Part shown: one piece after another, positions 1 through 64,000 of the stretch
Layout of the letters: each line of letters starts with the position of its first letter
How positions within the stretch are numbered: position 1 is the first letter of the stretch
IMG/VR virus record: IMGVR_UViG_3300049044_000033
Span: 32,001-96,000 of that record
Direction: 5' to 3' (one strand)
DNA length: 64,000 nucleotides
From: a virus
Taxonomy: Duplodnaviria; Heunggongvirae; Uroviricota; Caudoviricetes
Notes under the pieces: generated by a model
What the model saw: the letters and a program-made list of their open reading frames with translations, nothing else
Databases searched by the model: none
Told to the model about the DNA's origin: nothing
Made by a program: the position numbers and the translations under genes

Positions 1-244
1 TAGCATCCCGGAGTTCAGCAAAGACAAATAAGCCTACGGCATTTTCTTCAATGCCTTGCTCGTCATCCATTATAGCAGACTTAGAAAACTGCCTAACGCT
101 ATCTAGGATTAGAATCTCATAGTCACCCTGAATGTTATCTTTGATCCATTCAATCAGTTCCAAGGAACCATCCTTGGTTAATGCTTGATGAAAACTCACG
201 AGAGGCTTCATCACAATATGACCTGAAGGCATACTGAGTTTCAT
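1..244 (-). CDS. LFKLxW-family small protein (3' end beyond window edge)
   Basis: Manual translation MKLSMPSGHIV...LIEWIKDNIQG...LFVFAELRDA; ATG overlaps the TGA of 241..522. Confidence 0.8.
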   Translation of the reverse strand, partial: MKLSMPSGHIVMKPLVSFHQALTKDGSLELIEWIKDNIQGDYEILILDSVRQFSKSAIMDDEQGIEENAVGLFVFAELRDA

Positions 245-522
245 CTATTGCCCCATACCATCTTAAACAAAATTGCTTCCCTGGGATCCTCAAAAATCCA
301 AAGCCATTGCTCATAAGAGCGATCACCCTCAGCGTCGTTGTCTAACACCTTCTTTTCAGAAAGGTGCATCCCTTGACGCATAAACACGGTGTCAATTTTG
401 CCATACACATTATCAGCCACCCATTGGCCAATATCTTCGAAGAACTGAATCCTGGCCGGTTGTTCCATTAAGTGCTCAACAGAGATCACTACAATGGAAC
501 CATGATGCAAATCTAGTTTCAT
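241..522 (-). CDS. LFKLxW-family small protein
   Basis: C-terminus FEDPREAILFKMVWGNR; ATGA overlaps. Confidence 0.85.
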   Translation of the reverse strand: MKLDLHHGSIVVISVEHLMEQPARIQFFEDIGQWVADNVYGKIDTVFMRQGMHLSEKKVLDNDAEGDRSYEQWLWIFEDPREAILFKMVWGNR

Positions 523-812
523 GCCCAGGTCATCTTGAATAAGAGGAAAGTTTTAAGGTCCTTGAAAGCCACATAGTCGTGATTGTTATAGGGATTCCAA
601 GATCGATAATGGTGGTAAGGGGCGCACCACTCGATCATATCAGTATTCTTGGATCCTATTGTGCCTAAGTTGAACCAGAGGCCATATGGATGACCCTGCT
701 TGGCAGCATCTTCTTCAAGCGATTTAGCAAACCGAGCCGACGCCGCATCCCATTCGCGTTGATCTTCTTCCGCGAGTTCAGCACTAGGCTTCCAATGTTG
801 GATTTGCTTCAT
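519..812 (-). CDS. LFKLxW-family small protein
   Basis: C-terminus FKDLKTFLLFKMTWA; start moved to ATG 812 (ATGA overlap, GGGGTGG SD). Confidence 0.85.
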   Translation of the reverse strand: MKQIQHWKPSAELAEEDQREWDAASARFAKSLEEDAAKQGHPYGLWFNLGTIGSKNTDMIEWCAPYHHYRSWNPYNNHDYVAFKDLKTFLLFKMTWA

Positions 813-1030
813 TGGCCACCCCATCTGAGCTTAAACAACATCGCAGAATCAGAAGTTGGAAAGAAGAATAATACATCTGAGCCAATCTCTGTAAAAATCA
901 AATCATTGAGGATTTCAGGATATGTGGATTTAACCCAGTCAATTACATCATCATCTAAGAAGCAAGTAGGACCATCGCTGTCCCATACTATATGGGCAAT
1001 GCCTTTCTTAGGGAGTCGAAGGCTTATCAC
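809..1030 (-). CDS. LFKLxW-family small protein
   Basis: C-terminus FPTSDSAMLFKLRWGGQ; GTGA overlap start. Confidence 0.85.
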   Translation of the reverse strand: MISLRLPKKGIAHIVWDSDGPTCFLDDDVIDWVKSTYPEILNDLIFTEIGSDVLFFFPTSDSAMLFKLRWGGQ

Positions 1031-1281
1031 TGGCCACCCCAAGTAAGCTTGAACAGAGCAGCATCAGCCTCAGTATCAAAGTAAGCCTTCATCACAGGAC
1101 GACTAATCATGCGATCACTTGAATACCATACTCGTTGGTAGGCATTTTCTTTACCATAGTGATCTACCATCCATTGATACAGATTATCGATGTCGCGGAT
1201 GGGATAGACGAACGTTAGGCAAAACGGACCAAATCCCTCGAATGTCTCCGGACATACCCTGCCCTCTCGCGTGAGTTTCAT
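1027..1281 (-). CDS. LFKLxW-family small protein
   Basis: C-terminus FDTEADAALFKLTWGGQ; ATGA overlap start. Confidence 0.85.
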   Translation of the reverse strand: MKLTREGRVCPETFEGFGPFCLTFVYPIRDIDNLYQWMVDHYGKENAYQRVWYSSDRMISRPVMKAYFDTEADAALFKLTWGGQ

Positions 1282-1508
1282 TTGCCACCCCATACAAGTT
1301 TGAACAATAAAGCAACCTTGGGATCTTGAATCTCAACGATGCTATTTTGACCACAAGGAGAGAGGTCATGATCCCACCCAGTTGGTCCGGCGTGATCATC
1401 TAGCCATTGGAAGATCACTGAATTGAATACCTCAACAGTGCCCCAAGGAGACTCATGACATTTCTCCACAGACCAAGCCAAGCTACCAGGGATTTCAACT
1501 CTATACAT
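1278..1508 (-). CDS. LFKLxW-family small protein
   Basis: C-terminus IQDPKVALLFKLVWGGK; GGAG SD. Confidence 0.85.
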   Translation of the reverse strand: MYRVEIPGSLAWSVEKCHESPWGTVEVFNSVIFQWLDDHAGPTGWDHDLSPCGQNSIVEIQDPKVALLFKLVWGGK

Positions 1509-1530
1509 CTACTCCGCTATAGCGGGTTCC

Positions 1531-1782
1531 TTATAGCCATGTCAATTTGAACAATAGAGCATCACGATGGCACTCGAACTCACATGACATGAAGATAACT
1601 TGACCTGGTAAGGATTCCTTAACCGCCCAACGGAATTCATAATCATACTGGAGGAAGTCGAGAGCCCAATTATAGAAGAACTCAGCAAAGCGATGGCGGT
1701 ACTGAATCTCTGGATATTCAGCAGCCAATTCATTAAGGCGGGTCGAATGAATCTCAAGCCGGTGAGGGTATTCTACATCCAT
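1531..1782 (-). CDS. LFKLxW-family small protein
   Basis: C-terminus FECHRDALLFKLTWL. Confidence 0.85.
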   Translation of the reverse strand: MDVEYPHRLEIHSTRLNELAAEYPEIQYRHRFAEFFYNWALDFLQYDYEFRWAVKESLPGQVIFMSCEFECHRDALLFKLTWL

Positions 1783-1964
1783 GTTAATTTGAACAGCACC
1801 GCATCGGCTGGATTCTGAAAGGCAAACACCATCTTGATGACGCCACTCTCCAACCTACAGAAACAATCCCAAGACTTATCTAAACCGGCTGATCCTAATC
1901 TTTCTTTCAGCCAGTCGATCATCTGAAAGCTAACTAGGTCATATATGGTAGTGAGTTCAATCAC
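1773..1964 (-). CDS. LFKLxW-family small protein
   Basis: C-terminus FQNPADAVLFKLTWM. Confidence 0.85.
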   Translation of the reverse strand: MIELTTIYDLVSFQMIDWLKERLGSAGLDKSWDCFCRLESGVIKMVFAFQNPADAVLFKLTWM

Positions 1965-2194
1965 CAGACTTCTACTTTAAACAATATGGCTTCGGAGAGC
2001 TTTTCAAACAACAAGACACAATACTCTGAGGTTGACTTCCCACTATTGTCAAACCACAAACCACCATGGCGTAGTCCCCTACGTCCAATCCATTCATTGA
2101 ACCGGTCTGATGTAGTGTAGCCATCGACACCATAAGGATGCTCTTTCCAGATATTCGAGTTACTGTAGGGAGCCACTACCTCGATCAGGCCCAT
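1961..2194 (-). CDS. LFKLxW-family small protein
   Basis: C-terminus FEKLSEAILFKVEVW. Confidence 0.8.
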   Translation of the reverse strand: MGLIEVVAPYSNSNIWKEHPYGVDGYTTSDRFNEWIGRRGLRHGGLWFDNSGKSTSEYCVLLFEKLSEAILFKVEVW

Positions 2195-2616
2195 GTCAAC
2201 TTGACCATCACTTGTTGATCAGCGGGAACCCAGAGGGTCATAGTCTCTATACCATAATGGATGAACTTGAATCCATCAACAATAGGGAAGTCGCGAGCTT
2301 TACACCATTGCCTGAACTCTTCAGACTTCTCCTGTGGGATCTTGATATTCATCTCCACATAGCCACGCTCAATTAGCTCTGCCTCGGTGACGATCTCCTC
2401 ATCGTCAGATTCATCCCACTTGACTACCGTGGCGTTAAACATCATCTTGAACTGGAGAGCATAACGCTTGTCAAACAACTCCACGTTGTAGATCAGATGA
2501 CCATTAGCATCTACGCGGTTGGCTCCTTTGTAATCACCATGGAGGTAATAGCGAAGTTGATGATCCATCTCAAACAGATCATTATGCTCCTCAGAGACAT
2601 CAAAGACGTAACTCAC
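2185..2616 (-). CDS. LFKLxW-family protein with two tandem domains
   Basis: Internal LFDKRYALQFKMMF and terminal QQVMVKLTWA; GTGA overlap start. Confidence 0.8.
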   Translation of the reverse strand: MSYVFDVSEEHNDLFEMDHQLRYYLHGDYKGANRVDANGHLIYNVELFDKRYALQFKMMFNATVVKWDESDDEEIVTEAELIERGYVEMNIKIPQEKSEEFRQWCKARDFPIVDGFKFIHYGIETMTLWVPADQQVMVKLTWA

Positions 2617-2897
2617 AAACCACCCCACATTAGTTTAAACAACATTGCTTCCTTTTTAGTAAGGAAATGAACCAAGGAACGTCTACCAAATTGCGACCCC
2701 TTGAAAGTAGGCGTAGCATATGGATAAAGCCTAAGATCAACAATTTTCACCGTTACCCTAGGAACAACCGGCTGACAATTCTCTCGAACCCAAGTAAACA
2801 TATCCAGGCGCAATCTTGACATCTGGTCCACCAATTGATGAGTTGCTTCATACGCCAACTCAACTTGATACTTGCCCTTCGGGTGTAGTTCAGTCAT
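2613..2897 (-). CDS. LFKLxW-family small protein
   Basis: C-terminus FLTKKEAMLFKLMWGGL. Confidence 0.85.
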   Translation of the reverse strand: MTELHPKGKYQVELAYEATHQLVDQMSRLRLDMFTWVRENCQPVVPRVTVKIVDLRLYPYATPTFKGSQFGRRSLVHFLTKKEAMLFKLMWGGL

Positions 2898-3088
2898 CCC
2901 CAGGTCAACTTAAACAAAAGAGCATCCTTATAACAGGCAAACCTGAATTCTAAAAGAGCTTTTCCATCCTCATCATAGCTTACTCTGCCGTCCCAAGTCA
3001 AACTTCCAGGAAGACCAAACTGATCTTTAGCCCAGCGAAAAGGTTTTAAGGAATCATCACCTATGGGAATCTTAACAATGTGCTTCAT
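2894..3088 (-). CDS. LFKLxW-family small protein
   Basis: C-terminus FACYKDALLFKLTWG. Confidence 0.85.
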   Translation of the reverse strand: MKHIVKIPIGDDSLKPFRWAKDQFGLPGSLTWDGRVSYDEDGKALLEFRFACYKDALLFKLTWG

Positions 3089-3306
3089 CCCCAGGTCAAC
3101 TTGAAAAGCATAGCAGTCTTTTTGTCGGAGAAATTGTAGAATGTCCCACTGACTCTGCCATCAATACCAGAGAAGCCACACGAACCAAGCCATTTCTTCC
3201 CAGCATGAACTTTGAGCCATTCCTCAATTTCAGGACGAAGTGGCATACCAAAACCATCATAAACCCAAATCTCATGATGCAGGCCCTGCTCTACATACCG
3301 ACTCAT
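3085..3306 (-). CDS. LFKLxW-family small protein
   Basis: C-terminus FSDKKTAMLFKLTWG; ATGA overlap start. Confidence 0.85.
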   Translation of the reverse strand: MSRYVEQGLHHEIWVYDGFGMPLRPEIEEWLKVHAGKKWLGSCGFSGIDGRVSGTFYNFSDKKTAMLFKLTWG

Positions 3307-3539
3307 ATCCATGCCAACTTTAAAAGAGTAGCCTTCCTAGGATCCTTGATGTAGAAACACAAAATCCAAGAAGCCCCTGAACGTTTCCGCCAAGCAGACC
3401 AACCGTCTCCATACCACTGCTTGTCGTGAAGACTGAAATCAGTCAAAGGTCCAATATTCCCTTCCAGCCATTCCACTAGACTACCGGGAAGATCCCCCTT
3501 CTCCAAATCAATAGGTAGATCCATAAGAACGAAACTCAT
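3303..3539 (-). CDS. LFKLxW-family small protein
   Basis: C-terminus IKDPRKATLLKLAWI; ATGA overlap start. Confidence 0.85.
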   Translation of the reverse strand: MSFVLMDLPIDLEKGDLPGSLVEWLEGNIGPLTDFSLHDKQWYGDGWSAWRKRSGASWILCFYIKDPRKATLLKLAWI

Positions 3540-3739
3540 CTGCCACCCCAAGCTAACTTGAAATGAAAGGCTGATTCCAAATCAGCAAACCTAACAAGAC
3601 AGCTATTCGTAAAAAGACTAATCTCAAAGTCACAATTGGGATAATGGTCAACTATCCATTGCTTGAGCTCTTGAGCAAACTCATAACAGTCAACTGAACT
3701 AGGATAGCGAACTTCAATGCCAGATAACCAATTACTCAT
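3536..3739 (-). CDS. LFKLxW-family small protein
   Basis: C-terminus FADLESAFHFKLAWGGR. Confidence 0.85.
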   Translation of the reverse strand: MSNWLSGIEVRYPSSVDCYEFAQELKQWIVDHYPNCDFEISLFTNSCLVRFADLESAFHFKLAWGGR

Positions 3740-3992
3740 GCCACATCAACTTGAACAAAGTAGCCTGCGAAGCCTCTCCAAACTGGAATACCATACCATT
3801 GTCGCGAGCTTCCATTCCCCAATCATAGGTCATATTCTCAACTGCCCATGTCTCAAACTCAGGTTGAAGATCACGATGACTCCTACCAGAATTTTTCTCA
3901 CGAATCCTCAAAAGAATACCCATCGCACCTAATGCCGGAACCCATACCTTCTCATTGGAAAATGGAATGAAAACTTCGTAACTAGAACTCAT
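3732..3992 (-). CDS. LFKLxW-family small protein
   Basis: C-terminus FGEASQATLFKLMWHE. Confidence 0.85.
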   Translation of the reverse strand: MSSSYEVFIPFSNEKVWVPALGAMGILLRIREKNSGRSHRDLQPEFETWAVENMTYDWGMEARDNGMVFQFGEASQATLFKLMWHE

Positions 3993-4282
3993 ACGCCACC
4001 ATACGTCAACTTGAACAAAAGAGCCACAGTGGAATCATAGATCACTAGAGTGGCAATAGGATCCCTCTTTTCTCGTGGCTCGTCGATCGGAGGCCTTACG
4101 GATCTCTCCCCACAATAATACCAGCGAGTCCTAGCATCCAACCATTCTTCAACTTCTGGTCGAAGTCGTCGACCCCAAGCCTTGTAACCAGGCTGCTCGA
4201 ACATCAAAACAGCATTCGCCTTTGTAGGAGGCCGCTTGTAATCAACAGAAGCACTGGCCGGAATTTTGATCTTGGTAATCAT
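3989..4282 (-). CDS. LFKLxW-family small protein
   Basis: C-terminus IYDSTVALLFKLTYGGV; ATGA overlap start. Confidence 0.85.
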   Translation of the reverse strand: MITKIKIPASASVDYKRPPTKANAVLMFEQPGYKAWGRRLRPEVEEWLDARTRWYYCGERSVRPPIDEPREKRDPIATLVIYDSTVALLFKLTYGGV

Positions 4283-4524
4283 ATACCACCCCAAGTCAAC
4301 TTGAACAACATAGCAACATCATAGTCATCAAACACAACTATGGCTTTCTGAGGGTTGTGACTATCTACCGTCCATAACCAAGAACAACCTGGTGAGTAGC
4401 CAGTGAACGCAGAACCTGATCCAATATGATCCAATAACCAATACAGAACATCTCCCCGCAACTTGTAACTAGGTGGCGACCTATGGAACTCTAGAAGGTC
4501 ATTGGATATAGATACCCCGATCAT
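4279..4524 (-). CDS. LFKLxW-family small protein
   Basis: C-terminus FDDYDVAMLFKLTWGGI. Confidence 0.85.
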   Translation of the reverse strand: MIGVSISNDLLEFHRSPPSYKLRGDVLYWLLDHIGSGSAFTGYSPGCSWLWTVDSHNPQKAIVVFDDYDVAMLFKLTWGGI

Positions 4525-4826
4525 ATACCACCCCAGGTCATCTTAAACAGAAGAGCGGTATCAGGATCCTCTATAGAGAAAACCGCAGGACCATACTCAA
4601 CTAACTGTGGCCCATCAATATGAATCATGTCACAATACATAAACCATACCTGAATCTCTGGAATATTATTCCAATGACGTCCGCCGCCCTCTAACTCCCA
4701 ATATGACCCACTGGCGTTGAGCCAATCTTCTACCTCTCTAAAGAGAAGATACTGAACATTCTGCCCACCATGAACACCCATGACGAACACGCGCTCATTA
4801 TGCGGGCTGATATCCACCTTAGTCAT
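4521..4826 (-). CDS. LFKLxW-family small protein (first gene of array)
   Basis: C-terminus IEDPDTALLFKMTWGGI. Confidence 0.85.
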   Translation of the reverse strand: MTKVDISPHNERVFVMGVHGGQNVQYLLFREVEDWLNASGSYWELEGGGRHWNNIPEIQVWFMYCDMIHIDGPQLVEYGPAVFSIEDPDTALLFKMTWGGI

Positions 4827-4828
4827 AA

Positions 4829-5704
4829 GACTCTCTATAGCGGAGACTCAAAAGGTTTGTCACTATAGAGCTACATCATACTCTATAGAGGCAAAACTAC
4901 CCGCTAACCCATCGTGGGTCATTAACCCATAGTCCTCACTATAGAGAGTAACTCTATCTGTTAGGGTTAACGGTTAAGCATACTGATAACCGGAGTTGAG
5001 GAAAGGTCTAAAAGAGGTGATATATTGGCTATTTTTCCACCTATTTTCTGGGTAAGAATAGGGCTTAAGGTTTCCATGTTTGCTGGACTTTGGAGAATGA
5101 CTGGAGGAGGCAATGGAGAAAATAATTCTCCTGATAGACGCCGTCTTTTTTGGTGGTTTTGACGCCTTTTATTCACACCAATATTTTCCTCTATAGAGGA
5201 CTCTGAGTACGGGAGAGTCTCTATAGTAGTCTATAGTGGGTTCTATAGGCTTTACTCTACTTCTACACTATAGTGGACAGACGAGTCTTTCTGAGTGATC
5301 TATAGAGACTTATTACTATAGCTGTCACTATAGTGGTTATCTGGGTCTATGCTAGTTCTGACAATGGCGATTGTTAGTCTAGCAGTAAAGTCTCCATGGG
5401 GGTGGTTCGGGGACTTGTGGCTTTATAGAGGAATGGCATATGTGTCCAGTCTGAAAAGCGCGCAAGCGCGCTATCATTCGTAGAGGAGGTGATTGCGGAG
5501 ATTTCTACATTCTCTGGCAGCTTTTGGGAAAATAGTGGGAGGAGGATTGTGGCGCGTTTTGTCAACTCTATAGTGGATTTTGAGAGTTCCACTGGCCGTT
5601 CTCACTATAGTTTATTTATGCTCAAACTATGTAGTTTTTGAGGGCTCTGAAAAATATTTTTCCACTATAGTTTTACTTGTGACCAGCTGCTAGGTCCACT
5701 ATAG
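4829..5704. repeat. Non-coding tract with 16 CTATAG palindromes (extended consensus CWCTATAGWG)
   Basis: CTATAG counted at 4835, 4863, 4883, 4939, 5191, 5221, 5231, 5243, 5268, 5300, 5316, 5328, 5568, 5605, 5665, 5699 (the last lies just inside the next CDS). Confidence 0.9.
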
Positions 5705-6014
5705 AGACGTTCTGGGCGCGTTCTTCCTCTATTGCGTTTTCTCGGAGAGTTTGGCTCAACACCACAGTCTCGGCTCTATACTGGTCGATCACTTCTTTCA
5801 AACCTTTCAAGTAAATCTGTCCAAATGCTTCTGGGTTGTTCTCTAGATATTCTGCCACTTCAAAGAGTTCTCGGGCGCGTGGAGGGAAGAGGTTTGCCCA
5901 GTCGGCAAATCCTCGCTCTATAGTGTTGATGTAATGGAAAACTCTCTGGCGTGTGAGTCGTTCTTGCGTTTCTGCGTCTATTGCGGCTTCTGGGCCTTGG
6001 TAATAAGTGGTCAT
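5673..6014 (-). CDS. hypothetical protein
   Basis: GGAGG SD 5 nt before ATG 6014; helical-looking 113 aa. Confidence 0.7.
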   Translation of the reverse strand: MTTYYQGPEAAIDAETQERLTRQRVFHYINTIERGFADWANLFPPRARELFEVAEYLENNPEAFGQIYLKGLKEVIDQYRAETVVLSQTLRENAIEEERAQNVSIVDLAAGHK

Positions 6015-6091
6015 TCTTTCCTCCATCTGTCTAATTAGCAGACTGCGTCTGCCTCATTTGTGGAGGAGGGTTTCTCCATTCTAGTCAAAAG

Positions 6092-6120
6092 AAAACCCGA
6101 GGCTTTTTACTTCCTCGGGT
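6092..6120 (-). terminator. intrinsic terminator after tail-fibre operon
   Basis: ACCCGAGG/CCTCGGGT stem followed by a T-run on the minus strand. Confidence 0.7.
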
Positions 6121-6142
6121 CATCTTTATTCTAGGGCGCGTC

Positions 6143-7549
6143 TTAGTTACGCAGGACCACTCGTGCTCTGCTAGGAGTAGTATCCACGCCTTGCTCGAAA
6201 TCTGGTGTAGAAAATACCAGATAGTCTCCAACAGTTAAACTTAGATCTGCGCTTACTGGGATATCAATAGTACCAGTAGTCGATCCCGACAAGAAAGTAA
6301 CAGTGCCAATAGTAACTCCATTCTTTTTAATAGGGAAGATAAGATCAATATCACCCGGTTCATCAGCTATTGCTATTGAATTAGCCAACACAATAGTAAA
6401 ATTGGAGATAGCCATATTAGTAACAGGTTCGACAATTAGGAATGTTTGAACCGCAAATACTTGTGGAGTTTCTGAGACTTCAACTGCATCAATGTTATCC
6501 TGAAGAGTATCAAGTGCCGTCTGCAAGCCAGTGATGTCGGCAATTGCGTGACCATGACCAGTTGGAGACTTACCGTCTAGTTCTCCCTGAAGACCATTCA
6601 CATCCTCAATCTCATGACTGTGAGTCTTTGCTGCGACCACATCAAGCAAGTCAGTAATGTCAGCGGCCACATGAGTATGAACAGTATTCGCTTTGGTCGC
6701 CAATCCAGTAGCCAAGTCATCACTTTCAAGCTTCAAGTCCAAGGCTGCTTGTAGGCCCTCAATATTCTCAACGCCAAATGCTCCGCCAACATTCATCTTG
6801 TTATCGAGTTCTGACTGAAGTCCAGTAACATCAGAGATCGCGTGGGTGTGAACTGTGGCTGCTTTGCCGTCAAGTGCTGCCTGGGTCAGAGTGCTAATTG
6901 GCTTATCTGCGTCAGCAGTATTATTGACGTTCGAGAGACCAATGACGCTCTTTACTTGGGTGGAGGTTAGTTCCTCTGCTGCACCACTTCCCGTTGTATT
7001 GCGACCCAATAGCCTCTGGGTTGCCATCTGAATGTCAGCTGGTACATGGGTGTGAGTGGTTGCTGCCTTACCATTTAGAGCAGTCTGTGTCGCGCTGCTA
7101 ATTGGCTTATCTGCGTCAGTGGTATTGTCCACATTAGCCAAGCCAACTGCTGCCTTGTTGAGTGTTGCCCAAGTCTTGTCACCCTTCCAATACTGTCCAG
7201 TCGTGCCGGCCGCGATGGTAGGCTCTTTGCTGTTCAGAGCCGTTTGGGCTGCGGTGCTAATTGGCTTGTCGGCATCCGCGGTGTTGTTTACCTGATCCAG
7301 TGCCAACATTGATTTAACCGAGGTGCTATTCAGAGCAGCCACTGCACCACTAGTGGATGCAGTGCGTCCAACCAGTGCCGGACCAGTCATTGTCAGACCC
7401 GAGGTAGTGATGCTACCCTGATCTACCTTAGTGTCAAGATCAGTATAGACTTCATCAAAGTTGCTGTTGGTTTTGATGAAAGCGTCACGTAGTCCTTCAC
7501 CGTCGCCAGCATTGGCGCTAGTGCCAACATTGATAGTTTGCTTTGCCAT
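6143..7549 (-). CDS. tail fibre / baseplate-attached fibre protein
   Basis: N-terminal KQTINVGTSANAGDGEGLRDAFIKTNSNFDEVY (T4 gp9/gp10-like motif); 3x VxNTxDADKPIS repeats; several HxHxIxDVxGLQ phage tail repeats. Confidence 0.8.
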   Translation of the reverse strand: MAKQTINVGTSANAGDGEGLRDAFIKTNSNFDEVYTDLDTKVDQGSITTSGLTMTGPALVGRTASTSGAVAALNSTSVKSMLALDQVNNTADADKPISTAAQTALNSKEPTIAAGTTGQYWKGDKTWATLNKAAVGLANVDNTTDADKPISSATQTALNGKAATTHTHVPADIQMATQRLLGRNTTGSGAAEELTSTQVKSVIGLSNVNNTADADKPISTLTQAALDGKAATVHTHAISDVTGLQSELDNKMNVGGAFGVENIEGLQAALDLKLESDDLATGLATKANTVHTHVAADITDLLDVVAAKTHSHEIEDVNGLQGELDGKSPTGHGHAIADITGLQTALDTLQDNIDAVEVSETPQVFAVQTFLIVEPVTNMAISNFTIVLANSIAIADEPGDIDLIFPIKKNGVTIGTVTFLSGSTTGTIDIPVSADLSLTVGDYLVFSTPDFEQGVDTTPSRARVVLRN

Positions 7550-7574
7550 GTTGTTCTCCTTTGCTTATGGCGAC

Positions 7575-10500
7575 TTAGGTATTCTTACCAGTTGTATCCA
7601 CTGTATTGTCATCCACCTTGATCAAATTGGTGTCGCTGGTTAGTTCAGCTTCACTCAACTTTGTATCATCAAGGTCACCAAAGAGGTCCCAAGTATTTGC
7701 GGCCACCTTGGTCAATGTTGCTTGGCTGAATTGCTTGCGGAGGTATCGTCCCACTGGAGTATTGATCACCACACCAGCTGCTGGAACAATTTCCGTCTGC
7801 CCCGTTCCAATCTGAACCACTTTGATCTCTGTGCCAACCGCAAAGCCTACACTCGCGTTAGTGGGCACAACCACTTGATTGTTAGAGCTGTTGGAGCGAC
7901 GAATATAAGCACCGGCATCATTTGCAGTCAGGGTATAGGCCAGACCAGTCTGAGGTGTTACCTTCATCGTACCAGCGTCGGCCATCCTCTGGCCAACCCA
8001 CTTCCTCAAACGTGAGAAGTAACGGAAGAGGTAGAATGTCAAACCATTAGGGCTGCTGTTGACCGCAGTAGTGGTCAACCAAGTAATTCCCTGACTCAAG
8101 TCATCTTGGAAAGTAACGTTCCTGCCACCATTCACATCCTGCTTGATGATAATGAGCACTTCACTATACATCTCACCACTTGTAGGTAGAGGTCCAGGTG
8201 CGTAGGTAGTGGCAAGTGGTGTCTTGATCGTAATAGTGGAACTTCCAGTTAGAGTAACTTGGAAGGACTTACCCGAGTTGGGATCAATAACACCACCATC
8301 GACCACACTATTATCATCTTCATAACGAAGATTTGCACCGCTTGCGGTGTAGTGGGCAAGGAAGTGACCTTCATCTGGCTGAACATCATAAGCCATTCTT
8401 GGACCACTAATAAAGTCCTGATCAGAACGCCTCTTGACTCGATTAAATGACCACTCACAGTTGCCGCTCTTGTAAAGCTTAGAGAACACGCCCTCGTAAG
8501 AGAATATCACGTTGTTGAGTTCAAGACGACTTACACCACTATTGTTGTTAGCCGTGCTGTAAAGACCCACTGTGTAGTTCACTATAGTATCAGGTTGCTC
8601 TTCTCTAGCCTGAACGTAAATGGTCTTGAGGCTTTCTCCCGCATTATCAGGGTCATCAATAGTATTACCCTGAGGATCAAGGAGGAATACTTCAATGATG
8701 TTATCATCTTCATCCATATTAACCACTGGATCGTCATTCTGATCCAGTACGAATACAGGTTCACCATTCTCCCAAATAGGTAGGCTGGGATTATTGATGC
8801 TGATTGTATAAGACTCAGGAGCAATCGCACCGATATTCTCCATCTTGAGAATACCACCATTGTGACGAATACCCTTCATCAGAGGGGCACCACTTACCAA
8901 TGTGTCAGTTCCATTTGAAACTTCAAGACCCGTCCAGCCACCGCTTGGTAGGCCCGAGTTCTGGAATACTACTCGTCCACCATCATCGCTGAAAATTCGA
9001 TTAGAAATCTTACCCTGGACCATGCAATTAGTAAAGGTCACATCGCCAACAATTATACCATCTAAGTCGATAACTGGTAGATCTGATTTATCTCCACTTC
9101 CACGTAGGAAATCACAATCCTTGATTTCAGCTGAGCTTACACCATCGACAATCGAGAAAGTAGGTCGGAAATCATTAGTGTCCGCAAAACTTGTATCAAC
9201 TGAGATATTGTTCATCAGGAAACGTTCAACATTGAACATAACCTGCAGATAACCCTTTACTACTGACTTAGTGGAACCAAAGAAGCCCTCTAACGCAATA
9301 TTGGTCTTATCAACGATTTGAACATCTTCTTCATAGATGCCACCAAGTAACATAATGGTGTAGATATTATTGGTGCTATTATTAGGGATACTCTGAAGAG
9401 CCTTATTAATAGTCTGATAAGGATCGTTCAGTGAACCGTTTCCACTTGTATCATCACCTGCGCTACTGACAAACAAAGTGTTGGGAATGACTTGATAGAA
9501 CTGAGCAGGGCTACTCCAAATGAGAGTATTGGATGGTCCAACAGTGAGGTATTGCCCGGAAGTTCCTGAGCCTACTGGCCACTGAAGTCCATTGAACTCC
9601 ATAGAGGGTGCCGAGAGAACAATGGGCGCACCTGCGCTACCCTGTAACATGATTCCATCTTCCCTCACGCTGACGGTGCTCTTAGGGGCGCTATCGGCGC
9701 TCAAGAGGCGAACACCTCCACTGTTAGAGCTAGTGAGGTAGAAATTCTTTAGATCCAAGTTGCCGCCAAGCTCTGGATCAACATCGGCTGCTACCTTGAC
9801 AATCTTGCTCTGAAGGTTCGCAAAGGTCACCTTCTTGGGCAAGTGGTCAGATGAACCCTGCCAGATAAACAGGTCATCATTACCAATATTGGAACTCTCA
9901 GTTGCGTTGCTGAGGTCTAGCTTGACTGTTGGTGTAACTGGATCGGAATCAACAGCAATGCCCTCACCAGCAGTAATACCAGATACTGTGCCAGTGTTCG
10001 CTGTAACCCACTGGAAGGCGCCGCCTGTGAATACTAGGTTGTAGGAGCCATTACCCGTTGGTGCGCTGAGGGTGGTGCTCTTGTTGGAAGCGCCGCCGAT
10101 AAGAAGTCCACCAGTCTCAAGAGTCTGATTCAACAAGCCATATGAAATGGTTTGCTTGCCCGTAGCAGTGAGGCGTCCCAATGCGTTAAAGGTAAAGGTT
10201 GGGAGAACAAATGTTCCCGAACCCGATCCTAGTCCTGAGGTTTCACTCCCGATCTGTGATCCAGTTGCATGACCCGCCGCCCAAGTGATAACATGGTCAG
10301 ATAGTGTCGTGGCAACTACTCTACCTTTGTTGTCGAGGGTAATGCTAATGTCTTTGGTCGCACTATTGAGGATTAGTTCGCCATTGTAGATTGAAGCCAA
10401 AGACATCGTGACTTCAATGACCGGATCGGCTGATCCAACCACAACTGCGCTTCCAAGTGTAGGCGTGGTACCTAGGGCATCACCCAAGAACTTTACTTGG

Positions 10501-10652
10501 GTCTTTTGAATTTTATCCAGTTCATCACTGGCCTGGAACAATGCCTGCTGAGTTACGGCAGTGTTATCCCTAAATCCTTGCGAGCTGTTATTCACGCCGG
10601 CGATAGGAAAGTCGGGATTTAGATTATTTGCTCTATTGCGAACGTCGCTCAT
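7575..10652 (-). CDS. large tail fibre/spike protein with putative beta-helix domain
   Basis: N-terminal FPIAGVNNSSQGFRDN virion motif; FVSSAGDDTSGNGSLNDPYQTINKAL motif typically precedes pectin-lyase-like beta-helices; fibre-type C-terminus YTLTANDAG...GTEIKVVQIGTGQ. Confidence 0.7.
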   Translation of the reverse strand: MSDVRNRANNLNPDFPIAGVNNSSQGFRDNTAVTQQALFQASDELDKIQKTQVKFLGDALGTTPTLGSAVVVGSADPVIEVTMSLASIYNGELILNSATKDISITLDNKGRVVATTLSDHVITWAAGHATGSQIGSETSGLGSGSGTFVLPTFTFNALGRLTATGKQTISYGLLNQTLETGGLLIGGASNKSTTLSAPTGNGSYNLVFTGGAFQWVTANTGTVSGITAGEGIAVDSDPVTPTVKLDLSNATESSNIGNDDLFIWQGSSDHLPKKVTFANLQSKIVKVAADVDPELGGNLDLKNFYLTSSNSGGVRLLSADSAPKSTVSVREDGIMLQGSAGAPIVLSAPSMEFNGLQWPVGSGTSGQYLTVGPSNTLIWSSPAQFYQVIPNTLFVSSAGDDTSGNGSLNDPYQTINKALQSIPNNSTNNIYTIMLLGGIYEEDVQIVDKTNIALEGFFGSTKSVVKGYLQVMFNVERFLMNNISVDTSFADTNDFRPTFSIVDGVSSAEIKDCDFLRGSGDKSDLPVIDLDGIIVGDVTFTNCMVQGKISNRIFSDDGGRVVFQNSGLPSGGWTGLEVSNGTDTLVSGAPLMKGIRHNGGILKMENIGAIAPESYTISINNPSLPIWENGEPVFVLDQNDDPVVNMDEDDNIIEVFLLDPQGNTIDDPDNAGESLKTIYVQAREEQPDTIVNYTVGLYSTANNNSGVSRLELNNVIFSYEGVFSKLYKSGNCEWSFNRVKRRSDQDFISGPRMAYDVQPDEGHFLAHYTASGANLRYEDDNSVVDGGVIDPNSGKSFQVTLTGSSTITIKTPLATTYAPGPLPTSGEMYSEVLIIIKQDVNGGRNVTFQDDLSQGITWLTTTAVNSSPNGLTFYLFRYFSRLRKWVGQRMADAGTMKVTPQTGLAYTLTANDAGAYIRRSNSSNNQVVVPTNASVGFAVGTEIKVVQIGTGQTEIVPAAGVVINTPVGRYLRKQFSQATLTKVAANTWDLFGDLDDTKLSEAELTSDTNLIKVDDNTVDTTGKNT

Positions 10653-10667
10653 TCGATCCTCTTCCTC

Positions 10668-12665
10668 TTAAATATCGCCAGGTGGAAATTTGTAGTATTT
10701 ACTCTCCGACTTCAAAGCGCGGTCAAAAGTCGTTGGCGTAGTCGTTGGGGTGTCTGGGTTTTCTGGACCGTCAAAAATGATAATATCTAGGAAGCTCAAT
10801 TCTTCTGAGTCATCGTCCTTGGCATCACCGTCCATATCATTGTAGAATGTGGTTGCTGAGAAGCCATCGCTCAATAGTAGGTATCTATCTACCTCAATTG
10901 TGCTACCCTGGAGGTCTTCATTCATACCAGCAGTCTCGAGGGCTTTGACTATTGCGGGACCACTTCCTGATCTCACGTAGGCAAGTTCAATAGCAGCCTG
11001 GTAGCCAAGAACCGTTGAGGGCTTTCCAAGTTCTTGCTCACACATCATCCAAAGTGGTAAACCTTCTCGGCCTAATATACCAAGACCTGCTTGACCGGCT
11101 AGGCGGTTTGCGGTATTGATAAGATCCAGACGCAAGTTCTTTATGCTGTTTGGATAGTATTGATTTTGATCAGCAGGGAGGTTCCATTGATTAATGGCAG
11201 TAGGGTTCTGACCCGCAACATATCTTGGTAGGTGTTCTTCCCTCTGGATAGAATTAAAACCACCTGCACCTTCCATAGGATCCACAATAGTCATGTAGAT
11301 GACATCGTAGATGTGAGTTCCTTCTGGAGAGCGAGCCTTTGCGCTCTTGATCTGTCCTACCCTCAAGGTTGTAGGATGGTGGTAATCCTTGAGGTAATCC
11401 AGCAAACCTCCACTATAGTTGAGACCATTAGTGAGTAGGATTTTGTAATCACGCTTTCTACCAAAGTAAACATCAGAACGCCTAAAGAGATTATCCCATC
11501 CCAATATAGTGAGTTTGTCCTGAGTTCTCAGTTCTGCTTGGTTACCCCAAACCCAACGAGCCAGTTTCTCTCTGATTAGTGGAGAGACATTAATCTGAAG
11601 ACTGGTAGTAGATTCGGAAATAAAGATGTTCCTGATCGTGATACTAAAGGTGCGTTCGCCCGCAATAGTCGACTGGCGGATAGCACCAGTTTCATTGTGA
11701 ACGAATACCACCCTTGCTTCAACGGTGAATTCAAATGTCTTGTTAATGGTCACGTAGGGACAGCGACCAATAATCAATCCTGACATTGGGTCGAGCAATA
11801 AACCATCGGGTAGTGGTTTGCTCTTTGGTGTAATGGTATATTGAATGGTCTGACTCTCTAGGGAGTTCAAGCCACTGACCTCATATTGAGGAACTGCTTT
11901 AACTGCAAAGTGACTTGGGTAGGTCTCGTAAGTCGACCCTAGACTTCCCGCAGGCGTCTCCCAACGCACCGCGTCAGACAAACGGGCATCCAACACTATC
12001 TCAGTGCCAATGGTGAGGCGATAGATCTTCTCAGAAGTCCTTGGCGAACCTTCTTCGCGTGGGTTGCTCAAGAGATCATCAGGATCTCGAGCATAAACCC
12101 TGAAGTAATAGTCTCCAGGCTTATTGCCTGTAATATTGGGTGATCCCACGATCCTACCCCTGGAGTCAATTTCAAGTCCTCCGGGTAGACCTTGGAAAGT
12201 ATTAGCCGGACCCACAAAGCCAACTGCTTTATAGACCAGCTTGTCTCGGTCAGGGTTCACAATATCGAGTTGAACCGTAACACCCGAACCTCTGTTGAAC
12301 GTTCCTAGGTATTGAATGCCAGTTGGACTTTCCCAGTGCTGTTCTTCATCAATAGGATTGACAATTAGCTTGAATGACCTGTCATAAGTCCTGGTAGAGT
12401 TCTGGAATGTTACTCGGAAGACTACAGGATATTCAGTTTTATCCTTAGGTAGTTCCTCAATGGTTCCCATGATCTTATTTGAACCGCCATTAAAGAATAG
12501 ACCCAAGGGCAAAGTGCCACCGATCATTGTAATGGCTTCAAAATCACTGAATAGAGGATGAGAAGTATCAAGTTCCAAGTTGACATTCACAACGTCAGCA
12601 CGGCGCCATGGTTCTCCGTCATTCAACAGATCACCGCTTTGTGGTGCTGACCAAATTGTTGCCAT
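10668..12665 (-). CDS. virion/baseplate structural protein with three complete putative-Ig (He_PIG-like) domains
   Basis: 3x W...L.../LPxGL...G.I.G/F.V...R.F.I.V; GGAGGA SD before ATG 12665 (start corrected from 12812). Confidence 0.7.
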   Translation of the reverse strand: MATIWSAPQSGDLLNDGEPWRRADVVNVNLELDTSHPLFSDFEAITMIGGTLPLGLFFNGGSNKIMGTIEELPKDKTEYPVVFRVTFQNSTRTYDRSFKLIVNPIDEEQHWESPTGIQYLGTFNRGSGVTVQLDIVNPDRDKLVYKAVGFVGPANTFQGLPGGLEIDSRGRIVGSPNITGNKPGDYYFRVYARDPDDLLSNPREEGSPRTSEKIYRLTIGTEIVLDARLSDAVRWETPAGSLGSTYETYPSHFAVKAVPQYEVSGLNSLESQTIQYTITPKSKPLPDGLLLDPMSGLIIGRCPYVTINKTFEFTVEARVVFVHNETGAIRQSTIAGERTFSITIRNIFISESTTSLQINVSPLIREKLARWVWGNQAELRTQDKLTILGWDNLFRRSDVYFGRKRDYKILLTNGLNYSGGLLDYLKDYHHPTTLRVGQIKSAKARSPEGTHIYDVIYMTIVDPMEGAGGFNSIQREEHLPRYVAGQNPTAINQWNLPADQNQYYPNSIKNLRLDLINTANRLAGQAGLGILGREGLPLWMMCEQELGKPSTVLGYQAAIELAYVRSGSGPAIVKALETAGMNEDLQGSTIEVDRYLLLSDGFSATTFYNDMDGDAKDDDSEELSFLDIIIFDGPENPDTPTTTPTTFDRALKSESKYYKFPPGDI

Positions 12666-12788
12666 GGAAATCCTCCTACTCCCTATATTTATTGGGTAGA
12701 GGAATGTCATTCTATAGCAGGAAATCTCCACTCTTTGTGTTTTTCTAATACTTCTAGGAGGTAAATAGAAACGAATTAGGAGGACGAC

Positions 12789-14015
12789 ATGGGTATTAGA
12801 ATCAAAGGTCAATACAAGCCCGTGGGCATGATCAAGTTTAGACGCTCGCTCATCGCTCCAGTGTTTGCCGTCTTACCAAGCATTACCTACAATACTCTCT
12901 TAGTGGGTGATACTTTCACAGCAAATGACGGAACTGCTTCTCCTGCTAATGCGGTAGTAAGTCGTCGCTGGCTCTTGGATGGAGAACAGATCGGAACCGG
13001 CTCCTTTGTAGTCGTAGAAGTTCCTGGTTCGCTCGTCCTAGAGGTAACCTATACTAATGGCGCAGGATCGGTCACTGAAACAACTTCGGCAATTGATATC
13101 GACTATGCGGAACTAGTATTCAGCACTCTCCCAAGCATCAGTTATCCAGATCTATTTGTTGGTAGCACTTTTACGGCAGTGGACGGTGAATGGACTCCAC
13201 TAAATGCTGATATGGAACGCCGCTGGCTACTAGGTGGTGTTGAGATTGGTACTGATGAAACAGTTACACCAGAAGCAGGTGGTATTCTAACACTTGAAGT
13301 GACTATTAGCAATCCAGGTGGTTCGCTGACTAAGACTGCTTCAATCACTATTGCGGCACACCAGCCGGCCTTTACCGTTGATCCAAGCATCTCACCAAAT
13401 GGTGGTCCAATGGGAACTACCTTTACTGGTAATGATGGTACCTACCAGTATGGTACAGTGACTAGCAGGTCTTGGTTGTTTGATGGTCAAGTCATTAATG
13501 GCGCAACCACTGACACTTACATCTCGGATGGCATTGGTCAGGTTTCCTATCGCGTTACTATCACAGGCGCAGGTGGAACTTTAACTAAGACTTCAACTGC
13601 GGTTTCCTCTACTTCAGTTCCTGAAAAGCTCAACCCTCCAGTATGGGCAACACAGACTGGTAACTTGGGAACCTACGCAGAAGGCACTGCGATCAGCATT
13701 CCACTGTTGGTAACTGATCCTGAGAATAACGTTCAGAAGTATGAAATTACCAGTGGAGCACTGCCAAATGGTACCACGATTAACCTAACTACTGGTTTGA
13801 TCTCTGGTACCCTCGCAGAAGTTGTCACCGATACCGTTTACACCTTCACCGTTAAGGTAACTGACAGAACCAACCTGACACTGACTGGAACGTTCTCGAT
13901 TAACGTCGCTAACGTGAAGACCACTGTTGTTTGGGAAACAGATAATAGTTCTGACCTAGCACAGCCTGCTCCAGGTGAAACTATTACTGTGGCCTTGGGA
14001 GCAACGTCTAGCTAA
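12789..14015 (+). CDS. Ig-like repeat virion protein (putative fibre anchor)
   Basis: 3x PSI...G.TFT..DG....R.WL..G Ig-like repeats, one complete He_PIG-like domain, then only the first strands of another domain; GGAGG SD. Confidence 0.75.
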   Translation: MGIRIKGQYKPVGMIKFRRSLIAPVFAVLPSITYNTLLVGDTFTANDGTASPANAVVSRRWLLDGEQIGTGSFVVVEVPGSLVLEVTYTNGAGSVTETTSAIDIDYAELVFSTLPSISYPDLFVGSTFTAVDGEWTPLNADMERRWLLGGVEIGTDETVTPEAGGILTLEVTISNPGGSLTKTASITIAAHQPAFTVDPSISPNGGPMGTTFTGNDGTYQYGTVTSRSWLFDGQVINGATTDTYISDGIGQVSYRVTITGAGGTLTKTSTAVSSTSVPEKLNPPVWATQTGNLGTYAEGTAISIPLLVTDPENNVQKYEITSGALPNGTTINLTTGLISGTLAEVVTDTVYTFTVKVTDRTNLTLTGTFSINVANVKTTVVWETDNSSDLAQPAPGETITVALGATSS

Positions 14016-15163
14016 TGGCTAAGGTTCTATCTATCCGATATACTGTGGTCGACGGCGCGCTTCCTAATGGACTCGCGCTAAACCCTGAAACTGGGGCAAT
14101 CACAGGCAGTCCTGACTATAGTGCTTTGAACCAGGGACCAGTATGGCAAACCGCTTCTGGTAGTCTAGGTACCTATAACGAGAATGATGCTTTTACACCA
14201 GTAACTTTCTCTACCACGACAACACATAGCCCGGTTGTTTTTAGTCTTTCCACCTCTAACGATAAGTTACCTTGGGGGTTGGTTCTTAATCCAACCACTG
14301 GAACTATTTCGGGAACTGTTGCACCACTAAAGCAACGAGTTAAAGAAGCCGGTGTGACCTTCGATGGTCCTACTTGGAACACTCAGTTTGGTAAGCTGGC
14401 TAACTTTGATGAAGGTCAAGTCTCAGCTATCAACTTGTCTGCCACTCCCCTTGGTAGCAGGACGATTAAGGCTTACTCAGTTGTCGAAGGCGACCTTCCA
14501 TTTGGTCTAGTGTTGAACCTAAAGACTGGGGTGATTTCAGGAACTGTTGGACGATTGAAGAACCCTGGTCCATTCGTTGACGTTCCTAAACTACCAGTTC
14601 CTGTGTGGAACCAAGCAGCTGGTAATATTGCGACTATTCACGAGACTGAATCTCTCACTATGTCAATCGGAGCAACACCTGACTCTAGTCGCTCAATGTC
14701 CAAGTATATTATTCGTGAAGGCAACTTACCACTTGGTTTAAAACTCAACATCAATACTGGTGCAATTACTGGAACGGCGGCTTTCCTTCCTTATAAGGAA
14801 GCTGCCTACTATGATTCCACGATGGATCCAGTATTCAGTGACACAGTGACAATTGGCGGATCACCCTCAACCGTAGTGGATCAGGGTAGTTTGGGTTCTT
14901 ATTCAAAAGGTGCTTCAGTCTCGATAGCTCTGAGTGCTACTCCTGCTTCTGGTAGAACTATCAAGAACTATTCGATAACTAATGGAGCATTGCCCTTGGG
15001 CTTGAAGCTCAACGCAACCACTGGGGTAATCTCGGGAACTATTCTCAATAGTGCTTTTGTGGCACTAAAGACTTACAACTTTACAGTAGCGGTTGTCGAT
15101 AAGGATGGAAGTTTCTTCCTACAAAATAATAAGTCAAGAACCTACAAGATTGTAGTTCAGTAA
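14015..15163 (+). CDS. putative-Ig repeat scaffold protein A1
   Basis: 5x LPxGLxLNxxTGxIxG motifs; TAATG overlap with upstream gene; close paralogue of 16531..17676. Confidence 0.8.
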   Translation: MAKVLSIRYTVVDGALPNGLALNPETGAITGSPDYSALNQGPVWQTASGSLGTYNENDAFTPVTFSTTTTHSPVVFSLSTSNDKLPWGLVLNPTTGTISGTVAPLKQRVKEAGVTFDGPTWNTQFGKLANFDEGQVSAINLSATPLGSRTIKAYSVVEGDLPFGLVLNLKTGVISGTVGRLKNPGPFVDVPKLPVPVWNQAAGNIATIHETESLTMSIGATPDSSRSMSKYIIREGNLPLGLKLNINTGAITGTAAFLPYKEAAYYDSTMDPVFSDTVTIGGSPSTVVDQGSLGSYSKGASVSIALSATPASGRTIKNYSITNGALPLGLKLNATTGVISGTILNSAFVALKTYNFTVAVVDKDGSFFLQNNKSRTYKIVVQ

Positions 15164-15175
15164 AGGAATTAAGTC

Positions 15176-16504
15176 ATGGCAGTATTCAACTTTACCGTTC
15201 GAGCCACTGATAGTGAAGGCTCCTATAGTGATCGCCAGTTCAATATCACCGTTCGTAATTCTCGAGTAGAACGCTTTATGGTTGTTGACTCGGCTGATGC
15301 CTGGACTTCACCTGATGGAACCACTTGGACACAAAGAGTCGGCCAGGGCGGTATTACTTGCGCATATGGTAATGGCTTCTGGCTAATTCTTAAGAGCACC
15401 GCTAATATGACGTGCTTGAAGTCGACTGATGGTGTAAACTTTGCCCAAATAACTAACACCAGTATGACTTTTACTGATGTTGATACTAGCACTACCCTAT
15501 CTGGACCTACAGGTCTTGACGCAAGGGTCAAGTTAAAGTTCTGGAATGGAACATTTTATTATTTGACCTGCCTGGGAACTAATGGAACCTATGCTCTGTA
15601 TTCAACAGTTGATGGTATTAACTGGAAGAGGAAGGTTCTCTTCCAGGAGGTAAATAGTAACAACGGTGTTGCCTTCATTCCATCAACTTCTCAGAATAGA
15701 ATAGAATTATACGACGATAATGGAACATTATTTGTTCCATTCGCTGCAGGTTGTGTTACTACGGTTACTATGAATCCTGGATCTGGATTTGTAAATTGTA
15801 TGGGATGGTCCACGACTGATGGTGTGACCTTTACACCAATACAGAATGCCTCTCAAACATCAAAGCTAACTTCTAAAGGTGCAGGTATAATTACTCGAAT
15901 CAACGGGGTGTATTTGGCCTTCAATACAACCCACAATAATACAACAATGGTCGGATCTGTTTCTATAGGACTTTCTAGTAACGCAAATCCCTCCTATTCT
16001 ACATTATGGGCAAATTACCTATATTCGACTGATGGTTTGAATTGGACAATCGGTACTAATACAGCTTTAGCTACTAGCAATTCTAACCAATCTCAAGGCT
16101 TAGATTGTCCAATAAGTGTAAACGGTCAAATCTACATGTTGCCAGCGGCAGTCAGTCCAAACAGCGAAGGTACTGATACAGTAACACAGATATCCTATAT
16201 TCTCTCCACTACAGATCTTTTAACGTGGACTTCGACTGCTATGAAAAATGATATCGCTTGGAGCACCACTGGTTTGGGTTCTCCCCGATTTAGGAAAGTG
16301 ATATTTAAGAACGGTGTCCTGCTTTATGTTCCATCCTCAACATCTGGAGTTGATACTAACGCGGGCACTAACAGAGGGGTCAACGGCTTTAGAGTTTCTG
16401 TCGATGGAGGAACAACTTGGACGGTAGTAAACACTTTAGGTAATTACCCTGCTGCTAGTAGCAGTGGCAATGCTAAGATCTATAACGACGTAGCAGCAAT
16501 GTAA
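15176..16504 (+). CDS. putative receptor-binding head B1 (Asp-box/BNR-like beta-propeller)
   Basis: Repeated S-x-D-G-x-x-W/F motifs (SPDGTTW, STDGVNF, TVDGINW, STDGLNW, SVDGGTTW); N-terminus shared with 17689..18909. Confidence 0.7.
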   Translation: MAVFNFTVRATDSEGSYSDRQFNITVRNSRVERFMVVDSADAWTSPDGTTWTQRVGQGGITCAYGNGFWLILKSTANMTCLKSTDGVNFAQITNTSMTFTDVDTSTTLSGPTGLDARVKLKFWNGTFYYLTCLGTNGTYALYSTVDGINWKRKVLFQEVNSNNGVAFIPSTSQNRIELYDDNGTLFVPFAAGCVTTVTMNPGSGFVNCMGWSTTDGVTFTPIQNASQTSKLTSKGAGIITRINGVYLAFNTTHNNTTMVGSVSIGLSSNANPSYSTLWANYLYSTDGLNWTIGTNTALATSNSNQSQGLDCPISVNGQIYMLPAAVSPNSEGTDTVTQISYILSTTDLLTWTSTAMKNDIAWSTTGLGSPRFRKVIFKNGVLLYVPSSTSGVDTNAGTNRGVNGFRVSVDGGTTWTVVNTLGNYPAASSSGNAKIYNDVAAM

Positions 16505-16530
16505 TCTTTATTCAAGGAGGCGTCTAACTA

Positions 16531-17676
16531 ATGGCTAAGATTTTATCAATTCGCTACACACTAGTGGATGGATCGCTTCCAAATGGTATGAAGCTGAATC
16601 CTGATACTGGTGTGATCTCAGGCAGTCCTGGTTTTGACGCATTGGGACAGGGTCCAGCTTGGCAGACTACTGCGGGAAGTCTTGGAACCTACAATGAGAC
16701 TGATGTAATCACCCCAGTAACATTTTCGGCAACCACTACTCACAGTCCTGTAGTCTTCAGTCTCGCAACATCAAATGATAAGTTGCCTTGGGGCTTAGTC
16801 CTCAACCCAACCACTGGAGTTCTTTCTGGAACCATTGCAGCATTGAAGTTGAGGGTTAAGGAAGAAGGGGTGACCTTCGACGGTCCTACTTGGAATACCT
16901 CTTTCGGTAAGTTGGCAGGATTTGATGAAGATGCCGTGGCTAGTATAAACTTGTCTGCAACACCTCTAGGTAGCCGAACCATTGCTCGCTATACTGTGGT
17001 CGAGGGTGCTCTTCCTTGGGGTTTAAAGCTCAACCCGGCTACTGGTGTTATCACTGGCAGTGTAGCTCGCCTTAAGAACCCAGGTGCTTATGTTGACGTT
17101 CCAAAGCTTCCTGTGCCAGTCTGGTCCACAGCTTCAGCTCTCGGAACTCTAAACGAATATGAAACCGCTAATTTCACTCTAGCAGCAACACCTGATACTG
17201 GTCGATCCATGGCTAAGTATATCATTCGAGAAGGCGCTCTTCCTTGGGGTCTAAAGCTCAATAGCGTAACTGGTGCTATTACGGGAACGGCAGCTGATAT
17301 CTTGAAAAGGAATGAACCTGTTTATTATGATTCTGCCAATAACCCAGTATTCAGTGATACTGTAGTGATAAATGGCAGCAATACAACGGTAACTAATAAT
17401 GGTAGTATTGGTTCCTATACTAAGGGAACTGCGGTCTCGGCTACATTCTCTGCTACCCCAGTATCTGGTCGAACTGTAAAGAACTATTGGATGACTGGTG
17501 AATTGCCTTGGGGCTTGAAGTTCAACCCGACTACTGGTGTAGTTTCAGGAACTATCGTCAATAACGCAAGGGTAGTGAGTAAGACTTACACCTTTAATAT
17601 TTTCGTCACCGACAAGGACGCACCAAGTTATTTGGTAAATAGTTCAAGTCGAACCTTCACAATAACTGTTCAGTAA
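16531..17676 (+). CDS. putative-Ig repeat scaffold protein A2
   Basis: Paralogue of 14015..15163 over its full length; AAGGAGG SD. Confidence 0.8.
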   Translation: MAKILSIRYTLVDGSLPNGMKLNPDTGVISGSPGFDALGQGPAWQTTAGSLGTYNETDVITPVTFSATTTHSPVVFSLATSNDKLPWGLVLNPTTGVLSGTIAALKLRVKEEGVTFDGPTWNTSFGKLAGFDEDAVASINLSATPLGSRTIARYTVVEGALPWGLKLNPATGVITGSVARLKNPGAYVDVPKLPVPVWSTASALGTLNEYETANFTLAATPDTGRSMAKYIIREGALPWGLKLNSVTGAITGTAADILKRNEPVYYDSANNPVFSDTVVINGSNTTVTNNGSIGSYTKGTAVSATFSATPVSGRTVKNYWMTGELPWGLKFNPTTGVVSGTIVNNARVVSKTYTFNIFVTDKDAPSYLVNSSSRTFTITVQ

Positions 17677-17688
17677 GAGGTAAAAACA

Positions 17689-18909
17689 ATGGCAGTATTT
17701 AATTTTACAGTAAGGGCGACTGACAGCGAAGGTTCTTATGCCGACCGTCAGTTCAATATCACTGTTCGTAACTCGCGCGTCGAGCGTTTCATGGCAGTCA
17801 CCTCTACCGATGCGTGGACTTCACCCGATGGTACTACTTGGACACAAAGAAACGGCCAGAGTGGATTTACTTGTGCGTATGGTAATGGTTTCTGGCTAAT
17901 CCTTAAATCTCAAGCGACTGGAACATCGGCTCTAAAGTCAACTGATGGTATTAACTATTCGGCCATTTTACCGGCAAACCAGACGTTTGTTGACGAAACT
18001 GGCACTGCAATCACCGGTCTTACCAATGGTCCAATCTTTACTGCGTTGTCACTTGCCCGTCTGCGTTTTTGGAATGGACGATTCTGGATTGTCACAACAA
18101 ATGGTAGTAATCAGTCTGGTACTTCTGCCACTATGTTTTATGACTTATGGTCCACTGCTGATGGTATCACTTGGAGAAGAAATAGACTTCTCACACTCTC
18201 ATCTGGTGCTTTAAATACTCCTCCTGTTCCATATTTGGTAACAATGTATGAAGACAATGGAACATTCTTTATTCCATTCTCCTGTAGTTATAACACTCCT
18301 GTTCCTGCAGCTGGAAATAACTGGTGCTATGGTTGGTCAACTACGGATGGTACAACCTTTACTCAGATCCGAGATACTACAGTAACGTCTTCAACTTCGT
18401 CGACCTTTTACGGAGCATCTATTCTTAACCGAATTAACGGTGTCTATTTCGTTATGCCTACCACTACTGGAGGCTCAACTAACTGGACACAGACAACATT
18501 TAGGTATTCAACTGATGGTCTGAACTGGACTACATCGACATTCAATGCTAATGCTGGAACCAACGCTCCATTGAATTTTGTTTATGCAAATGGCCAAGTT
18601 TATTCATTCACACAAAAACAATCATCAGGTGTTGGTTCTACTGCAAATTACTTTACGTCGTCGGACGGCGTGACCTGGAATATGACTGAATTCAAATCAT
18701 TTAATACCACTGCTGGTGTTATCCACCACTCGGTTTATAAGAACGGTGTGTTCTTAATGGCAGGGTCTGTTGCTACTGGCACAGACACTAACAACTCTAC
18801 GTTGTCTGTTCCTAATAATGGTTTGCGTGTCTCCGTTGATGGTTCGACTTGGACAAGCGTTAATGTTGGTTCTGGAACTATCAACTATGCAGACGTTGCT
18901 GCAATGTAA
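17689..18909 (+). CDS. putative receptor-binding head B2 (Asp-box/BNR-like beta-propeller)
   Basis: Same repeat motifs; first ~70 aa nearly identical to B1, remainder divergent; both end Y.DVAAM. Confidence 0.7.
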   Translation: MAVFNFTVRATDSEGSYADRQFNITVRNSRVERFMAVTSTDAWTSPDGTTWTQRNGQSGFTCAYGNGFWLILKSQATGTSALKSTDGINYSAILPANQTFVDETGTAITGLTNGPIFTALSLARLRFWNGRFWIVTTNGSNQSGTSATMFYDLWSTADGITWRRNRLLTLSSGALNTPPVPYLVTMYEDNGTFFIPFSCSYNTPVPAAGNNWCYGWSTTDGTTFTQIRDTTVTSSTSSTFYGASILNRINGVYFVMPTTTGGSTNWTQTTFRYSTDGLNWTTSTFNANAGTNAPLNFVYANGQVYSFTQKQSSGVGSTANYFTSSDGVTWNMTEFKSFNTTAGVIHHSVYKNGVFLMAGSVATGTDTNNSTLSVPNNGLRVSVDGSTWTSVNVGSGTINYADVAAM

Positions 18910-18919
18910 TTGATATGAT

Positions 18920-18946
18920 TATGGCCCGGACAATGTCCGGGCCATA
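18920..18946. terminator. hairpin between convergent transcription units
   Basis: TATGGCCCGGAC-AAT-GTCCGGGCCATA perfect inverted repeat. Confidence 0.7.
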
Positions 18947-19016
18947 TGGTTCCCTAAGTGGTTTTCTTAGAGCTAAATCAAACCCTCAGCAGCCCTGACA
19001 CCCTAGTGTCCCTACC

Positions 19017-19655
19017 TTACGCTGCTGGCTCCCTACGGGCTTCTTCCAATTCGCTAATGAGAACAATCCGCTCAGTAGACGAGAAGTCTGAGTTAGAGAG
19101 CTTAAACATCATCGCATCATTGGCGTTAAGGAAGAAGAACGATGCGTTCCAATCAGTGTTGGCCCGGTAATCACCTTCCCTACCCTCAAAATATTCCTGA
19201 CACCATAGATTCATCTTGTTGATGTGGGAGGAATCATACTGACCTCTTTGGGTCTTGAGCTTGGCTCGAACCGCAAAGCGGTATTTGTCATAGAAGAGTT
19301 TCTTCCTCGTGATGACCTTTTCCTTCTCCAACATCTCAGAATGTTGGCTATCGAGCGGCTTCTCATACTCAACGAGGTATTGCTCGCCTATCGTCGACTT
19401 TATGTGATCAAAGATCTCGGGATCAGAAAAGAATAAGGTATAATAGGTACGCTCGGCCGCCCAACGGTTAACCACCCACGCCCATTTGTCGCTCTCTGTG
19501 CCTCTGTAATCTGCCTTGTTGAACTTCTGAGCCAATACCCATTTGATCACATCAGGAGTGGGCTTCTTATCATCGTCCTTGGTAGATTGACAGTCTACTA
19601 CCAAGCGGTGATTGAACTTCTTGTAATAGATCTTACGGGTGACCAGTTCTTTCAT
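19017..19655 (-). CDS. two-domain LFKL-family-related protein
   Basis: FFFLNANDAMMFKLS motif; GGAGG SD before ATG 19655. Confidence 0.75.
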   Translation of the reverse strand: MKELVTRKIYYKKFNHRLVVDCQSTKDDDKKPTPDVIKWVLAQKFNKADYRGTESDKWAWVVNRWAAERTYYTLFFSDPEIFDHIKSTIGEQYLVEYEKPLDSQHSEMLEKEKVITRKKLFYDKYRFAVRAKLKTQRGQYDSSHINKMNLWCQEYFEGREGDYRANTDWNASFFFLNANDAMMFKLSNSDFSSTERIVLISELEEARREPAA

Positions 19656-19663
19656 TAACCCTC

Positions 19664-19930
19664 CTAGCAACTCAGCTTGATTGTCATTGCGTCTCGATCT
19701 GTTTTTGCGACGACAATCACCTGCAGCATGGAGGTGGTTACTTGATTTCCCTTTGTCTCGTAGGTTGGATACCAGACTACCTTGCCCTCAAACGACATGG
19801 AATCAAACCAAGCTTTGAAGGAGTCTAGGTCTTCGCCTTCCTCAAAATAGATGTAGAAGGTATGACCCGGCTGATCCTTAAGCCTTGGGTGATGATGACT
19901 CACAGGAGAGAAATGGAGGAAAATCTTCAT
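19664..19930 (-). CDS. LFKL-family small protein
   Basis: C-terminus KTDRDAMTIKLSC. Confidence 0.75.
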   Translation of the reverse strand: MKIFLHFSPVSHHHPRLKDQPGHTFYIYFEEGEDLDSFKAWFDSMSFEGKVVWYPTYETKGNQVTTSMLQVIVVAKTDRDAMTIKLSC

Positions 19931-19965
19931 GCGCCCACCATAATGGCAGGGCAGTCATGTTGTCA

Positions 19966-20205
19966 TTATTCGTGCGACAACCTACAGCGCATCGCGTCTT
20001 TTTTGTTGAGGAAATGATAAGAATTGGTCAGAGTGGTTTCATTCAAGAGGGCAGCGGCACCTACATTATAGGTTAGGTGTTCTAAATTATCTTTACACCA
20101 AACTACCACATTGGTAAGTTCTACCACACTCCCGTGATAGACGAGCACAAATGGCAAGGGATAGCTAGGATTGCCCGTAAAGTCGTGGAAATACTTGAGC
20201 TTCAC
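19966..20205 (-). CDS. LFKL-family small protein
   Basis: WCKDNL...FLNKKDAMRCRLSHE. Confidence 0.75.
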   Translation of the reverse strand: MKLKYFHDFTGNPSYPLPFVLVYHGSVVELTNVVVWCKDNLEHLTYNVGAAALLNETTLTNSYHFLNKKDAMRCRLSHE

Positions 20206-20471
20206 AACATCACCAACTTGAAGCGCATCGCATCATTCTTGGACTTGAATCCAAACTTCTGAACCATCAAAGCGGTTCCATTCTTAATGGCTTTAATTTT
20301 GCTGCTGAATGTACCGTCGCCTGGGATTATCTCAGGATATTCAGCTTTGTTATAGATTACAAACATGGTTTTATTCTGATCTACCCACCGACAGCACTGG
20401 CCAAGTTCAGTCTCAGTGCCTTCGACGTAGAACCAAGTCAAGTCGGTTTGGATGGTGTTTGTGATCTTCAT
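20202..20471 (-). CDS. LFKL-family small protein
   Basis: FKSKNDAMRFKLVML. Confidence 0.8.
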   Translation of the reverse strand: MKITNTIQTDLTWFYVEGTETELGQCCRWVDQNKTMFVIYNKAEYPEIIPGDGTFSSKIKAIKNGTALMVQKFGFKSKNDAMRFKLVML

Positions 20472-20719
20472 TCCACACTCAACTTAAACATGAGGGCATC
20501 CTGTTTATTGGAGAAGGTCAAGACGCAATAGTGAAGATCTCCGGTATTCTCTCCCAAGTCCCAACAGATGGGTCCCGGAGTCATACCTGTGGGAAAGCGA
20601 TCTCGCGCTTGGGAGACGATCATTCGAATAACAGAAGGAACACCTGATACCCACACGGAAGTCTGACCCTTATCAGGCCAGTCCTCCTTTGCTTTGAGGT
20701 GGTAATCTGCTAGTCGCAA
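20468..20719 (-). CDS. LFKL-family small protein
   Basis: FSNKQDALMFKLSVE. Confidence 0.75.
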   Translation of the reverse strand: MRLADYHLKAKEDWPDKGQTSVWVSGVPSVIRMIVSQARDRFPTGMTPGPICWDLGENTGDLHYCVLTFSNKQDALMFKLSVE

Positions 20720-21021
20720 CCGCCGCCTCCACTATCTCCCCCGCTGCTTCCTCCATCACTAGAAGAACTCGAGTCACACGAGGAACTAGAATCGTAAGAG
20801 GAACTTGAATCAAATATCGAGGAATACCCTGAATCATAAGAAGGCGTCCAGCTGTCATTGCTGCGACTGTGGGAATAGCTTGAACGTTGTGAAACCCTCA
20901 GGGTATCGTTCATCACAATCTGTCGTGCCTTGGCACGATCCTCAGGTGAATGAACGGACTTCCTAGTCTCTTGGACTACGGGCTTGGACTTGCTAAAAAG
21001 GCGTTTAATCAGTTTAATCAT
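20710..21021 (-). CDS. hypothetical protein with Ser/Gly-rich tail
   Basis: SSYDSSSSCDSSSSSDGGSSGGDSGGGGCD tail, a common phage small-protein type. Confidence 0.75.
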   Translation of the reverse strand: MIKLIKRLFSKSKPVVQETRKSVHSPEDRAKARQIVMNDTLRVSQRSSYSHSRSNDSWTPSYDSGYSSIFDSSSSYDSSSSCDSSSSSDGGSSGGDSGGGGCD

Positions 21022-21062
21022 ACCTAATGCTAAAACGCCTTTTGCCCGATGTCAACAAAAGG

Positions 21063-21554
21063 TTAGATCGAGTGGGGCAGTTCGTGGGTATAGATCACGA
21101 TACCTTCGCCGTAGGGCTCACCATCTTCCAAGATCTTAAACTTTGCGTGGGGCAAAGTTGTCTTGACAGTGAAGCCATCTTCGAAGTCAGTTTCGATGAA
21201 TGGAAGGTGCTTTGCGAGCTTGGCAAAATAGGGACAGTCTTGTCCCTCATGACAATCACTCTCAGGGATTCCAGTCTTAGTCAGACGAATTACCCCGTGA
21301 CCAGTCTCGTCACTGAAGGCTCCACGGAATTCAGTCAGATCATCCGAGTAACCAAAGATGGCGAGCAAGTTATTCTCTTTGAGAACCTTCTCAAAACCCT
21401 CCGGTAATTCGTCGCCATACTCGCGACCATTCAGTTCCTTAGCAGCTTCCTGAATAGTCATACCAATTTCAATCATACATAATCCCTTAATGTCGAGAAC
21501 CCGCAAGGCACGCTCTCGAATATTTGCTTTCAGTTCTGCTGCCGTCTTAGACAT
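21063..21554 (-). CDS. conserved phage hypothetical protein
   Basis: AKELNGREYG...FGYSDDLTEFRGA motif; start uncertain (21554 or 21476). Confidence 0.7.
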   Translation of the reverse strand: MSKTAAELKANIRERALRVLDIKGLCMIEIGMTIQEAAKELNGREYGDELPEGFEKVLKENNLLAIFGYSDDLTEFRGAFSDETGHGVIRLTKTGIPESDCHEGQDCPYFAKLAKHLPFIETDFEDGFTVKTTLPHAKFKILEDGEPYGEGIVIYTHELPHSI

Positions 21555-21834
21555 TGAACATGAGTGCGAGCACACTCTGAGGCACAAAGTCCATAACCTT
21601 GAAGCCTGCGTTCTGACTCAACCAGATTGGCCATATCAATGAGATAAAGGCCATGCCGAACCAAGTTGTGGCCGAAAGCATGAACTTAAACGGCAAAGCG
21701 AGACCGAAGAAGCCAGTTGCCAAGTAGGAGAGTCCTGCGAGTTTAAACTGCTTAGTCACTAAGCCGAAGATCAAGAAGATCACTGCCAATACTGCGAGTG
21801 ACCAGCAGAGAATTAGGGTTGACCAAGTGAGCAT
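21547..21834 (-). CDS. membrane protein
   Basis: About 3 hydrophobic segments; tight operon packing. Confidence 0.7.
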   Translation of the reverse strand: MLTWSTLILCWSLAVLAVIFLIFGLVTKQFKLAGLSYLATGFFGLALPFKFMLSATTWFGMAFISLIWPIWLSQNAGFKVMDFVPQSVLALMFNV

Positions 21835-22040
21835 TAGTCTCTTCCAAATAGGCTAGCAAAGAAGCCGCGGTTTTCTAAGCGATCCTGCTTCATACGCCGG
21901 TCGTCAGCATAACAGTTGCAGGTCTGTGTGTTGTGGCTTAGCCATCCCATGCAGGGTGCGACAGGCTGTCTAAGGGGAAAGCCCATCTCTCCTACGCGAG
22001 GCTTGGAGGTCTTCTGACCGGGATATTCGTAACCAGGCAT
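21834..22040 (-). CDS. hypothetical protein
   Basis: TAATG overlaps on both sides; start corrected to MPGYEY. Confidence 0.6.
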   Translation of the reverse strand: MPGYEYPGQKTSKPRVGEMGFPLRQPVAPCMGWLSHNTQTCNCYADDRRMKQDRLENRGFFASLFGRD

Positions 22041-22246
22041 TATACCTTCACCCCTTTCTTCTTCATTATTCGTCCATTTGGGCAGATACACAAAGCCCTT
22101 CCGCCACATTCAAAGCCAGCCGGTGTAAAGACTTTCCCAATTGTGTCAATTACACCAGTATTACCGCAAATCATACAGTGACCTTTTGGCGTAAATTCCT
22201 CTACCCAGAGATCAGCCATTTGATTTTTAGTAATAGGACGAGGCAT
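22040..22246 (-). CDS. small Zn-finger protein
   Basis: CMICGNTG...CICPNG. Confidence 0.7.
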   Translation of the reverse strand: MPRPITKNQMADLWVEEFTPKGHCMICGNTGVIDTIGKVFTPAGFECGGRALCICPNGRIMKKKGVKV

Positions 22247-22605
22247 TACTTTGACCTCGCAATAGTAGCGGCTTCATTGGGGTGCCAACCCGTTGATGGA
22301 TTGAAGTTTGAGAATGTGACTGGGGGACCACTGTTAATCCTCCATTCAGTATCATATAGACCATCCGAAACCCTACCGTTCGGTCTAAGAGCACAATTCC
22401 GGTCAACATGATTGCCGAATTTCACATAAGGATCGCCCCAAGCATCATATAGAACCTCCCGTGTCTTGTAGATCACAGGGGTCTCGAGACGACGAATATC
22501 TACAATCGTCGTCTCGCGCTTTGCTGGCTTTATTGGTGCTGCCTGAACCAGTACCAAAGATTGTTCCTTACTCGGAAACAAACTACGAAGAAACTTAAAC
22601 ATCAT
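22246..22605 (-). CDS. hypothetical protein
   Basis: Operon packing, TAATG overlap. Confidence 0.65.
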   Translation of the reverse strand: MMFKFLRSLFPSKEQSLVLVQAAPIKPAKRETTIVDIRRLETPVIYKTREVLYDAWGDPYVKFGNHVDRNCALRPNGRVSDGLYDTEWRINSGPPVTFSNFNPSTGWHPNEAATIARSK

Positions 22606-22611
22606 AATCCT

Positions 22612-24669
22612 TTACTTGGCAGGAAGCCAGCCCTTGCTCTTCAGCAGAGGTTCGACTTCCTCCCAGAGGTTCTGACTCGAGTAACTGAAGCCTGTCTCCG
22701 GGTCAACACCTGACTTCTTGTTGATCATCTGAATGTTTTCATCGTCATTCCAGTCGCCACCCAAGTCTTGGAAGAGTTCATCAAAGACTGCGCCTGGAAT
22801 ATCAATATTCTGGATGATCTCGAACTTGTCATTCAAGTAACCCATCTGGACGAGAATACCGGTAAACTCTACACGGTAGAACTTGTAACCAAGTCCAATG
22901 ATTCGAGCGTGACGGGGACGGAAACGATCCGACCACTGGATTGCACCCGGTCCATGCTGCTGAAAGTGATCCCAAACCGCACCACAGAACTCAGGCCATT
23001 CCTCGCCCGAATCGTAGTGGATCCAGAATGAATCAGCAGGGACCTCGTCTTCATCCTTAGCAACGGTTCCGGACGTCACTGGTGCGAAACTTCCACTACC
23101 AGTAATCGGACTCTTCATCATCGGCCGAGGTGCGTTAGCGGGCTTCGCAGGGGCAGGAACCTTGCTGGTTTGAATGCTCGGCGGAATTACCTGAACGGGC
23201 GGAGGAGCATACTCAGGGACCTCCAAGTCGTAAGGAGTGGGATAATTGCTCTCATCCTCGTTGACTACGAAGCCACCCTCTTCCTCATCAAAGTCATCAA
23301 ATTTGCTAGATGCAATCTTGTTGAGCTCTTCAGCAACCCGAACGTCATCCATGCCGAAGAAGTTGGGGAAAGCCAAGCCTGAGCCGTTGTCATAGTGCTC
23401 ATAAAGCAACCACAAGCCATGGCTACGTTCCAACTCAATTTCGCCGTCATGTTGGAGAATGTAGAACTCGTTGTTCCACTTATCCTTGATCTCGTCCCAG
23501 TCTTCCCAGCGAGTATTCTCTTGTTCCAGACCGAGGACGCCACGTTGACGAGCCTTTTCTAGTGCTTCCTGAACCTCTAGCAACTGACCAGAGAGCTCTG
23601 GATAGGCAGAGTTAGCCGCACCAGCAGGGATGGGATTGTGTTGATGCTGGACCTGCACCGTTTGAGGATTCGCAATAGCGTCCATGTTTGCTTTGTGCTG
23701 CTCACGCGTCACATCATAAACGTCGTAGGAATCTTGGAAGAGATCCTTGTAGGGTTTGTAGTCGACTTGGAAGCCTGCATTCAAGAGGAACTCATAGGCT
23801 TCTACCATCCCAAGACCATTAGTTTCGTAGCTCTGTTCCGAGGTTTCGAACCAATCATTAGGGAGGAGATGATGGACCAAAGGAGCGACACACTGGTCAA
23901 AAGCCGTATCGGCACAGAACGCAAGGAAGGGCGTGATCTGAACCAAGATGTCACCGTCGTCATCGACCACACAAGCGAGGAAGTCATTGGCCTTCGCTGA
24001 ACCATCATCCTTCAGACCAGTGTCGTAGTAGCCGCCGAGGGAATGTGACGGCGTAATGGGCGCCTGAGGGGCTGACTGAGCTATCTGAGGTGCTGCGTTC
24101 CAATTAGGATCAAGTGCAGGGAAGGGCGGCAAAGGATTGGAGGCGACCAACTGCGACTTTCCCGACGACATTTGAGTTGTGATTGACCGATTGAGGAAAT
24201 CAGTCAGTGACGGATCGTGGAGGAAACCATGCTTCTTCAGAAGAATGTGGGTAGACAGTTCATCGTAGCCATCGACCACGAAAGCATTCTCCATCACTTC
24301 GTCCAAGACGCCGTCTGGAATGAGGAAGATAGTTTCGATGAGATTGGCTTGATGCTGGTCATAAATGTGACCGCAGCGATTCCACCGATCAAGCGGTTCA
24401 AAGACGACGCTCAATCCTTCAGGATGAGGTCCAGTATCGTCATCAGCTTTGTGGTAACCATAAACCCACTGACCGATTTCGCAAACTTCTGCGTCCTCGT
24501 CATCGCCGATCGTCAAGACAGAGCGATTGAGTTTGGCGTTGTGAAACTCTCGGATATTCTGCCCGTCGAGTTTGAACTTCCTAACTCGCTTCCAGTCCTT
24601 CTCAGTGGACTGAACGTTGGTGCAATCGAAATAATGAACGATTGTCTCTTTGATTTCATCGCTTGCCAT
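22612..24669 (-). CDS. large acidic multidomain hypothetical protein
   Basis: 685-aa ORF, AGGAG SD, Pro-rich linkers and an internal repeat. Confidence 0.8.
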   Translation of the reverse strand: MASDEIKETIVHYFDCTNVQSTEKDWKRVRKFKLDGQNIREFHNAKLNRSVLTIGDDEDAEVCEIGQWVYGYHKADDDTGPHPEGLSVVFEPLDRWNRCGHIYDQHQANLIETIFLIPDGVLDEVMENAFVVDGYDELSTHILLKKHGFLHDPSLTDFLNRSITTQMSSGKSQLVASNPLPPFPALDPNWNAAPQIAQSAPQAPITPSHSLGGYYDTGLKDDGSAKANDFLACVVDDDGDILVQITPFLAFCADTAFDQCVAPLVHHLLPNDWFETSEQSYETNGLGMVEAYEFLLNAGFQVDYKPYKDLFQDSYDVYDVTREQHKANMDAIANPQTVQVQHQHNPIPAGAANSAYPELSGQLLEVQEALEKARQRGVLGLEQENTRWEDWDEIKDKWNNEFYILQHDGEIELERSHGLWLLYEHYDNGSGLAFPNFFGMDDVRVAEELNKIASSKFDDFDEEEGGFVVNEDESNYPTPYDLEVPEYAPPPVQVIPPSIQTSKVPAPAKPANAPRPMMKSPITGSGSFAPVTSGTVAKDEDEVPADSFWIHYDSGEEWPEFCGAVWDHFQQHGPGAIQWSDRFRPRHARIIGLGYKFYRVEFTGILVQMGYLNDKFEIIQNIDIPGAVFDELFQDLGGDWNDDENIQMINKKSGVDPETGFSYSSQNLWEEVEPLLKSKGWLPAK

Positions 24670-24719
24670 ATAGACTCCTTTGCTCGACCACTAACATGGT
24701 TTAACAAAAGAGCAAGAGC

Positions 24720-24983
24720 TTAGGAGTAGATTAATTGTACCTGGATGGCTTCTTTCCGTTCAAGCCAAACAGTTAAGGCCCATTTAGTAAGACCCGAAGT
24801 GCTCCACTGAACTTCGCTCCATTGGCAGTACGACTGGGGAAATCGTCTTGACAGGTCTTGCTCTAGGAGCAAGATGTCTGCAAAGTCACCATGGAATATT
24901 GAGAAATAGGGCTTTTCAGCTTCTTCGAAGCCCCAATCCTCTGGATCAAACTTACCAACAACTATGAGGCTAACCTCAGTCAT
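24720..24983 (-). CDS. hypothetical protein (possible divergent LFKL-family member)
   Basis: C-terminus WLERKEAIQVQLIYS; ATGA overlap. Confidence 0.6.
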   Translation of the reverse strand: MTEVSLIVVGKFDPEDWGFEEAEKPYFSIFHGDFADILLLEQDLSRRFPQSYCQWSEVQWSTSGLTKWALTVWLERKEAIQVQLIYS

Positions 24984-25786
24984 ACCTTGCTGTTCTTGCC
25001 TTGCTTCCTAAATGACCATTTGTCCATTCCATGCTTGGCTAGCTTGATCTTGTCATCAGTGATCTCAACCGTGTTGGGGCCTTTACTCGATAGAGTTCCA
25101 CCTACCCACATGGACAGTTCCTGAAAGGCAGTCACCGGGTCAACAGCAGACTGGAAACCAATCGACTTGAGACCATCGCAATTGATCCGCCAACCGGAGT
25201 CTAAGGCTTTGTAATCATCGGAATTGTAAGGGCCATTTGAATGAACTTCAGGCTCTTTCTTCCACGCGATTGCGATACCCATTTCGATATGGGTTTGAAT
25301 GCGAGAATCTGAGCCAATCTCACCTACCTTGAATAAATCCTCAAGAGTTTTATGTCCATATTGGCCCGGTGAAGCAATAAGATTCTTCTCTGCTGCCCAC
25401 TTCTCTAGACGACTTGCGGTCCAGAAGTTGACAACTTCCTTTTCTAGATAGTTTCGTCCGTCTCTGATCCTGACTGTGAAACCTTTGTAGACTTTGCCAC
25501 AGAACAGAACGGCATGACCCTCTATTGTGTATTCGTCGCCGTAGAGTTTATCGTTCTTGTCCCACATGGTTCGGTAACTGGAAACCGAGGGACAACGCCA
25601 TCCTTTTGGTGGATCTTGTGGCTTTTCGATATTCTCAGAAAGAGTAAGGATAGAAGCGCTCCAGGTCCCCATCTTCTCGGCGTCGCCTCGGGTTACAACG
25701 CGATTGTCCCGCACGAATGTGATACCTGGGTCAATACCGTAGGCGGATGCGCTGTCGTAGTAATCTTTGCCGCCAACGATTCTCAT
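24980..25786 (-). CDS. conserved phage hypothetical protein
   Basis: KDYYDS N-terminal and AFQEL...HGMDKWSFRK C-terminal motifs; ATGA overlaps. Confidence 0.75.
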   Translation of the reverse strand: MRIVGGKDYYDSASAYGIDPGITFVRDNRVVTRGDAEKMGTWSASILTLSENIEKPQDPPKGWRCPSVSSYRTMWDKNDKLYGDEYTIEGHAVLFCGKVYKGFTVRIRDGRNYLEKEVVNFWTASRLEKWAAEKNLIASPGQYGHKTLEDLFKVGEIGSDSRIQTHIEMGIAIAWKKEPEVHSNGPYNSDDYKALDSGWRINCDGLKSIGFQSAVDPVTAFQELSMWVGGTLSSKGPNTVEITDDKIKLAKHGMDKWSFRKQGKNSKV

Positions 25787-26325
25787 AGACCCTCCGAGAG
25801 TTCCAAATACCTAGCCTCAGAAATACCTAAAGTATTGAGCCAATACTTGAAGTAGAAGTCCAGTTCAAGACTATTCGCATGAGTATCTTTGTGGTAGCGA
25901 AGGAAGTCTTTGCGGTTCTGGACCTTATCTGCGACCAACATTTCATTCACAGCCTTCAGTGGACTGAGCTTGATCATATGCGCGGGATAGATGTCCCAAC
26001 GTGGATTCCCTGAGGTACCACCTACTTGCTCCTTGACGATCTTTGGAGACAAGAAGCCATTCGCAATGTTGCGATATTCCATCGCGTAGAGGACGACCAA
26101 GGGATGGAGGTCATCACACTCAAAGAAGTTCCGCTCTAGATCAGGATTAGCTTGGAAGAGTGGATGAACCGCGTAAGCTTCCATGACCACTTCATCCGAG
26201 CCGTAACGACGCAGAATCTCAATACCCTGATCGATGTGATCGATCAAAAGAACTTGGGAACGTTCAGCACGACGATCACCGTAGAAACGCTTGATCTTCT
26301 GGTAGCCGAGAGTTTCAGTAATCAT
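25783..26325 (-). CDS. HD-domain-like protein (HD replaced by HP)
   Basis: HIDQG...AYAVHP...MLVADKVQN spacing resembles RelA/SpoT-type hydrolase HD domains. Confidence 0.45.
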   Translation of the reverse strand: MITETLGYQKIKRFYGDRRAERSQVLLIDHIDQGIEILRRYGSDEVVMEAYAVHPLFQANPDLERNFFECDDLHPLVVLYAMEYRNIANGFLSPKIVKEQVGGTSGNPRWDIYPAHMIKLSPLKAVNEMLVADKVQNRKDFLRYHKDTHANSLELDFYFKYWLNTLGISEARYLELSEGL

Positions 26326-27716
26326 GTGAGATCCTTTATGCGAGCGAGGCTTTCATCTTTCCCGAGAAGATTCAAGACATCATAGATGGGAGGGCTGACC
26401 GTGCTACCTGTGAGAGCAATCCGAAGAGGCTCAACAACTTTACCCATCTTGAGGTCAAACTTCTCCATTGTCTTTTCAATGATCCTATGCTGCTGATCAG
26501 ACTCCCAGACGATCTCGCCTAGTTCCTTGTGGAAGAAGCGGAGGATATCCAAGGAGTCAACAGTCAACCTTGCCTCTGCCTTTTCCTCTAAGGCAATAGG
26601 TCGAGAAGCCCAGAGGAACATTGTTCCATCCGCAAGAGCGTTAATGTCAGAAGATCGCTCCCGTAGGGCGGGCATCGCAGTCAACAGCTTGTCAGCGTCG
26701 AAGACTACATTCCAGCTTAGTAGTTTCTCACAAGCCAGCTCACAGAGCTTCTCAGGGGAAGACTGACGGATGTAATGACCATTGATGCTAGCAAGCTTCT
26801 TCGCATCCAATCGGGCAGGATTGCGTTTGACATCCTTAATGTCAAACCATTCAATGGCCTGATCGAGGGAGAAAATCTCGTCATCACCGTGACCCCAACC
26901 TAGGCGCGCCAAGTAGTTGATCATTGCCTCAGGCAAAATACCGAGGTCATCCCGATAATCCTCAACAGCAGCCGCTCCAGTTCGCTTGCTGAGCTTCTTC
27001 CCTTGCTCATCATGGATGAGAGGTATGTGGGCATAGGTAGGACGCTCCCAACCCATCCCATCATAGATCGGAATCTGTCGGAAGGCATTATTGAGGTGGT
27101 CGTCACCTCGGATCACATGAGTAACGCCCATGTCGAAATCGTCAACCACGACGGCCAGCATGTAGGTCGGGGTGCCATCGCTTCGGAGAAGGATCATGTC
27201 ATCCAGCTCTTTATTCTGAACGGTGACCTTACCCTGAACGAGATCCTCGATAGTCGTCTCACCCTGACGAGGAGCCTTCAGCCTAATTGTAAATGGACGC
27301 TCATCAGAAGGGAGGTCTAGTGGCTTACAATCTCGATAGGGGGAATCATATCGAAAAGGCCCCTTGTTACCGCTGACGCTCCAGTCCTTGCGATAGACTT
27401 CCATCTGGTCAGGAGTTGTGAAATCCATGTAGGCATGGCCCTTACCAAGCAAATACATCGCAACAGCAATATGTCGCTCTGCTCGCCAGCTTTGGATGTA
27501 GACTTCTCCGTCATGTTTCAGACCAAGCCAATCCAAGCCGTTGTAGATTGCCTGAACTGCTTCTGGAGTATTGCGCGCTTTGTCTGTATCCTCGATGCGA
27601 AGGAGGAACTCGCCTCCCATCTTCTTCGCATAAAGGTAGTTGAATAGAGCCGTGCGAGCCCCTCCAATGTGGAGGTAGCCAGTAGGCGATGGAGCAAAGC
27701 GAGTCCTAATAGTCAT
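26322..27716 (-). CDS. gltX: glutamate--tRNA ligase
   Basis: RTRFAPSPTGYLHIGG (HIGH), LRIEDTD, THVIRGDDH, KKLSKR (KMSKS) and anticodon-binding C-terminus PLRIALTG; full length, 464 aa. Confidence 0.97.
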   Translation of the reverse strand: MTIRTRFAPSPTGYLHIGGARTALFNYLYAKKMGGEFLLRIEDTDKARNTPEAVQAIYNGLDWLGLKHDGEVYIQSWRAERHIAVAMYLLGKGHAYMDFTTPDQMEVYRKDWSVSGNKGPFRYDSPYRDCKPLDLPSDERPFTIRLKAPRQGETTIEDLVQGKVTVQNKELDDMILLRSDGTPTYMLAVVVDDFDMGVTHVIRGDDHLNNAFRQIPIYDGMGWERPTYAHIPLIHDEQGKKLSKRTGAAAVEDYRDDLGILPEAMINYLARLGWGHGDDEIFSLDQAIEWFDIKDVKRNPARLDAKKLASINGHYIRQSSPEKLCELACEKLLSWNVVFDADKLLTAMPALRERSSDINALADGTMFLWASRPIALEEKAEARLTVDSLDILRFFHKELGEIVWESDQQHRIIEKTMEKFDLKMGKVVEPLRIALTGSTVSPPIYDVLNLLGKDESLARIKDLT

Positions 27717-27758
27717 AGGACTGCTATGTAGCCTAATTGGTAGGAAGTCTAGCCCTTT

Positions 27759-28001
27759 TTAGACTGGGGCAGTGATGAATAGGCCAGCAAAGATTAAGAG
27801 GGCGATCCCGCCTATAATTATCGCTTGAACCCTATTCATAATAGAATCATGGGCCTTGTGAGTATATCGACTAGCCTTCGTCAGTTTAGCAACCTGACGA
27901 CGTTCATACCAAAGGCCAAACACGATTGGCAGGGAGAATATTACCATCATGAGCAATATTCCGCCGAAGTTTAGAGCTGCCCAAAGGAGTCTATCAAGCA
28001 T
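27759..28001 (-). CDS. membrane protein
   Basis: Two hydrophobic helices. Confidence 0.65.
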   Translation of the reverse strand: MLDRLLWAALNFGGILLMMVIFSLPIVFGLWYERRQVAKLTKASRYTHKAHDSIMNRVQAIIIGGIALLIFAGLFITAPV

Positions 28002-28162
28002 CAGTTATTCCCTACCAGGCGACGACATTTAGCTGAGCGATATTCAGGAGGAGTGGCTTTACACTTTGATCTGAATACCGTGGCCGCATTCACGACAGGA
28101 ACAGCCGACACTGGCAAAGGTGTAAAGCTCAGGATCAAGATAGGGATGATTGCTTTAGGCAT
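28001..28162 (-). CDS. small exported protein
   Basis: MPKAIIPILILSF signal-like N-terminus, two Cys; start inferred. Confidence 0.45.
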   Translation of the reverse strand: MPKAIIPILILSFTPLPVSAVPVVNAATVFRSKCKATPPEYRSAKCRRLVGNN

Positions 28163-28463
28163 ATTTCCACACAATCTGGCCACAATATTCACCTGTGCCA
28201 TCAGGGTTCAATTTTACCGAACCAGTCTCAGTGGCAGGATATCTCCAAGCGGTCAAAGTACCTAAGACTGGACTGACTAAAAGAGGTGACCTCCAAGTTT
28301 TGCCTCGGACTGCTGACGTCACACCTTCTATGACAACAATCTTTCGACCTAGAAGTCGCCATATAAAGGTGTTGAAGCCGTCGCAGGTTTTAAAGAAAAG
28401 CCAAAACAACAAACAAGCCACAAAGGTGGCATAAGCGAAGACGATAATTTCCTGAGGTCTCAT
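28155..28463 (-). CDS. hypothetical membrane-anchored protein
   Basis: N-terminal TM; ATGA overlap. Confidence 0.65.
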   Translation of the reverse strand: MRPQEIIVFAYATFVACLLFWLFFKTCDGFNTFIWRLLGRKIVVIEGVTSAVRGKTWRSPLLVSPVLGTLTAWRYPATETGSVKLNPDGTGEYCGQIVWKYA

Positions 28464-28843
28464 CGTGGAAGCGCCTTAGGCTTCTTGTCGTCACCGATAT
28501 GGACGAAGATATACTGGGCTTCGCAGACCTTAGTGGCTTCGCCTGTGCAACCTGCTAGGGCGTAGGTGCAGACCATCACATTCATCGAGGAGGAACCTTC
28601 CTTCACAATGTCTGCGTAGATCACTACCTCATCGCCTACTCGGACAGGTGCAAGGAATTTGAATCCCTCAACAGCAACCGTCACGGTTCGACCTCCGGCT
28701 CGACGCTTAGTGACAGCGCCAGCCGCGAGATCCATATGAGACATCAACCAACCACCGAAGATGTCTCCATCGGGATTAGTGTCACTGGGCATTGCGGTGA
28801 GAATGCGAACGGGGCGGCGCCCCTCTTTGTCAGCCTGTTCCAT
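28460..28843 (-). CDS. acyl-CoA thioesterase (YciA-like hotdog fold)
   Basis: AMPSDTNPDGDIFGGWLMSHMDLA...VTVAV...F..PVRVGD motif. Confidence 0.9.
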   Translation of the reverse strand: MEQADKEGRRPVRILTAMPSDTNPDGDIFGGWLMSHMDLAAGAVTKRRAGGRTVTVAVEGFKFLAPVRVGDEVVIYADIVKEGSSSMNVMVCTYALAGCTGEATKVCEAQYIFVHIGDDKKPKALPR

Positions 28844-28876
28844 GCCACTTTATGGCATGGAATCCTAGGACTGTCA

Positions 28877-29059
28877 TTATTCTTTTCGGCTTTTCAGGTT
28901 GTCGTTGATCTCAATCAAATAAGCCACAACGATCATCAGAAGACCCATAATGATTCGATGAGTTGCAACCTGAATATCAATAATATTGGCAATTACTGCG
29001 AGGGCCATTACAACAGCAATAAGCCCGCCAACAACCTTCAAGGGTAAAGAAAACATCAT
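28877..29059 (-). CDS. small membrane protein
   Basis: Two TM helices; ATGA overlap. Confidence 0.6.
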   Translation of the reverse strand: MMFSLPLKVVGGLIAVVMALAVIANIIDIQVATHRIIMGLLMIVVAYLIEINDNLKSRKE

Positions 29060-29388
29060 TCCCCGTACTTCTTTTTCAGGGCTGCTAGTAGGGCTCGTTC
29101 CTTGGCTTCGATTTCCTTCGGTGTCTTCGCTGCTCTCTCACCAGTAATGCCGGTGAGGAACATCAACAACCACATGAATACTGCCACACACGGAATGCTA
29201 ATCTTCATGAAGTCGGTCATTGCCTGAATATCAGCCGCTTGCTTGACCGACATAGGTTCGAGAAAGATTAGCTTTGGCAGAAGGATAGCCATAGCGTAAG
29301 AAACTGGAATGATGAGGAGTAGGAAGCGATTCGTAAACCAGGATCGACGAGTGCTCTCCTTCCAGCTTGGAACGTCATCGGGTCTCAT
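29056..29388 (-). CDS. membrane protein
   Basis: Two TM helices; ATGA overlaps. Confidence 0.65.
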   Translation of the reverse strand: MRPDDVPSWKESTRRSWFTNRFLLLIIPVSYAMAILLPKLIFLEPMSVKQAADIQAMTDFMKISIPCVAVFMWLLMFLTGITGERAAKTPKEIEAKERALLAALKKKYGE

Positions 29389-29594
29389 ACGTCAAATCCC
29401 ATATCCTTTAGCATTGCGAGAGGATTCCTACAAGGGAACCAGTCAACGCTTTTGTGCCCGGCAGCAATCTCTACCGCGTTTCGACGAGCAGCTTCTGCCT
29501 TTGCTTCCTCTTCAGTCAAATCAACCGCGTTGGAATCAAATGAACGTTTGGCATTCGGCGCGGAAGCCGACATTACGATCCAGTCTTTACTCAT
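29385..29594 (-). CDS. hypothetical protein
   Basis: Operon packing. Confidence 0.6.
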   Translation of the reverse strand: MSKDWIVMSASAPNAKRSFDSNAVDLTEEEAKAEAARRNAVEIAAGHKSVDWFPCRNPLAMLKDMGFDV

Positions 29595-29598
29595 CGGT

Positions 29599-29967
29599 TC
29601 ATCCTTGCTTGAGCAGGACGCGATCGGCCAACTTTGCGAACATGAGCTGCTTCTGGAAGCTCTTCACAAAGTTGGGATAGATCTTTTCGATTTCAGGGTA
29701 CTGGTCACCCTCGCGGGCGCAGGAAACCCGCGCATAGCCGCGGCTCTTGACCTTAGCGCGCGATTTATCGTCCAGTTCACCCTCGACCCAACGACCCTCA
29801 TGAAGCTGGAATGTAAGGAACTTCTTGTCGTCTGAGGTAGCGCGGCGACCCCAAAAACTATAGAGCCGGCCCTCGACTTCAGCCCAACCCCAGATCTTAT
29901 CTGAGCCCCGCTTACCAGCCTTTGAATCCTGGCACCACAGGTATCCACGAATAGTGAAATTTGCCAT
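29599..29967 (-). CDS. WGR-like domain protein
   Basis: SDKIW...YSFWGRR...K..KSRGY pattern; start after AGGAGATCG. Confidence 0.55.
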   Translation of the reverse strand: MANFTIRGYLWCQDSKAGKRGSDKIWGWAEVEGRLYSFWGRRATSDDKKFLTFQLHEGRWVEGELDDKSRAKVKSRGYARVSCAREGDQYPEIEKIYPNFVKSFQKQLMFAKLADRVLLKQG

Positions 29968-30021
29968 AACGATCTCCTTTCGCACATAGTTTAGCACAAA
30001 AGGAGAACTTGTCTACCATTT

Positions 30022-30330
30022 TTAGGCAGATGCTGCTACTTCTGATCTAGCCCGACGGATTGCATCAGCGACCTCCATGCCCTCAGCCTTGTAGCGTTTG
30101 ATCAAGTCGATCATCTGACTATCAGCTTTGACCGTGTAGGGCACGAATTCCTTGTATTCTACTTTGTGCTCACTTGCCCAAATCTTGGCGTGCTCTTCAG
30201 CATAGAACAAGTTGGGGAAGCTCGCAAAGTAAGCTTCCCGGTCGCCAAACCCGTCGGTGGTCGGGAAATACATAGTGGGGAGAAAGCGGCCGCCGTTAAC
30301 AACTTCGACCTTAACAAATGCCTTGCTCAT
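30022..30330 (-). CDS. hypothetical protein
   Basis: Own promoter-RBS element. Confidence 0.75.
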   Translation of the reverse strand: MSKAFVKVEVVNGGRFLPTMYFPTTDGFGDREAYFASFPNLFYAEEHAKIWASEHKVEYKEFVPYTVKADSQMIDLIKRYKAEGMEVADAIRRARSEVAASA

Positions 30331-30380
30331 TTCGATCTCCTGCTTCTGTTAATCACTAGATAACAGGATAGGTGAATAAG

Positions 30381-30590
30381 TCAACCAGTTTCTTCAAGTT
30401 CCCAGACTTGATTGCCCTCTGGGGCTTTGACATTGATCCGCTGCTGCTCAGTGAAATTATCCGTCCAAGCCTTTGTGGTTCGTCCTCGGCGCAGTCCGCC
30501 AGTCTGTTGATCAGTGGGACGGTATTTGCGAGTTCCCTTGCGGATGAATAAGCCAGTGTCATCTTCCATTATGACCACAATATTACTCAT
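30381..30590 (-). CDS. hypothetical protein
   Basis: ATGA overlap. Confidence 0.6.
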   Translation of the reverse strand: MSNIVVIMEDDTGLFIRKGTRKYRPTDQQTGGLRRGRTTKAWTDNFTEQQRINVKAPEGNQVWELEETG

Positions 30591-30931
30591 ACGGCAATCT
30601 GTCCACTTCTTTCTAAATGGTATTTGGCGGCTTCGTCGAGACTTGATAGTCCCTTTACGTCGCCGGCTGCAACCGCATGAGTAATCTCAGGATAGACATC
30701 AGGATCATGCGACCACAGCTTAACAAAATAAATGCCGGGTTGCGAGTCTTCCACTACACCGTAGCCAGCTTCACCCATTCCAAGATTGACGACCACGAAG
30801 TCATTGACCTCATAGACAGTTGGGCTCTTGTCTTTTACCGCCTCAAACATCTCAGTCAATACTTCAAAGGGTAAGTCATAGCCACGATCCCAAAGAAAGG
30901 TTCTTGCGGCTTGGGTTCTCTCGTCCCTCAT
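30587..30931 (-). CDS. hypothetical protein
   Basis: ATGA overlaps; start corrected. Confidence 0.65.
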   Translation of the reverse strand: MRDERTQAARTFLWDRGYDLPFEVLTEMFEAVKDKSPTVYEVNDFVVVNLGMGEAGYGVVEDSQPGIYFVKLWSHDPDVYPEITHAVAAGDVKGLSSLDEAAKYHLERSGQIAV

Positions 30932-31119
30932 TTCTTTTCCTTCCATGCGTCACCATAGATTGGATGCTCCCACCAAGGACCAGCGTGGTACCAGGACTGA
31001 GCTTGGCGGCTGCGGTCGAGAATCTGCCTAATTTCATGGGATTCTCGTGAGTTGCCGAGGGTTAGAATATCACCCAATGCGGTAAAGATACTTAGAAAGC
31101 CTTCAATCAAGGCCCTCAT
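30928..31119 (-). CDS. hypothetical protein
   Basis: ATGA overlaps. Confidence 0.6.
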   Translation of the reverse strand: MRALIEGFLSIFTALGDILTLGNSRESHEIRQILDRSRQAQSWYHAGPWWEHPIYGDAWKEKK

Positions 31120-31343
31120 CGAGTCAGCTCAATAGCCAACTGGTCAGCGGTCATACCGCTGTCGTAGTCCAACCCAAGCTGATGGAGGCCACGATTGTGA
31201 AGGCGCATTCCGGCATCATGTTCACTCAGGCCGGTAAGTTCTTGGATTCGATCGTAAGCGAGAACGCGCCATTTTGTAAAGGACGTCTGCGCCTTGCCTT
31301 GATGGGGAGATTCGGCGTTGTGGATTTCCCAAATGTTAGCCAT
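31116..31343 (-). CDS. hypothetical protein
   Basis: GAGGGG SD before MANIWE. Confidence 0.6.
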   Translation of the reverse strand: MANIWEIHNAESPHQGKAQTSFTKWRVLAYDRIQELTGLSEHDAGMRLHNRGLHQLGLDYDSGMTADQLAIELTR

Positions 31344-31620
31344 ATTTGCCCCTCTTGGATTTCCCAAACATCTTGTCGAAAATACCATCTTTACCGAAGG
31401 TCGACTCCATCGTTTCGTCGAACGCATCCATGCTTTTTAAGTTGCGAATTTCCTCAGAAAGTTCTCGCACCCGCTGATTTGACCTAGCGAGCTCCTCTTT
31501 TGCCCGCTGGCCGTCAACGAGCATATCATACACGGCTTTAAGCCATGCGCGCTTGACCTCGACTTTCTTTTCCTGATCGCCGAACGTAGCAGCTTTCAGG
31601 GTCGAGAGATCAATCTTCAC
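31336..31620 (-). CDS. coiled-coil hypothetical protein
   Basis: Operon packing; GTG start inferred. Confidence 0.6.
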   Translation of the reverse strand: MKIDLSTLKAATFGDQEKKVEVKRAWLKAVYDMLVDGQRAKEELARSNQRVRELSEEIRNLKSMDAFDETMESTFGKDGIFDKMFGKSKRGKYG

Positions 31621-31903
31621 TAGGCATCTCCTCGAGGAAGCCATCAGGGCGGATGATCCACTCCTTCACGATGCCGTCCTTGTTTTTCAGCCGCAAGATT
31701 GCGTCATACTCGCCGGTCATTTCGGCCAAGTCAGCAACTACCGCAAGCTGGATACAAGGCGCGTTGTCGAGGTCAGAAGCACTGACCTCGGGTTCACCTT
31801 CGTCGCGTGTCTCATTTGCGCAGTGGACCGCAACATCGAGCGCAGTTCTATCCAGACCCATTGCTTGACGCAGGGCATACATGGGAGGGATCTTGTCTGT
31901 CAT
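31610..31903 (-). CDS. hypothetical protein
   Basis: ATGA overlap, GGAG SD. Confidence 0.65.
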   Translation of the reverse strand: MTDKIPPMYALRQAMGLDRTALDVAVHCANETRDEGEPEVSASDLDNAPCIQLAVVADLAEMTGEYDAILRLKNKDGIVKEWIIRPDGFLEEMPSED

Positions 31904-32100
31904 TCGCCATACTCTCCGCGCAAAGCTGCAATTAGGTCTTTGAGGACTTCCTCAACGTCGTCGGCTTCCATGCCAGCTTCCAACATCGTTTCAGCAGCTT
32001 CCTCGACTGAATCGCCAGTATCTGAGTGCCACCAACCATCGCTTGGCTCCAAAGCTTTAGCAATGCGTTCTGCCACTTTAGTCAATGGAGCGGTCGCCAT
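31900..32100 (-). CDS. small acidic protein
   Basis: Operon packing. Confidence 0.65.
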   Translation of the reverse strand: MATAPLTKVAERIAKALEPSDGWWHSDTGDSVEEAAETMLEAGMEADDVEEVLKDLIAALRGEYGE

Positions 32101-32404
32101 CTACGCTATCCTTGTATCGTCTTGCCCACTTCTCACATTTGCGGAGAAGGATCTCATTGATTTTCTCGTCCGTAGTCTCGGGACGGTGTATGAAAATTAT
32201 GTCAAGAGCGCAAGCTATGATGTCGATGGCTTCGCCCACAACGCCATCGCTGCCCTCTTCTTCGCCAGCCCGGACCTTGGCTATCTCCTCATCCAGTTCA
32301 ACAATTTCAAGTTTGGTATGGCGGCTAGCATCTTCGAGCTGTCGACCATTCTGAACGATTCGCGCATAGTGGCGAACTATATCGAGAGGGTTATTGGTAT
32401 CCAT
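32078..32404 (-). CDS. MazG-like all-alpha NTP pyrophosphohydrolase
   Basis: EIVELDEEI...GEAIDII...KCEKW matches ExxE...ExxD spacing. Confidence 0.55.
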   Translation of the reverse strand: MDTNNPLDIVRHYARIVQNGRQLEDASRHTKLEIVELDEEIAKVRAGEEEGSDGVVGEAIDIIACALDIIFIHRPETTDEKINEILLRKCEKWARRYKDSVDGDRSID

Positions 32405-32440
32405 ATCCTATCGCTAAACAGGATATGGATACACGTCAAC

Positions 32441-32749
32441 CTAAAACAGACCTTCTACTGCCTGAGTCAGAGCCTGAGCTACCGCGCGATGGAGGAGGCG
32501 ATCCAATTCAACTTGGAGGTCATATTCGCAAAGGCTGTTCCAGCTCGTGGAACGATGAGTTTCCTTCAGCTTGCCCTGGCGGTTGTGAGCCTTACCTGTC
32601 CAGCTGTAGAGCTTATGAGGGTCAGAATCTTGACCTAGGGTTGCTACTGGCTTGTCCTTACGGAGAACCTCGGCAAAGGTCATCTGACCATCCTGGTAGA
32701 CGCGGGTCTCAAACTGGTCAACCAGTTCCTTAACATGCTTCATAGCCAT
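32441..32749 (-). CDS. hypothetical protein
   Basis: Own promoter-RBS element. Confidence 0.75.
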   Translation of the reverse strand: MAMKHVKELVDQFETRVYQDGQMTFAEVLRKDKPVATLGQDSDPHKLYSWTGKAHNRQGKLKETHRSTSWNSLCEYDLQVELDRLLHRAVAQALTQAVEGLF

Positions 32750-32813
32750 TGCCGATCTCCTCGTTGCTTCCTACCCACTCACATTAGCAGAATAGGTGAA
32801 CTAATCAACCAGT

Positions 32814-33230
32814 TTATTCAGCTTTGGCAAATTTAGAGTGACGCTGGAGGTCTTCATTGGTCCAAGTGCGGGGAGGGATGCCACCGTTCTCCTCAACCAA
32901 TCCGGCGATCCAGCCGTGGACCAAACCATTCATCCGGCAACGCAGGTACATGAAGGGGAAATAATCATCCCCCATATTGGATTCACGGGGATAGAGCAGC
33001 TTCAAGCCTTGGGCAGCGGAGTAATACTCCTGAGCGATGAAATACATACGCTTATTGGCACCATGGACGACCTTTTCACCGTCCTCGTTCTCCTGAGGGA
33101 GATCAACCATTGCGTCCAAGGCATTGAGCGCCTTCCAGACCAGATCCTCAAAGAGGGAATGCGAAGCCAAGCTATCGTTGAAAATCTCAATCTGCTTGTT
33201 GGTTGCTGGGTAGTTACCGATCTTCGCCAT
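32814..33230 (-). CDS. hypothetical protein
   Basis: Own promoter-RBS element. Confidence 0.75.
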   Translation of the reverse strand: MAKIGNYPATNKQIEIFNDSLASHSLFEDLVWKALNALDAMVDLPQENEDGEKVVHGANKRMYFIAQEYYSAAQGLKLLYPRESNMGDDYFPFMYLRCRMNGLVHGWIAGLVEENGGIPPRTWTNEDLQRHSKFAKAE

Positions 33231-33291
33231 TGCTTATCTCCTGTTCCGATTTACCCGTGATAGCAGAACTGGAAGAAGAGTCAACCAGTTT

Positions 33292-33591
33292 TTATCGGCA
33301 GGGAAGATATCGGAGGATCCATTTGGGATAACCCTCAGGTGTCATAATGATATCAGGAACCGCAAGGGCATCATTGCCAGTTTCAATCCAGCCTTGGCCG
33401 AGACAATGATCACAATTGGCGCGCTTGCTGCGAAGACTTATGAGGTCAATCTCGGTGTTCCACTGACCGTGTCCCTTACATGTTGGGCACTTCGCATCCA
33501 GGGTAGCGCCTCGAACTGCGACAGGGATGCAGGTGAAAGCATGAGGATCATCCACACCAGTTGTTACATGGACTTTACTGGGGTGGCTCAA
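33292..33591 (-). CDS. DnaJ-type Zn-finger small protein
   Basis: CPTCKGHG...CDHCLGQG. Confidence 0.7.
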   Translation of the reverse strand: MSHPSKVHVTTGVDDPHAFTCIPVAVRGATLDAKCPTCKGHGQWNTEIDLISLRSKRANCDHCLGQGWIETGNDALAVPDIIMTPEGYPKWILRYLPCR

Positions 33592-33965
33592 TTGACTTCT
33601 CCTTCAATATATTCCTGCCAAAGGTCGCCAGTCCACTCGTAGGTACCGGCCTTTTTACCTGTTGGTATGGTCAGCTTTGCGCCTCTGAATAGCACGCCTT
33701 GCGCCCTTACAACAAGAAACGCCCACGTTGGGTCAGGGACTTTCACATGATTTAAACGGGCAGGCATTTCAACTTGAATGGAGCCACAATCCCAACCAAG
33801 TGGTTCATTAGCAGCGATCGTTCTCGCAGGCTTCCTAGGCGGAGGAGGCAGGGCACGAAAAGTAGGACGATCCCAGAATGGTTGAAAGCGAGGATCCGCA
33901 GGGTTGTCCTTGGAACCACCGAGCCAGTCGGGGTAGTTCCAAAAATCCAAAGGATCAACGTTCAT
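33588..33965 (-). CDS. hypothetical protein
   Basis: ATGA overlap. Confidence 0.65.
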   Translation of the reverse strand: MNVDPLDFWNYPDWLGGSKDNPADPRFQPFWDRPTFRALPPPPRKPARTIAANEPLGWDCGSIQVEMPARLNHVKVPDPTWAFLVVRAQGVLFRGAKLTIPTGKKAGTYEWTGDLWQEYIEGEVN

Positions 33966-34231
33966 TGCGCAGCAATGCCCAGTTCGAGGAGGAGGTTATC
34001 CAATTCGATTTCGGTTCCGCGGAAGAACCCGGTTTGGTTACAGCCAAGATCGGCCCAGACCGAAACGATATCGGTTCCGATTTGGATACCGTAACCTCCA
34101 TCAGTGGAAATCGTCCGAACACCCTTGAATTCCCAACGGTCAACAAGGCTACCAGGTGTTAAAGTCCCTTCGTTCTTAACGAAGTGATGGATTGCTTCGA
34201 CCTTCTTAGCGATGCTTTCATTGAGAATCAT
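33962..34231 (-). CDS. hypothetical protein
   Basis: Own promoter-RBS element. Confidence 0.75.
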   Translation of the reverse strand: MILNESIAKKVEAIHHFVKNEGTLTPGSLVDRWEFKGVRTISTDGGYGIQIGTDIVSVWADLGCNQTGFFRGTEIELDNLLLELGIAAQ

Positions 34232-34294
34232 TGGGATCTCCTCGTTGCTCTTCTTGTCACCACTTTAAAGGAAATAGGTGGGGAGTCAACACCT

Positions 34295-34510
34295 TTATTC
34301 AGTTTCTCCGAGGGCCCATTTGCTGTAGGGCATACCACGAGCGCGACGCATACGAGCAAGCTTGATATCGGCTTCGGTCGGCCCACGAGCAATTCGAGCA
34401 GCTTCTTCCAGAGCCCGCTGTCTGTCGAGAGCGTTGAAAAAGCCCTCGATGTCAATATTCAGAAGAGCCTGATCCATTGCCCGGCTGCTACGAAACTTCC
34501 CACGTGCCAT
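34295..34510 (-). CDS. small basic protein
   Basis: Own promoter, GAGGAG SD; start corrected. Confidence 0.65.
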   Translation of the reverse strand: MARGKFRSSRAMDQALLNIDIEGFFNALDRQRALEEAARIARGPTEADIKLARMRRARGMPYSKWALGETE

Positions 34511-34567
34511 GCTCAACTCCTCTGATGTTAAAACCAAACTAGCAGAATAGGTGAAGCAGTCAACCAG

Positions 34568-34792
34568 TTATTTGACTTCGTTGCCGATTTCCTCGACGTT
34601 GTAGACATAGCGGAGAAAGCTGTCATTGTTGCTGAAGAAGCCAACGACGCAGTAGACTTCTTGCTTGGGCTTCTTGCTGTCTTTGACCTCGCGGGTGCGA
34701 ACTTCCTTGACAGTGATCGTCGTAGGGGCATCTTGGCGCAAATAGTTGCGCTTCGTTGGCTTGACGATATACTTCTTGCCGACTTCGATCAT
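34568..34792 (-). CDS. small SH3-like protein
   Basis: IEVGKKYIV N-terminus; AAGGA SD. Confidence 0.65.
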   Translation of the reverse strand: MIEVGKKYIVKPTKRNYLRQDAPTTITVKEVRTREVKDSKKPKQEVYCVVGFFSNNDSFLRYVYNVEEIGNEVK

Positions 34793-34801
34793 CTTACTTC
34801 C

Positions 34802-35176
34802 TTATGCGAATTCAGGGTCCAGGGTGCAGAGTTCGTACCCGTAGGTCTTCACTGCGTCCCAGTTGACTCGGTTGAGATCACGAGCACACTTGGTGCAGTA
34901 ATACTTGTCCATTGAATGGTTATACCATACCGCGCCGGGCTTCTGACATGCGGTAATATTGCAGGAGCCGCCCTTCAGTCCTTTGTCAGCTTTCGTGGGG
35001 CCCACGTAGTTGCCGCGACTATCGTAGTCACTTGCTGGCTTTTCGACCTGAGCTGTAGCTCGTTCATTGTGGACCACAAAGGGAGAGACTCGATACTGGC
35101 GAACTCCTCGTGATCGATCCAAACGGTCAGCGCGCATTTGGTTGAAGGACTTGGGCGGTTTACGAAGCTTTACCAT
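34802..35176 (-). CDS. Cys-rich hypothetical protein
   Basis: CNITACQ...YYCTKCA; start after AGGAGATCG. Confidence 0.7.
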   Translation of the reverse strand: MVKLRKPPKSFNQMRADRLDRSRGVRQYRVSPFVVHNERATAQVEKPASDYDSRGNYVGPTKADKGLKGGSCNITACQKPGAVWYNHSMDKYYCTKCARDLNRVNWDAVKTYGYELCTLDPEFA

Positions 35177-35226
35177 TACGATCTCCTGTTTCTCTTCTGA
35201 CCTGTTTAGCAGAACTAGGAAAGGTG

Positions 35227-35520
35227 TCAACCGTTAAGCTGGCTGCGGATGAGGTTCTTACCAGCGGTGCGCAGCTTCTTCTGGGGTTCCTTGACCTTGC
35301 TCTTGTGGTAGATGTAACTGTGATCGTTGAGCTTGTAACCACCCTCGTTGTCGACCGTAGCAGTCTGGCACTTGTCGTAAATGATAGCACCGTCCTGACC
35401 GCGCAGGATAGCATCATCGTGGCGACCGTCCCAAGACCAGAGACCCGCGTCCTTGAGCTCTCGGTTGCGACGGATATTCGCAACCAGCTTGGGATCATTC
35501 TTGCGATAAGTGCGGGCCAT
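35227..35520 (-). CDS. basic hypothetical protein
   Basis: Own promoter-RBS element. Confidence 0.75.
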   Translation of the reverse strand: MARTYRKNDPKLVANIRRNRELKDAGLWSWDGRHDDAILRGQDGAIIYDKCQTATVDNEGGYKLNDHSYIYHKSKVKEPQKKLRTAGKNLIRSQLNG

Positions 35521-35584
35521 TTTCGATCTCCGTTTGCTGTCTACTCACCTAATTTAGCAAACTGGACGATCGTGTCAACCAGTT

Positions 35585-35752
35585 TTATCGCCTGCTGATC
35601 ACCATTTTGGCACCTGGAGGAGCAACACTCATATTGCGGTGAATGGGACGATCCATTGCGAAATCGACTGCACTGTAACAGTGAGTCCAGGTTCCCCAAC
35701 GATGGACGTAGGTGATCTGAAAACCGAGGAATTCAAGAATGCTGCGGATCAT
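35585..35752 (-). CDS. hypothetical protein (55 aa, not in ORF track)
   Basis: MIRSILEFLG...MVISRR; AAGGAG SD; stop abuts next promoter. Confidence 0.6.
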   Translation of the reverse strand: MIRSILEFLGFQITYVHRWGTWTHCYSAVDFAMDRPIHRNMSVAPPGAKMVISRR

Positions 35753-35763
35753 TCATCTTCTCC

Positions 35764-35934
35764 TTAATATTCCCAGCTGCTAACGCTGTAGCGCGACCGG
35801 TCCCAAAAGAGCTTGGCGAAGCGACGACGGACTGGCTGGCTGATCTTTTTGTGGATCCACGTTCCGAAGAGCGTAAGAGCTGCCATCTCAAGGAAGAAAA
35901 TAGCAACAATCCAACCGATCAAACCTGCGTCCAT
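35764..35934 (-). CDS. small membrane protein (56 aa, not in ORF track)
   Basis: MDAGLIGWIVAIFF...; own promoter and AAGGAGG SD. Confidence 0.65.
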   Translation of the reverse strand: MDAGLIGWIVAIFFLEMAALTLFGTWIHKKISQPVRRRFAKLFWDRSRYSVSSWEY

Positions 35935-35984
35935 GTCTGCCTCCTTGCTGTTGTGTCACCACTTTAGCAGGATAGGTGAACTAG

Positions 35985-36314
35985 TCAACCAGTTTCTGTC
36001 AAACTATCAGTCTGCAATTGTTCCAAGAGGCGTTCCTTAAAGATCGGTTCCTCTCTGGTAATAATGTCGAAGTTTCTTGCCACGCTTTGTGGCATTTTGA
36101 ATTCATGTTCCTTGACATACCAGAACCCGCCTTCTTCGTCTCGCTCAAAGGAGATCCAACATTTACGGGGCTTCTTAACGCCATTATACTGAACGACGAT
36201 CTTGACCCGTGTTTCAGTATGGGTAATGGTTTTGACCCAAGAACACTGACAGCGAGGTATTGCTGACCAAATGTGATAGGGCAGCTGAAGCATTGGATGA
36301 GTTGACGTATTCAT
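35985..36314 (-). CDS. hypothetical protein
   Basis: ORF fills gap; divergent promoter region 36315-36391. Confidence 0.6.
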   Translation of the reverse strand: MNTSTHPMLQLPYHIWSAIPRCQCSWVKTITHTETRVKIVVQYNGVKKPRKCWISFERDEEGGFWYVKEHEFKMPQSVARNFDIITREEPIFKERLLEQLQTDSLTETG

Positions 36315-36391
36315 CCATCGAGCTTAATGGTTTCCAACTTCTAATCAACCATATATTGACGCTCTGACTTGCTCTTTAATATCATTGAGGA

Positions 36392-36778
36392 ATGACAGAA
36401 GCCAACGATAAAGCCTTGATTAAAGTAGCTCTTGAGCTTCGACAGCTTGAGAATGCTATTGATGTGGCAAAGATGATCCAAATGATCAACATTCGCCTGA
36501 ATGATTTAGATTCACAAATACGCAGTGGCTATGGCGCTACGGCTTTAAAGAATAGATCCCCTAAGAGTGTCATTGAGAGCAAAGTCTTTAGCGACAACTG
36601 TTCGGATCCCATCAAGAAATATATTGGCTTCCTGAAGGGGTGGCAAGATGGATTTGAGGATGTTAAGAAGTTTCTAGAAACTTCGGAGAATCGTCGGCGA
36701 GAGTTGCATCAGCTCATTGATATCTATACAGCCGGCGGAGATATTGTGGTCGCAAAACTGAAAGGGCTTGAAGAGTGA
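36392..36778 (+). CDS. coiled-coil hypothetical protein
   Basis: No minus-strand ORF here; TTGAC upstream at 36356. Confidence 0.65.
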   Translation: MTEANDKALIKVALELRQLENAIDVAKMIQMINIRLNDLDSQIRSGYGATALKNRSPKSVIESKVFSDNCSDPIKKYIGFLKGWQDGFEDVKKFLETSENRRRELHQLIDIYTAGGDIVVAKLKGLEE

Positions 36779-36993
36779 ACTGGATCTATAGTCTGAACCG
36801 TTGGTATGATGATCTAGATGACACTCATCCCAATCTTCGCTTCCTACTTTGCTTCATTCCTATGGGCATCTTTATCACCCTGATTTTTCAGAACTATAGT
36901 GTGAAGCTGTCTCTGTTGGGTCTCCTGGGCATGGCGCTGTTTGCCGTCCTGCGAATTATCCCGTTTGTCTTTCCTCAAAAGACCCAAAGTTGA
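36775..36993 (+). CDS. small membrane protein
   Basis: GTGA overlap; two TM helices. Confidence 0.65.
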   Translation: MNWIYSLNRWYDDLDDTHPNLRFLLCFIPMGIFITLIFQNYSVKLSLLGLLGMALFAVLRIIPFVFPQKTQS

Positions 36994-37448
36994 TCTGAAT
37001 CTTCAGTTTGAGGCGGAATCTTAGCCACGTGTTGATTAAAGATTTTAGTGAATGAAGATTCCAACTCTTTCATTACAGCTCGTGGATCAAACGTTGAGAT
37101 CTGATCCTCTTCTATTTCACAGATAGAAGTTGAAGAATCACAATAAGCAAAAGGCATAGCAGCACCAACCTTTCTTTCAGCTTGATGAATGAAATTAGTT
37201 AAGCTGGCTTCTTCGTGCGGATTAGCGTCCTCGATTACGGCACACCAAACTAAATGCCAAGGCTGGTTTTCCTTAGTTAGGTTTCCCCATGATCTGGATC
37301 GACTATGTGCATTTATCCTAGACTTTACACAAGTCTGACTTTGTCCATTCCTTAGGAGAACAGAGTTAGTCGAAGACCGGACTAGGTAAACACCCTTATG
37401 ATAAGATGGTATTTGCCAATAAACGTTATAAAAATTCAATGTTGGCAT
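36975..37448 (-). CDS. possible GIY-YIG-like protein
   Basis: KGVYLV...RNGQS...KSRINAH resembles GIY...YIG...R...H; AT-rich. Confidence 0.4.
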   Translation of the reverse strand: MPTLNFYNVYWQIPSYHKGVYLVRSSTNSVLLRNGQSQTCVKSRINAHSRSRSWGNLTKENQPWHLVWCAVIEDANPHEEASLTNFIHQAERKVGAAMPFAYCDSSTSICEIEEDQISTFDPRAVMKELESSFTKIFNQHVAKIPPQTEDSDQLWVF

Positions 37449-37515
37449 TTTCTATCCAAAAATAAAGTCCGACACCTTTACGATGTCGGACTTTATTTTT
37501 CAATTTGTTTTTGTT

Positions 37516-37851
37516 TTAACGTTCGACCGAAGCGCCTGCCGGAGCCGACTGACCGACGGGGACAACTTGGCGCTCGCTCGGGACCAGGGCCAGCCAGCCG
37601 TGCTTGCGAGCTTCGACCGAGAAGTATTCCACACCGTTGATCATGTCCGCCGGGAGCGAGACGCGCTTTGCGGGGGTGCCCGAAGAGGTCTTCTTTTCGC
37701 GCAGGTCAGTGAGGTCGCGGCCGTTCACGCGGTTTGTCGGACGAACCTGTAGTTCCTGGACGCCGTTGACTTCGATCTGCCGAACCCGGACCTTGCCGTT
37801 TTCACCGATCATCACCGAAGCGTTCTTGTTGAAGTTTACAGTCTTGTTCAT
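37516..37851 (-). CDS. hypothetical protein, paralogue of 59722..60042
   Basis: K..NFN..A...IG.N.K.R...R.T.R...R..LP...K.GW shared. Confidence 0.75.
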   Translation of the reverse strand: MNKTVNFNKNASVMIGENGKVRVRQIEVNGVQELQVRPTNRVNGRDLTDLREKKTSSGTPAKRVSLPADMINGVEYFSVEARKHGWLALVPSERQVVPVGQSAPAGASVER

Positions 37852-37973
37852 TTCGATCTCCTGTTTGCGTTTCCGATAAACTGGTTCTAACAGAAACTGG
37901 AAACCGATCAACCAGAAAATCTCCAGTTATCCATTTTTATGGGTAAACAGGAAGGGTTAACCGTTAGGGTGAT

Positions 37974-38002
37974 AAGAAAAGGGGCACTAGGCCCCTTTTC
38001 TT
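37974..38002. terminator. intrinsic terminator (bidirectional form)
   Basis: AAGAAAAGGGGC-ACTAG-GCCCCTTTTCTT. Confidence 0.8.
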
Positions 38003-38372
38003 ACTTGCGGTCAAACAGTTTCATAAATTCCTCGTTGGACTTAATCCGCTTGAGGATTTCGGTCTTGGTCAGGAAACCAACGTCCCTGGACTGGTAGGCG
38101 TCGCCGTAGGGCAAGTGGATGAGGAAAAACTTTTCGCGCAGGTTGCTGCCGCGCGGCGCTTCGAAGATCATATACTGGGCATAGCCGTCTGCAACGCCGA
38201 CCTGGTAGATCTTACCTGTGTTATTACCTGTGTAACCACGCGCTTCGTAGTAAGCTTTCAGAGCCTTCTGATGCGCAGCTTCGGCAGCCGCTTCCTTTTC
38301 CTGATTGTAGTTCATATAGTCAGGCTGCGGAGCAGGGACTTCATCAGGAAGACGGTAAACCTTAACACCCAT
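38001..38372 (-). CDS. conserved phage hypothetical protein
   Basis: Own promoter-RBS element; VADGYAQY...LIHLPYGDAY. Confidence 0.75.
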   Translation of the reverse strand: MGVKVYRLPDEVPAPQPDYMNYNQEKEAAAEAAHQKALKAYYEARGYTGNNTGKIYQVGVADGYAQYMIFEAPRGSNLREKFFLIHLPYGDAYQSRDVGFLTKTEILKRIKSNEEFMKLFDRK

Positions 38373-38437
38373 TTTCGATCTCCTCGTTTGCTTCTGTTAT
38401 CCAGTTTTTAGCAGAACTGGACAGGGAGTCAACCAGT

Positions 38438-39415
38438 TTATGAAGCGCCGAGGAGAAGAGTCACATTACCCGTTCTTACATCTGCATCCAAGAGATCCTG
38501 GCGATTAGAATGAAGAACTCGATGAAGGGTTGGTTTGATATTGAACGCTTGTGTAGATAGAGAACCAGGGAAGACTATGATGACCTCGAGGTTTATAGGC
38601 AGATCAATCCACTTGCCATCCACAAACAATTGAGTAATCATCCGATCTCTCTTACCGCACAATGCTGTAAAGAAGCGATGATCGTAATGGGCACCTTCAA
38701 TGAGTTCCTGCCCCGGTTCTATAATGAGATGAGGATCTTTTCTCAAGAAATATTGGTTGATCTTTTGTGCCAATGATTTGACCCAAGGGATCTGACCCAC
38801 TAAGCCATAGGCGTCAGATATCCCTCGACGATTTAGTGGGCCAGCAGCCGTCCACTTCTTTTCATCTAAGCTCGAACCTAGTCTACTCCACCGTCCCATC
38901 GAGTTTTTGGTGAGGTTTCCTAGTAGGCGAAAATCCCTTTGGGTGTCTTGATACTTGAGTCGCTGGATTGATAGATCAAAGGTTGCCTTAGGGCATTTCA
39001 AGGGAGTAATAGCAGTCATGAGTCGGTGCCCTAAAGTCCAGCATTGATCTAGAATAGACTCGGAGGGTGAATAAACCTCCGAACCTTGGCTGAATGTGCG
39101 GGGCTTGGCTACAATTTTCCCTTCCTTCTTCTCAGCTTCTATGGCTATCTTCCGAGCAAAATAGCCATGTTTCTGAGGTTGGAAATAGAATAGGTCTCCC
39201 AATCCTGATGTAATATCACCATTGCCATAAAAGTTACGCGCAATATCTAGCAGCGGTGCCTGCCAAGGTAATTGCTCACTGGGATTTTCCAATAATCCCG
39301 TCCATAAATCTTTGATAACAGTGGCACAATGGATTATCACAGCATCGTGACCGGCCATAAAACGAGACGCTAAGGACCCAGGCGATAGGTCCTTTAAATC
39401 CATCTCGCTTATCAT
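38438..39415 (-). CDS. 2OG-Fe(II) oxygenase, IPNS/ACC-oxidase-like
   Basis: GAHYD (HxD)...GKWIDLP...VFPG...PTLHRV (distal His) pattern. Confidence 0.7.
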   Translation of the reverse strand: MISEMDLKDLSPGSLASRFMAGHDAVIIHCATVIKDLWTGLLENPSEQLPWQAPLLDIARNFYGNGDITSGLGDLFYFQPQKHGYFARKIAIEAEKKEGKIVAKPRTFSQGSEVYSPSESILDQCWTLGHRLMTAITPLKCPKATFDLSIQRLKYQDTQRDFRLLGNLTKNSMGRWSRLGSSLDEKKWTAAGPLNRRGISDAYGLVGQIPWVKSLAQKINQYFLRKDPHLIIEPGQELIEGAHYDHRFFTALCGKRDRMITQLFVDGKWIDLPINLEVIIVFPGSLSTQAFNIKPTLHRVLHSNRQDLLDADVRTGNVTLLLGAS

Positions 39416-39483
39416 TGAGCAATCTGCCTAAAAAGCTGAAAATCAGCAATATACTAGCAAGAAAGCTCTGCGTGTCAAACAGC

Positions 39484-39786
39484 CTAAACTTTGATGTAAT
39501 CCTTCTCGCGATACTTCCGACCACATTTTGGATAGAGCTCGAGGAGGTCCCATTCTTCCTTGGTCAGAACTGCTCGAGCCTTTTCCCACGCTGCTTCAGT
39601 TGGCGCATGGGTGCGAGTCCTCTTTTGTTCCGCGACTATGACCGCTTCTCGGTAGTCTTCGCAGAACTCTGTCCCATAGGTCAGGTAGCTGTTAGCATGA
39701 CAATGCTCACAATAATCAGATGGGTCGTAGCCGCATTGGCTAGAACGCCATTTGTGAGGTGTCTTGACTTGGATGATGTCTACCAT
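39484..39786 (-). CDS. Cys-containing hypothetical protein
   Basis: CEHC; fills gap. Confidence 0.6.
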   Translation of the reverse strand: MVDIIQVKTPHKWRSSQCGYDPSDYCEHCHANSYLTYGTEFCEDYREAVIVAEQKRTRTHAPTEAAWEKARAVLTKEEWDLLELYPKCGRKYREKDYIKV

Positions 39787-39817
39787 GTTTCATCCGTATA
39801 GGAAAGGCTCCCTATTG

Positions 39818-40138
39818 TCAATCTGCTAAGTGGGCAAATTTCCCGCGAGGATTGACGATGTTATTGTAGCGATCCTTACAGCGGTAGGACTTCTTCTTAC
39901 CCTTCTGGGTCGGAGGGCAAAACTTTTGCTGATAAGACCGCTTCACGACCTTGCGCCCGCAACAGGCGCATTCGATGGTTGCCCCGACCTCTGCGCGGCC
40001 ATTGGCTTCGAAGCGATCCGACATAGCGTTCATGTCATCTTGGCGTTCCAAATCGCGCTGTAGGGAATCAGCATCATAGCCACCCCAACGATCCTCATCC
40101 AAGTCCTGATAGTAGCCGTCGCCGCTCAACGTGCCCAT
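39818..40138 (-). CDS. Zn-ribbon hypothetical protein
   Basis: CACCG...FC...CKDRY; GGAGG SD, TAATG overlap; start corrected. Confidence 0.65.
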   Translation of the reverse strand: MGTLSGDGYYQDLDEDRWGGYDADSLQRDLERQDDMNAMSDRFEANGRAEVGATIECACCGRKVVKRSYQQKFCPPTQKGKKKSYRCKDRYNNIVNPRGKFAHLAD

Positions 40139-40377
40139 TATCTCTTCCTCCGATCTTTGGTCAACCGGATAACGGCAAACCCTTCCACCCACTTCGATAG
40201 TTCCAGAGTTACCTGGAGGTCAACCCCTGGATTGACTTTTTGGAGGACCTCAACGAACTTATCAGCAGAATACTGGGAGGGAATGAGTTTACCCAGGCGG
40301 TCAACAATCTCGCTGTCGACCATTACCTGGGTGATCTTATGAGCCCTAATGGCTTTTATGAGGTCTTCAGCTGTCAT
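40138..40377 (-). CDS. hypothetical protein
   Basis: Operon packing. Confidence 0.6.
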   Translation of the reverse strand: MTAEDLIKAIRAHKITQVMVDSEIVDRLGKLIPSQYSADKFVEVLQKVNPGVDLQVTLELSKWVEGFAVIRLTKDRRKR

Positions 40378-40777
40378 CCTCGACCTCTAGTTCCATATGT
40401 GCGCAGCGGTTTGAGAATACCGCTTTCATCACATTTCCAATCTTATCCCAGAAAGGGATGGTATAGAAGTCTTCTGGTTCAGCCCAAGTTTTGGTTGGGA
40501 AGATCAAGACGTCTCGAAAACGCAGGCTTTCCATCTTGCTAATAAAACAATTGAATTCAGTACGGCTCATATCATCGCAACCAGTTACAATCGTTGGCAT
40601 TTTATCATCGAGGGCTGCTGGATCAACAGCATTGAGGATGCGATGAGGCTTATCACCCAATGCCTTACTGATCTGCTCTGTGGTTGCGTTGGGAATGATG
40701 ATCTTCATTGCGTGACCCGAGCAGCGATTCGCCAACTGCTGAAGGATAGCTGCGTTAATTACCGGCGTCTTAATCAC
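40367..40777 (-). CDS. hypothetical protein
   Basis: Own promoter-RBS element; GTG start. Confidence 0.7.
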   Translation of the reverse strand: MIKTPVINAAILQQLANRCSGHAMKIIIPNATTEQISKALGDKPHRILNAVDPAALDDKMPTIVTGCDDMSRTEFNCFISKMESLRFRDVLIFPTKTWAEPEDFYTIPFWDKIGNVMKAVFSNRCAHMELEVEDDS

Positions 40778-40838
40778 GTTTCGATCTCCTGCTGTTATCA
40801 CAAACTGGTAACAGGATTGTGATAAAAGTCAACCAGTT

Positions 40839-41147
40839 TTAGATTTTGAACTCTTCCCCGGTGGCGACCACATAAACACCACCACCGGGGCGATATTCCA
40901 GGGTACCCGCTTCCAAGCCTTCAATCTCTGCGATCCCCTGAAGGGTAAAAGAGAGCATTGCCTTAGCTGCGGCATATTGACCTCGGTCGACCATGAGGGA
41001 CGCATTGATCGGCGTAGCAGTTGTGTTGCTCTTCAGTACTTCTAGGTATTGTTCCTGGGTCCAAGGACGATGGGGAAATTCCAGACGCCGAGCAAAGCTG
41101 ACTTTTGTTTCGTCGAGCGTCTTGCGTTCTTCCTGCGTGTAGGGCAT
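40839..41147 (-). CDS. hypothetical protein
   Basis: Own promoter-RBS element; start corrected. Confidence 0.75.
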   Translation of the reverse strand: MPYTQEERKTLDETKVSFARRLEFPHRPWTQEQYLEVLKSNTTATPINASLMVDRGQYAAAKAMLSFTLQGIAEIEGLEAGTLEYRPGGGVYVVATGEEFKI

Positions 41148-41223
41148 ACCGATCTCCTTGTTGCCAATTCCATTTAGCACATAGGTGAAAGGAGTCAACC
41201 AGTTTCTGATATGCTAGATACAA

Positions 41224-41253
41224 CAATGGCCCTACGTTTCCGCAGAGCCATTG
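41224..41253 (-). terminator. 13-bp hairpin with GAAA loop
   Basis: CAAUGGCUCUGCG-GAAA-CGUAGGGCCAUUG (G-U pairs work on the minus-strand RNA). Confidence 0.7.
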
Positions 41254-41453
41254 GGTTAGAGTGCTATTTAAGTGCGGCCTGAGTAGCTGCCATCTAGGCG
41301 CCTTCTCATCCGCTTGTCGCCGGTTTCTATCACAAAAGTTTCAAAGCCAACTGTTAAATCTTACGCACTCTTACCTCCTTCGCTCTGTTGATCCGCTTAT
41401 TGCGTTGTGTCTACACCCTGGACTATAAAGGGTAAGTCCAGGGTGTCAACCAC

Positions 41454-41756
41454 TTAATTGAAATATTTCAACCAAAAGTGAACGTCGCCGCCCTGCTTCA
41501 CACGGTACTTCGTCCCGTCTTCCAGGGTGATCGTCAGCATTTCCTTCTGGGTGAGATAGAAGCCCTCAGGGTTCTCCGAGCCAAAGCGCACTGAAGCATT
41601 ACGAAATTCGTACTGGTCAGCAGCGATCGTGCCGCGCTTTCCGGCGTTCTTACCAAAGGTGATCTCAACTGTAACACCCTTGCCCTGCTTGAGAGCTTCG
41701 ACGAGTCCTTCATGCGTTACAGCATTGAGACGATTCGATGGCTTAACTTCCTGCAT
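41454..41756 (-). CDS. KOW/SH3-like protein
   Basis: VEITFGKNAGKRGTI KOW-like motif; own promoter-RBS element. Confidence 0.65.
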   Translation of the reverse strand: MQEVKPSNRLNAVTHEGLVEALKQGKGVTVEITFGKNAGKRGTIAADQYEFRNASVRFGSENPEGFYLTQKEMLTITLEDGTKYRVKQGGDVHFWLKYFN

Positions 41757-41815
41757 GTCGATCTCCGTATTTGCTATGTAGCCAACTTAGCAGAAAACAG
41801 GTGAATGTCAAACAC

Positions 41816-42163
41816 TTAATTGACGGTTGCGCCCAAAAACCGCAAGGTGCGCTGGAATTCTTCAGCCCAGTCTGCCGTCACTGCGCGCTGCTCGCGCATC
41901 ACGAGAACCAGCGTTTCTTGAGCCTGCAAGCGACGAACCCAAGTGCGAGGGATCCGCATACCGGCCTTGATCTTGCCATCGATGCGCTTGATCAAATCAT
42001 AGCAGTCATCAGCGACTTGACGAAGTTCCTGGCTTTCCGGACCAGTATCGACGACCAGCTTGTCGCCCTCTACTTTGTAATGCGGGTAGTTGCGAATGAT
42101 CGCAAAGCACATCTTTGCCTGGTTCAGCATGTAGGGGACATAGGTGCCTTCAAACTGTGCCAT
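41816..42163 (-). CDS. hypothetical protein
   Basis: Own promoter-RBS element. Confidence 0.75.
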   Translation of the reverse strand: MAQFEGTYVPYMLNQAKMCFAIIRNYPHYKVEGDKLVVDTGPESQELRQVADDCYDLIKRIDGKIKAGMRIPRTWVRRLQAQETLVLVMREQRAVTADWAEEFQRTLRFLGATVN

Positions 42164-42236
42164 CTTTCGATCTCCTTGTTTGCTGTCTACTCACCTGTTT
42201 TAGCACATAGGTGAGCAGCGTCAACCAGTTTTTGGA

Positions 42237-42455
42237 TTATTTCTGCTCGCGATCAATTTCGCTGACGACGCTCTGGCCGTTGATTTCTTCAACTTCGAAG
42301 GTCACGAAGTAGTCGTCACCCTCGACGGTAACCTGGCCTTGGCCTTTGAAGCTGTAGGTTTCGCAATACTTGATTGCTGCGTCTTCATAGCTGTCTGCAT
42401 ACAAGGTTGCATCAGGCTGATCGTAAAAACGAACGATGAAAACTAGCTGGGCCAA
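42237..42455 (-). CDS. small acidic protein
   Basis: Own promoter-RBS element; TTG start inferred. Confidence 0.65.
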   Translation of the reverse strand: MAQLVFIVRFYDQPDATLYADSYEDAAIKYCETYSFKGQGQVTVEGDDYFVTFEVEEINGQSVVSEIDREQK

Positions 42456-42520
42456 AGTCGATCTCCTGTTTGCTTCTGTTATCCACAACATAACAGAATA
42501 GGTGAAGGAGTCAACCTCTT

Positions 42521-42793
42521 TTAGGCTTCCCCGAAGACCTGAGCAAACTTTTCGCCGAGGATTCCATCCTTCTTCAGGGCGCTGATGAGATACAAGCTGA
42601 CCCTGCGTTCGTCACTATCCATGAACTGGACTGCTACTCGGTCGTGAGCATCGTTGGCATGACGGCTAGGAACATTACCGCCGCGACGGCGAACCATCTT
42701 GTAGGCCATGAACGGCTTAAACGTTGATTCGAATTGCTTCGTGCGAGGATTCCAAACTTGACCGTTCTTGCTGTCGATGATCACGTAATCCAT
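42521..42793 (-). CDS. hypothetical protein
   Basis: Own promoter-RBS element; start corrected. Confidence 0.75.
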   Translation of the reverse strand: MDYVIIDSKNGQVWNPRTKQFESTFKPFMAYKMVRRRGGNVPSRHANDAHDRVAVQFMDSDERRVSLYLISALKKDGILGEKFAQVFGEA

Positions 42794-42852
42794 TGTCGAT
42801 CTCCTGTTTCTATGCTGCCATGATAGCAAACTGGTTGAAAGAGTCAACCAGT

Positions 42853-43029
42853 TTATTTCTTCACAGGGACCCAGCGGATTTCGTAACGGTCGCGGTCAAT
42901 GCTCTGAAGGAACTTCGCGCCCGCGCTGCTGACTTCATTGAATTTGTTGAAACCAAAGACCTGCTCATCCGTCCAATCTGCCTCAGTCTGTGCGCTAAGA
43001 CGGTGGCGGGTTTGAAGCATCTTCTTCAT
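42853..43029 (-). CDS. hypothetical protein
   Basis: Own promoter-RBS element; start corrected. Confidence 0.7.
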   Translation of the reverse strand: MKKMLQTRHRLSAQTEADWTDEQVFGFNKFNEVSSAGAKFLQSIDRDRYEIRWVPVKK

Positions 43030-43092
43030 ATTCGATCTCCTGTTTCTACCTATCCAAGATAGCAGAAACAGGTGAGAAGTCAACTCCAGTTT

Positions 43093-43773
43093 TTAAGACT
43101 TGGGATATTTTTCCCGAAGCATGACATCTACGGCATCCTTGCGACATTGACCCTCATAATCCTTAACATCGCGAGAATCGAAATATTCCTTGCGATCCTC
43201 CTCTGTCATAGAATCGAGCCATGCCTTATGAGCAGCATTGCGGTCTTCGGATTCACGCTTGCGATCAGCAATGACCTGCATCCACTCAGGAAGGCGAACC
43301 TCTGGACCTTTATGAACATGTGCCTCGTAGAGTTCCATGAGAACCTGTCGACTCACATGCTGGGGAGAGATCTTCCTCCAGATTTCATATATCTCATTCT
43401 GGAGACGAGCACGTTCAATCCGTCGCTCTTCTTTGTCGGATATGCGAACTGCTATCGTGGACATTTGATCCTCTAGCACTAAGATGGCTTGAAGATCCTT
43501 ATGGCCTTGAGAGGGAGCCTGAGGGGCTCTGTGACTACTAGGATGCTGTCGGGCTTCCCAGTTGGTCATAGGTGAGAAACTATAAAGGGATCCGTCACCT
43601 CGGATGGCAAACACAACGTTCAAACCATAGTGGTAGAAACGATTTCCCGGCTTGACTTTGGCTCGGAAGACATCCTTGAGGTGCTCGGGCTGTTTGTCCC
43701 AAGCTGGAGGTGGTCCATCGAGCTTGCCGGAGTCGCCGCCCATGAGTTCGAAGAGTTGCTGTGCTGTTTCCAT
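43093..43773 (-). CDS. hypothetical protein
   Basis: 226-aa ORF; stop abuts next promoter. Confidence 0.7.
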   Translation of the reverse strand: METAQQLFELMGGDSGKLDGPPPAWDKQPEHLKDVFRAKVKPGNRFYHYGLNVVFAIRGDGSLYSFSPMTNWEARQHPSSHRAPQAPSQGHKDLQAILVLEDQMSTIAVRISDKEERRIERARLQNEIYEIWRKISPQHVSRQVLMELYEAHVHKGPEVRLPEWMQVIADRKRESEDRNAAHKAWLDSMTEEDRKEYFDSRDVKDYEGQCRKDAVDVMLREKYPKS

Positions 43774-43790
43774 AGAGCTGACTTAATACC

Positions 43791-44009
43791 TTATTGTTTC
43801 TCTTTCAACCGCTTTAATTCAAAGTCAATGAGGCGCTTAGACTCAGCAAGGCGTTCAGCATTGGTCCTTGTGTCTGGTTCAAAGTCATTCATCATGAATG
43901 GTTCGAGATAACCAGGGGCTGGACGTTCTCGATAGGTGAACTGATAGACGATCCATCCCATTAGACTGAAGAACAGTATGGTGCCTGTAATCGCTGCGGC
44001 TATCTCCAT
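43791..44009 (-). CDS. small membrane-anchored protein
   Basis: N-terminal TM; AAGGA SD. Confidence 0.65.
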   Translation of the reverse strand: MEIAAAITGTILFFSLMGWIVYQFTYRERPAPGYLEPFMMNDFEPDTRTNAERLAESKRLIDFELKRLKEKQ

Positions 44010-44169
44010 GATATCCTTCTCTATTATAAAAGCTACTTTGGTTTGTAACTAAACTGAACTATACAGAATGCAGGTTGTCTAGATGCACCCCGCCAGCGGG
44101 CTGAACCCAGATAACATGAATTTCGGAATAATTCAATTAAGAAACAACACAAAGGCGCGCTCTACCTCC

Positions 44170-44727
44170 TCAGGAAGGAGATCGAGCAGAGAAAGAGGGT
44201 TCCGCCAACTCGAGCAGGAAGGCCGTTGGATCGAGCAAAGAGGCCGGACGTTCATCCAACCATTCGAAGGTATCACGGGTTCCGTGTTGGTGAAGTTCCA
44301 AATGAAGCATCGACATAGGGCGACCCTTGTTAATCTTCAGAACCTTCTTGACCACGCCCATGAGGTCACCGGCTTTAACTTCTTGACCTACCGTTCTGGC
44401 CGTCAAGATTTCCCCGTAGACGACCACTCCTGATGATCCTTCGACTAAGACAGCTTGTGTATTGTGCCACCAAGGGCTAGGCGGATTGGCCTTCTCACCA
44501 GTGAACCACTGAACTCCTACCACAACACCATCTTCGACGGCGGAAACAGGTGAACCCTCGAAGCAATAGAGGTCAACACCTTCGTGAATGTGATTAGCCC
44601 GCTTAAACGCAAACGCACCAGGGTGAGTATTTCCTGTCGGAATGCCTACCTTACATCCAAGGACTTGGAAATCATCTGAGTTGCTGCTGGGGACAAGTTG
44701 GTAGGGAAGAGGGTTTTTCCATGTCAT
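44170..44727 (-). CDS. M23 family metallopeptidase
   Basis: HEGVD (HxxxD), GSPVSAVEDGVV, GQEVKAGD, LHLE. Confidence 0.85.
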   Translation of the reverse strand: MTWKNPLPYQLVPSSNSDDFQVLGCKVGIPTGNTHPGAFAFKRANHIHEGVDLYCFEGSPVSAVEDGVVVGVQWFTGEKANPPSPWWHNTQAVLVEGSSGVVVYGEILTARTVGQEVKAGDLMGVVKKVLKINKGRPMSMLHLELHQHGTRDTFEWLDERPASLLDPTAFLLELAEPSFSARSPS

Positions 44728-44744
44728 TTACCCTTAATAGCGGG

Positions 44745-45113
44745 TTAAGACAGGAAATCAATACTCTTTTGTTTCCAGAAGATGATGAAGCGTTCGTTGC
44801 GTTCATTCTGCTTTACCATAAGAGGCGAAGCAAACTGTGGAATCCCTCCAATATCCTTCTCAAGCCATTTGCGCTTGCGATAAAGATCTGCGAGGTCAGG
44901 ATTGAGAACCTGCTCCGCAATGAAGGGAATAGTTGATTCATACTTCTTCAGGAAGCGCCAGTAGGATAGACCATCGCTGCCCGGTAGAGCTGAGCAATTG
45001 GCTAGTTCGATGACGCCGGGAAAGAAGAGGCTCTTCCTCACATAGTAAGAGAGGCCACTATCCTTGATATAAATGTTGCGCTCGTCTGAGGCAATGAATT
45101 CCAGTAGGTCCAC
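44745..45113 (-). CDS. hypothetical protein (possible GNAT-like fold)
   Basis: GGGAGATCG RBS, GTG start; EQVLNPDLADLYRKRKW. Confidence 0.6.
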   Translation of the reverse strand: MDLLEFIASDERNIYIKDSGLSYYVRKSLFFPGVIELANCSALPGSDGLSYWRFLKKYESTIPFIAEQVLNPDLADLYRKRKWLEKDIGGIPQFASPLMVKQNERNERFIIFWKQKSIDFLS

Positions 45114-45162
45114 GTCGATCTCCCTATAGGTTTACAATAAGGGAAATCACGTGCCTTTCAAC

Positions 45163-46047
45163 CTATCTTTTAAGTTTTTCCATCATGAGCTTTTGACTCA
45201 GGATCTCGTCCTTGCTGAACTTTGCCAGCGCGGCATTCTTTATACTACCTTTCGTGGCCGCGATAGAAGCTTTGGCTTGAAGCGACACTTCTCTTTTGGT
45301 AATGAGGTCAGTTCCAACGATAAACCCATGTTGACTGACTTTCTTGAGCTTTAGGAAGAGCAGTTCATCAGATCGAGCAAAGATGAACATATCTCCTACT
45401 GCCAATTCGTTCCCAAACTTATCGATGGGCGTGAACGCTAGTTCGTTTACCTTTGCTCTGCGTTCTTCTTCCTTTTCCTCGGCTGACTTTGATTCAGCGC
45501 GAGTAAACACAAACTTGGTCGGACCCTCATAGTCGAGCAGCACCTCAAGGTTATTGAGATCACTGTAGTTAGTCCTCACAGGCTTGCGACCATCGAATTC
45601 ATAGAGGGCAGAATGGTAACACTGGAACTCAAGCATCTCCAAGAAACCAACCCAGAAGATAGGGCTCCGCCCTCCTCGACTTCCAACAAAGGAAGCTAAG
45701 ATATCGGCTTCCCATCCGATTTTGGCCACTACATTGGGAAAGTCATCAGAAACATAAGAATTGATGATATTCGCTTTGGACTTGATAGCACCTGTGCCAA
45801 TGCCATCAAGAGGCAAAGTGTGAAGGACCAGAGCTTTGCGGTGAACCCTCGCAATACTTCCAGCCCTAGTGCCCTCGTTGATCTTAACGTAGATGGGCTC
45901 GCCGGCTTTGAACCGGGAGACCATTTTTGCCATTGCCTCGATAGCAGGGCGGTTACGTTCAAAGTGGGCTTCGGCTTCTGCCTTCAAGTCAGAGGGATGA
46001 GCTGGCCTCCGGAAAAGAGTTAGATCGCTCGAAGTCTTAATCATCAT
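45163..46047 (-). CDS. KOW/SH3-like tandem-domain protein (family with 50891 and 56494)
   Basis: INEGTRAGSIAR and DKFGNELAVGD motifs; start approximate. Confidence 0.7.
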   Translation of the reverse strand: MMIKTSSDLTLFRRPAHPSDLKAEAEAHFERNRPAIEAMAKMVSRFKAGEPIYVKINEGTRAGSIARVHRKALVLHTLPLDGIGTGAIKSKANIINSYVSDDFPNVVAKIGWEADILASFVGSRGGRSPIFWVGFLEMLEFQCYHSALYEFDGRKPVRTNYSDLNNLEVLLDYEGPTKFVFTRAESKSAEEKEEERRAKVNELAFTPIDKFGNELAVGDMFIFARSDELLFLKLKKVSQHGFIVGTDLITKREVSLQAKASIAATKGSIKNAALAKFSKDEILSQKLMMEKLKR

Positions 46048-46744
46048 CTTCCCCGTATTCATTTTCCTGTCCACCCTCCGCATAAAGGTAGTTGCGGATT
46101 TCTTCAAGACATTCCTTGAGCGTCCCTACCTTGCGGGCATCGAGAACATTCCAATGCTTTGCTCGGTATTCATCGTAGATGAACCAGCGACCATCTTCGG
46201 TCTTGGCCAGCCTCCAGTTATAGTGTTCGCAAAGTCCACGATCCCTAATATCCAGGACCTTGCAGGCTTTGAGATCAACCTCCTCATCCTTGGAAAGCTT
46301 GATCATAGTAGATTTTTCCACATGACCAGTCTTCACAACGTCGATGACTGAGAGAATAGTAGCTTCCTGGACTGCTAGTTCTGCCTCGCTCCACTTGTGG
46401 TTGGAACGAACTGCGAGAACCCGCTGGTTAGTGTGGATCCAACATGAGCCATAGAAACCAAAACCAGTTCCCTTCCAGTCGCCCTTGTAGGTCTTTTCAT
46501 CCAGCCACTTAGAACCTCGTGAGTTCTCACCGGACGCGATATAGGTTTCGAGGGCTTTCTCGAGGGTCATCTCATTGCGGGATTCAATCTCCAGCTGAAC
46601 CTTCCGGAGACGTTCACGAGCGAGGTTGCGCTTCTTGGCAGCTTCCTCGGCTACTCGATTGAATTCTTCGTAGGAAGCCAAGAGAGCCTTGCTCGATGCT
46701 TCAAGCTGCTCGATGGTCTGCTGGGTAAGCTTCTTGCTGGTCAT
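46037..46744 (-). CDS. hypothetical protein with N-terminal coiled coil
   Basis: Own promoter-RBS element. Confidence 0.75.
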   Translation of the reverse strand: MTSKKLTQQTIEQLEASSKALLASYEEFNRVAEEAAKKRNLARERLRKVQLEIESRNEMTLEKALETYIASGENSRGSKWLDEKTYKGDWKGTGFGFYGSCWIHTNQRVLAVRSNHKWSEAELAVQEATILSVIDVVKTGHVEKSTMIKLSKDEEVDLKACKVLDIRDRGLCEHYNWRLAKTEDGRWFIYDEYRAKHWNVLDARKVGTLKECLEEIRNYLYAEGGQENEYGEDDD

Positions 46745-46801
46745 TCTCGATCTCCTCTTTGTTGTCCTCTTGATAACATAGAAGAGGTGAATGTCAACAC
46801 C

Positions 46802-47089
46802 TTAATCGTTATAAACAACGAGGCGGGGACCTTCGATCCCTCGACCGAAACCGTCGACTGGTCGGAACTTCCAAGCCACAATATCGCCATGCTCAAACCG
46901 GGTCTTCTCACGCTCGACTTCGTAGAAGCAATAGCGGATGTTTCTCGTCTCGCCGTTGATCATGAAAGCTTCGTAGCGCAACGCCGCCTCAAAATTGAAG
47001 TGGGTAGCAGCCAGATCCGACACAAAGGTCGACAAAGTGTTGGTTGCCTTGTTCCACGTAAATTCGTGAACCGAAATTTCCTGAACCAT
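46802..47089 (-). CDS. hypothetical protein
   Basis: AGGAGGT SD before MVQEIS; ends in YND. Confidence 0.7.
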   Translation of the reverse strand: MVQEISVHEFTWNKATNTLSTFVSDLAATHFNFEAALRYEAFMINGETRNIRYCFYEVEREKTRFEHGDIVAWKFRPVDGFGRGIEGPRLVVYND

Positions 47090-47106
47090 ACAACCTCCTG
47101 CGCTGT

Positions 47107-47652
47107 TTACTCCACCAGCTCTAGCACCTTTTTGCGAAGCGTCAACCAGAATCCTGGTTTTTCGGCAATTAACTGGCTGATTGCCTTGAGCCGTTCTCCG
47201 TCGACTTCTTGCCTTTTCCTCCAAGGACTTCTGAGGTTTACTCGGGTTCGAATATGCGTTTCAGTTTCCTGCCAGACTTCCCGCCCTTGCTTGGTCTGAA
47301 GTGCCCGGCTAACTTGGTTATTTTTGTGGAAGCCGGAGCGAACTTCACTATATTGCCACTCGTCCCACAAGTCTACGCAGAACCCCCACAGAGCATCATA
47401 GAGGCCCCTCTCACGCCACTCGGGCATCGTGTAAGCACCGACGATTATGATGTGTTTGTCGGACTTCATAGGGGCATAGAAGACACAAGTGAGCAGCTCG
47501 TCACCTTTGAAAAATGCCGCATAATTGTAGAGGTCAGAACGAGGCCATTTTGACGGCATGTCGTTGGCCTTGAGTTCTTCCATATAGGCATCCCAGACGT
47601 CCAGCATCATGGGATTTTTGCTTATTCGCTCGGTCTTGAATGTAAAGTCCAT
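47107..47652 (-). CDS. GNAT-family N-acetyltransferase
   Basis: YTMPEWRERGLYDAL (motif A)...NQVSRAL...G (motif B). Confidence 0.65.
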   Translation of the reverse strand: MDFTFKTERISKNPMMLDVWDAYMEELKANDMPSKWPRSDLYNYAAFFKGDELLTCVFYAPMKSDKHIIIVGAYTMPEWRERGLYDALWGFCVDLWDEWQYSEVRSGFHKNNQVSRALQTKQGREVWQETETHIRTRVNLRSPWRKRQEVDGERLKAISQLIAEKPGFWLTLRKKVLELVE

Positions 47653-47688
47653 CCGCTGCCGATAAAGCCCACCTACCTTATAGTCAAG

Positions 47689-48069
47689 TTAGGTTATGAT
47701 TTCTACCACAGTCCATTGGCCGATCAATTCAACATCACGGTCGAGATCGACATCAAGGTAGCGGTTAGCAAAGTCCTCAATGTCGCTGTCTTTCTTGAGA
47801 CGGCACTCAATAGCAACGAGGGGAGAGTAGTCACAATTCCCAAGGACTGCTGAATCCGCGGTAGCCCTGACCAAATGCGGGAAGTTGAGGTGCTCGACGA
47901 GCTTGGGGTAGCAATACGCGAAAACCTCAGGGATGACCAGCCCGCGCTCACTTGCTACCTTTTGGTATATTGGCAAAATAAACTTCCACCGGGCAGTAAA
48001 AGCTTGACGGCTTATCAGACTTACGCCGACTGGAATAGCTTGGCTGCTGTAATGGAAACCGTCAATCAT
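47689..48069 (-). CDS. hypothetical protein
   Basis: ATGA overlap. Confidence 0.6.
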   Translation of the reverse strand: MIDGFHYSSQAIPVGVSLISRQAFTARWKFILPIYQKVASERGLVIPEVFAYCYPKLVEHLNFPHLVRATADSAVLGNCDYSPLVAIECRLKKDSDIEDFANRYLDVDLDRDVELIGQWTVVEIIT

Positions 48070-48245
48070 ACCGAGGTAGCACCATCAACGAAAGCCTTCG
48101 CATACTGGAAGGTGGCTGCGTGACGGGTGACCACGCCCTTGTTGTGCCAACCTGGAGCCAGCTTAACAAGCGCAACACCGCCGCCTACGAACTCGACGCT
48201 CTCGACCTTCGAGCTCTTTTCCAGCTCTTCGTAGTTGTTGGCCAT
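48066..48245 (-). CDS. hypothetical protein (59 aa, not in ORF track)
   Basis: MANNYEELEK...GATSV; own promoter-RBS element. Confidence 0.7.
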   Translation of the reverse strand: MANNYEELEKSSKVESVEFVGGGVALVKLAPGWHNKGVVTRHAATFQYAKAFVDGATSV

Positions 48246-48320
48246 ATTTTGATCTCCGCTGTTGCTTTGTTGTCCTCAACTTAGCAGAACTGGTGATAGC
48301 GTCAACCAGTTTTATGATAT

Positions 48321-48342
48321 TGGGGAGGATTTCTCCTCCCCA
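48321..48342 (-). terminator. hairpin terminator
   Basis: TGGGGAGGA-GAAA-TCCTCCCCA on minus strand. Confidence 0.65.
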
Positions 48343-48348
48343 GTAGCA

Positions 48349-48684
48349 TTACAGTCGGGTAACGAGGTCGTCGATTTGGGCTTGTGTGAGGATGCTGAAG
48401 CCCTTCTTGGCTACAGTAACTTCCCTGTCCTCAAGCGACTTGCGGTAGCGGCGCTTTGCTTCCTCGATGGGCACGAGGGTGAGGCCGGACTGCTGGTCAT
48501 TGAGGGACATTGGCATCGGATTTTTATGGCCGGAAAGGGACGCATAAACGCGGGTTCGGCCGACTTTGGAAATTCGGACCCGGCAAGGTTGGTCAGGGAA
48601 ACCTTCGCTGTTGCACTGGCAAGGTGACGACCCTGCGAAGGCAACAAACACATCTCCAACTTTGATATCCTTGATGTCGAGCAC
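48349..48684 (-). CDS. SH3-like hypothetical protein
   Basis: IKVGDVF...ISKVGRT; own promoter-RBS element, GTG start. Confidence 0.7.
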   Translation of the reverse strand: MLDIKDIKVGDVFVAFAGSSPCQCNSEGFPDQPCRVRISKVGRTRVYASLSGHKNPMPMSLNDQQSGLTLVPIEEAKRRYRKSLEDREVTVAKKGFSILTQAQIDDLVTRL

Positions 48685-48750
48685 GTTTCGATCTCCTCGT
48701 TGCTTCCTACCCATCCACATTAGCAAAAAGGGCGAACGAGTCAACCAGTT

Positions 48751-49029
48751 TTAGAAATGAAATTCACCTATTTGCTGTTTGAGCTGCTGAATGCCCTGAT
48801 TGTTTAGGAACATAAAACGCTTTTGACCCTTCGGAACAGGTTGTCCAAGAGGGATGCTGATACCAAGAAAGCCTTTCCTTTCAAGTGAATCCAGCGTCTT
48901 TACATCCTCGGTATGACCTGCCTTGATTTTAAAGTCCCAGTAATTCTTTGTGGCTTTCATGCTAGTCCCACGGAGGCCGATAATCCGCATTGCGAGCTTG
49001 ACTTCGTCGGCGGTCATAGTTCGTTTCAT
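48751..49029 (-). CDS. hypothetical protein
   Basis: Own promoter element. Confidence 0.7.
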   Translation of the reverse strand: MKRTMTADEVKLAMRIIGLRGTSMKATKNYWDFKIKAGHTEDVKTLDSLERKGFLGISIPLGQPVPKGQKRFMFLNNQGIQQLKQQIGEFHF

Positions 49030-49087
49030 CAGGATTCTCCCTAACTGTTACACCTGTTCTAGCACAAAGGTGAGTAATGTCAACCGA

Positions 49088-49792
49088 TTAGAAGCGACGA
49101 CTGATACCCAGAATGAGTTCGAGTGCGGGGGTATCTTGGGTCAAACCAATGTTGGCATTCAGATCTAGCTCAGTGTTGCTATCTGCCGTCCAAGTGCCCG
49201 AAACGTCGAATGACACTTGAGTTTGTTCCCGATTGTGTTGCGCAAACAATTCAACGGCTGCTCCAAATGGGCCGACAATCGTTTGGTTTACACCGATGGC
49301 TCCGCTCACTTGACTAAAGGGTAGAGCAAACACCGTAGGACTTATGTAGAGCTGGGTCTCTGAACTAAGATCATAGGTCACTGCTAGCGCAACACCTGCG
49401 CCGAAGAGCTCCTGAGAGATACCCCTAGATCCCGTAGGGATAACGACCATTGGCTGAATAGCAGCGCTCAACTGGCCATCGAGGATGTTGTGGCGAACGT
49501 TGATCTTTAGATCATTCTGACCAATACGAGAACCCTTCCTCACCCAAGGGCTCACTGCGAGTTGGATTTCAGTTGAGCCACTCAGGCCATACCTGACCAC
49601 TGTATCACCGAGCAGCAAAGTTGAATCAGCATCGTCGAACCAATCGGTGATACTGACTTCAACTTGAACGTGACCTGGATCAACGATACAAGGTTGAATG
49701 GCACCTCGGTCGGGACAAAGTGGTTTAAGGGTCTGACCAGCTGCCGGACTGGTCAGAACCCCTAAGAACAAGAGTGAAGGAAGAATCTTCAC
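49088..49792 (-). CDS. outer-membrane beta-barrel 'transporter' (MetA-pathway/phenol-degradation-like)
   Basis: Signal peptide KILPSLLFLGVLTSPAAG; LCPDR...PCIVDPGHVQVE; RYGL...EIQL; alternating strands; C-terminal Phe. Confidence 0.7.
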   Translation of the reverse strand: MKILPSLLFLGVLTSPAAGQTLKPLCPDRGAIQPCIVDPGHVQVEVSITDWFDDADSTLLLGDTVVRYGLSGSTEIQLAVSPWVRKGSRIGQNDLKINVRHNILDGQLSAAIQPMVVIPTGSRGISQELFGAGVALAVTYDLSSETQLYISPTVFALPFSQVSGAIGVNQTIVGPFGAAVELFAQHNREQTQVSFDVSGTWTADSNTELDLNANIGLTQDTPALELILGISRRF

Positions 49793-49797
49793 TCTCT

Positions 49798-50169
49798 TCA
49801 AAACTCCTTCAACTTGAGGGAAAAATTGCGAGCTTCCTGCTCGGCGGTTCCGATGATCGAAGTGGGCACATCGTAGTAGAAAGCTACCCAATGGCCGCGC
49901 CGGAGAACGTTGATCGTCTTCTCAACTTTGCCCTTATTCTTACCCCGTGTGATAGTCCGGGTCGTGACCTCGACTTTGCGGCGAACTTTGTGGAGGTTGT
50001 AGAGCCGGGCAATTTGGTTACCTCCTTCACCACGGATGAGGTAGTTGCCGCGCCCGTAATTGGTGCGGAAATGCGAAGATGCCCACATACCGCCTCGCAG
50101 CTTTTCGAGCAGCTGGCTCTTCGTAGCAGCTTCCATCTTCTTGGGCTTGAGCTTCATCGTGATCTGCAT
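49798..50169 (-). CDS. basic hypothetical protein
   Basis: Own promoter-RBS element. Confidence 0.75.
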   Translation of the reverse strand: MQITMKLKPKKMEAATKSQLLEKLRGGMWASSHFRTNYGRGNYLIRGEGGNQIARLYNLHKVRRKVEVTTRTITRGKNKGKVEKTINVLRRGHWVAFYYDVPTSIIGTAEQEARNFSLKLKEF

Positions 50170-50234
50170 TTTCGATCTCCCTTTTTGCTTCTATTCACCT
50201 GTTTTAGCAGGTAGGTGAATAGAGTCAACCGCTT

Positions 50235-50645
50235 TTAGATTTCTGACCAAGAATTCTGGTAGTTGCTCTTCAGCTTCCACAACATAGCGCGACCTTTGGC
50301 GCTAATTACCATATTCGTGCCACCCTCGCTGCCTGCAGTGTAGCGATAAACCAGTTCGTCTTCATCGCTCTCGAGGATCATGTAATAGTTGGCAGTATCA
50401 TCCAAGTAAAAGAACCGAACCACCTTGTATTCGCGACCAGTGTAGGTCTTTGCTGCGTTGATAAGTTCATGACCCTTAAAGGTCAGATGTTCAAAACGAG
50501 TAAGCGGATTAGCAACTGGTGCTTCGATGGGCAGATCAATAATCTCCCGACCCTTCGAAGATCCTCGGCCGACCTTGACGCTAATCACACCTTTGTCTTC
50601 GGTGATCTGAACCAAGCCAGTCTTGCTGCTGAAAATCTTGTTCAT
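50235..50645 (-). CDS. hypothetical protein
   Basis: Own promoter-RBS element. Confidence 0.75.
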   Translation of the reverse strand: MNKIFSSKTGLVQITEDKGVISVKVGRGSSKGREIIDLPIEAPVANPLTRFEHLTFKGHELINAAKTYTGREYKVVRFFYLDDTANYYMILESDEDELVYRYTAGSEGGTNMVISAKGRAMLWKLKSNYQNSWSEI

Positions 50646-50709
50646 ACTCGATCTCCTGTTTGTTTCTATGCCACATAGATAGCAAGAAACAGGAGAACGT
50701 CAACCAGTT

Positions 50710-50898
50710 TTAGAAAAAGATCATCAAAACGATGCAACCAAAACCGAGGAACAACAAAGTCAAGGAAACTTTACCCCAGAAGGCTTCTTCCTTGTATCCA
50801 CTGCCTGGCATGTAACCGCTACCGTGACTAGCAGAAATAAAGGAAACGAGGATAAAAATACCTGCCAAAACTACCAGGATTATTTGTAAATCAGCCAT
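50710..50898 (-). CDS. small membrane protein
   Basis: Two TM helices. Confidence 0.65.
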   Translation of the reverse strand: MADLQIILVVLAGIFILVSFISASHGSGYMPGSGYKEEAFWGKVSLTLLFLGFGCIVLMIFF

Positions 50899-51562
50899 TG
50901 GTCAACTTCGCGACTAGAACCTTGTCCTTGATATTATTGTTGTCGAGGACCACAATATCACATGACGACATGTTGGGAGTCATCTTTGTTGACTCGTCGT
51001 CATGACCCTTCCGAGTTTTGATCGGCTTGATCGTGATTGTTCCTGCGGCACTGATCTTCTCGATAATACCAAATCGAGTATCGAGTGAACCCTTCAAACC
51101 ATGTGGGTAAATGACGTGTTGGCCAACTTCCAGCTGAACGCCGAAATGGTCGAAGAGGACTTTGTCTGCCTTCTTCTCAACCGGTTTGGTTTCATAGACG
51201 AAAAGGGTCTCAGTGACATCAAAGCGCAGAATTCCGGGCCACTTGTTGGCACCCCAATATTCTAGTTTGATCTTGACCTTGTTGGGTCGATCATCGAAGA
51301 CGATCTCCCAATTGATCTTAGTGATCTGCATCTTATCACCCAGGCCAGTCTTGACTGGAGCGTAGAGATCCACACAATCCTGAGGTGTAATGTTGAGACG
51401 CCCTATCGAACCCTTCCGGGCACCTTCAGTGAACTCGATGAATATTTGCCCGCCGCCATCGAGGTATCGCTGTATCTGGCGTTCGCGTTGGCGGGCTTTG
51501 CTCTCATAGTCAACCCGACTAGATAGGATGACCCACGGGTTCTTGCCTTGAAATTCCTGCAT
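50891..51562 (-). CDS. KOW/SH3-like tandem-domain protein
   Basis: FTEGARKGSIGR and DHFGVQLEVGQ motifs; TGATG overlap start. Confidence 0.7.
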   Translation of the reverse strand: MQEFQGKNPWVILSSRVDYESKARQRERQIQRYLDGGGQIFIEFTEGARKGSIGRLNITPQDCVDLYAPVKTGLGDKMQITKINWEIVFDDRPNKVKIKLEYWGANKWPGILRFDVTETLFVYETKPVEKKADKVLFDHFGVQLEVGQHVIYPHGLKGSLDTRFGIIEKISAAGTITIKPIKTRKGHDDESTKMTPNMSSCDIVVLDNNNIKDKVLVAKLTNG

Positions 51563-51696
51563 CAGACGCCACACCATTCATAGTGATGAACTCGACACTG
51601 GCTTTCAGCGTCCTTCTTCATCATCGAATCAAAGGAGAAGAGGACCACGGCTCCAAGAGCTGCGTAGAATCCGTAGAGGGCAATCTTGTTTCGCAT
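51562..51696 (-). CDS. small membrane/exported protein
   Basis: MRNKIALYGF...; own promoter. Confidence 0.6.
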   Translation of the reverse strand: MRNKIALYGFYAALGAVVLFSFDSMMKKDAESQCRVHHYEWCGV

Positions 51697-51754
51697 CGCT
51701 GCTTCCTTGTTATCCAACCTGTTCCTATGCTGAAACAGGTTGGATGTCAACCCC

Positions 51755-52249
51755 TCAATCCATCCATTCCATCCGACGCTTGTGTGAACGCTCGATATCA
51801 AAATCGCAGTTGCGATTCGCGAACGTTGCGAGATCCAAACGATGGGCTCGCGCCCCGTGACCGGGCTGGATCGTCACAGACTTCTCAGTGATCTTCGTGA
51901 TCGAACCAAGGTAGTCGAAGTTGTAGGAATCGTAGATCGCAGTGTCGCCTTCTGCGAACGTGATATCGATGGTTTTGTGACCATACTGGCCGGTCAGATG
52001 GATTGTCTTCTTGCCTGCTTCATTCACCCCAAAGGCAGCAAACATACCGGTTTCCTGCGAGGGATAAATTTGGCCGAAACGCTTGCGTTCCTTGGTCATG
52101 ATCGGCGTGCGATCTTCTTTCGGCAAGACAACTGCGCGAGCATGTTCCAGTGCCGTCACGATTGCCCGACTTTCAGGAGTGCCGAGGCCGTAGCTCTTTG
52201 CCATAGCCATAATCGCTGTCGACATCTTTTCAACGGTAACTGCGTCCAT
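51755..52249 (-). CDS. hypothetical protein with SH3-like C-terminus
   Basis: FAEGDTAIYDSYN...ITKITEKSVTI; own promoter-RBS element. Confidence 0.75.
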   Translation of the reverse strand: MDAVTVEKMSTAIMAMAKSYGLGTPESRAIVTALEHARAVVLPKEDRTPIMTKERKRFGQIYPSQETGMFAAFGVNEAGKKTIHLTGQYGHKTIDITFAEGDTAIYDSYNFDYLGSITKITEKSVTIQPGHGARAHRLDLATFANRNCDFDIERSHKRRMEWMD

Positions 52250-52313
52250 CGTTCGATCTCCTGTTTGCTCTATGTCTCCACTATAAAGCAAACAGGTGAC
52301 GCGTCAACCTGTT

Positions 52314-52556
52314 TTAGACTGGAAAGATGAACTTGATAACCTCTAGAACGGCAGTGGTCACCAACGTGACCACACAAGCGATCAGGATAGCAGTAATGAT
52401 CTTCCCATACCATGGAGTGAAGAGAATACTTTTCACTCGATCTTCACTCTCCGGCGAAGTGATAGTGAACTTCTTGTATTGGCGTCGCTCCCAGACATAC
52501 TGGTAAATGAGTGACCCTATGGCCGAGCCGATGAAAACCAATAGGTAGTAGTTCAC
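52314..52556 (-). CDS. small membrane protein
   Basis: Two TM helices; GTGA overlap. Confidence 0.65.
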   Translation of the reverse strand: MNYYLLVFIGSAIGSLIYQYVWERRQYKKFTITSPESEDRVKSILFTPWYGKIITAILIACVVTLVTTAVLEVIKFIFPV

Positions 52557-53005
52557 TTTTTCTTCCCCTTCATCTTTGCGATCAGGTCAGCCTTTGCCCG
52601 GGCGCTTTGGTTACGACGTTTCTGCCACTCGGGCAATCCCTCGTCAGGATCAAGGACGCTATGAATTTCTGGAATACCACCTGGGTATTCGTCATACATC
52701 ACGAGGTATTCAGGAAACCGAGGCGCAGTTTCCTTATAGGAATCGCATAGTGCGAGGTGCAACCGTTCATGTGATGCGATGAATCGTGCCTCTTTAAACG
52801 ATACACCTGAGAGGACTGCGCCCATATCGCTTAACCGAATATTAAGCTGATCGTCAATCCAGGCGTTAAACTCTTCAGCCGATTCCATCTGGATATTCAA
52901 GCCCTCAGGGAAAAGACTGCCCAACATGCTGAGCCGAGAATCAGCAATTAGTTGGCGAATGATAGCGTGGGTTGCCTCGTCTGCGAGGGGCTCATCCTGG
53001 GTCAT
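52553..53005 (-). CDS. hypothetical protein
   Basis: TAATG overlap. Confidence 0.7.
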   Translation of the reverse strand: MTQDEPLADEATHAIIRQLIADSRLSMLGSLFPEGLNIQMESAEEFNAWIDDQLNIRLSDMGAVLSGVSFKEARFIASHERLHLALCDSYKETAPRFPEYLVMYDEYPGGIPEIHSVLDPDEGLPEWQKRRNQSARAKADLIAKMKGKKK

Positions 53006-53268
53006 TAGCTTGTCTCCCTCTGCTCGAATTGGATATAGTCAGCAGCATCGTATAGGCCGACCCGGTTAGCGATTGCGCGAAGGGCAGTCAGCTGCTCCTC
53101 CAGCGAATGCTGTGACTGAGCGAACTTGGGAATGTGCTTCAGGCCATCGTCAATAGTGAACGCCTGGTTTTCAGTGCTGAAAAGTGCGCGAGCGACCATA
53201 CGATCCTTGCTCTTAGCGACTGCTTCTTCGGCGCTTCCTGCGGCGTAACTAGAGGGAAAAGTCTGCAC
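53005..53268 (-). CDS. hypothetical protein
   Basis: Own promoter-RBS element; GLYDAADYI C-terminal motif. Confidence 0.7.
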   Translation of the reverse strand: MQTFPSSYAAGSAEEAVAKSKDRMVARALFSTENQAFTIDDGLKHIPKFAQSQHSLEEQLTALRAIANRVGLYDAADYIQFEQRETS

Positions 53269-53328
53269 TATCGATCTCCTGTTTCTGTTATCCCACTTTA
53301 TAGGATAGGTGACATTAGTCAACCACTT

Positions 53329-53484
53329 TTAGGAGGTTTTTGGCCGAAAACGCTTTTCCTTGAGACAGCGGGCTTTGCCCTTCTCGGCATACTTGAGCAT
53401 CTCGGTCAAACCCATCTCGCGATAGCGATCGCAAAGTTCTGCGAAATCCTCAAAGTAGCGATTATCAGCAGCATGACGAGCCAT
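53329..53484 (-). CDS. hypothetical protein (51 aa, not in ORF track)
   Basis: MARHAADNRY...; own promoter-RBS element. Confidence 0.7.
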   Translation of the reverse strand: MARHAADNRYFEDFAELCDRYREMGLTEMLKYAEKGKARCLKEKRFRPKTS

Positions 53485-53543
53485 CTTCGATCTCCTGTTT
53501 TGTTGCCTTATGATAACAAAACAGGAGCCAAAGTCAACCGCTT

Positions 53544-54131
53544 TTAGAGCGGCGCTTCCAGTTTTTCAATCTCTGCGTTGAGCTTCGCTCGCTCCCTGTA
53601 GAGATCCTCTAGATCATGCTTTGTGATCAAGTGGTTCTTGCGTTTATAGAACGCCTCTGCCCACTCAGTACCAAACATGTCGTGAAGAGTTTCAATACCC
53701 TGACGGTCGAGTTCTTCGGGCCCCATCGTCTCATAGGCATCGAATTCAAAAGACGTCATGTCTTCTGCGTCATCAAAACAGTCGAGCAGAAGGCCAACAT
53801 TCGCGACCATAATGTCATTGAATGTTGGGCTATACTTGGACCATTCTGCGCGATGAGTGACGCGGAAATCCAAGTTGCGGGCCGGCATATTAAGCTTGCG
53901 AGCTTCTGCTTCGGCCAAGATTGCGTCACGACGTGGCTGGATGAAATCGTAAAGTTCCTCAAGCGCATCAAATCGAAGGTTGTCTGAGCTAATGTCAACT
54001 GACTCTGTCATAGTTTCTATTATTGTTTTGACACGATCACGCCAGTCATTCAGCTGATTTTCAGTCTTGAACTGGTTGAGGTCTGTATAGCGAACCTTAA
54101 CGCCGTCAATGAGGAAGTCCAGCTTGTCCAT
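53544..54131 (-). CDS. hypothetical protein
   Basis: TAATG overlap. Confidence 0.7.
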   Translation of the reverse strand: MDKLDFLIDGVKVRYTDLNQFKTENQLNDWRDRVKTIIETMTESVDISSDNLRFDALEELYDFIQPRRDAILAEAEARKLNMPARNLDFRVTHRAEWSKYSPTFNDIMVANVGLLLDCFDDAEDMTSFEFDAYETMGPEELDRQGIETLHDMFGTEWAEAFYKRKNHLITKHDLEDLYRERAKLNAEIEKLEAPL

Positions 54132-54319
54132 TAGTTTTCCACCTTGATTTCAACTTCCGGATACTTCCCGGTCACATCGTGGCGAACCTCGACCACTTCC
54201 CGCCCGCCTATACCAAAGTCAACCTTCTCACCAACGCGCGGAATGTGGCATGAAGTATATTCATGCTCAACGTCCCAGCAGCCGTAGTGTTCGCGAAGGA
54301 TTTTGATTTTGATTTCCAT
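54131..54319 (-). CDS. small SH3-like protein
   Basis: IPRVGEKV...VVEVRH; own promoter-RBS element. Confidence 0.7.
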   Translation of the reverse strand: MEIKIKILREHYGCWDVEHEYTSCHIPRVGEKVDFGIGGREVVEVRHDVTGKYPEVEIKVEN

Positions 54320-54376
54320 TGTCGATCTCCTGTTGTCTTGCCACCACTTTATAGGAAAGGTGAGGAGTGTCAACCA

Positions 54377-54406
54377 AAATAATGGGGAGGGTTTCCCCTC
54401 CCCATT
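54377..54406 (-). terminator. intrinsic terminator
   Basis: AATGGGGAGGG-GAAA-CCCTCCCCATT followed by ATTTT. Confidence 0.8.
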
Positions 54407-54578
54407 TGATCTTTCACCAGCTTCGCGGGCCTACCGTCTTCAGCACCCTTATCCGATCCGCGTTAACTCACTAAGGTGTTAATACCACGACTTGCGACGG
54501 ACACCTTAGTTCTGCAGCTGGCGCCTCCAAGCCCAAGATCAGCGGACTTTTGAAAGGATCCGGGGGCACCGAAACAAC
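54378..54578 (-). ncRNA. candidate structured non-coding RNA (~200 nt)
   Basis: Own TTGACT-N16-TAAACC promoter without the AGGAGATCG RBS, no ORF, four nested stems plus possible kissing loop, ends in terminator. Confidence 0.6.
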
Positions 54579-54615
54579 TTAATTGGTTTAGCAACTTTTT
54601 AGGTAGAGTCAACAC

Positions 54616-55059
54616 CTATTTGGCCTTTTTGATCAACTCCTCAAGACTGATCCGTTCAACAAATTGTGCGCTAGGCATGTGGAAGAGCATTTGGGTTTCG
54701 CCCTTCTTGGTCTTACGAGCATTCACGCTGTAGATAGAGAGCGCCATAGAATCATTAGCCCGATCGGCCATCTCCTTCAAACGTTCGAGGCTGATCTTGG
54801 GGAACCAATTGAGTAGCTGCTCAATCGACTCAAAAGCAAAGTGCCATTCCCGACGGTCGCGATGAACCCACTCGTAGGTAGCCTTTTTGCCTTTGCTCTT
54901 ACCTTCCCACCAGTCTCTGAGTAAGTCGTCATTTTCGGGACCAACGTGGCATTCGGGTTCAGTACCACCCTCTTTGATTGCAAGCTCAGCAACCTCGAAG
55001 CCAAAGCCCCTGCTGTAAATGCCTTGATCTTCCTTGTTCTCGAGGCGAAATACCAACAT
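54616..55059 (-). CDS. conserved phage hypothetical protein
   Basis: VFRLEN...G.Y...FAFESIEQLLNWF...G..Q..F; own promoter-RBS element. Confidence 0.75.
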   Translation of the reverse strand: MLVFRLENKEDQGIYSRGFGFEVAELAIKEGGTEPECHVGPENDDLLRDWWEGKSKGKKATYEWVHRDRREWHFAFESIEQLLNWFPKISLERLKEMADRANDSMALSIYSVNARKTKKGETQMLFHMPSAQFVERISLEELIKKAK

Positions 55060-55130
55060 GCTGATCTCCGTTTGCTTTCTACCCACCCAATTTAGCAGGA
55101 TAGGTGAGCACGTCAACCAGTTTTTGAGAA

Positions 55131-55307
55131 TTACAAAACCCTGAAAGGTAAAGCTATGAGGAATAACAGAGTGGGCACTGCTATTCCGTTGATTATTGCT
55201 TGTGTGAAGTCAAAGGGTCTGACTCTAAGTTTCTGTACCGACAGGGTTCCCACGAATACAAAGAATCCCAATTTTATAAGATTAGGATCGATCAGGCTCC
55301 CGTCCAT
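55131..55307 (-). CDS. small membrane protein (58 aa, not in ORF track)
   Basis: TGATG overlap; two hydrophobic stretches. Confidence 0.55.
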   Translation of the reverse strand: MDGSLIDPNLIKLGFFVFVGTLSVQKLRVRPFDFTQAIINGIAVPTLLFLIALPFRVL

Positions 55308-55615
55308 CAGTTGGGTACCTTATCGCAATTTGCCAGCGGAGCGCAGTAGGGTTCGCCATCTTCTCCTGAGCCATACACTATCCCATCCACGATCTCTTCG
55401 ACCACTACGGTCTGAACCACGCCGGGCTGAATTTCCATAAGGACCATGTCGTTGACGTTGATACGACGCTCGATACCGAGTATCGTGACTTCGCCGGTGA
55501 GGACGTTAGTCGAGGTGTGCATCATCCGGATAGGGTTGTGGTTGATTGGCAGAGGTTCGATCTTACCTGACGCAATGATGAAAACATCAGCGGGAATCTT
55601 ATTATCTTCGACCAC
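55307..55615 (-). CDS. hypothetical protein
   Basis: Own promoter-RBS element. Confidence 0.7.
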   Translation of the reverse strand: MVEDNKIPADVFIIASGKIEPLPINHNPIRMMHTSTNVLTGEVTILGIERRINVNDMVLMEIQPGVVQTVVVEEIVDGIVYGSGEDGEPYCAPLANCDKVPN

Positions 55616-55675
55616 GTTCGATCTCCTCTTGCTTACTAGTTCACAATAAAGAAATAGGTGAACTAGTCAACCAGT

Positions 55676-55840
55676 TTATTTGCCCTTCGTGATCATACCA
55701 GCCTCGAAGTCGGCCTTCAGCTTATCGCACAGACCCGTACCATCCTCGAAAGATGTCATCCACTTCGTGGGATCATTGGGGTTCCGAGTCAGAGTCAGAA
55801 CCTTACCATCGGGGTGGGTAAAACGCACTACGTCGCTCAC
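55676..55840 (-). CDS. hypothetical protein
   Basis: Own promoter-RBS element; GTG start. Confidence 0.65.
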   Translation of the reverse strand: MSDVVRFTHPDGKVLTLTRNPNDPTKWMTSFEDGTGLCDKLKADFEAGMITKGK

Positions 55841-55898
55841 TGCTGATCTCCTGTTGTTATGTTGTGATAATAACAGGATAGGTGAGCACGTCAACCCC

Positions 55899-56429
55899 TT
55901 ATTCACCTATTTTGTGGAAATTCCTGACCTCACCAGCGCGACGTTCCGCTGCGGTCGTCCGGCGCCATCCCAGTTCCTTCATCTTCGCAGTCTGTTCCTT
56001 GCCGCGCAGCATATTGAACTGGCACTGCTCGTTCCAAAGTGCCCTCTCGCGCTCTACGGCGTTCTTGTGCGCAAGGCTATCCTCATTGTGTGCCTCGTTA
56101 AGCGTGGCCGAGAAAGAGTTCTCATAGGCCGTCACACCATAGTGGAAGTTGAACTTGAGAGTGTGACCATCGGGGTGAACCAGCGTATCGCCGTAGTTTA
56201 CGTGGCTACCATCGGGCGAGCAGCGGTTGTGGTCTTCTGCCTTCTTGAATCCCAGCGCCTTAGCGCGCTCACTCATCTTGTGTAGCTGATTAGCGCCGCC
56301 GTGCCCGCCGCGCTTGTAGAAGCTCGCAGATCCAGGCTGGACCATCTTGCCCTCGTCGAACTCAGCTTCGTAGATTTCTACGTTCTGACCGCTGCCGAGG
56401 ATCTTCTTCGCGAGCTTCTGGAATTCCAT
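55899..56429 (-). CDS. hypothetical protein
   Basis: Own promoter-RBS element; start corrected. Confidence 0.75.
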   Translation of the reverse strand: MEFQKLAKKILGSGQNVEIYEAEFDEGKMVQPGSASFYKRGGHGGANQLHKMSERAKALGFKKAEDHNRCSPDGSHVNYGDTLVHPDGHTLKFNFHYGVTAYENSFSATLNEAHNEDSLAHKNAVERERALWNEQCQFNMLRGKEQTAKMKELGWRRTTAAERRAGEVRNFHKIGE

Positions 56430-56493
56430 TTTCGATCTCCGCTTTGCTTCTGTTGCCCTCACATTAGCAGAATAGGTGAAACTGTCAACCAGT

Positions 56494-57291
56494 TTATACG
56501 GACATCTTACCGACCATAATGCGATCCATAATATTTTTGTCCATCTTCACCAACATGGAATTAAACAAGGAAATGATTCGGACTTCCTCGCCATCAATTT
56601 TGCGGATGAGGACGCCGCCCTTAGGATAATACTTGAGCAGCTTACCGAAAGCAATCCCTGCTCCAATCAGTGCGTCCTTGCTGTATTCCTTGTGTGTGAA
56701 AACAACAGTGTCGCCGACTTCAATAGTTTGCCCCAATTGATCAATAAACTTAGGCGGATCGACCTGCTCTGCTTCACGCTCGGCTTTTGATTTCTTTTTG
56801 AAGTTTGCAACAGTAGGAAGGTCGCAATCGAGTAGAACTACCAGTCGGTTATAGCCCTTAACTCGACTTGTAAAATCAGTTCCGTCGTCGAGAAGAAAAA
56901 CCGCTTTGCTGCTGTAACCATAAGGAGAGAGATATCCGACTACTTCGGAAGCATCTTCAATACCGTTTTGTTGGTTATTGCTTCGCTTGAAATAGAAAAC
57001 TGTCGGCTGGTCTGCCTCAATATTCTTTATTTCAACTTCAGGATGACCGTCCTCATCAATTTTGCCAGTTGCTATCCGTATCGGACGGGCGATGCGTTCA
57101 AAAATTTCAGGATTGATGCGAAGAATGGAACCATCACGAGCACCGCCTTCGATCCGAATTCGTGCAGGCTTCTTCCCCAACTTATAGTCTTCCAAATTCT
57201 TCAGAATGTCAACTATCTCTTCGTTCGACTTTGACATGTCCATATAACGACTATTGAGGAATTTATTGAAATCCATTTCGGTGTAGGTCAT
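56494..57291 (-). CDS. KOW/SH3-like tandem-domain protein
   Basis: IEGGARDGSILR and DQLGQTIEVGD motifs; own promoter-RBS element. Confidence 0.75.
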   Translation of the reverse strand: MTYTEMDFNKFLNSRYMDMSKSNEEIVDILKNLEDYKLGKKPARIRIEGGARDGSILRINPEIFERIARPIRIATGKIDEDGHPEVEIKNIEADQPTVFYFKRSNNQQNGIEDASEVVGYLSPYGYSSKAVFLLDDGTDFTSRVKGYNRLVVLLDCDLPTVANFKKKSKAEREAEQVDPPKFIDQLGQTIEVGDTVVFTHKEYSKDALIGAGIAFGKLLKYYPKGGVLIRKIDGEEVRIISLFNSMLVKMDKNIMDRIMVGKMSV

Positions 57292-57351
57292 CTTCGATCT
57301 CCTGTTTTGTTGTTCACATCATAACAGAATAGGTGAGCTAGTCAACCTATT

Positions 57352-57615
57352 CTAGCCAGGAAAGTGACCCCAAGGATCAAAGAATCCGGTCATTGAATAG
57401 CAAGTTCCGTCCTCCAAACGGGCGGCCGCCACGAGCCCATCTTCGTAAACCAAGATGTCATCCCGGGAGGATAGCACGATGGTTTTTCCACCTTCAAAGG
57501 GGAGAACGATGGAACTACCAAACTGGGGCTTCGCAATGCGAGCACCCCGAACCCAGCTCGTAAACTGTTCATTCGTGCAGGGTGCAAACTGCTGGATGAC
57601 CTGGTAGTTCTTCAT
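57352..57615 (-). CDS. hypothetical protein
   Basis: Own promoter-RBS element; start corrected. Confidence 0.7.
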   Translation of the reverse strand: MKNYQVIQQFAPCTNEQFTSWVRGARIAKPQFGSSIVLPFEGGKTIVLSSRDDILVYEDGLVAAARLEDGTCYSMTGFFDPWGHFPG

Positions 57616-57760
57616 AGTCGATCTCCTCGTTTCTTGCCACCAGTTTAGCAAAAAGGGTAGGTGTGTCAACCAGTTTTAGGTCTGGGATATCACAAAGATC
57701 AAAAGGGCAAGGACCGACCCACTTAGGGCCAGTCCTATCACACAATCAACATTCAAGCCC

Positions 57761-58351
57761 TTATTCACCCTCTACCTCCCGTAGCACCACAACGCGGATA
57801 TACTTGCCCGTCGGACGCGCACCCTGGGTATAAGTAGCCTCAATGACCCGGAAACCCATCCGTTCCATATCGCCTTCGTCGAGTCGGCTAACATTCCTCC
57901 AACCCTGCTCGATCATCGTGCTTTTGACATCGGAGAGTCGGTTTGCGATGAATTCCTTACCATTTCGGTCAGCATACCGGCAGGGCCAAGATTCGAGCGC
58001 CTTCTTAACGCCTTCGATTAACTTTAATTCGCGTTCGTTGGAATCGACGAGCTTGCGAACTTCGCGGCCGCTATTAAGCAACATATTGGGATTCTCACGG
58101 AAGAAATCTCGGACCGCCTCGTTACTGCGAATGATTCGCTCGTTCTCGCGCTGGATGTGCTTGGCCATCAATTCGTTGGCTTTTTCTAAGTTAACGGGCG
58201 TTAACCCATTCGGGTAAACTGACTTGAAGCGCTGGAGGAGGAATTCAGGGTTAACGTCGTAGAAGGGAGCAACATTAGCAGCAACGCTTTCGGGCGTCCC
58301 ACCCTTGCGGAGTTCCTGGATAAAGTCGTCGAACGCTTCTGCCTTGCTCAT
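57761..58351 (-). CDS. hypothetical protein
   Basis: Own promoter-RBS element; start corrected. Confidence 0.75.
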   Translation of the reverse strand: MSKAEAFDDFIQELRKGGTPESVAANVAPFYDVNPEFLLQRFKSVYPNGLTPVNLEKANELMAKHIQRENERIIRSNEAVRDFFRENPNMLLNSGREVRKLVDSNERELKLIEGVKKALESWPCRYADRNGKEFIANRLSDVKSTMIEQGWRNVSRLDEGDMERMGFRVIEATYTQGARPTGKYIRVVVLREVEGE

Positions 58352-58407
58352 CTTCGATCTCCTGTGCTGCATTTCGTGTCACCACTTTAGCAGAACTGGA
58401 GACTACG

Positions 58408-58605
58408 TCAACCTGTTTTTCGGAAGTCGGTGGATTTTCCATCCAGAATTTTGATTGTGTCCCGATCCTGGAGACCACGATTGGCCATTGCGCTGACCTC
58501 ATCAGCAAGTCGACGTTCCGATCCTGGTCCGTCCTCAACGAAGCGACAATCAATATCGCCGCTCCCATTGTTGAGGATTACCCAAGTTCCAGTGTCTCTG
58601 CTCAT
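58408..58605 (-). CDS. hypothetical protein
   Basis: TGATG overlap. Confidence 0.6.
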   Translation of the reverse strand: MSRDTGTWVILNNGSGDIDCRFVEDGPGSERRLADEVSAMANRGLQDRDTIKILDGKSTDFRKTG

Positions 58606-59003
58606 CAGTAAAGCATCTCCCATTCAGCAGCCAGCTCTGCGTAGAAAGCAGCTTCATAGCGCGCCATACCGTTCGACATGAAGGAAGTAGACTGGTTGGT
58701 GAACCGATTCTTGTTGATTGCCTCGCGGCTGATAAAACCGTAGAGGTGCTCAACAACCGCTTCAGCTGTCTGTGGCTGCTGCTCGCTGAGGGTACCAGTA
58801 ACCTGCGCTTCTTCCCACTTGTTAATGTGGGTAAGGTAAACCGAAGCGACCTGCTTCTGCGCGGCCAGCTTCATTGTGCTCTCGGCCCAGGTGAAAGCGT
58901 GGACGGGATTCTCGTTCAAAGCTTCCTTGAACTTTTCGAGTTCGTGATCGGCCTGTGCAATAACGCTCTGGAACTTCTTCTTTACCTGCTGCAGAGTGGG
59001 CAT
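58605..59003 (-). CDS. helical hypothetical protein
   Basis: Own promoter-RBS element. Confidence 0.75.
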   Translation of the reverse strand: MPTLQQVKKKFQSVIAQADHELEKFKEALNENPVHAFTWAESTMKLAAQKQVASVYLTHINKWEEAQVTGTLSEQQPQTAEAVVEHLYGFISREAINKNRFTNQSTSFMSNGMARYEAAFYAELAAEWEMLY

Positions 59004-59066
59004 ATTCGATCTCCTGTTTCTGTTGTCCTCAAGTTAGCAGAAACAGGAGATGTGTCAACACCTATT

Positions 59067-59432
59067 TTAGGAATTGAGGATCTTATTAGCCCAGGAAGCA
59101 GACTTGCCCCATAGGGCACCGAGTTCGCGCTGGGTGATATTCCCACCGGTCATCACGACAGTGTCAAATACCCGCTTGACAGCATCCTCAATCGGAAGGC
59201 GCTTAGGAGTGCGGACCTTCTTTGCTACCTTGGTAGCCTTAGGGAGCAGCTCACGTGCCTCATTAAGACGGCGACGAACCGTTGGTACAGAGCAGCCCAT
59301 TTCCACGGCCAATTCCTTGAGCGTGTATTTCTGCTCAGCTTCGAGAAGGGCCTTGGCAAGATTGGAATTCATCTTGCCCATATAGACCCACGTGACGCCA
59401 GTAAGTGCGATCGTTTTTGCCGAAGTCTGCAT
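59067..59432 (-). CDS. double helix-turn-helix DNA-binding protein
   Basis: TLKELAVEMGCSVPTVRRRL and TQRELGALWGKSASWANKIL. Confidence 0.75.
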   Translation of the reverse strand: MQTSAKTIALTGVTWVYMGKMNSNLAKALLEAEQKYTLKELAVEMGCSVPTVRRRLNEARELLPKATKVAKKVRTPKRLPIEDAVKRVFDTVVMTGGNITQRELGALWGKSASWANKILNS

Positions 59433-59560
59433 AAGACAGAAATCCCTCTATTTGCGTAAAAGCTTTTGCTTGTTACGCTTTGTTGTAAAAGTCCCAAAAG
59501 GACGACGTGGATCCCCTTATACTAGGATCCACGCCGTAAAATCAATACCTTATTTAGACT

Positions 59561-59725
59561 TTAGTCTTCGATGCGCCAGTTCACCACACGACCGTCGATT
59601 GCTGCGCTCTTTGCGCTAATAACACCTGCGCGCTTGATGGGATCCTCGGCCTCTCCGTCGGAGATCTGGAAGGTCTGCTCCTTGCGATGCCGACCCTTTA
59701 TGTAAGTGATGATCAGCTTCTTCAT
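59561..59725 (-). CDS. hypothetical protein (54 aa, not in ORF track)
   Basis: MKKLIITYIKG...; ATGA overlap. Confidence 0.6.
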   Translation of the reverse strand: MKKLIITYIKGRHRKEQTFQISDGEAEDPIKRAGVISAKSAAIDGRVVNWRIED

Positions 59726-60042
59726 ACCGAAACGCGACCATCAACAACGTTTGCCAGCGTTTCGCCCTGGGCGACTCGGAACCAACCATACTTGGCGGGG
59801 ACCAGTGCGATCGATTCGCCGACCTTCAGGTTTTCCGAAAATGCGCTGGGAAGACCGATCCGGCGACCATTGCCCTTGACGCTCAGGTTCTTGAGCAGCT
59901 GGTCCTTAGAGAGGTTTGCGGCCGATTCGCGATCAGTGAAGCGGATCATGACCTGACCATCCTTGACCGTGATACGCGCCTTGGTGTTCGGTCCGATCTT
60001 CGAATTGGTCGCTTCAGTGTTGAAATTGATTACCTTATACAT
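59722..60042 (-). CDS. hypothetical protein, paralogue of 37516..37851
   Basis: Shared motifs; own promoter-RBS element. Confidence 0.75.
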   Translation of the reverse strand: MYKVINFNTEATNSKIGPNTKARITVKDGQVMIRFTDRESAANLSKDQLLKNLSVKGNGRRIGLPSAFSENLKVGESIALVPAKYGWFRVAQGETLANVVDGRVSV

Positions 60043-60163
60043 TTCGATCTCCCTATTGTTGGGGCCCTATTGCCCCTCTTCATATGTTGACACTAACACC
60101 TGGTTAGTGGATGTCTACCACTTTTTCACCTAATTGTTAGAAAGATTTCCAGGTCATTTAGTC

Positions 60164-60192
60164 AAAAGAAAAGGTGGATTGCTCCACCCCTT
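60164..60192 (-). terminator. intrinsic terminator
   Basis: GGGGUGGA-GCAA-UCCACCUU followed by a U-run on the minus strand. Confidence 0.7.
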
Positions 60193-60202
60193 CTCTATTG
60201 AC

Positions 60203-60541
60203 TTAGGCTACTAGACCGTAAGTCTCGCGCTCTTCGCGCTGATCAGCAGTCATCATCTTGCCCAGAGCATGGAGGTAGCCGAAACGCGCAATCTGTCGCC
60301 ACGCGTCATTCTCGTCAGCCGATGTAAAGGCAATGAGCTTCACTGCGTTATCGATGGGCAGATCATTCTCTTCTTCATCGAGGCCGTTGCCATTGAATAC
60401 GGCAAACATGTTGGTTTCGACCGGCCGGTTAACCGTGACGAGGATTTCGTCACCGCACGAAATCTGTAGCAAATGCTCGCAATCGAAAGTCTGAGCCGTT
60501 AACGCATAATTGCGACGGGCGATCTCGTTATCGATGGACAT
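60203..60541 (-). CDS. hypothetical protein
   Basis: Own promoter-RBS element; start corrected. Confidence 0.7.
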   Translation of the reverse strand: MSIDNEIARRNYALTAQTFDCEHLLQISCGDEILVTVNRPVETNMFAVFNGNGLDEEENDLPIDNAVKLIAFTSADENDAWRQIARFGYLHALGKMMTADQREERETYGLVA

Positions 60542-60607
60542 TCTCTTAACTCCTGTTTGTGTTTTCTTATCACCACATTTAGAGCAAAAGGAGGTGAGCG
60601 TCAATAC

Positions 60608-60850
60608 CTATTTTGAAAACTTGGTGAGAATCTCATCCATCTCAGCAATCCTCTCCCGAAACTCCTTCAGGGTTTGCTGATTGATCTCATCTTGACGGGC
60701 CTGACCCATAGGTCCGCGAATATGCGGTTGGGCGAGTATGAGTTCCTCGGTTCGCGCTAGCATCTGAGCGAGTTCGTCACGCAAGCCCTGAGCCATCTTT
60801 TGATTGAGGGTATGGCGATTATCCCACCATACCTTTACGTTGACGCTCAC
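60608..60850 (-). CDS. helical hypothetical protein
   Basis: GTGA overlap start. Confidence 0.6.
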   Translation of the reverse strand: MSVNVKVWWDNRHTLNQKMAQGLRDELAQMLARTEELILAQPHIRGPMGQARQDEINQQTLKEFRERIAEMDEILTKFSK

Positions 60851-61209
60851 TGGGCTCCCTCTTTGGCCCATTCAGCATATCTGCTATAGACCTTTTCGAC
60901 CAGGCGCTCAGTGGCCTTCTGTGGGGTCATCGGACCCTTAACAGTAAGACCCTTGGCATTTTCATACCAACCGAAGCCGAGAATGTCCATGACGAACTGT
61001 TCCTGGCACTCTTCGACCAGTTTGCTGAAGAGTTCGTGGGTTCTGATAGAAACTCTGCCATGCAGGGCTTGTGCGTTCTCATTAGCCGGATTTGCGACTG
61101 TTATGACGAGAAGCCTGGCCGTGGAACCTAGACCGTCGAAATTCTTACCGGAGATCAAATCTCGCATGACCTGATCCTGAGCCATCATCACAACTTCATT
61201 AAAGTCCAT
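60847..61209 (-). CDS. hypothetical protein
   Basis: GAGGAGATCG RBS; start corrected. Confidence 0.7.
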   Translation of the reverse strand: MDFNEVVMMAQDQVMRDLISGKNFDGLGSTARLLVITVANPANENAQALHGRVSIRTHELFSKLVEECQEQFVMDILGFGWYENAKGLTVKGPMTPQKATERLVEKVYSRYAEWAKEGAQ

Positions 61210-61346
61210 GTCCGATCTCCTCAAAAAGGTGTTGGAGCGTAGCAGATGCCCGGTTCGACTTGTTTGTTCCCTTTGGACAAGCCTATGTAGACACTTGAAC
61301 TACGCTCCTCATCTCCTCTTTTATATAGGATAGGTGATACGTCAAC

Positions 61347-62834
61347 CTATTTGTTTACGCGATTGAAAATAATGGCTCGATGGATGCCGTTAAGCTTATT
61401 ATCGTTGATCTTTTCGGCCGTGATCTTTGACGTCCAATCAGCAACCTTGTTGGCTCTCGCTTGCTCAGTCTTCCTCTTGAGCAAGAACTGCTCAGCTTCC
61501 TCGGCTGAGTTGAACCCCGCTACTGTGTTGTCAACTTCGACCATAACGAACTGTTTGGTCTCGAAAGCCTTTACTTTATCGTCAGGGCAGGGAATACCAT
61601 TCTGACGACAGATATAGTCGACAAGATCCTTAATCGTATTGAAGGCAAAGAGGTCTGGGATAGATGCCTTGAATTCATTTTCAAGTATCATCGTTACTTC
61701 CATCTCATCCTCATTTGAGATGTAGAGATCCTTCAGGGAGAAGGTAACGTCAATTTCTTCATAAAGGATTGATTCAAAATGGAAGCTCACACTGTGGTAA
61801 ATATCGTCCCAAGTTGCCTTGATTACTTTGAAAGACTTGCGTGACTTGGGTAGAGGATCAATGCCAGCCAATTTAGCAATTGCATCAATGTCGTCATCAT
61901 CGTCATCGTCAGCTTCCCATTCCTCAAAGTCATCAAATGGATCGACAACCTTCTCTTCTTTCTTAGGAGGAGCGAGCAAACTTTGAGCCACAATATCATC
62001 GGCTTCAAGCTGACGAAGGTGTCGCATTGCAGCGGGCTGATAATTCACAGGAGGTGACCACCATTCAGGTGCTGGGAGAGGCTCGGCGAGGGGACCATTG
62101 GGGTTGAGGAAGAATGCCTCAGGGTTCATCCAATACAGATCGTTCTGTTGACGCTGCTGCTCGACAGTCCAGAGGCTATTCGTGATCTTAAGAGGACCTT
62201 GCTCCTCTAGTTCTCGAGCAACCCGCTGCTCACTGGTCTGAATGAGTTGGAGTTTCTTTTCCATCTCTCCTTGGTTCTTTTGGTATTCGGTAATTTGATC
62301 CTGTAGGCGAACGTCCTTCACCATCTGTCGATTTACTGCTACCCACCACATCTTGCCCAAAGTGGTTATAAGACCATCACGACTCAAATCCACATCAGTG
62401 TAGTAGTCGACGATCTCCTTTTCGGAATTTGGCATAACTGTTGCCAAATTTTTAGACTTTTGAACCACATAACAGGCTTGTAGATTATTGCGTAATTCTA
62501 CGCCTTGCTCAGTGAGCAGATAGTATTGGTTTTCAAAAATAAAAACCAACTTCTTCTGTAAAAGAGTAACGATGTCATTTGTGTGAGCATCAGGCCAAAG
62601 CGGATCTACATCCTTATAGAGCTTGAACCCATTTATCCACTTGCCGTTTTTGCTGCTAATGAGTTTGGCTGATTCGGCTGTGCGGATAAGATCCACTTGC
62701 CATTCCGATAGACCATGGCGTTCGTCGAGAACCTTGAGGGCGCCTTCCCACTTTCGGCCTCGGATCAAATCAGCAGGCGACATCCTGTTTTCTCTTATGT
62801 CCCTGCGGACTGCTTCTGCGCCACCAAAAATCAT
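61347..62834 (-). CDS. multidomain protein with acyl-carrier-protein-like domain
   Basis: DLYISNEDEMEVTMILENEFKASIPD...TIKDLVDYI aligns with ACP [20 protein letters not shown]..EIPD...TV....DYI. Confidence 0.7.
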   Translation of the reverse strand: MIFGGAEAVRRDIRENRMSPADLIRGRKWEGALKVLDERHGLSEWQVDLIRTAESAKLISSKNGKWINGFKLYKDVDPLWPDAHTNDIVTLLQKKLVFIFENQYYLLTEQGVELRNNLQACYVVQKSKNLATVMPNSEKEIVDYYTDVDLSRDGLITTLGKMWWVAVNRQMVKDVRLQDQITEYQKNQGEMEKKLQLIQTSEQRVARELEEQGPLKITNSLWTVEQQRQQNDLYWMNPEAFFLNPNGPLAEPLPAPEWWSPPVNYQPAAMRHLRQLEADDIVAQSLLAPPKKEEKVVDPFDDFEEWEADDDDDDDIDAIAKLAGIDPLPKSRKSFKVIKATWDDIYHSVSFHFESILYEEIDVTFSLKDLYISNEDEMEVTMILENEFKASIPDLFAFNTIKDLVDYICRQNGIPCPDDKVKAFETKQFVMVEVDNTVAGFNSAEEAEQFLLKRKTEQARANKVADWTSKITAEKINDNKLNGIHRAIIFNRVNK

Positions 62835-62864
62835 GCTGTGAAACTAACATGAGATAGGTGATTG

Positions 62865-63530
62865 TCAACTGAAGAACACGAGTTCCAACCTAGGAACTAG
62901 ATCTTCTTGGCCAATGCTGCGGATCAGTTCAATGACCTTTGCCTCAACACCCTGATATTTAGAATGCAGAACGCTCACAACGCGCTCTCCGGTCACGGGT
63001 GCCTCAGTTAGCCGGACGATGGAATCTTGTGGAAACTTGCAGATACCTGCTCTGCAGAGCGACCAAGCTGCCGAGAGGATCGCGCAAGTGTGTTCCTCAT
63101 CTCCATTATCAAAGACGTTCTTCAAGCCAATCTTTGACCCACTATCAGTGATAAAGCTCAACACTTTCTTGTTAGCTTTGCGGATAGTCTCCCAAACTAA
63201 TCGGCTGCTAGGAAGCTCGCTGATAATAAAGTCAGCCACTGGTCCGAGACGACCCTCAAAGACCACGTGGTCGGGAGCAAGACCACGACGCAGGATACAC
63301 CGGATAAACTCATTCACATCCAATGTATTCTCTTTTACGTGTAGATCGTCAATGAGGATTGCCGCCACCACTAAGCTATCAGGATTACTCTCGCGATCGA
63401 GATAGCCCTTCATGACGCTCAGACTTTCATGCTGCTCGTCACCCCATATCTCATCAGCGTAGATGTGGGCAAACTCCACAAACATCTCCGGGGTGGGAAG
63501 ATTGGGATTATCGGGAAGATGACAGCCCAT
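62865..63530 (-). CDS. hypothetical protein resembling SCO2522-family motifs
   Basis: EFAHIY.D...ILIDD...C..L.A.W.L.R.G pattern. Confidence 0.5.
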   Translation of the reverse strand: MGCHLPDNPNLPTPEMFVEFAHIYADEIWGDEQHESLSVMKGYLDRESNPDSLVVAAILIDDLHVKENTLDVNEFIRCILRRGLAPDHVVFEGRLGPVADFIISELPSSRLVWETIRKANKKVLSFITDSGSKIGLKNVFDNGDEEHTCAILSAAWSLCRAGICKFPQDSIVRLTEAPVTGERVVSVLHSKYQGVEAKVIELIRSIGQEDLVPRLELVFFS

Positions 63531-63808
63531 CAGGGACGAAACTCCAGCTTCACTGTGCTATCAGACCATGTGAGTTTGAACAGCATTGCGTCCTGTTTGT
63601 CCTGAATGAACACTGGTATGGAAATACCTGACGGGACGTTATTTGCAAGGGCCCACTTGCCTTTGACATGTAGCTTCAACCAATCGAGAATGGCAGAATT
63701 GTCAATTGCTTCAGCGCGCAACTTTTGTCGATTATAGAAATGACCACCAGGCATGCGGAAGGTGTACCAATCCAAGCACCCCATGGACCACTTAACCGGC
63801 TCACTCAC
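63530..63808 (-). CDS. LFKLxW-family small protein
   Basis: IQDKQDAMLFKLTWS; GTGA overlap start. Confidence 0.85.
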   Translation of the reverse strand: MSEPVKWSMGCLDWYTFRMPGGHFYNRQKLRAEAIDNSAILDWLKLHVKGKWALANNVPSGISIPVFIQDKQDAMLFKLTWSDSTVKLEFRP

Positions 63809-64000
63809 TGACCACCCCAACGAAGCTTAAACGTCATCGCATCTTGCTTGTCTTTGATGTAAAAGGTGACCTTGACAAAATCAACTCTAAAAGTCCACTG
63901 TCCCTTTAGGTTATCGTTACACCAGCGACCTGCATCTCTCCCTCGTTCCCGAGGTTCGATCACGAAGGTATGCCAAGCGGCGTGGCCAAACTTATTGCCC
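63805..64000 (-). CDS. LFKLxW-family small protein (5' end beyond window edge)
   Basis: Manual translation ...GRWCNDNLKGQW...FYIKDKQDAMTFKLRWGGQ*. Confidence 0.85.
   Translation of the reverse strand, partial: GNKFGHAAWHTFVIEPRERGRDAGRWCNDNLKGQWTFRVDFVKVTFYIKDKQDAMTFKLRWGGQ

Follow-up and report, generated by a model that had tools for sequence, protein, structure and literature searches.

Three separate proteins encoded in the window (the whole stretch of 64,000 nucleotides analysed), an anchor, a scaffold (A) and a head (B), rather likely, on computational and comparative evidence, form a conserved virion appendage of the Atu_ph07 type, in which immunoglobulin-like He_PIG units are completed across chains. 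The genome is that of a 462-kb jumbo phage; many relatives also encode the three-protein appendage. Near-identical DNA was absent from the phage collection searched. The features are collected in Table 1.

Table 1. Features of the appendage locus and its syntenic neighbours, in window coordinates
Feature	Position	Strand	Remarks
Anchor gene (408 aa)	12789..14015	+	Conserved MGIR... N-terminus, 3 repeats of ~85 aa, 1 complete He_PIG unit, C-terminal half-unit tail
Anchor complete He_PIG unit, aa 283-377 (95 aa)	13635..13919	+	Pfam profile positions 12-96
Anchor tail, aa 378-408	13920..14012	+	He_PIG strands A and B only; unit-HMM positions 4-29
Anchor/A1 TAATG stop/start overlap	14013..14017	+	GGGAG Shine-Dalgarno-like site within final anchor codons
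Scaffold A1 (382 aa)	14015..15163	+	
A1 half unit, aa 1-39	14015..14131	+	Strands C, D, E only; Pfam 37-72, unit-HMM 36-61
A1 short units 2 and 3, aa 40-193	14132..14593	+	Without strands F and G
A1 short unit 4, aa 194-269	14594..14821	+	Modelled socket for B hairpin
A1 linker and complete He_PIG unit 5, aa 270-382	14822..15160	+	Pfam positions 8-95; modelled interface residues 317-372
Head B1 (442 aa)	15176..16504	+	N-terminal F-G hairpin, then beta-propeller
B1 hairpin, aa 1-31	15176..15268	+	Corresponds to He_PIG strands F and G; Pfam positions 72-95
Scaffold A2 (381 aa)	16531..17676	+	68% identity to A1; no adjacent anchor gene
Head B2 (406 aa)	17689..18909	+	49% identity to B1
B2 hairpin	17689-17781	+	One residue different from B1 hairpin
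Syntenic neighbour, 665-aa protein	10668..12665	-	3 He_PIG stretches; same place in L003, L004
Syntenic neighbour, 1025-aa tail-fibre-like protein	7575..10652	-	PHROG tail and tail-fibre families; same place in L003, L004

The earlier note had read the locus, from its letters, as five plus-strand open reading frames that start or end inside He_PIG units, and this layout was borne out, coordinates included. Pfam He_PIG (PF05345, profile length 96) was searched genome-wide, and a unit HMM of 77 positions was built from the short units. The Pfam gathering score of 24 bits was exceeded by A1 (119 bits), A2 (121 bits) and the anchor (43 bits), and the one complete unit described for the anchor, as well as the three stretches described for the 665-aa neighbour, were both recovered. 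As the note had claimed, the anchor ends after the first He_PIG block, its last 31 residues covering unit-HMM positions 4-29, and both scaffolds begin at the second one (profile positions 37-72, unit-HMM position 36). A1 and A2 each open with a half unit of 39 aa, go on with three units of 76-77 aa and close with a complete one. The 76-77 aa units end after the TG.I.G strand (profile positions 15/20-65/72) and lack the Y.F.V...F.I.V block, and the last unit spans positions 8-95 in A1 and 3-95 in A2; repeat lengths and the independent Pfam coverage thus agree with the claim that the first four domains lack the third block and that the fifth is complete. The heads begin with that missing block, at positions 72-95 in B1 and 71-95 in B2. 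The full profile (~1-96) is covered only by the complete anchor unit and by the fifth unit of A; A units 1-4 and the start of B match parts of it. All A-family members examined share the half-unit start.

Behind the hairpin, the divergent Asp-box propeller that had been proposed for B was confirmed by the S/T-x-D-G-x-x-W repeats visible in the translation, by the AF2 fold of B1 (pLDDT 84, pTM 0.86) and by its Foldseek matches to sortilin Vps10, Ycf48, GH74 and kelch propellers. The BNR_2 (PF13088) gathering score of 31.4 bits was not reached by B2 (28.5 bits, E = 1.2e-6), and B1 had no match to this family; a weak partial match of B1 to phrog_460 'head closure Hc2' (E = 9e-5) was also found. 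Ligand binding is probably the task of the propeller.

The same cuts recur among relatives. By the unit HMM, 7 of 8 anchor/A pairs (genomes ~30-100% identical) are cut at one and the same loop, with anchor tails covering positions 4/5-28/30 and A N-termini starting from 35/36; the cut in the eighth pair, that of Atu_ph07, was placed there by reading. A half-unit tail ends every one of 19 anchor orthologues (200-408 aa) and none of the long multi-He_PIG proteins (844-1991 aa) of the same match list, which come mostly from short contigs, several of them named from bacteria. The relatives of A that are full-length number ~40-50, and the order anchor-A-B is repeated in Phosso, Atu_ph07, L003-L011 and L016. 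Judged by sequence comparison, recurrence of the split pattern in independent genomes down to ~30% identity is far beyond chance.

In B, conservation is far higher in the first 31 residues than anywhere else in the protein: across 60 B sequences, 7 of the 11 invariant columns fall in residues 1-28, and the mean frequency of the top residue is 0.73 in the hairpin vs 0.23-0.25 in the last three-quarters. B1 and B2 show 20 synonymous vs 1 non-synonymous difference in their first 35 codons. A search of related genomes for further proteins starting with the hairpin, which the earlier note had advised, yielded a B family of 163 clusters at 50% identity. Among the 150 matches listed from these clusters, nearly all align from residue 1 and have the hairpin as their N-terminus, the few others aligning in propeller repeats only; the same 150 include neither a natural A-B fusion nor a hairpin bearer that also has a He_PIG socket unit. 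Within A, extra conservation of unit 4 relative to the other units was not seen. In some members (P0015 and others) A is fused to a C-terminal lectin, with the B gene still downstream.

In Atu_ph07 the homologues of the three proteins, gp239, gp240 and gp241, all belong to the virion (PMC6102473, Table S5); gp239, the anchor (15.8 kDa), reached its highest abundance in a low-mass gel band, and gp240 (A) and gp241 (B) were likewise detected. Synteny with tail-fibre-like genes makes it plausible that the appendage is a tail fibre. The 1025-aa neighbour has a weak pectinesterase-like match besides its PHROG families. Thin 'whiskers' of Atu_ph07 have been described as mainly capsid-associated.

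All 14 anchor/A junctions examined are overlapping stop/starts (TAATG, ATGA or GTGA), and each gene has its own Shine-Dalgarno site. A1, B1 and B2 are unable to start earlier, because the stop-to-stop frames contain in-frame stops one codon (A1, B1) or four codons (B2) upstream of the start codons; earlier starts for A or B were rejected on this ground. Assembly or sequencing error was discarded as well, since isolate genomes show the same cuts as numerous metagenome assemblies of independent origin. There is a minimal chance that the proteins are nonetheless one chain by recoding, with a -1 frameshift between anchor and A and stop read-through between A and B, which would render the split domains covalent. 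Although in the window, Phosso and Atu_ph07 the frame of A is -1 with respect to that of the anchor, none of the 14 junctions holds a slippery heptamer, and most of Atu_ph07 gp239 is seen in the gel at the size of the small separate protein; a programmed frameshift was rejected on both points. A and B do share a frame with 12 nt between them, and a tRNA with CUA anticodon is annotated near the Phosso locus, yet the stops are TAA rather than TAG, the A1/B1 spacer carries two in-frame TAA codons and a Shine-Dalgarno site of its own, and a fusion would put a second F-G block behind unit 5, which is already complete, so that read-through was dismissed too.

As we picture the assembly of separate chains, the anchor would provide strands A and B, and the N-terminus of the scaffold strands C, D and E, of one unit, the two halves being expected to pair via strands B and E; since the genes overlap at stop/start, anchor tail and A half would be made side by side. 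At the second junction, the F-G hairpin of B, placed between strands C and A' of A1 unit 4, would restore an A'-G-F-C sheet, with the propeller lying against the complete terminal unit of the scaffold. What would result is a slender rod of Ig units with a single propeller head on each scaffold, made in two versions, A1/B1 and A2/B2, that differ in the head.

The second junction was addressed with an ESMFold2 model of anchor residues 283-408, A1 and B1, a check of the kind that the earlier note had put forward, with B1 as the scored partner. The B hairpin docked in an F-G-less unit with an ipSAE of 0.78 (runs 0.79, 0.73 and 0.78) vs 0.08 for the best of 3 controls, which were unrelated proteins rather than a foreign He_PIG hairpin, and predictors may complete an Ig fold with any spare hairpin. 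In the calibration of the tool, 58 of 80 solved complexes attained this mark, as did 2 of 110 mismatched pairs; the counts are only rough for this model, own alignments having been used. The runs had at least 88% of their contacts in common, with a partner pLDDT of at least 70. In the model the hairpin lies between strands C and A' of unit 4 (aa 194-269), residues 6-11 of B1 running antiparallel to A1 229-235 (strand C) and residues 22-27 parallel to A1 204-209 (strand A'); the propeller leans on unit 5. This placement of the hairpin reproduces the sheet order A'-G-F-C of the solved He_PIG fold 4nzj (PMC6936399). With A1 swapped out and the anchor fragment retained, B did not dock (0.08).

It may still be that no complementation takes place, which we regard as unlikely: the short units would then be self-sufficient 'atrophied' Ig-like domains with gene boundaries in loops, the N-terminus of B would belong to its own fold or bind elsewhere, and the model would be an artefact of Ig completion. 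A precedent is found in the same Pfam clan in Rib vs long Rib, a 'domain atrophy' of a He_PIG-related Ig fold; Rib domains, which are He_PIG relatives, have lost a whole sheet and are still thermostable (PMC6936399). Moreover, AF2 is confident for A1 alone (mean pLDDT 86, linkers of low confidence) and for B1 alone (hairpin formed with pLDDT 83-91, pTM 0.86), so neither is obviously incomplete to the predictor, and for sockets 1-3 the genome offers no donor; if units 1-3, lacking F-G, are stable unfilled, unit 4 might be so too. However, self-sufficient units leave unexplained why 19 of 19 anchors end in two strands complemented by the A starts, why the B hairpin matches He_PIG 72-95 and is the best conserved part of B, and why loss of the adjacent anchor is coupled to gain of a tail module elsewhere; in the AF2 monomer of A1, furthermore, the short units have unpaired C strands, and confidence is low in the linkers. 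Nor is the atrophy of the Rib type: tandem units of ~77-79 aa that form rods and have lost two core strands relative to a complete clan relative are common to both, but in Rib the strands lost are D and E, which belong to the B-D-E sheet, and A'-G-F-C is preserved, whereas the short units retain the D/E region (LP.GL...TG.I.G core) and the B-D-E sheet and have lost F and G, and in the phage a separately encoded F-G hairpin adjoins the scaffold gene. HMMER aligned linker 4 of A1 to the F-G strands of SraP, which was treated as a weak local match and not as a sign that unit 4 has its own F-G.

Strand complementation as first proposed found support in the conserved loop split, the coupled stop/starts, the B-hairpin model and the extreme conservation of that hairpin, and none for its up to four sockets and branched, combinatorial fibre. 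In that boldest form all four F-G-less units of a scaffold would take B1 or B2, giving a comb-like fibre with ~4 mixed heads, which we hold to be quite improbable. Units 1-4 do share the same truncation and similar hydrophobic patterns, the nearly identical hairpins of B1 and B2 would make their heads interchangeable, and two B genes follow a single long scaffold in L011 (10 units) and, similarly, in L012. With one B supplied, however, unit 4 alone was chosen in 3 of 3 runs, and its contact between propeller and unit 5 is impossible for the other units; scaffolds of 4 to 10 units come with just 1-2 B genes each, the gene arrangement is one-to-one, and no hairpin donors besides B1 and B2 were found in the genome (hairpin HMM; Pfam He_PIG at E <= 1). 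Nor would an unfilled short unit have to be a socket, because stable Rib domains without a whole sheet are known (PMC6936399). Only one head socket has support, that in unit 4 of A1, and we would sooner take the three other short units for reduced spacer domains than for additional sockets.

The completion of units across chains accords with the number of tail donors, which are as many as the A genes in the genome because a second tail-bearing protein is encoded 33 kb away, outside the window (G000:11522-12541, minus strand). It consists of a LamG-like domain, a He_PIG unit and the same half-unit tail, and probably serves A2. In G000 as in G001, the second A has no anchor gene next to it, and such an orphan protein is encoded. 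G002 and G004 have two small anchors, and G005 one anchor-A-B set in the stretch examined; in all three the LamG orthologue is devoid of He_PIG unit and tail. In L003 a LamG-like domain is fused to the C-terminus of A. Ig domains split at two cuts, A-B/C-D-E and C-D-E/F-G, could constitute a chaperone-free phage counterpart of donor-strand complementation, with 'He_PIG + tail' and 'F-G hairpin' as portable connectors moved onto the MGIR anchor, the LamG-like lectin and propellers, a reading to which we give slightly better than even chances.

Strand donation builds the fibres of chaperone-usher pili (Fim, Pap, Caf1), type V pili and TasA. As in chaperone-usher pili, an Ig-like unit lacking its C-terminal strand or strands would, according to the model, be completed by the N-terminal extension of a neighbour, and the joint would be non-covalent and probably very stable. 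The differences are that two strands, the F-G hairpin, would be donated here and one there, that a second type of cut (A-B/C-D-E) occurs at the anchor junction, that the fold is He_PIG (cadherin-like) rather than pilin, and that assembly would be heterotypic and finite (anchor, scaffold, head) instead of homopolymeric, and would take place in the cytoplasm without chaperone or usher, neither of which was seen among the neighbouring genes. Self-polymerisation, with a subunit both donor and acceptor, was not encountered, A having no spare F-G hairpin.

Branched or adaptor-mounted receptor-binding proteins, such as CBA120 TSP1-4, G7C gp66/gp63.1, the SP6/K1-5 adaptors and those of RaK2, attach by way of trimeric N-terminal domains, T4 gp10-like or similar. 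Like them, B has a conserved N-terminal, putative docking module on a divergent head, with duplicated head genes and modular exchange of heads on a common scaffold; unlike them, the phage parts described here look monomeric (Ig rods, propeller), and Pfam and PHROGs revealed no T4 gp10-like or similar adaptor domains. The closest solved relatives by sequence are the cadherin-like modules of SraP (PDB 4m00 to 4m03, E = 6e-6), a bacterial adhesin with the same LP.GL...TG.I.G core, whose units are complete and in a single chain. Our literature searches found nothing relevant on donor-strand or strand complementation in phage fibres or on He_PIG in phages, and the earlier statement that no such strand-completed phage fibre was known as described still stands.

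The proposed appendage is directly testable, because the cultured phages Atu_ph07 and Phosso carry all three genes. If it is true, its junctions would be natural two-strand 'tag and catcher' pairs, which might serve protein engineering. For the phages themselves, split Ig completion instead of trimeric adaptors would represent a new assembly principle for receptor binding, and it would explain widespread 'hypothetical' virion proteins of jumbo phages of ~400-490 kb.

Ig-like units are cut at gene boundaries in five plus-strand genes of the window: an anchor and two pairs of a scaffold (A1, A2) and a head (B1, B2), the head being an N-terminal F-G hairpin followed by a beta-propeller. A 39-aa half unit opens each scaffold, three units measuring 76-77 aa follow, and the last unit (unit 5) is complete; the short units lack the final domain block and end directly after the TG.I.G strand. 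As an independent check, the Pfam He_PIG profile (96 positions) was searched against the whole genome: the N-terminus of A covers profile positions 37-72, the short units 15/20-65/72, the last unit 8-95 in A1 and 3-95 in A2, and the N-termini of the heads 72-95 in B1 and 71-95 in B2. The coverage of the A and B pieces is complementary. A second check utilized a 77-position HMM made from the A short units, at which the final 27 residues of the anchor occupy positions 4-29 and A begins at position 36. The description of these cut domains in the earlier note is therefore correct in detail. Completion of Ig units across three polypeptides, as proposed there, is the best-supported reading, and we regard it as probable with some reserve.

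The window spans bases 32001-96000 of the virus record of a jumbo phage, which is 462,455 bp long and bears direct terminal repeats. Among the relatives of this phage are Agrobacterium phage Atu_ph07 (490 kb) and Sinorhizobium phage Phosso (469 kb), along with numerous metagenomic contigs measuring 416-480 kb. The anchor and A1 share a stop/start overlap, TAATG, and 12-nt spacers with a Shine-Dalgarno site are found at both A1/B1 and A2/B2, the former containing two in-frame TAA codons. The nearest upstream in-frame stop lies 1 codon before the start of A1, 1 before B1 and 4 before B2. The spacer between B1 and A2 (window 16505-16530) has the 3′ end GCGTCTAACTAATGG, similar to the final bases of the anchor ahead of A1 (ACGTCTAGCTAATGG); judging from this likeness, it may be what is left of a second anchor gene that was lost. 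Five small minus-strand ORFs at window 19017-20719 have a common C-terminal motif, ...DA(M/L).(F/I)KL..., and are members of the large paralogue family of window 1-4826.

Genes of the anchor-scaffold-head group in the window
Gene	Position	Strand
anchor	12789-14015	+
A1	14015-15163	+
B1	15176-16504	+
A2	16531-17676	+
B2	17689-18909	+

The three-gene set is present in Phosso, as gp681, gp680 and gp679, and in Atu_ph07, and also in the loci L003-L011 and L016. The same half-unit tail (strands A and B) closes 19 of 19 anchor orthologues (200-408 aa) and stands at the C-terminus of none of the long multi-He_PIG proteins of the same match list, and every A relative read starts with the half unit, 4-unit and 10-unit scaffolds alike. 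By the 77-position HMM, seven of eight anchor/A pairs have the anchor tail ending at positions 28-30 and A beginning at 35/36. All 14 anchor/A junctions examined overlap as TAATG, ATGA or GTGA with a GGAG-like site upstream, and a slippery heptamer was found in none of them. At window 13990-14010 and the matching sites in 13 relatives, the anchor tail has, close to its end, conserved L-(G/E)-A codons that read GGAG(G/C) and lie about 12-16 nt ahead of the A start codon; thus the last tail strand doubles as the ribosome-binding site of A. In the Atu_ph07 annotation, A lacks its first 75 nt: the true ATG lies upstream (L002:6907-6981, MF403008) and overlaps the gp239 stop as ATGA, and the extension supplies the conserved half-unit N-terminus. 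Two B genes follow a 10-unit scaffold in L011 (767-5215) and a scaffold no shorter than 1306 aa in L012 (63-6244), and the order is tail-donor, B, A, B in L015 (36-5119). Close to its fibre locus, Phosso has numerous tRNA genes, one of them annotated as tRNA-Pyl with anticodon CTA (L001:2317-2392, PV764938), a possible amber suppressor without bearing on our finding, as the A/B junction stops in the window are TAA.

At 50% identity the B family falls into 163 clusters; of the 150 matches listed, nearly all align from B residue 1 and none is an A-B fusion. Residues 1-28 hold 7 of 11 invariant columns (60 sequences), and the mean top-residue frequency is 0.73 at residues 1-31 versus 0.23-0.25 at residues 101-442. 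Within their first 35 codons, B1 and B2 show 20 synonymous differences and 1 non-synonymous, so the identity of their hairpins reflects selection on the protein rather than recent gene conversion.

A single complex prediction was made with anchor aa 283-408, A1 and B1, the last being the scored partner. The ipSAE of B1 was 0.78 (runs 0.79, 0.73, 0.78) versus 0.08 for the best of three controls. In the calibration of the tool, rough here because our own alignments were used, 58 of 80 solved complexes attained this mark, as did 2 of 110 mismatched pairs. The runs agreed in at least 88% of their contacts, with partner pLDDT of at least 70. In the model, B1 6-11 runs antiparallel to A1 229-235 (strand C of unit 4, aa 194-269), B1 22-27 parallel to A1 204-209 (strand A′), and the propeller rests against A1 317-372, within unit 5. 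The resulting sheet order, A′-G-F-C, matches the one published for the He_PIG fold from a solved structure (PMC6936399). As modelled, insertion of the hairpin is topologically tidy, because removal of F and G keeps the chain ends of the unit in place and because a hairpin from the N-terminus of B ends beside unit 5, where the propeller is predicted to sit. When A1 was swapped and the anchor fragment retained, B was left undocked (ipSAE 0.08). The complex model supports A-B binding, short of proof. Modelled alone (AF2), A1 has a beads-on-string appearance (mean pLDDT 86, pTM 0.43), with few paired strands in its short units and linkers of low confidence; its Foldseek matches are cadherin arrays, and by sequence the solved structures closest to it are the cadherin-like modules of SraP. 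The B1 monomer model is a confident propeller, its N-terminal hairpin already formed, and resembles Vps10, Ycf48, GH74 and kelch propellers (Foldseek); the top viral match of B1 is the Atu_ph07 homologue.

The earlier note had also envisaged up to four head sockets per scaffold and thus a branched fibre. One socket, A1 unit 4, stands as modelled, yet that is the single head socket in the complex model; the hairpin donors in the genome are B1 and B2 only, and just 1 or 2 B genes accompany each scaffold of 4-10 units. A branched fibre with heads docked at four sockets per scaffold is improbable. Extra conservation of unit 4 relative to the other A units was not seen. Units 1-3 may act as spacers of reduced fold, as additional sockets or as surfaces that pack laterally; they may be other than sockets since Rib domains, He_PIG relatives that lost a sheet, remain stable (PMC6936399), although the half lost there is the opposite of that missing from the A short units. 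That no strand complementation takes place at all is unlikely in our judgement.

Regarding the virion, gp239 (anchor), gp240 (A) and gp241 (B) of Atu_ph07 were all detected in virions by ESI-MS/MS, with gp239 (15.8 kDa) at its most abundant in a low-mass band (PMC6102473, Table S5); the proteins are thus structural and separate. The anchor-A-B genes adjoin tail-fibre-like genes in the window, L003 and L004. Atu_ph07 bears tail fibres and thin “hairy whiskers”, the latter said to be mainly capsid-associated (PMC6102473). A weak PHROG match of window 15239-15718 (B1 aa 22-181) to the C-terminal part of phrog_460, “head closure Hc2” (E = 9e-5), might be related to these whiskers.

A2 has no adjacent anchor gene. 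Outside the window lies the gene of a 340-aa tail protein (G000:C1:11522-12541, minus strand; L021:3020-4042, minus strand) whose LamG-like N-domain is followed by a complete He_PIG unit and then by a half-unit tail as in the anchor; its identity to anchor aa 279-407 is 67%. The downstream gene is of another type than A; the neighbours of the tail-protein gene, encoding 763-aa, 219-aa Big_9-like and 330-aa proteins, form a structural-looking cluster, which also holds a 352-aa collagen-like G-X-Y repeat protein (L021:56-1114). Among the related genomes, G001 likewise encodes a second A that lacks an anchor, together with a full-length orthologue of the 340-aa protein with its tail. G002 and G004 have two small anchors each, G005 has one anchor-A-B set within the stretch examined, and the orthologues of these three genomes consist of just the LamG-like domain (202-233 aa). 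In L003 the same domain is fused onto the C-terminus of A. Across G000 (this genome), G001, G002, G004 and G005, donors and acceptors are thus balanced. The “He_PIG + tail” module acts like a connector that can be moved between proteins, and this balance is hard to explain without trans-complementation. We found no account in the literature on phage fibres of a joint made by completing Ig units across chains, and the proposed anchor-A-B joint is best placed as a new variant of the principle of donor-strand complementation.

Follow-up and report, generated by a model that had tools for sequence, protein, structure and literature searches.

Stem-loops between promoter spacers and their own leaders in a megaphage gene array: possible PeSL-type insulators

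Why should the spacer of a promoter be complementary to the leader of the gene that it serves? The question is raised by an uncultured phage with a genome of 462 kb, which was compared with five related megaphages. The window, meaning the whole 64,000-nucleotide stretch of DNA analysed, contains an array of small genes on the minus strand (29968..61347) that continues past the window to ~116 kb of the genome. The products of these genes have no known function, and most of the genes are preceded by their own promoter cassette. The 5' half of the cassette consensus consists of an A-rich tract, CTGG, TTGACn and a 16-bp spacer with terminal TGn (extended -10). The 3' half consists of TAnnnT, a GG-rich discriminator, a likely +1 A, an A/C-rich leader, GGAGATCGAA and the start codon. 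The conserved A, 7 nt 3' of the -10 box, is the likely start site. The window holds 34 strict copies and also relaxed copies, for example at 30015, 41449, 51750, 60604 and 61345. Near-identical leaders stand before non-homologous genes in 20/23 cassette pairs.

An earlier note on this DNA had claimed that in many copies the spacer is complementary to the sequence that follows its -10 box. This was borne out by 100 units of promoter, Shine-Dalgarno (SD) sequence and ORF taken genome-wide. The duplex energy of spacer and own leader was -12.7 kcal/mol, compared with -9.85 kcal/mol for non-self combinations (z = -12, 0/5000 permutations). Over the six genomes the z-scores were -12, -4.3, -5.0, -7.2, -6.7 and -1.9. 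Ungapped stems equivalent to at least 10 bp were formed by 17% of own spacer-leader pairs, versus 1.8% of non-self pairs, 0.5% of spacer-shuffled pairs (the control that the note had proposed) and 0% with the partner reversed. Relative to the non-self, reversed and shuffled controls, strong stems were 10-30x more frequent, and ~12 of the 100 copies have perfect stems of at least 9 bp. Partition-function folding of the read-through RNA gave 9.0 expected pairs between spacer and downstream sequence, compared with 6.6 when spacers were shuffled or swapped (p = 4e-8 and 7e-7, respectively). Of all segments in the folded RNA, pairing was lowest inside the -10 box.

Individual hairpins were examined in the window. 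Promoters and genes are both minus-strand features; in RNA sense the higher-coordinate arm is the 5' arm, located in the -35/-10 spacer. The lower-coordinate arm lies 3' of the -10 box and takes in the GGAG SD at 59009-59022, 53492-53504 and others. The seven arm pairs listed earlier, in plus-strand coordinates, are all exact reverse complements, and the four copies said to use G-U form hairpins with 1-3 G-U pairs each. In 11/11 of these copies the claimed hairpin is the minimum-free-energy structure (-13.8 to -25.5 kcal/mol), with z-scores of -1.5 to -6.75 against dinucleotide shuffles. All hairpins below are on the minus strand.

Stems that cover the SD were designated class B. The longest perfect one (59009..59051; 14 bp, -20.4 kcal/mol, z -4.9) has its 5' arm (59038-59051) in the spacer, its 3' arm with the SD at 59009-59022 and the -10 box inside a 15-nt loop. 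The SD is also in the 3' arm of a 12-13-bp perfect stem (53492..53527; -24.6 kcal/mol, z -5.7), which grows to 19 pairs in the minimum-free-energy fold, and of a 13-pair stem with 3 G-U (29973..30006; -18.8 kcal/mol, z -3.5) behind the -35 variant TAGACA. At 43039..43072 an 11-pair stem with one G-U has a 3' arm extending to the SD (z -3.25). The 10-bp perfect core at 52260..52296 has the SD in its 3' arm (-23.9 kcal/mol, z -5.5) and folds into 14 pairs including one G-U; the orthologous genes in two relatives also have SD-covering stems, of different sequence. Absent from the earlier list is a 10-bp perfect stem covering the SD at 50652..50696 (TCTCCTGTTT with AAACAGGAGA).

The remaining named hairpins belong to class A. 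Two are perfect stems of 12 bp. The first (51712..51745; -25.2 kcal/mol, z -6.75) has 14 pairs in the minimum-free-energy fold, encloses a weak -10-like box and has a 3' arm that stops before the SD. The second (41413..41446; -25.5 kcal/mol, z -5.8) has a 5' arm beginning within the -35 hexamer, the -10 box in a 10-nt loop and a long leader after it. The stem at 50185..50228 (z -4.1) has an 11-bp perfect core, 50190-50200 with 50213-50223, that can be lengthened to 16 positions. Shorter perfect stems are found at 55635..55667 (10 bp, energy marginal, z -1.5), where the 5' arm is the end of the -35 hexamer plus spacer, and at 40795..40825 (9 bp, z -2.2). A stem of 12 positions with one G-U lies at 42187..42218 (CTGCTCACCTAT with ACAGGTGAGTAG; z -3.1). 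An alternative geometry was seen at 42828..42854, where the spacer pairs with its upstream flank over 11 bp (AAACTGGTTGA with TCAACCAGTTT) and the stem contains part of the -35 box.

Strong copy-specific stems are present in 27/100 copies of the phage genome and in 20-38% of copies per genome among ~300 host-type promoters of the six genomes; 62-80% of promoters per genome have none. Over all six genomes, hairpins with one arm between the two promoter boxes are present at about a third of the ~300 promoters. In the window they occur at 10/34 strict copies and at three further copies claimed as strong, outside the strict set (51750, 41449 and 30015). The "many" copies of the earlier note are therefore about a quarter to a third, and the pattern it placed at 29968-61347 is found there but also genome-wide and in the related phages. 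As the note had said, stem sequence varies from copy to copy while one geometry is shared; the register varies too. The whole -10 box is in the loop of 81% of strong stems, the loops are 4-35 nt long (median 13), and all of them have their 5' arm before the conserved A, the presumed +1.

In the other copies complementarity is weak and limited to what the family consensus provides, with spacer CACC or CTCC opposite downstream GGTG or GGAG. Such a core, TCACC(T)...(A)GGTGA around the -10 box, could be a palindromic operator at which a phage or host repressor shuts off the promoter. Spacer CACC is associated with post-10 GGTG in the phage genome (odds ratio 3.8, p = 0.007), and the half-sites shift together between clades (CACCT/AGGTG vs CACCAG/CTGGTG). 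Spacing is fairly constant: in 32 core copies pooled over six genomes the loop is most often 14 nt (11 copies), followed by 16 nt (9) and 15 nt (6), and in a two-genome listing most core copies of the phage genome have the 14-nt loop. However, no significant association was seen in the relatives (odds ratio 1.4), and a post-10 GG is also expected from a good discriminator element. Around the core, seven positions tend towards paired covariation (p = 0.02-0.09). The strongest stems, whose arms are unlike the core and unlike each other, are left unexplained by an operator, which we consider very unlikely.

We considered whether masking of the ribosome site, which the earlier note had put forward beside a pause or processing site, is the general role. 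The spacer would then be selected as a cis anti-SD, so that every gene is translated from its own-promoter transcripts alone. In the family consensus the spacer (CTCCTGTTTCTG or CACCT...) comes close to reverse complementarity with the leader (CAGAAACAGGAG), SD-covering perfect stems of 10-14 bp occur, and T4 precedents are documented (PMC3014915, PMC2988022). At least half of the SD is paired to the spacer in 42/100 predicted read-through RNAs, compared with 17-22 in controls. Nevertheless, the SD lies within 38% of 89 strong stems but within 48% of strong stems made from shuffled spacers, and there is no enrichment. SD accessibility in the read-through RNA is 0.389 overall versus 0.411 with shuffled spacers (p = 0.29), and that of the GGAG core differs little (0.26 vs 0.33, p = 0.007). 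In read-through context promoter-bearing genes are not significantly more occluded at the SD than promoterless ones (accessibility 0.303 vs 0.335, p = 0.15). Masking is seen in a subset, and as a region-wide role it is decidedly unlikely.

The hairpins may also have no function. Partial complementarity of spacer and leader would seed quasi-palindromes. These would be perfected when repeated cassettes undergo template switching or gene conversion with one another, and would then decay neutrally. Cassettes clearly move or recombine between unrelated genes, register varies, most copies have no strong stem, and hairpin strength is often unequal between orthologs. In the stems G-U and A-C are near equal (118 vs 92; null fraction 0.49, p = 0.02), as neutral decay of a strand-symmetric repeat predicts, and the sense-strand signature expected of RNA structure is weak. 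On the other hand, hairpin strength is more alike among orthologous than random genes (p = 0.01), and certain ortholog groups retain strong stems though their sequences differ. The excess recurs in six diverged genomes that have different consensus stems, and ~12 perfect stems per 100 copies are many for neutral decay. Equivalent PeSL (promoter-early stem-loop) hairpins measurably affect expression (PMC2839356). A by-product is thus an unlikely explanation.

Weak strand asymmetry and the sharing of cassettes by unrelated genes would also suit a structure in DNA. A cruciform or single-stranded-DNA fold might control the promoter, by analogy with phage N4, or provide a site at which cassettes are exchanged by recombination, comparable to PeSL crossover points and, by analogy, integron attC sites. 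Long loops disfavour cruciform extrusion, and loops of 4-35 nt (median 13) argue strongly against extrusion from duplex DNA. The early promoters of N4 are DNA hairpins that its virion RNA polymerase recognises; their stem is 5-7 bp and their loop 3 nt, they have conserved contact bases and no sigma-70 boxes, and they depend on gyrase and SSB (PMC4496689). The megaphage cassettes resemble them in having an inverted repeat at a phage early promoter (the megaphage timing is presumed) in which non-conserved stem bases covary. Unlike these promoters, they have long loops and complete -35 and extended -10 elements, and N4's stem, loop and polymerase-read bases are all absent. Furthermore, an extruded spacer hairpin abolished rrnB promoter activity (PMC4496689). 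The N4-like cruciform of the earlier note fits poorly, and a role in DNA is highly improbable.

The reading that we favour, and to which we give about an even chance, is that the hairpins are PeSL-type insulators. They would act in read-through RNA only, in an array nearly without terminators, with occlusion of the ribosome site as an extra in a subset. The cassette would be a composite of host sigma-70-type promoter, stem-loop and ribosome site in a variable, presumably early, gene array. Because the genes are packed tightly (the -35 box begins a median of 6 nt after the preceding stop codon), only the 16-bp spacer and the start of the leader would be free in sequence between genes. A hairpin built from these segments therefore necessarily has the -10 box in its loop. 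Since the 5' arm precedes the likely transcription start, given standard sigma-70 geometry, the hairpin should be missing from own-promoter RNA and present in read-through from upstream promoters, which upholds the reasoning of the earlier note; the relevant molecule would be RNA. A scan of the array found terminator-like sites at chance level only, so read-through is expected. Among the few real-looking intrinsic terminators are a bidirectional 11-bp GC-rich stem at 54381..54406, directly upstream of the promoter at 54373, and a 13-pair stem at 41224..41253 (minus strand), directly upstream of the promoter at 41198.

Each hairpin may thus shield its gene from expression by read-through. For some 40% of strong cases SD pairing would be the means, the mechanism known from T4 e, soc and I-TevI. 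In the remainder the hairpin, immediately 5' of the ribosome site, might cause attenuation, pausing or RNA processing/stability, roles that were proposed and partly tested for PeSLs (PMC2839356). Canonical intrinsic termination is unlikely because the stems are followed by A-rich sequence and no U tract. Hairpin action is evidently not required for most genes, since 62-80% of promoters have no strong stem.

Three known systems bear on this proposal. In IS10/Tn10, Davis, Simons and Kleckner reportedly described in 1985 a "fold-back inhibition" of transposase translation in transcripts from outside promoters. There too a sigma-70-driven gene is said to be shielded, in that only read-through RNA has the upstream arm able to pair with the ribosome site, but it is one transposon gene and the arm is in the element end, not in a promoter spacer. 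RBS-sequestering hairpins with an internal promoter are known from T4 e, soc, 49, I-TevI, I-TevII/III and segB and from Aeh1 mobE; the inhibitory 5' strand lies upstream of the start of a promoter just before the ribosome site, so that long transcripts are silent and promoter-proximal transcripts are translated (PMC3014915, PMC2988022). This arrangement is matched by the SD-covering subset here, for which the precedent of T4 e, soc, 49 and I-TevI named in the earlier note is apt, though that note missed the closest system, the PeSLs. In T4 the internal promoter is late and gives a temporal early-versus-late switch at single genes. Here the promoter is host-type, its own spacer is the 5' arm, the predicted contrast is between own and upstream transcripts, and dozens of genes are involved.

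The cassettes match most closely the PeSLs of the T4-type phages RB49/phi1, PST and nt-1 (Arbiol et al. 2010, PMC2839356; Comeau et al. 2014, PMC4122927). Both are repeated intergenic cassettes, placed in a variable region ahead of small genes without known function, with an A/T-rich tract, sigma-70-type -35/-10, a stem-loop in or over the promoter, SD and start codon. In both, unrelated genes have cassettes in common; like PeSL regions, the arrays of the related megaphages are collinear apart from gene replacements. When a PeSL stem-loop was inserted between a promoter and lacZ, expression fell to a degree similar to that caused by the rrnB T1 terminator (PMC2839356). Passed through the same pipeline, phi1 gave a spacer x post-10 stem at 11-14 of 56 candidate promoters, and the region-wide pattern is not unprecedented, whereas the earlier note had named precedents at single genes. 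The geometry is identical: in phi1 the 5' arm comes from the spacer's 3' part, the 3' arm starts directly after the -10 box, and the arms vary and compensate (GGGAGT/ACTCCC, GGGGAT/ATCCCC, GGGTGT/ACACCC, GCGGTT/AACCGC). The two differ in lineage and size, the phages here being an uncultured clade of ~460 kb, and in their stems, which here are copy-specific with up to 14 bp perfect (19 pairs folded) and loops of 8-25 nt, and not G-run/C-run motifs. Hairpins wholly within the spacer are common in phi1 (13/56) and are no feature of the megaphage cassettes. Beyond the PeSLs, some hairpins here also cover the ribosome site: the SD is covered in 1 weak case of 21 in phi1, compared with 38% of strong stems in the megaphages.

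The virus record is 462,455 bp long with direct terminal repeats, and the window comprises its bases 32001-96000. DNA and protein searches of the window against the phage collection returned zero matches. The minus strand, from about 30 kb of the window to its end and then on to genome position ~116 kb, is tightly packed with small genes. Pfam and PHROG searches with 20 proteins from this array assigned almost no function. Among the larger array genes, family matches were obtained only for 38438-39415 (-), with a 2OG-Fe(II) oxygenase domain match (E = 2e-5), and 49088-49891 (-), with a borderline match to a MetA-pathway (outer-membrane-type) family (E = 1e-4).

Most array genes are headed by the same cassette, which runs from an A-rich tract through CTGG, TTGACn, a 16-bp spacer ending in TGn (extended -10), TAnnnT, a GG-rich discriminator and an A/C-rich leader to GGAGATCGAA and the start codon. 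The last two elements lie 51-62 nt past the start of the -35 box. Counting from the -35 box, adenine occupies positions -7 to -5 in 64-71% of copies. An A 7 nt past the -10 box, conserved in 69/100 copies, was taken as the putative start site. To count as a unit, a site had to match a strict promoter pattern and be followed by an SD and an ORF of at least 40 codons. The whole genome has 100 such units (93 on the minus strand), of which 34 fall within the window, with a concentration at genome 62-116 kb. By consensus scan, 34 promoter-like sites were found between 29.9 and 46 kb, where 16.4 were expected. Nearly all array ribosome binding sites (RBSs) are GGAGATCGAA, in which a GATC (Dam-type) site separates the SD from the start codon; 34 exact copies of GGAGATCGAA occur in the genome, 32 on the minus strand, and GGAGATCG is retained in relatives too.

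The cassettes leave little room between genes. A median of 6 nt (mostly 4-6 nt) separates the end of the preceding gene's stop codon from the -35 box, and in six cassettes at genome 61-117 kb the stop codon is a TGA inside the -35 hexamer TTGAC. The promoter and RBS occupy the intergenic gap of ~60 nt, in which only the spacer and the early leader are unconstrained.

An earlier note proposed that spacers pair with the sequence past the -10 box to form hairpins. The seven arm pairs listed there as perfect are exact reverse complements, with their coordinates correct, and in 11/11 named copies the claimed hairpin is the minimum-free-energy structure (-13.8 to -25.5 kcal/mol). The z-scores of these 11 copies range from -1.5 to -6.75, nine being at or below -2.2. 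Each of the four copies described as using G-U pairs has 1-3 of them. On the RNA-sense strand, the spacer holds the higher-coordinate arm, and the lower-coordinate arm is past the -10 box.

Because the register of the stem varies among copies (arm-index sums 38-64), fixed-register column-wise covariation is uninformative, and own-versus-non-self tests were used instead. The -35-plus-spacer segment of every copy was paired with the post-10 segment of every copy. Own pairs had a mean energy of -12.7 kcal/mol versus -9.85 kcal/mol for non-self pairs (z = -12; 0/5000 permutations). Using an ungapped score, a stem equivalent to 10 bp was found in 17% of own pairs but in 0.5% of composition-preserving shuffled spacers, 1.8% of non-self pairs and 0% of reversed-partner controls. 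Partition-function folds of the read-through RNA gave 9.0 expected spacer-downstream pairs, compared with 6.6 when spacers were shuffled or swapped (p = 4e-8 and 7e-7). Spacers and leaders thus do co-vary, as had been claimed. Pairs flanking the CACC/GGTG core gave p = 0.02-0.09 each, and an Rfam search of 29-64 kb produced no matching family.

The claim that many copies carry a stem with the -10 box in its loop stands for the geometry and the covariation, but a strong stem is present in only 27/100 copies. The loops of the strong stems span 4-35 nt (median 13) and in 81% of these stems contain the whole -10 box. Position by position, the spacer pairs downstream with a probability of 0.45-0.62, and pairing is lowest in the interior of the -10 box. 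The remaining copies have only weak consensus complementarity, between CACC or CTCC in the spacer and GGTG past the -10 box or GGAG in the SD. A palindromic operator might explain this consensus subset, a reading to which we give very little credence. At 42828-42854 and 46785-46802 the spacer pairs with the upstream flank (AAACTGGTTGA with TCAACCAGTTT; AGGTG with CACCT), an arrangement that puts the -35 box in a stem or loop. Many spacers contain CCAG, complementary to the conserved CTGG that precedes the -35 box.

Any intergenic hairpin must use the two unconstrained stretches, spacer and early leader, and since the -10 box is between them it lands in the loop. The loop geometry need not mean that exposure of the -10 box is the point. 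The earlier note had raised an N4-like DNA hairpin. N4 promoters have a 5-7-bp stem, a 3-nt loop, conserved contact bases and no sigma-70 boxes (PMC4496689). In contrast, the cassettes have long loops, sequence-diverse stems and a full -35 box and extended -10, which speaks against the N4 model, and DNA-level structure as a whole appears highly improbable.

Under standard sigma-70 geometry the 5' arm lies upstream of the start site in every case, as the earlier note had argued. An RNA hairpin is therefore possible only in transcripts that come from upstream. Such read-through transcripts are expected because terminator-like sites occur at chance level (19 versus 15.2 expected; 18 versus 17.5), and convincing terminators were found only at 41224-41253 and 54381-54406. 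The stems themselves were also considered as intrinsic terminators. This reading was rejected, as their 3' arms run into the A/C-rich leader without a U tract and the terminator-pattern scan skips them.

A strand test with symmetric scoring was applied to distinguish G-U from A-C pairs. Own stems have 118 G-U and 92 A-C pairs, where the null expectation for the G-U fraction is 0.49 (p = 0.02), and the strong stems alone have 43 and 32. The excess leans towards sense-strand RNA without settling the matter. The same 118:92 split is also expected from neutral decay of a symmetric repeat, as would occur if the hairpins were a by-product of quasi-palindromes with no function; we regard a neutral origin as unlikely. 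Should it hold nonetheless, these stems would advise caution in inferring selection from covarying inverted repeats in repeated cassettes.

The suggestion that the hairpins mask the RBS is borne out, in sequence and predicted folds, for a subset of strong stems and not for the family. Of this genome's 27 strong stems, 17 share bases with the SD, and in 42/100 copies at least half of the SD is paired to the spacer segment, versus 17-22 in controls. Over six genomes, however, only 38% of 89 strong stems cover at least three of the four SD bases, compared with 48% of the strong stems formed by shuffled spacers. The predicted unpaired probability from SD to start codon is 0.63 in own transcripts, 0.39 in read-through transcripts and 0.41 in read-through transcripts with a shuffled spacer. 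SD accessibility did not differ significantly between promoter-bearing and promoterless genes, a comparison based on crude gene calling (67% coding). SD occlusion is thus a property of a subset and not of the family. Masking of the RBS as the purpose of the whole family, which the 42/100 figure might suggest, is improbable given the coverage and accessibility obtained with shuffled spacers. Since SD coverage is no better than with shuffled spacers and accessibility changes little, the selected feature would be the hairpin itself.

Relatives were traced by an alignment-based locus search that started from a 495-aa protein heading the array. Five related large phage records (182-465 kb) were recovered, and all have the same cassette family. 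CACCAG/CTGGTG is found in four of them, and CACCT/AGGTG in this genome and its closest relative. The six genomes together provided 303 cassettes for analysis. The own-versus-non-self excess was observed in 6/6 genomes (z = -12, -4.3, -5.0, -7.2, -6.7 and -1.9), and strong stems make up 20-38% of the copies in each.

Matched genes keep a collinear order in the arrays of the five relatives, and many unmatched genes are interspersed among them. In 17 ortholog groups hairpin strength was more alike within a group than after permutation (p = 0.01), though many groups are mixed. A strong stem covers the SD at the gene at 51755-52249 (-) and likewise at its orthologs from two relatives, formed each time by different spacer and leader sequences. 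This gene, preceded by one of the strongest hairpins that cover the SD, encodes a 164-aa protein whose match to a phage ProQ C-terminal-like domain is sub-threshold (E = 0.005, short of the Pfam cut-off). RNA hairpins are ligands of ProQ-type proteins.

Near-identical leaders head non-homologous proteins in 20/23 pairs, and therefore cassettes have been shared or moved independently of genes. Discrete leader sub-families, such as ggtgacacgaaatgcagcacaggagatcgaag and aggtgagtagacagcaaac, occur at 58351-58411, at 42163-42224 and in relatives. They recur almost unchanged before unrelated genes and in other genomes, while their spacers differ. In one relative, on contig IMGVR_UViG_3300012942_000031 (L009, ~7170-7260), a cassette promoter precedes an apparent tRNA gene (gtagctcaatggtagagcag) and not a protein gene.

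Geometry, statistics and analogy together suggest how the hairpins might function. The hairpin would be absent from RNA made by a gene's own promoter and present in RNA arriving from upstream, where it would insulate the gene from read-through expression, in a subset by occluding the SD and in the rest by some other RNA-level effect. That these are insulators of the PeSL type (promoter-early stem-loops of T4-type phages), formed only in read-through RNA, is our leading reading, held at about even odds. If they work in this manner, a giant phage runs ~100 tandem host-type promoters without terminators and spares chosen genes the accumulating expression from upstream, using the sole free bases of a 60-nt gap. 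An insulator of this kind, encoded in the spacer and removing itself from the transcript of its own promoter, would also make a compact part for synthetic biology.

A more speculative extension, which we offer tentatively, is that the promoter spacer also serves as a programmable cis mark that distinguishes "own" from "read-through" transcripts. A subset of genes, conserved by orthology, would then be licensed for translation or RNA survival only from their own promoters, giving promoter-autonomous dosage control over a terminator-free array of ~100 genes. The IS10 fold-back device, in which an upstream arm in read-through transcripts reportedly pairs with the RBS, is a precedent. If such marking is true, the fold-back device and the single-gene T4 e/soc switch are generalised to a genome-scale design rule.

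The earlier note had cited the T4 e, soc, 49 and I-TevI hairpins as precedent. In RBS-sequestering hairpins of this type the 3' strand carries the SD and the 5' strand lies upstream of an internal start site. The precedent is correct for the SD-covering subset, where this arrangement is found, but for the family as a whole the PeSL is closer. Judged by sequence organization, the PeSL is the closest known system. Each PeSL comprises a sigma-70-like promoter preceded by an A/T-rich tract, together with a stem-loop and the SD and start codon of the gene that follows. Such cassettes recur in variable regions of T4-type phages, among many genes that lack a known function, and accompany the gaining, losing and replacing of genes among related phages (PMC2839356, PMC4122927). 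They were proposed to attenuate transcription from upstream, which was shown with lacZ in one case (PMC2839356), and were also shown to be recombination points (PMC2839356, PMC4122927). The cassettes described here likewise have a repeated intergenic sigma-70-like promoter (-35 and -10), an A/T-rich tract before the -35 box with or next to the upstream stop codon, a stem-loop in or over the promoter, though a weak one in most copies, and an SD and start codon at the 3' end. The setting may also be similar: the array genes are nearly devoid of Pfam or PHROG function, and the collinear arrays of the five relatives contain unmatched genes.

The T4-type phage phi1 was analyzed with the same pipeline. 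In 11-14 of its 56 candidate promoters the 5' arm of a stem is the spacer end and the 3' arm lies directly past the -10 box, with compensating variants. Another 13/56 have a hairpin wholly inside the spacer, and the SD is reached in one weak case only. The geometry that the earlier note had set apart from single-gene precedents as region-wide is therefore already seen in phi1 PeSLs. PeSL-type cassettes, in the literature so far for T4-type phages, would now extend to an unrelated-looking uncultured clade of roughly 280-470 kb. The cassettes of this clade differ from PeSLs in lineage, in their long copy-specific stems and in a sizeable SD-covering class, which adds an RBS-occluding subset to the PeSL type.
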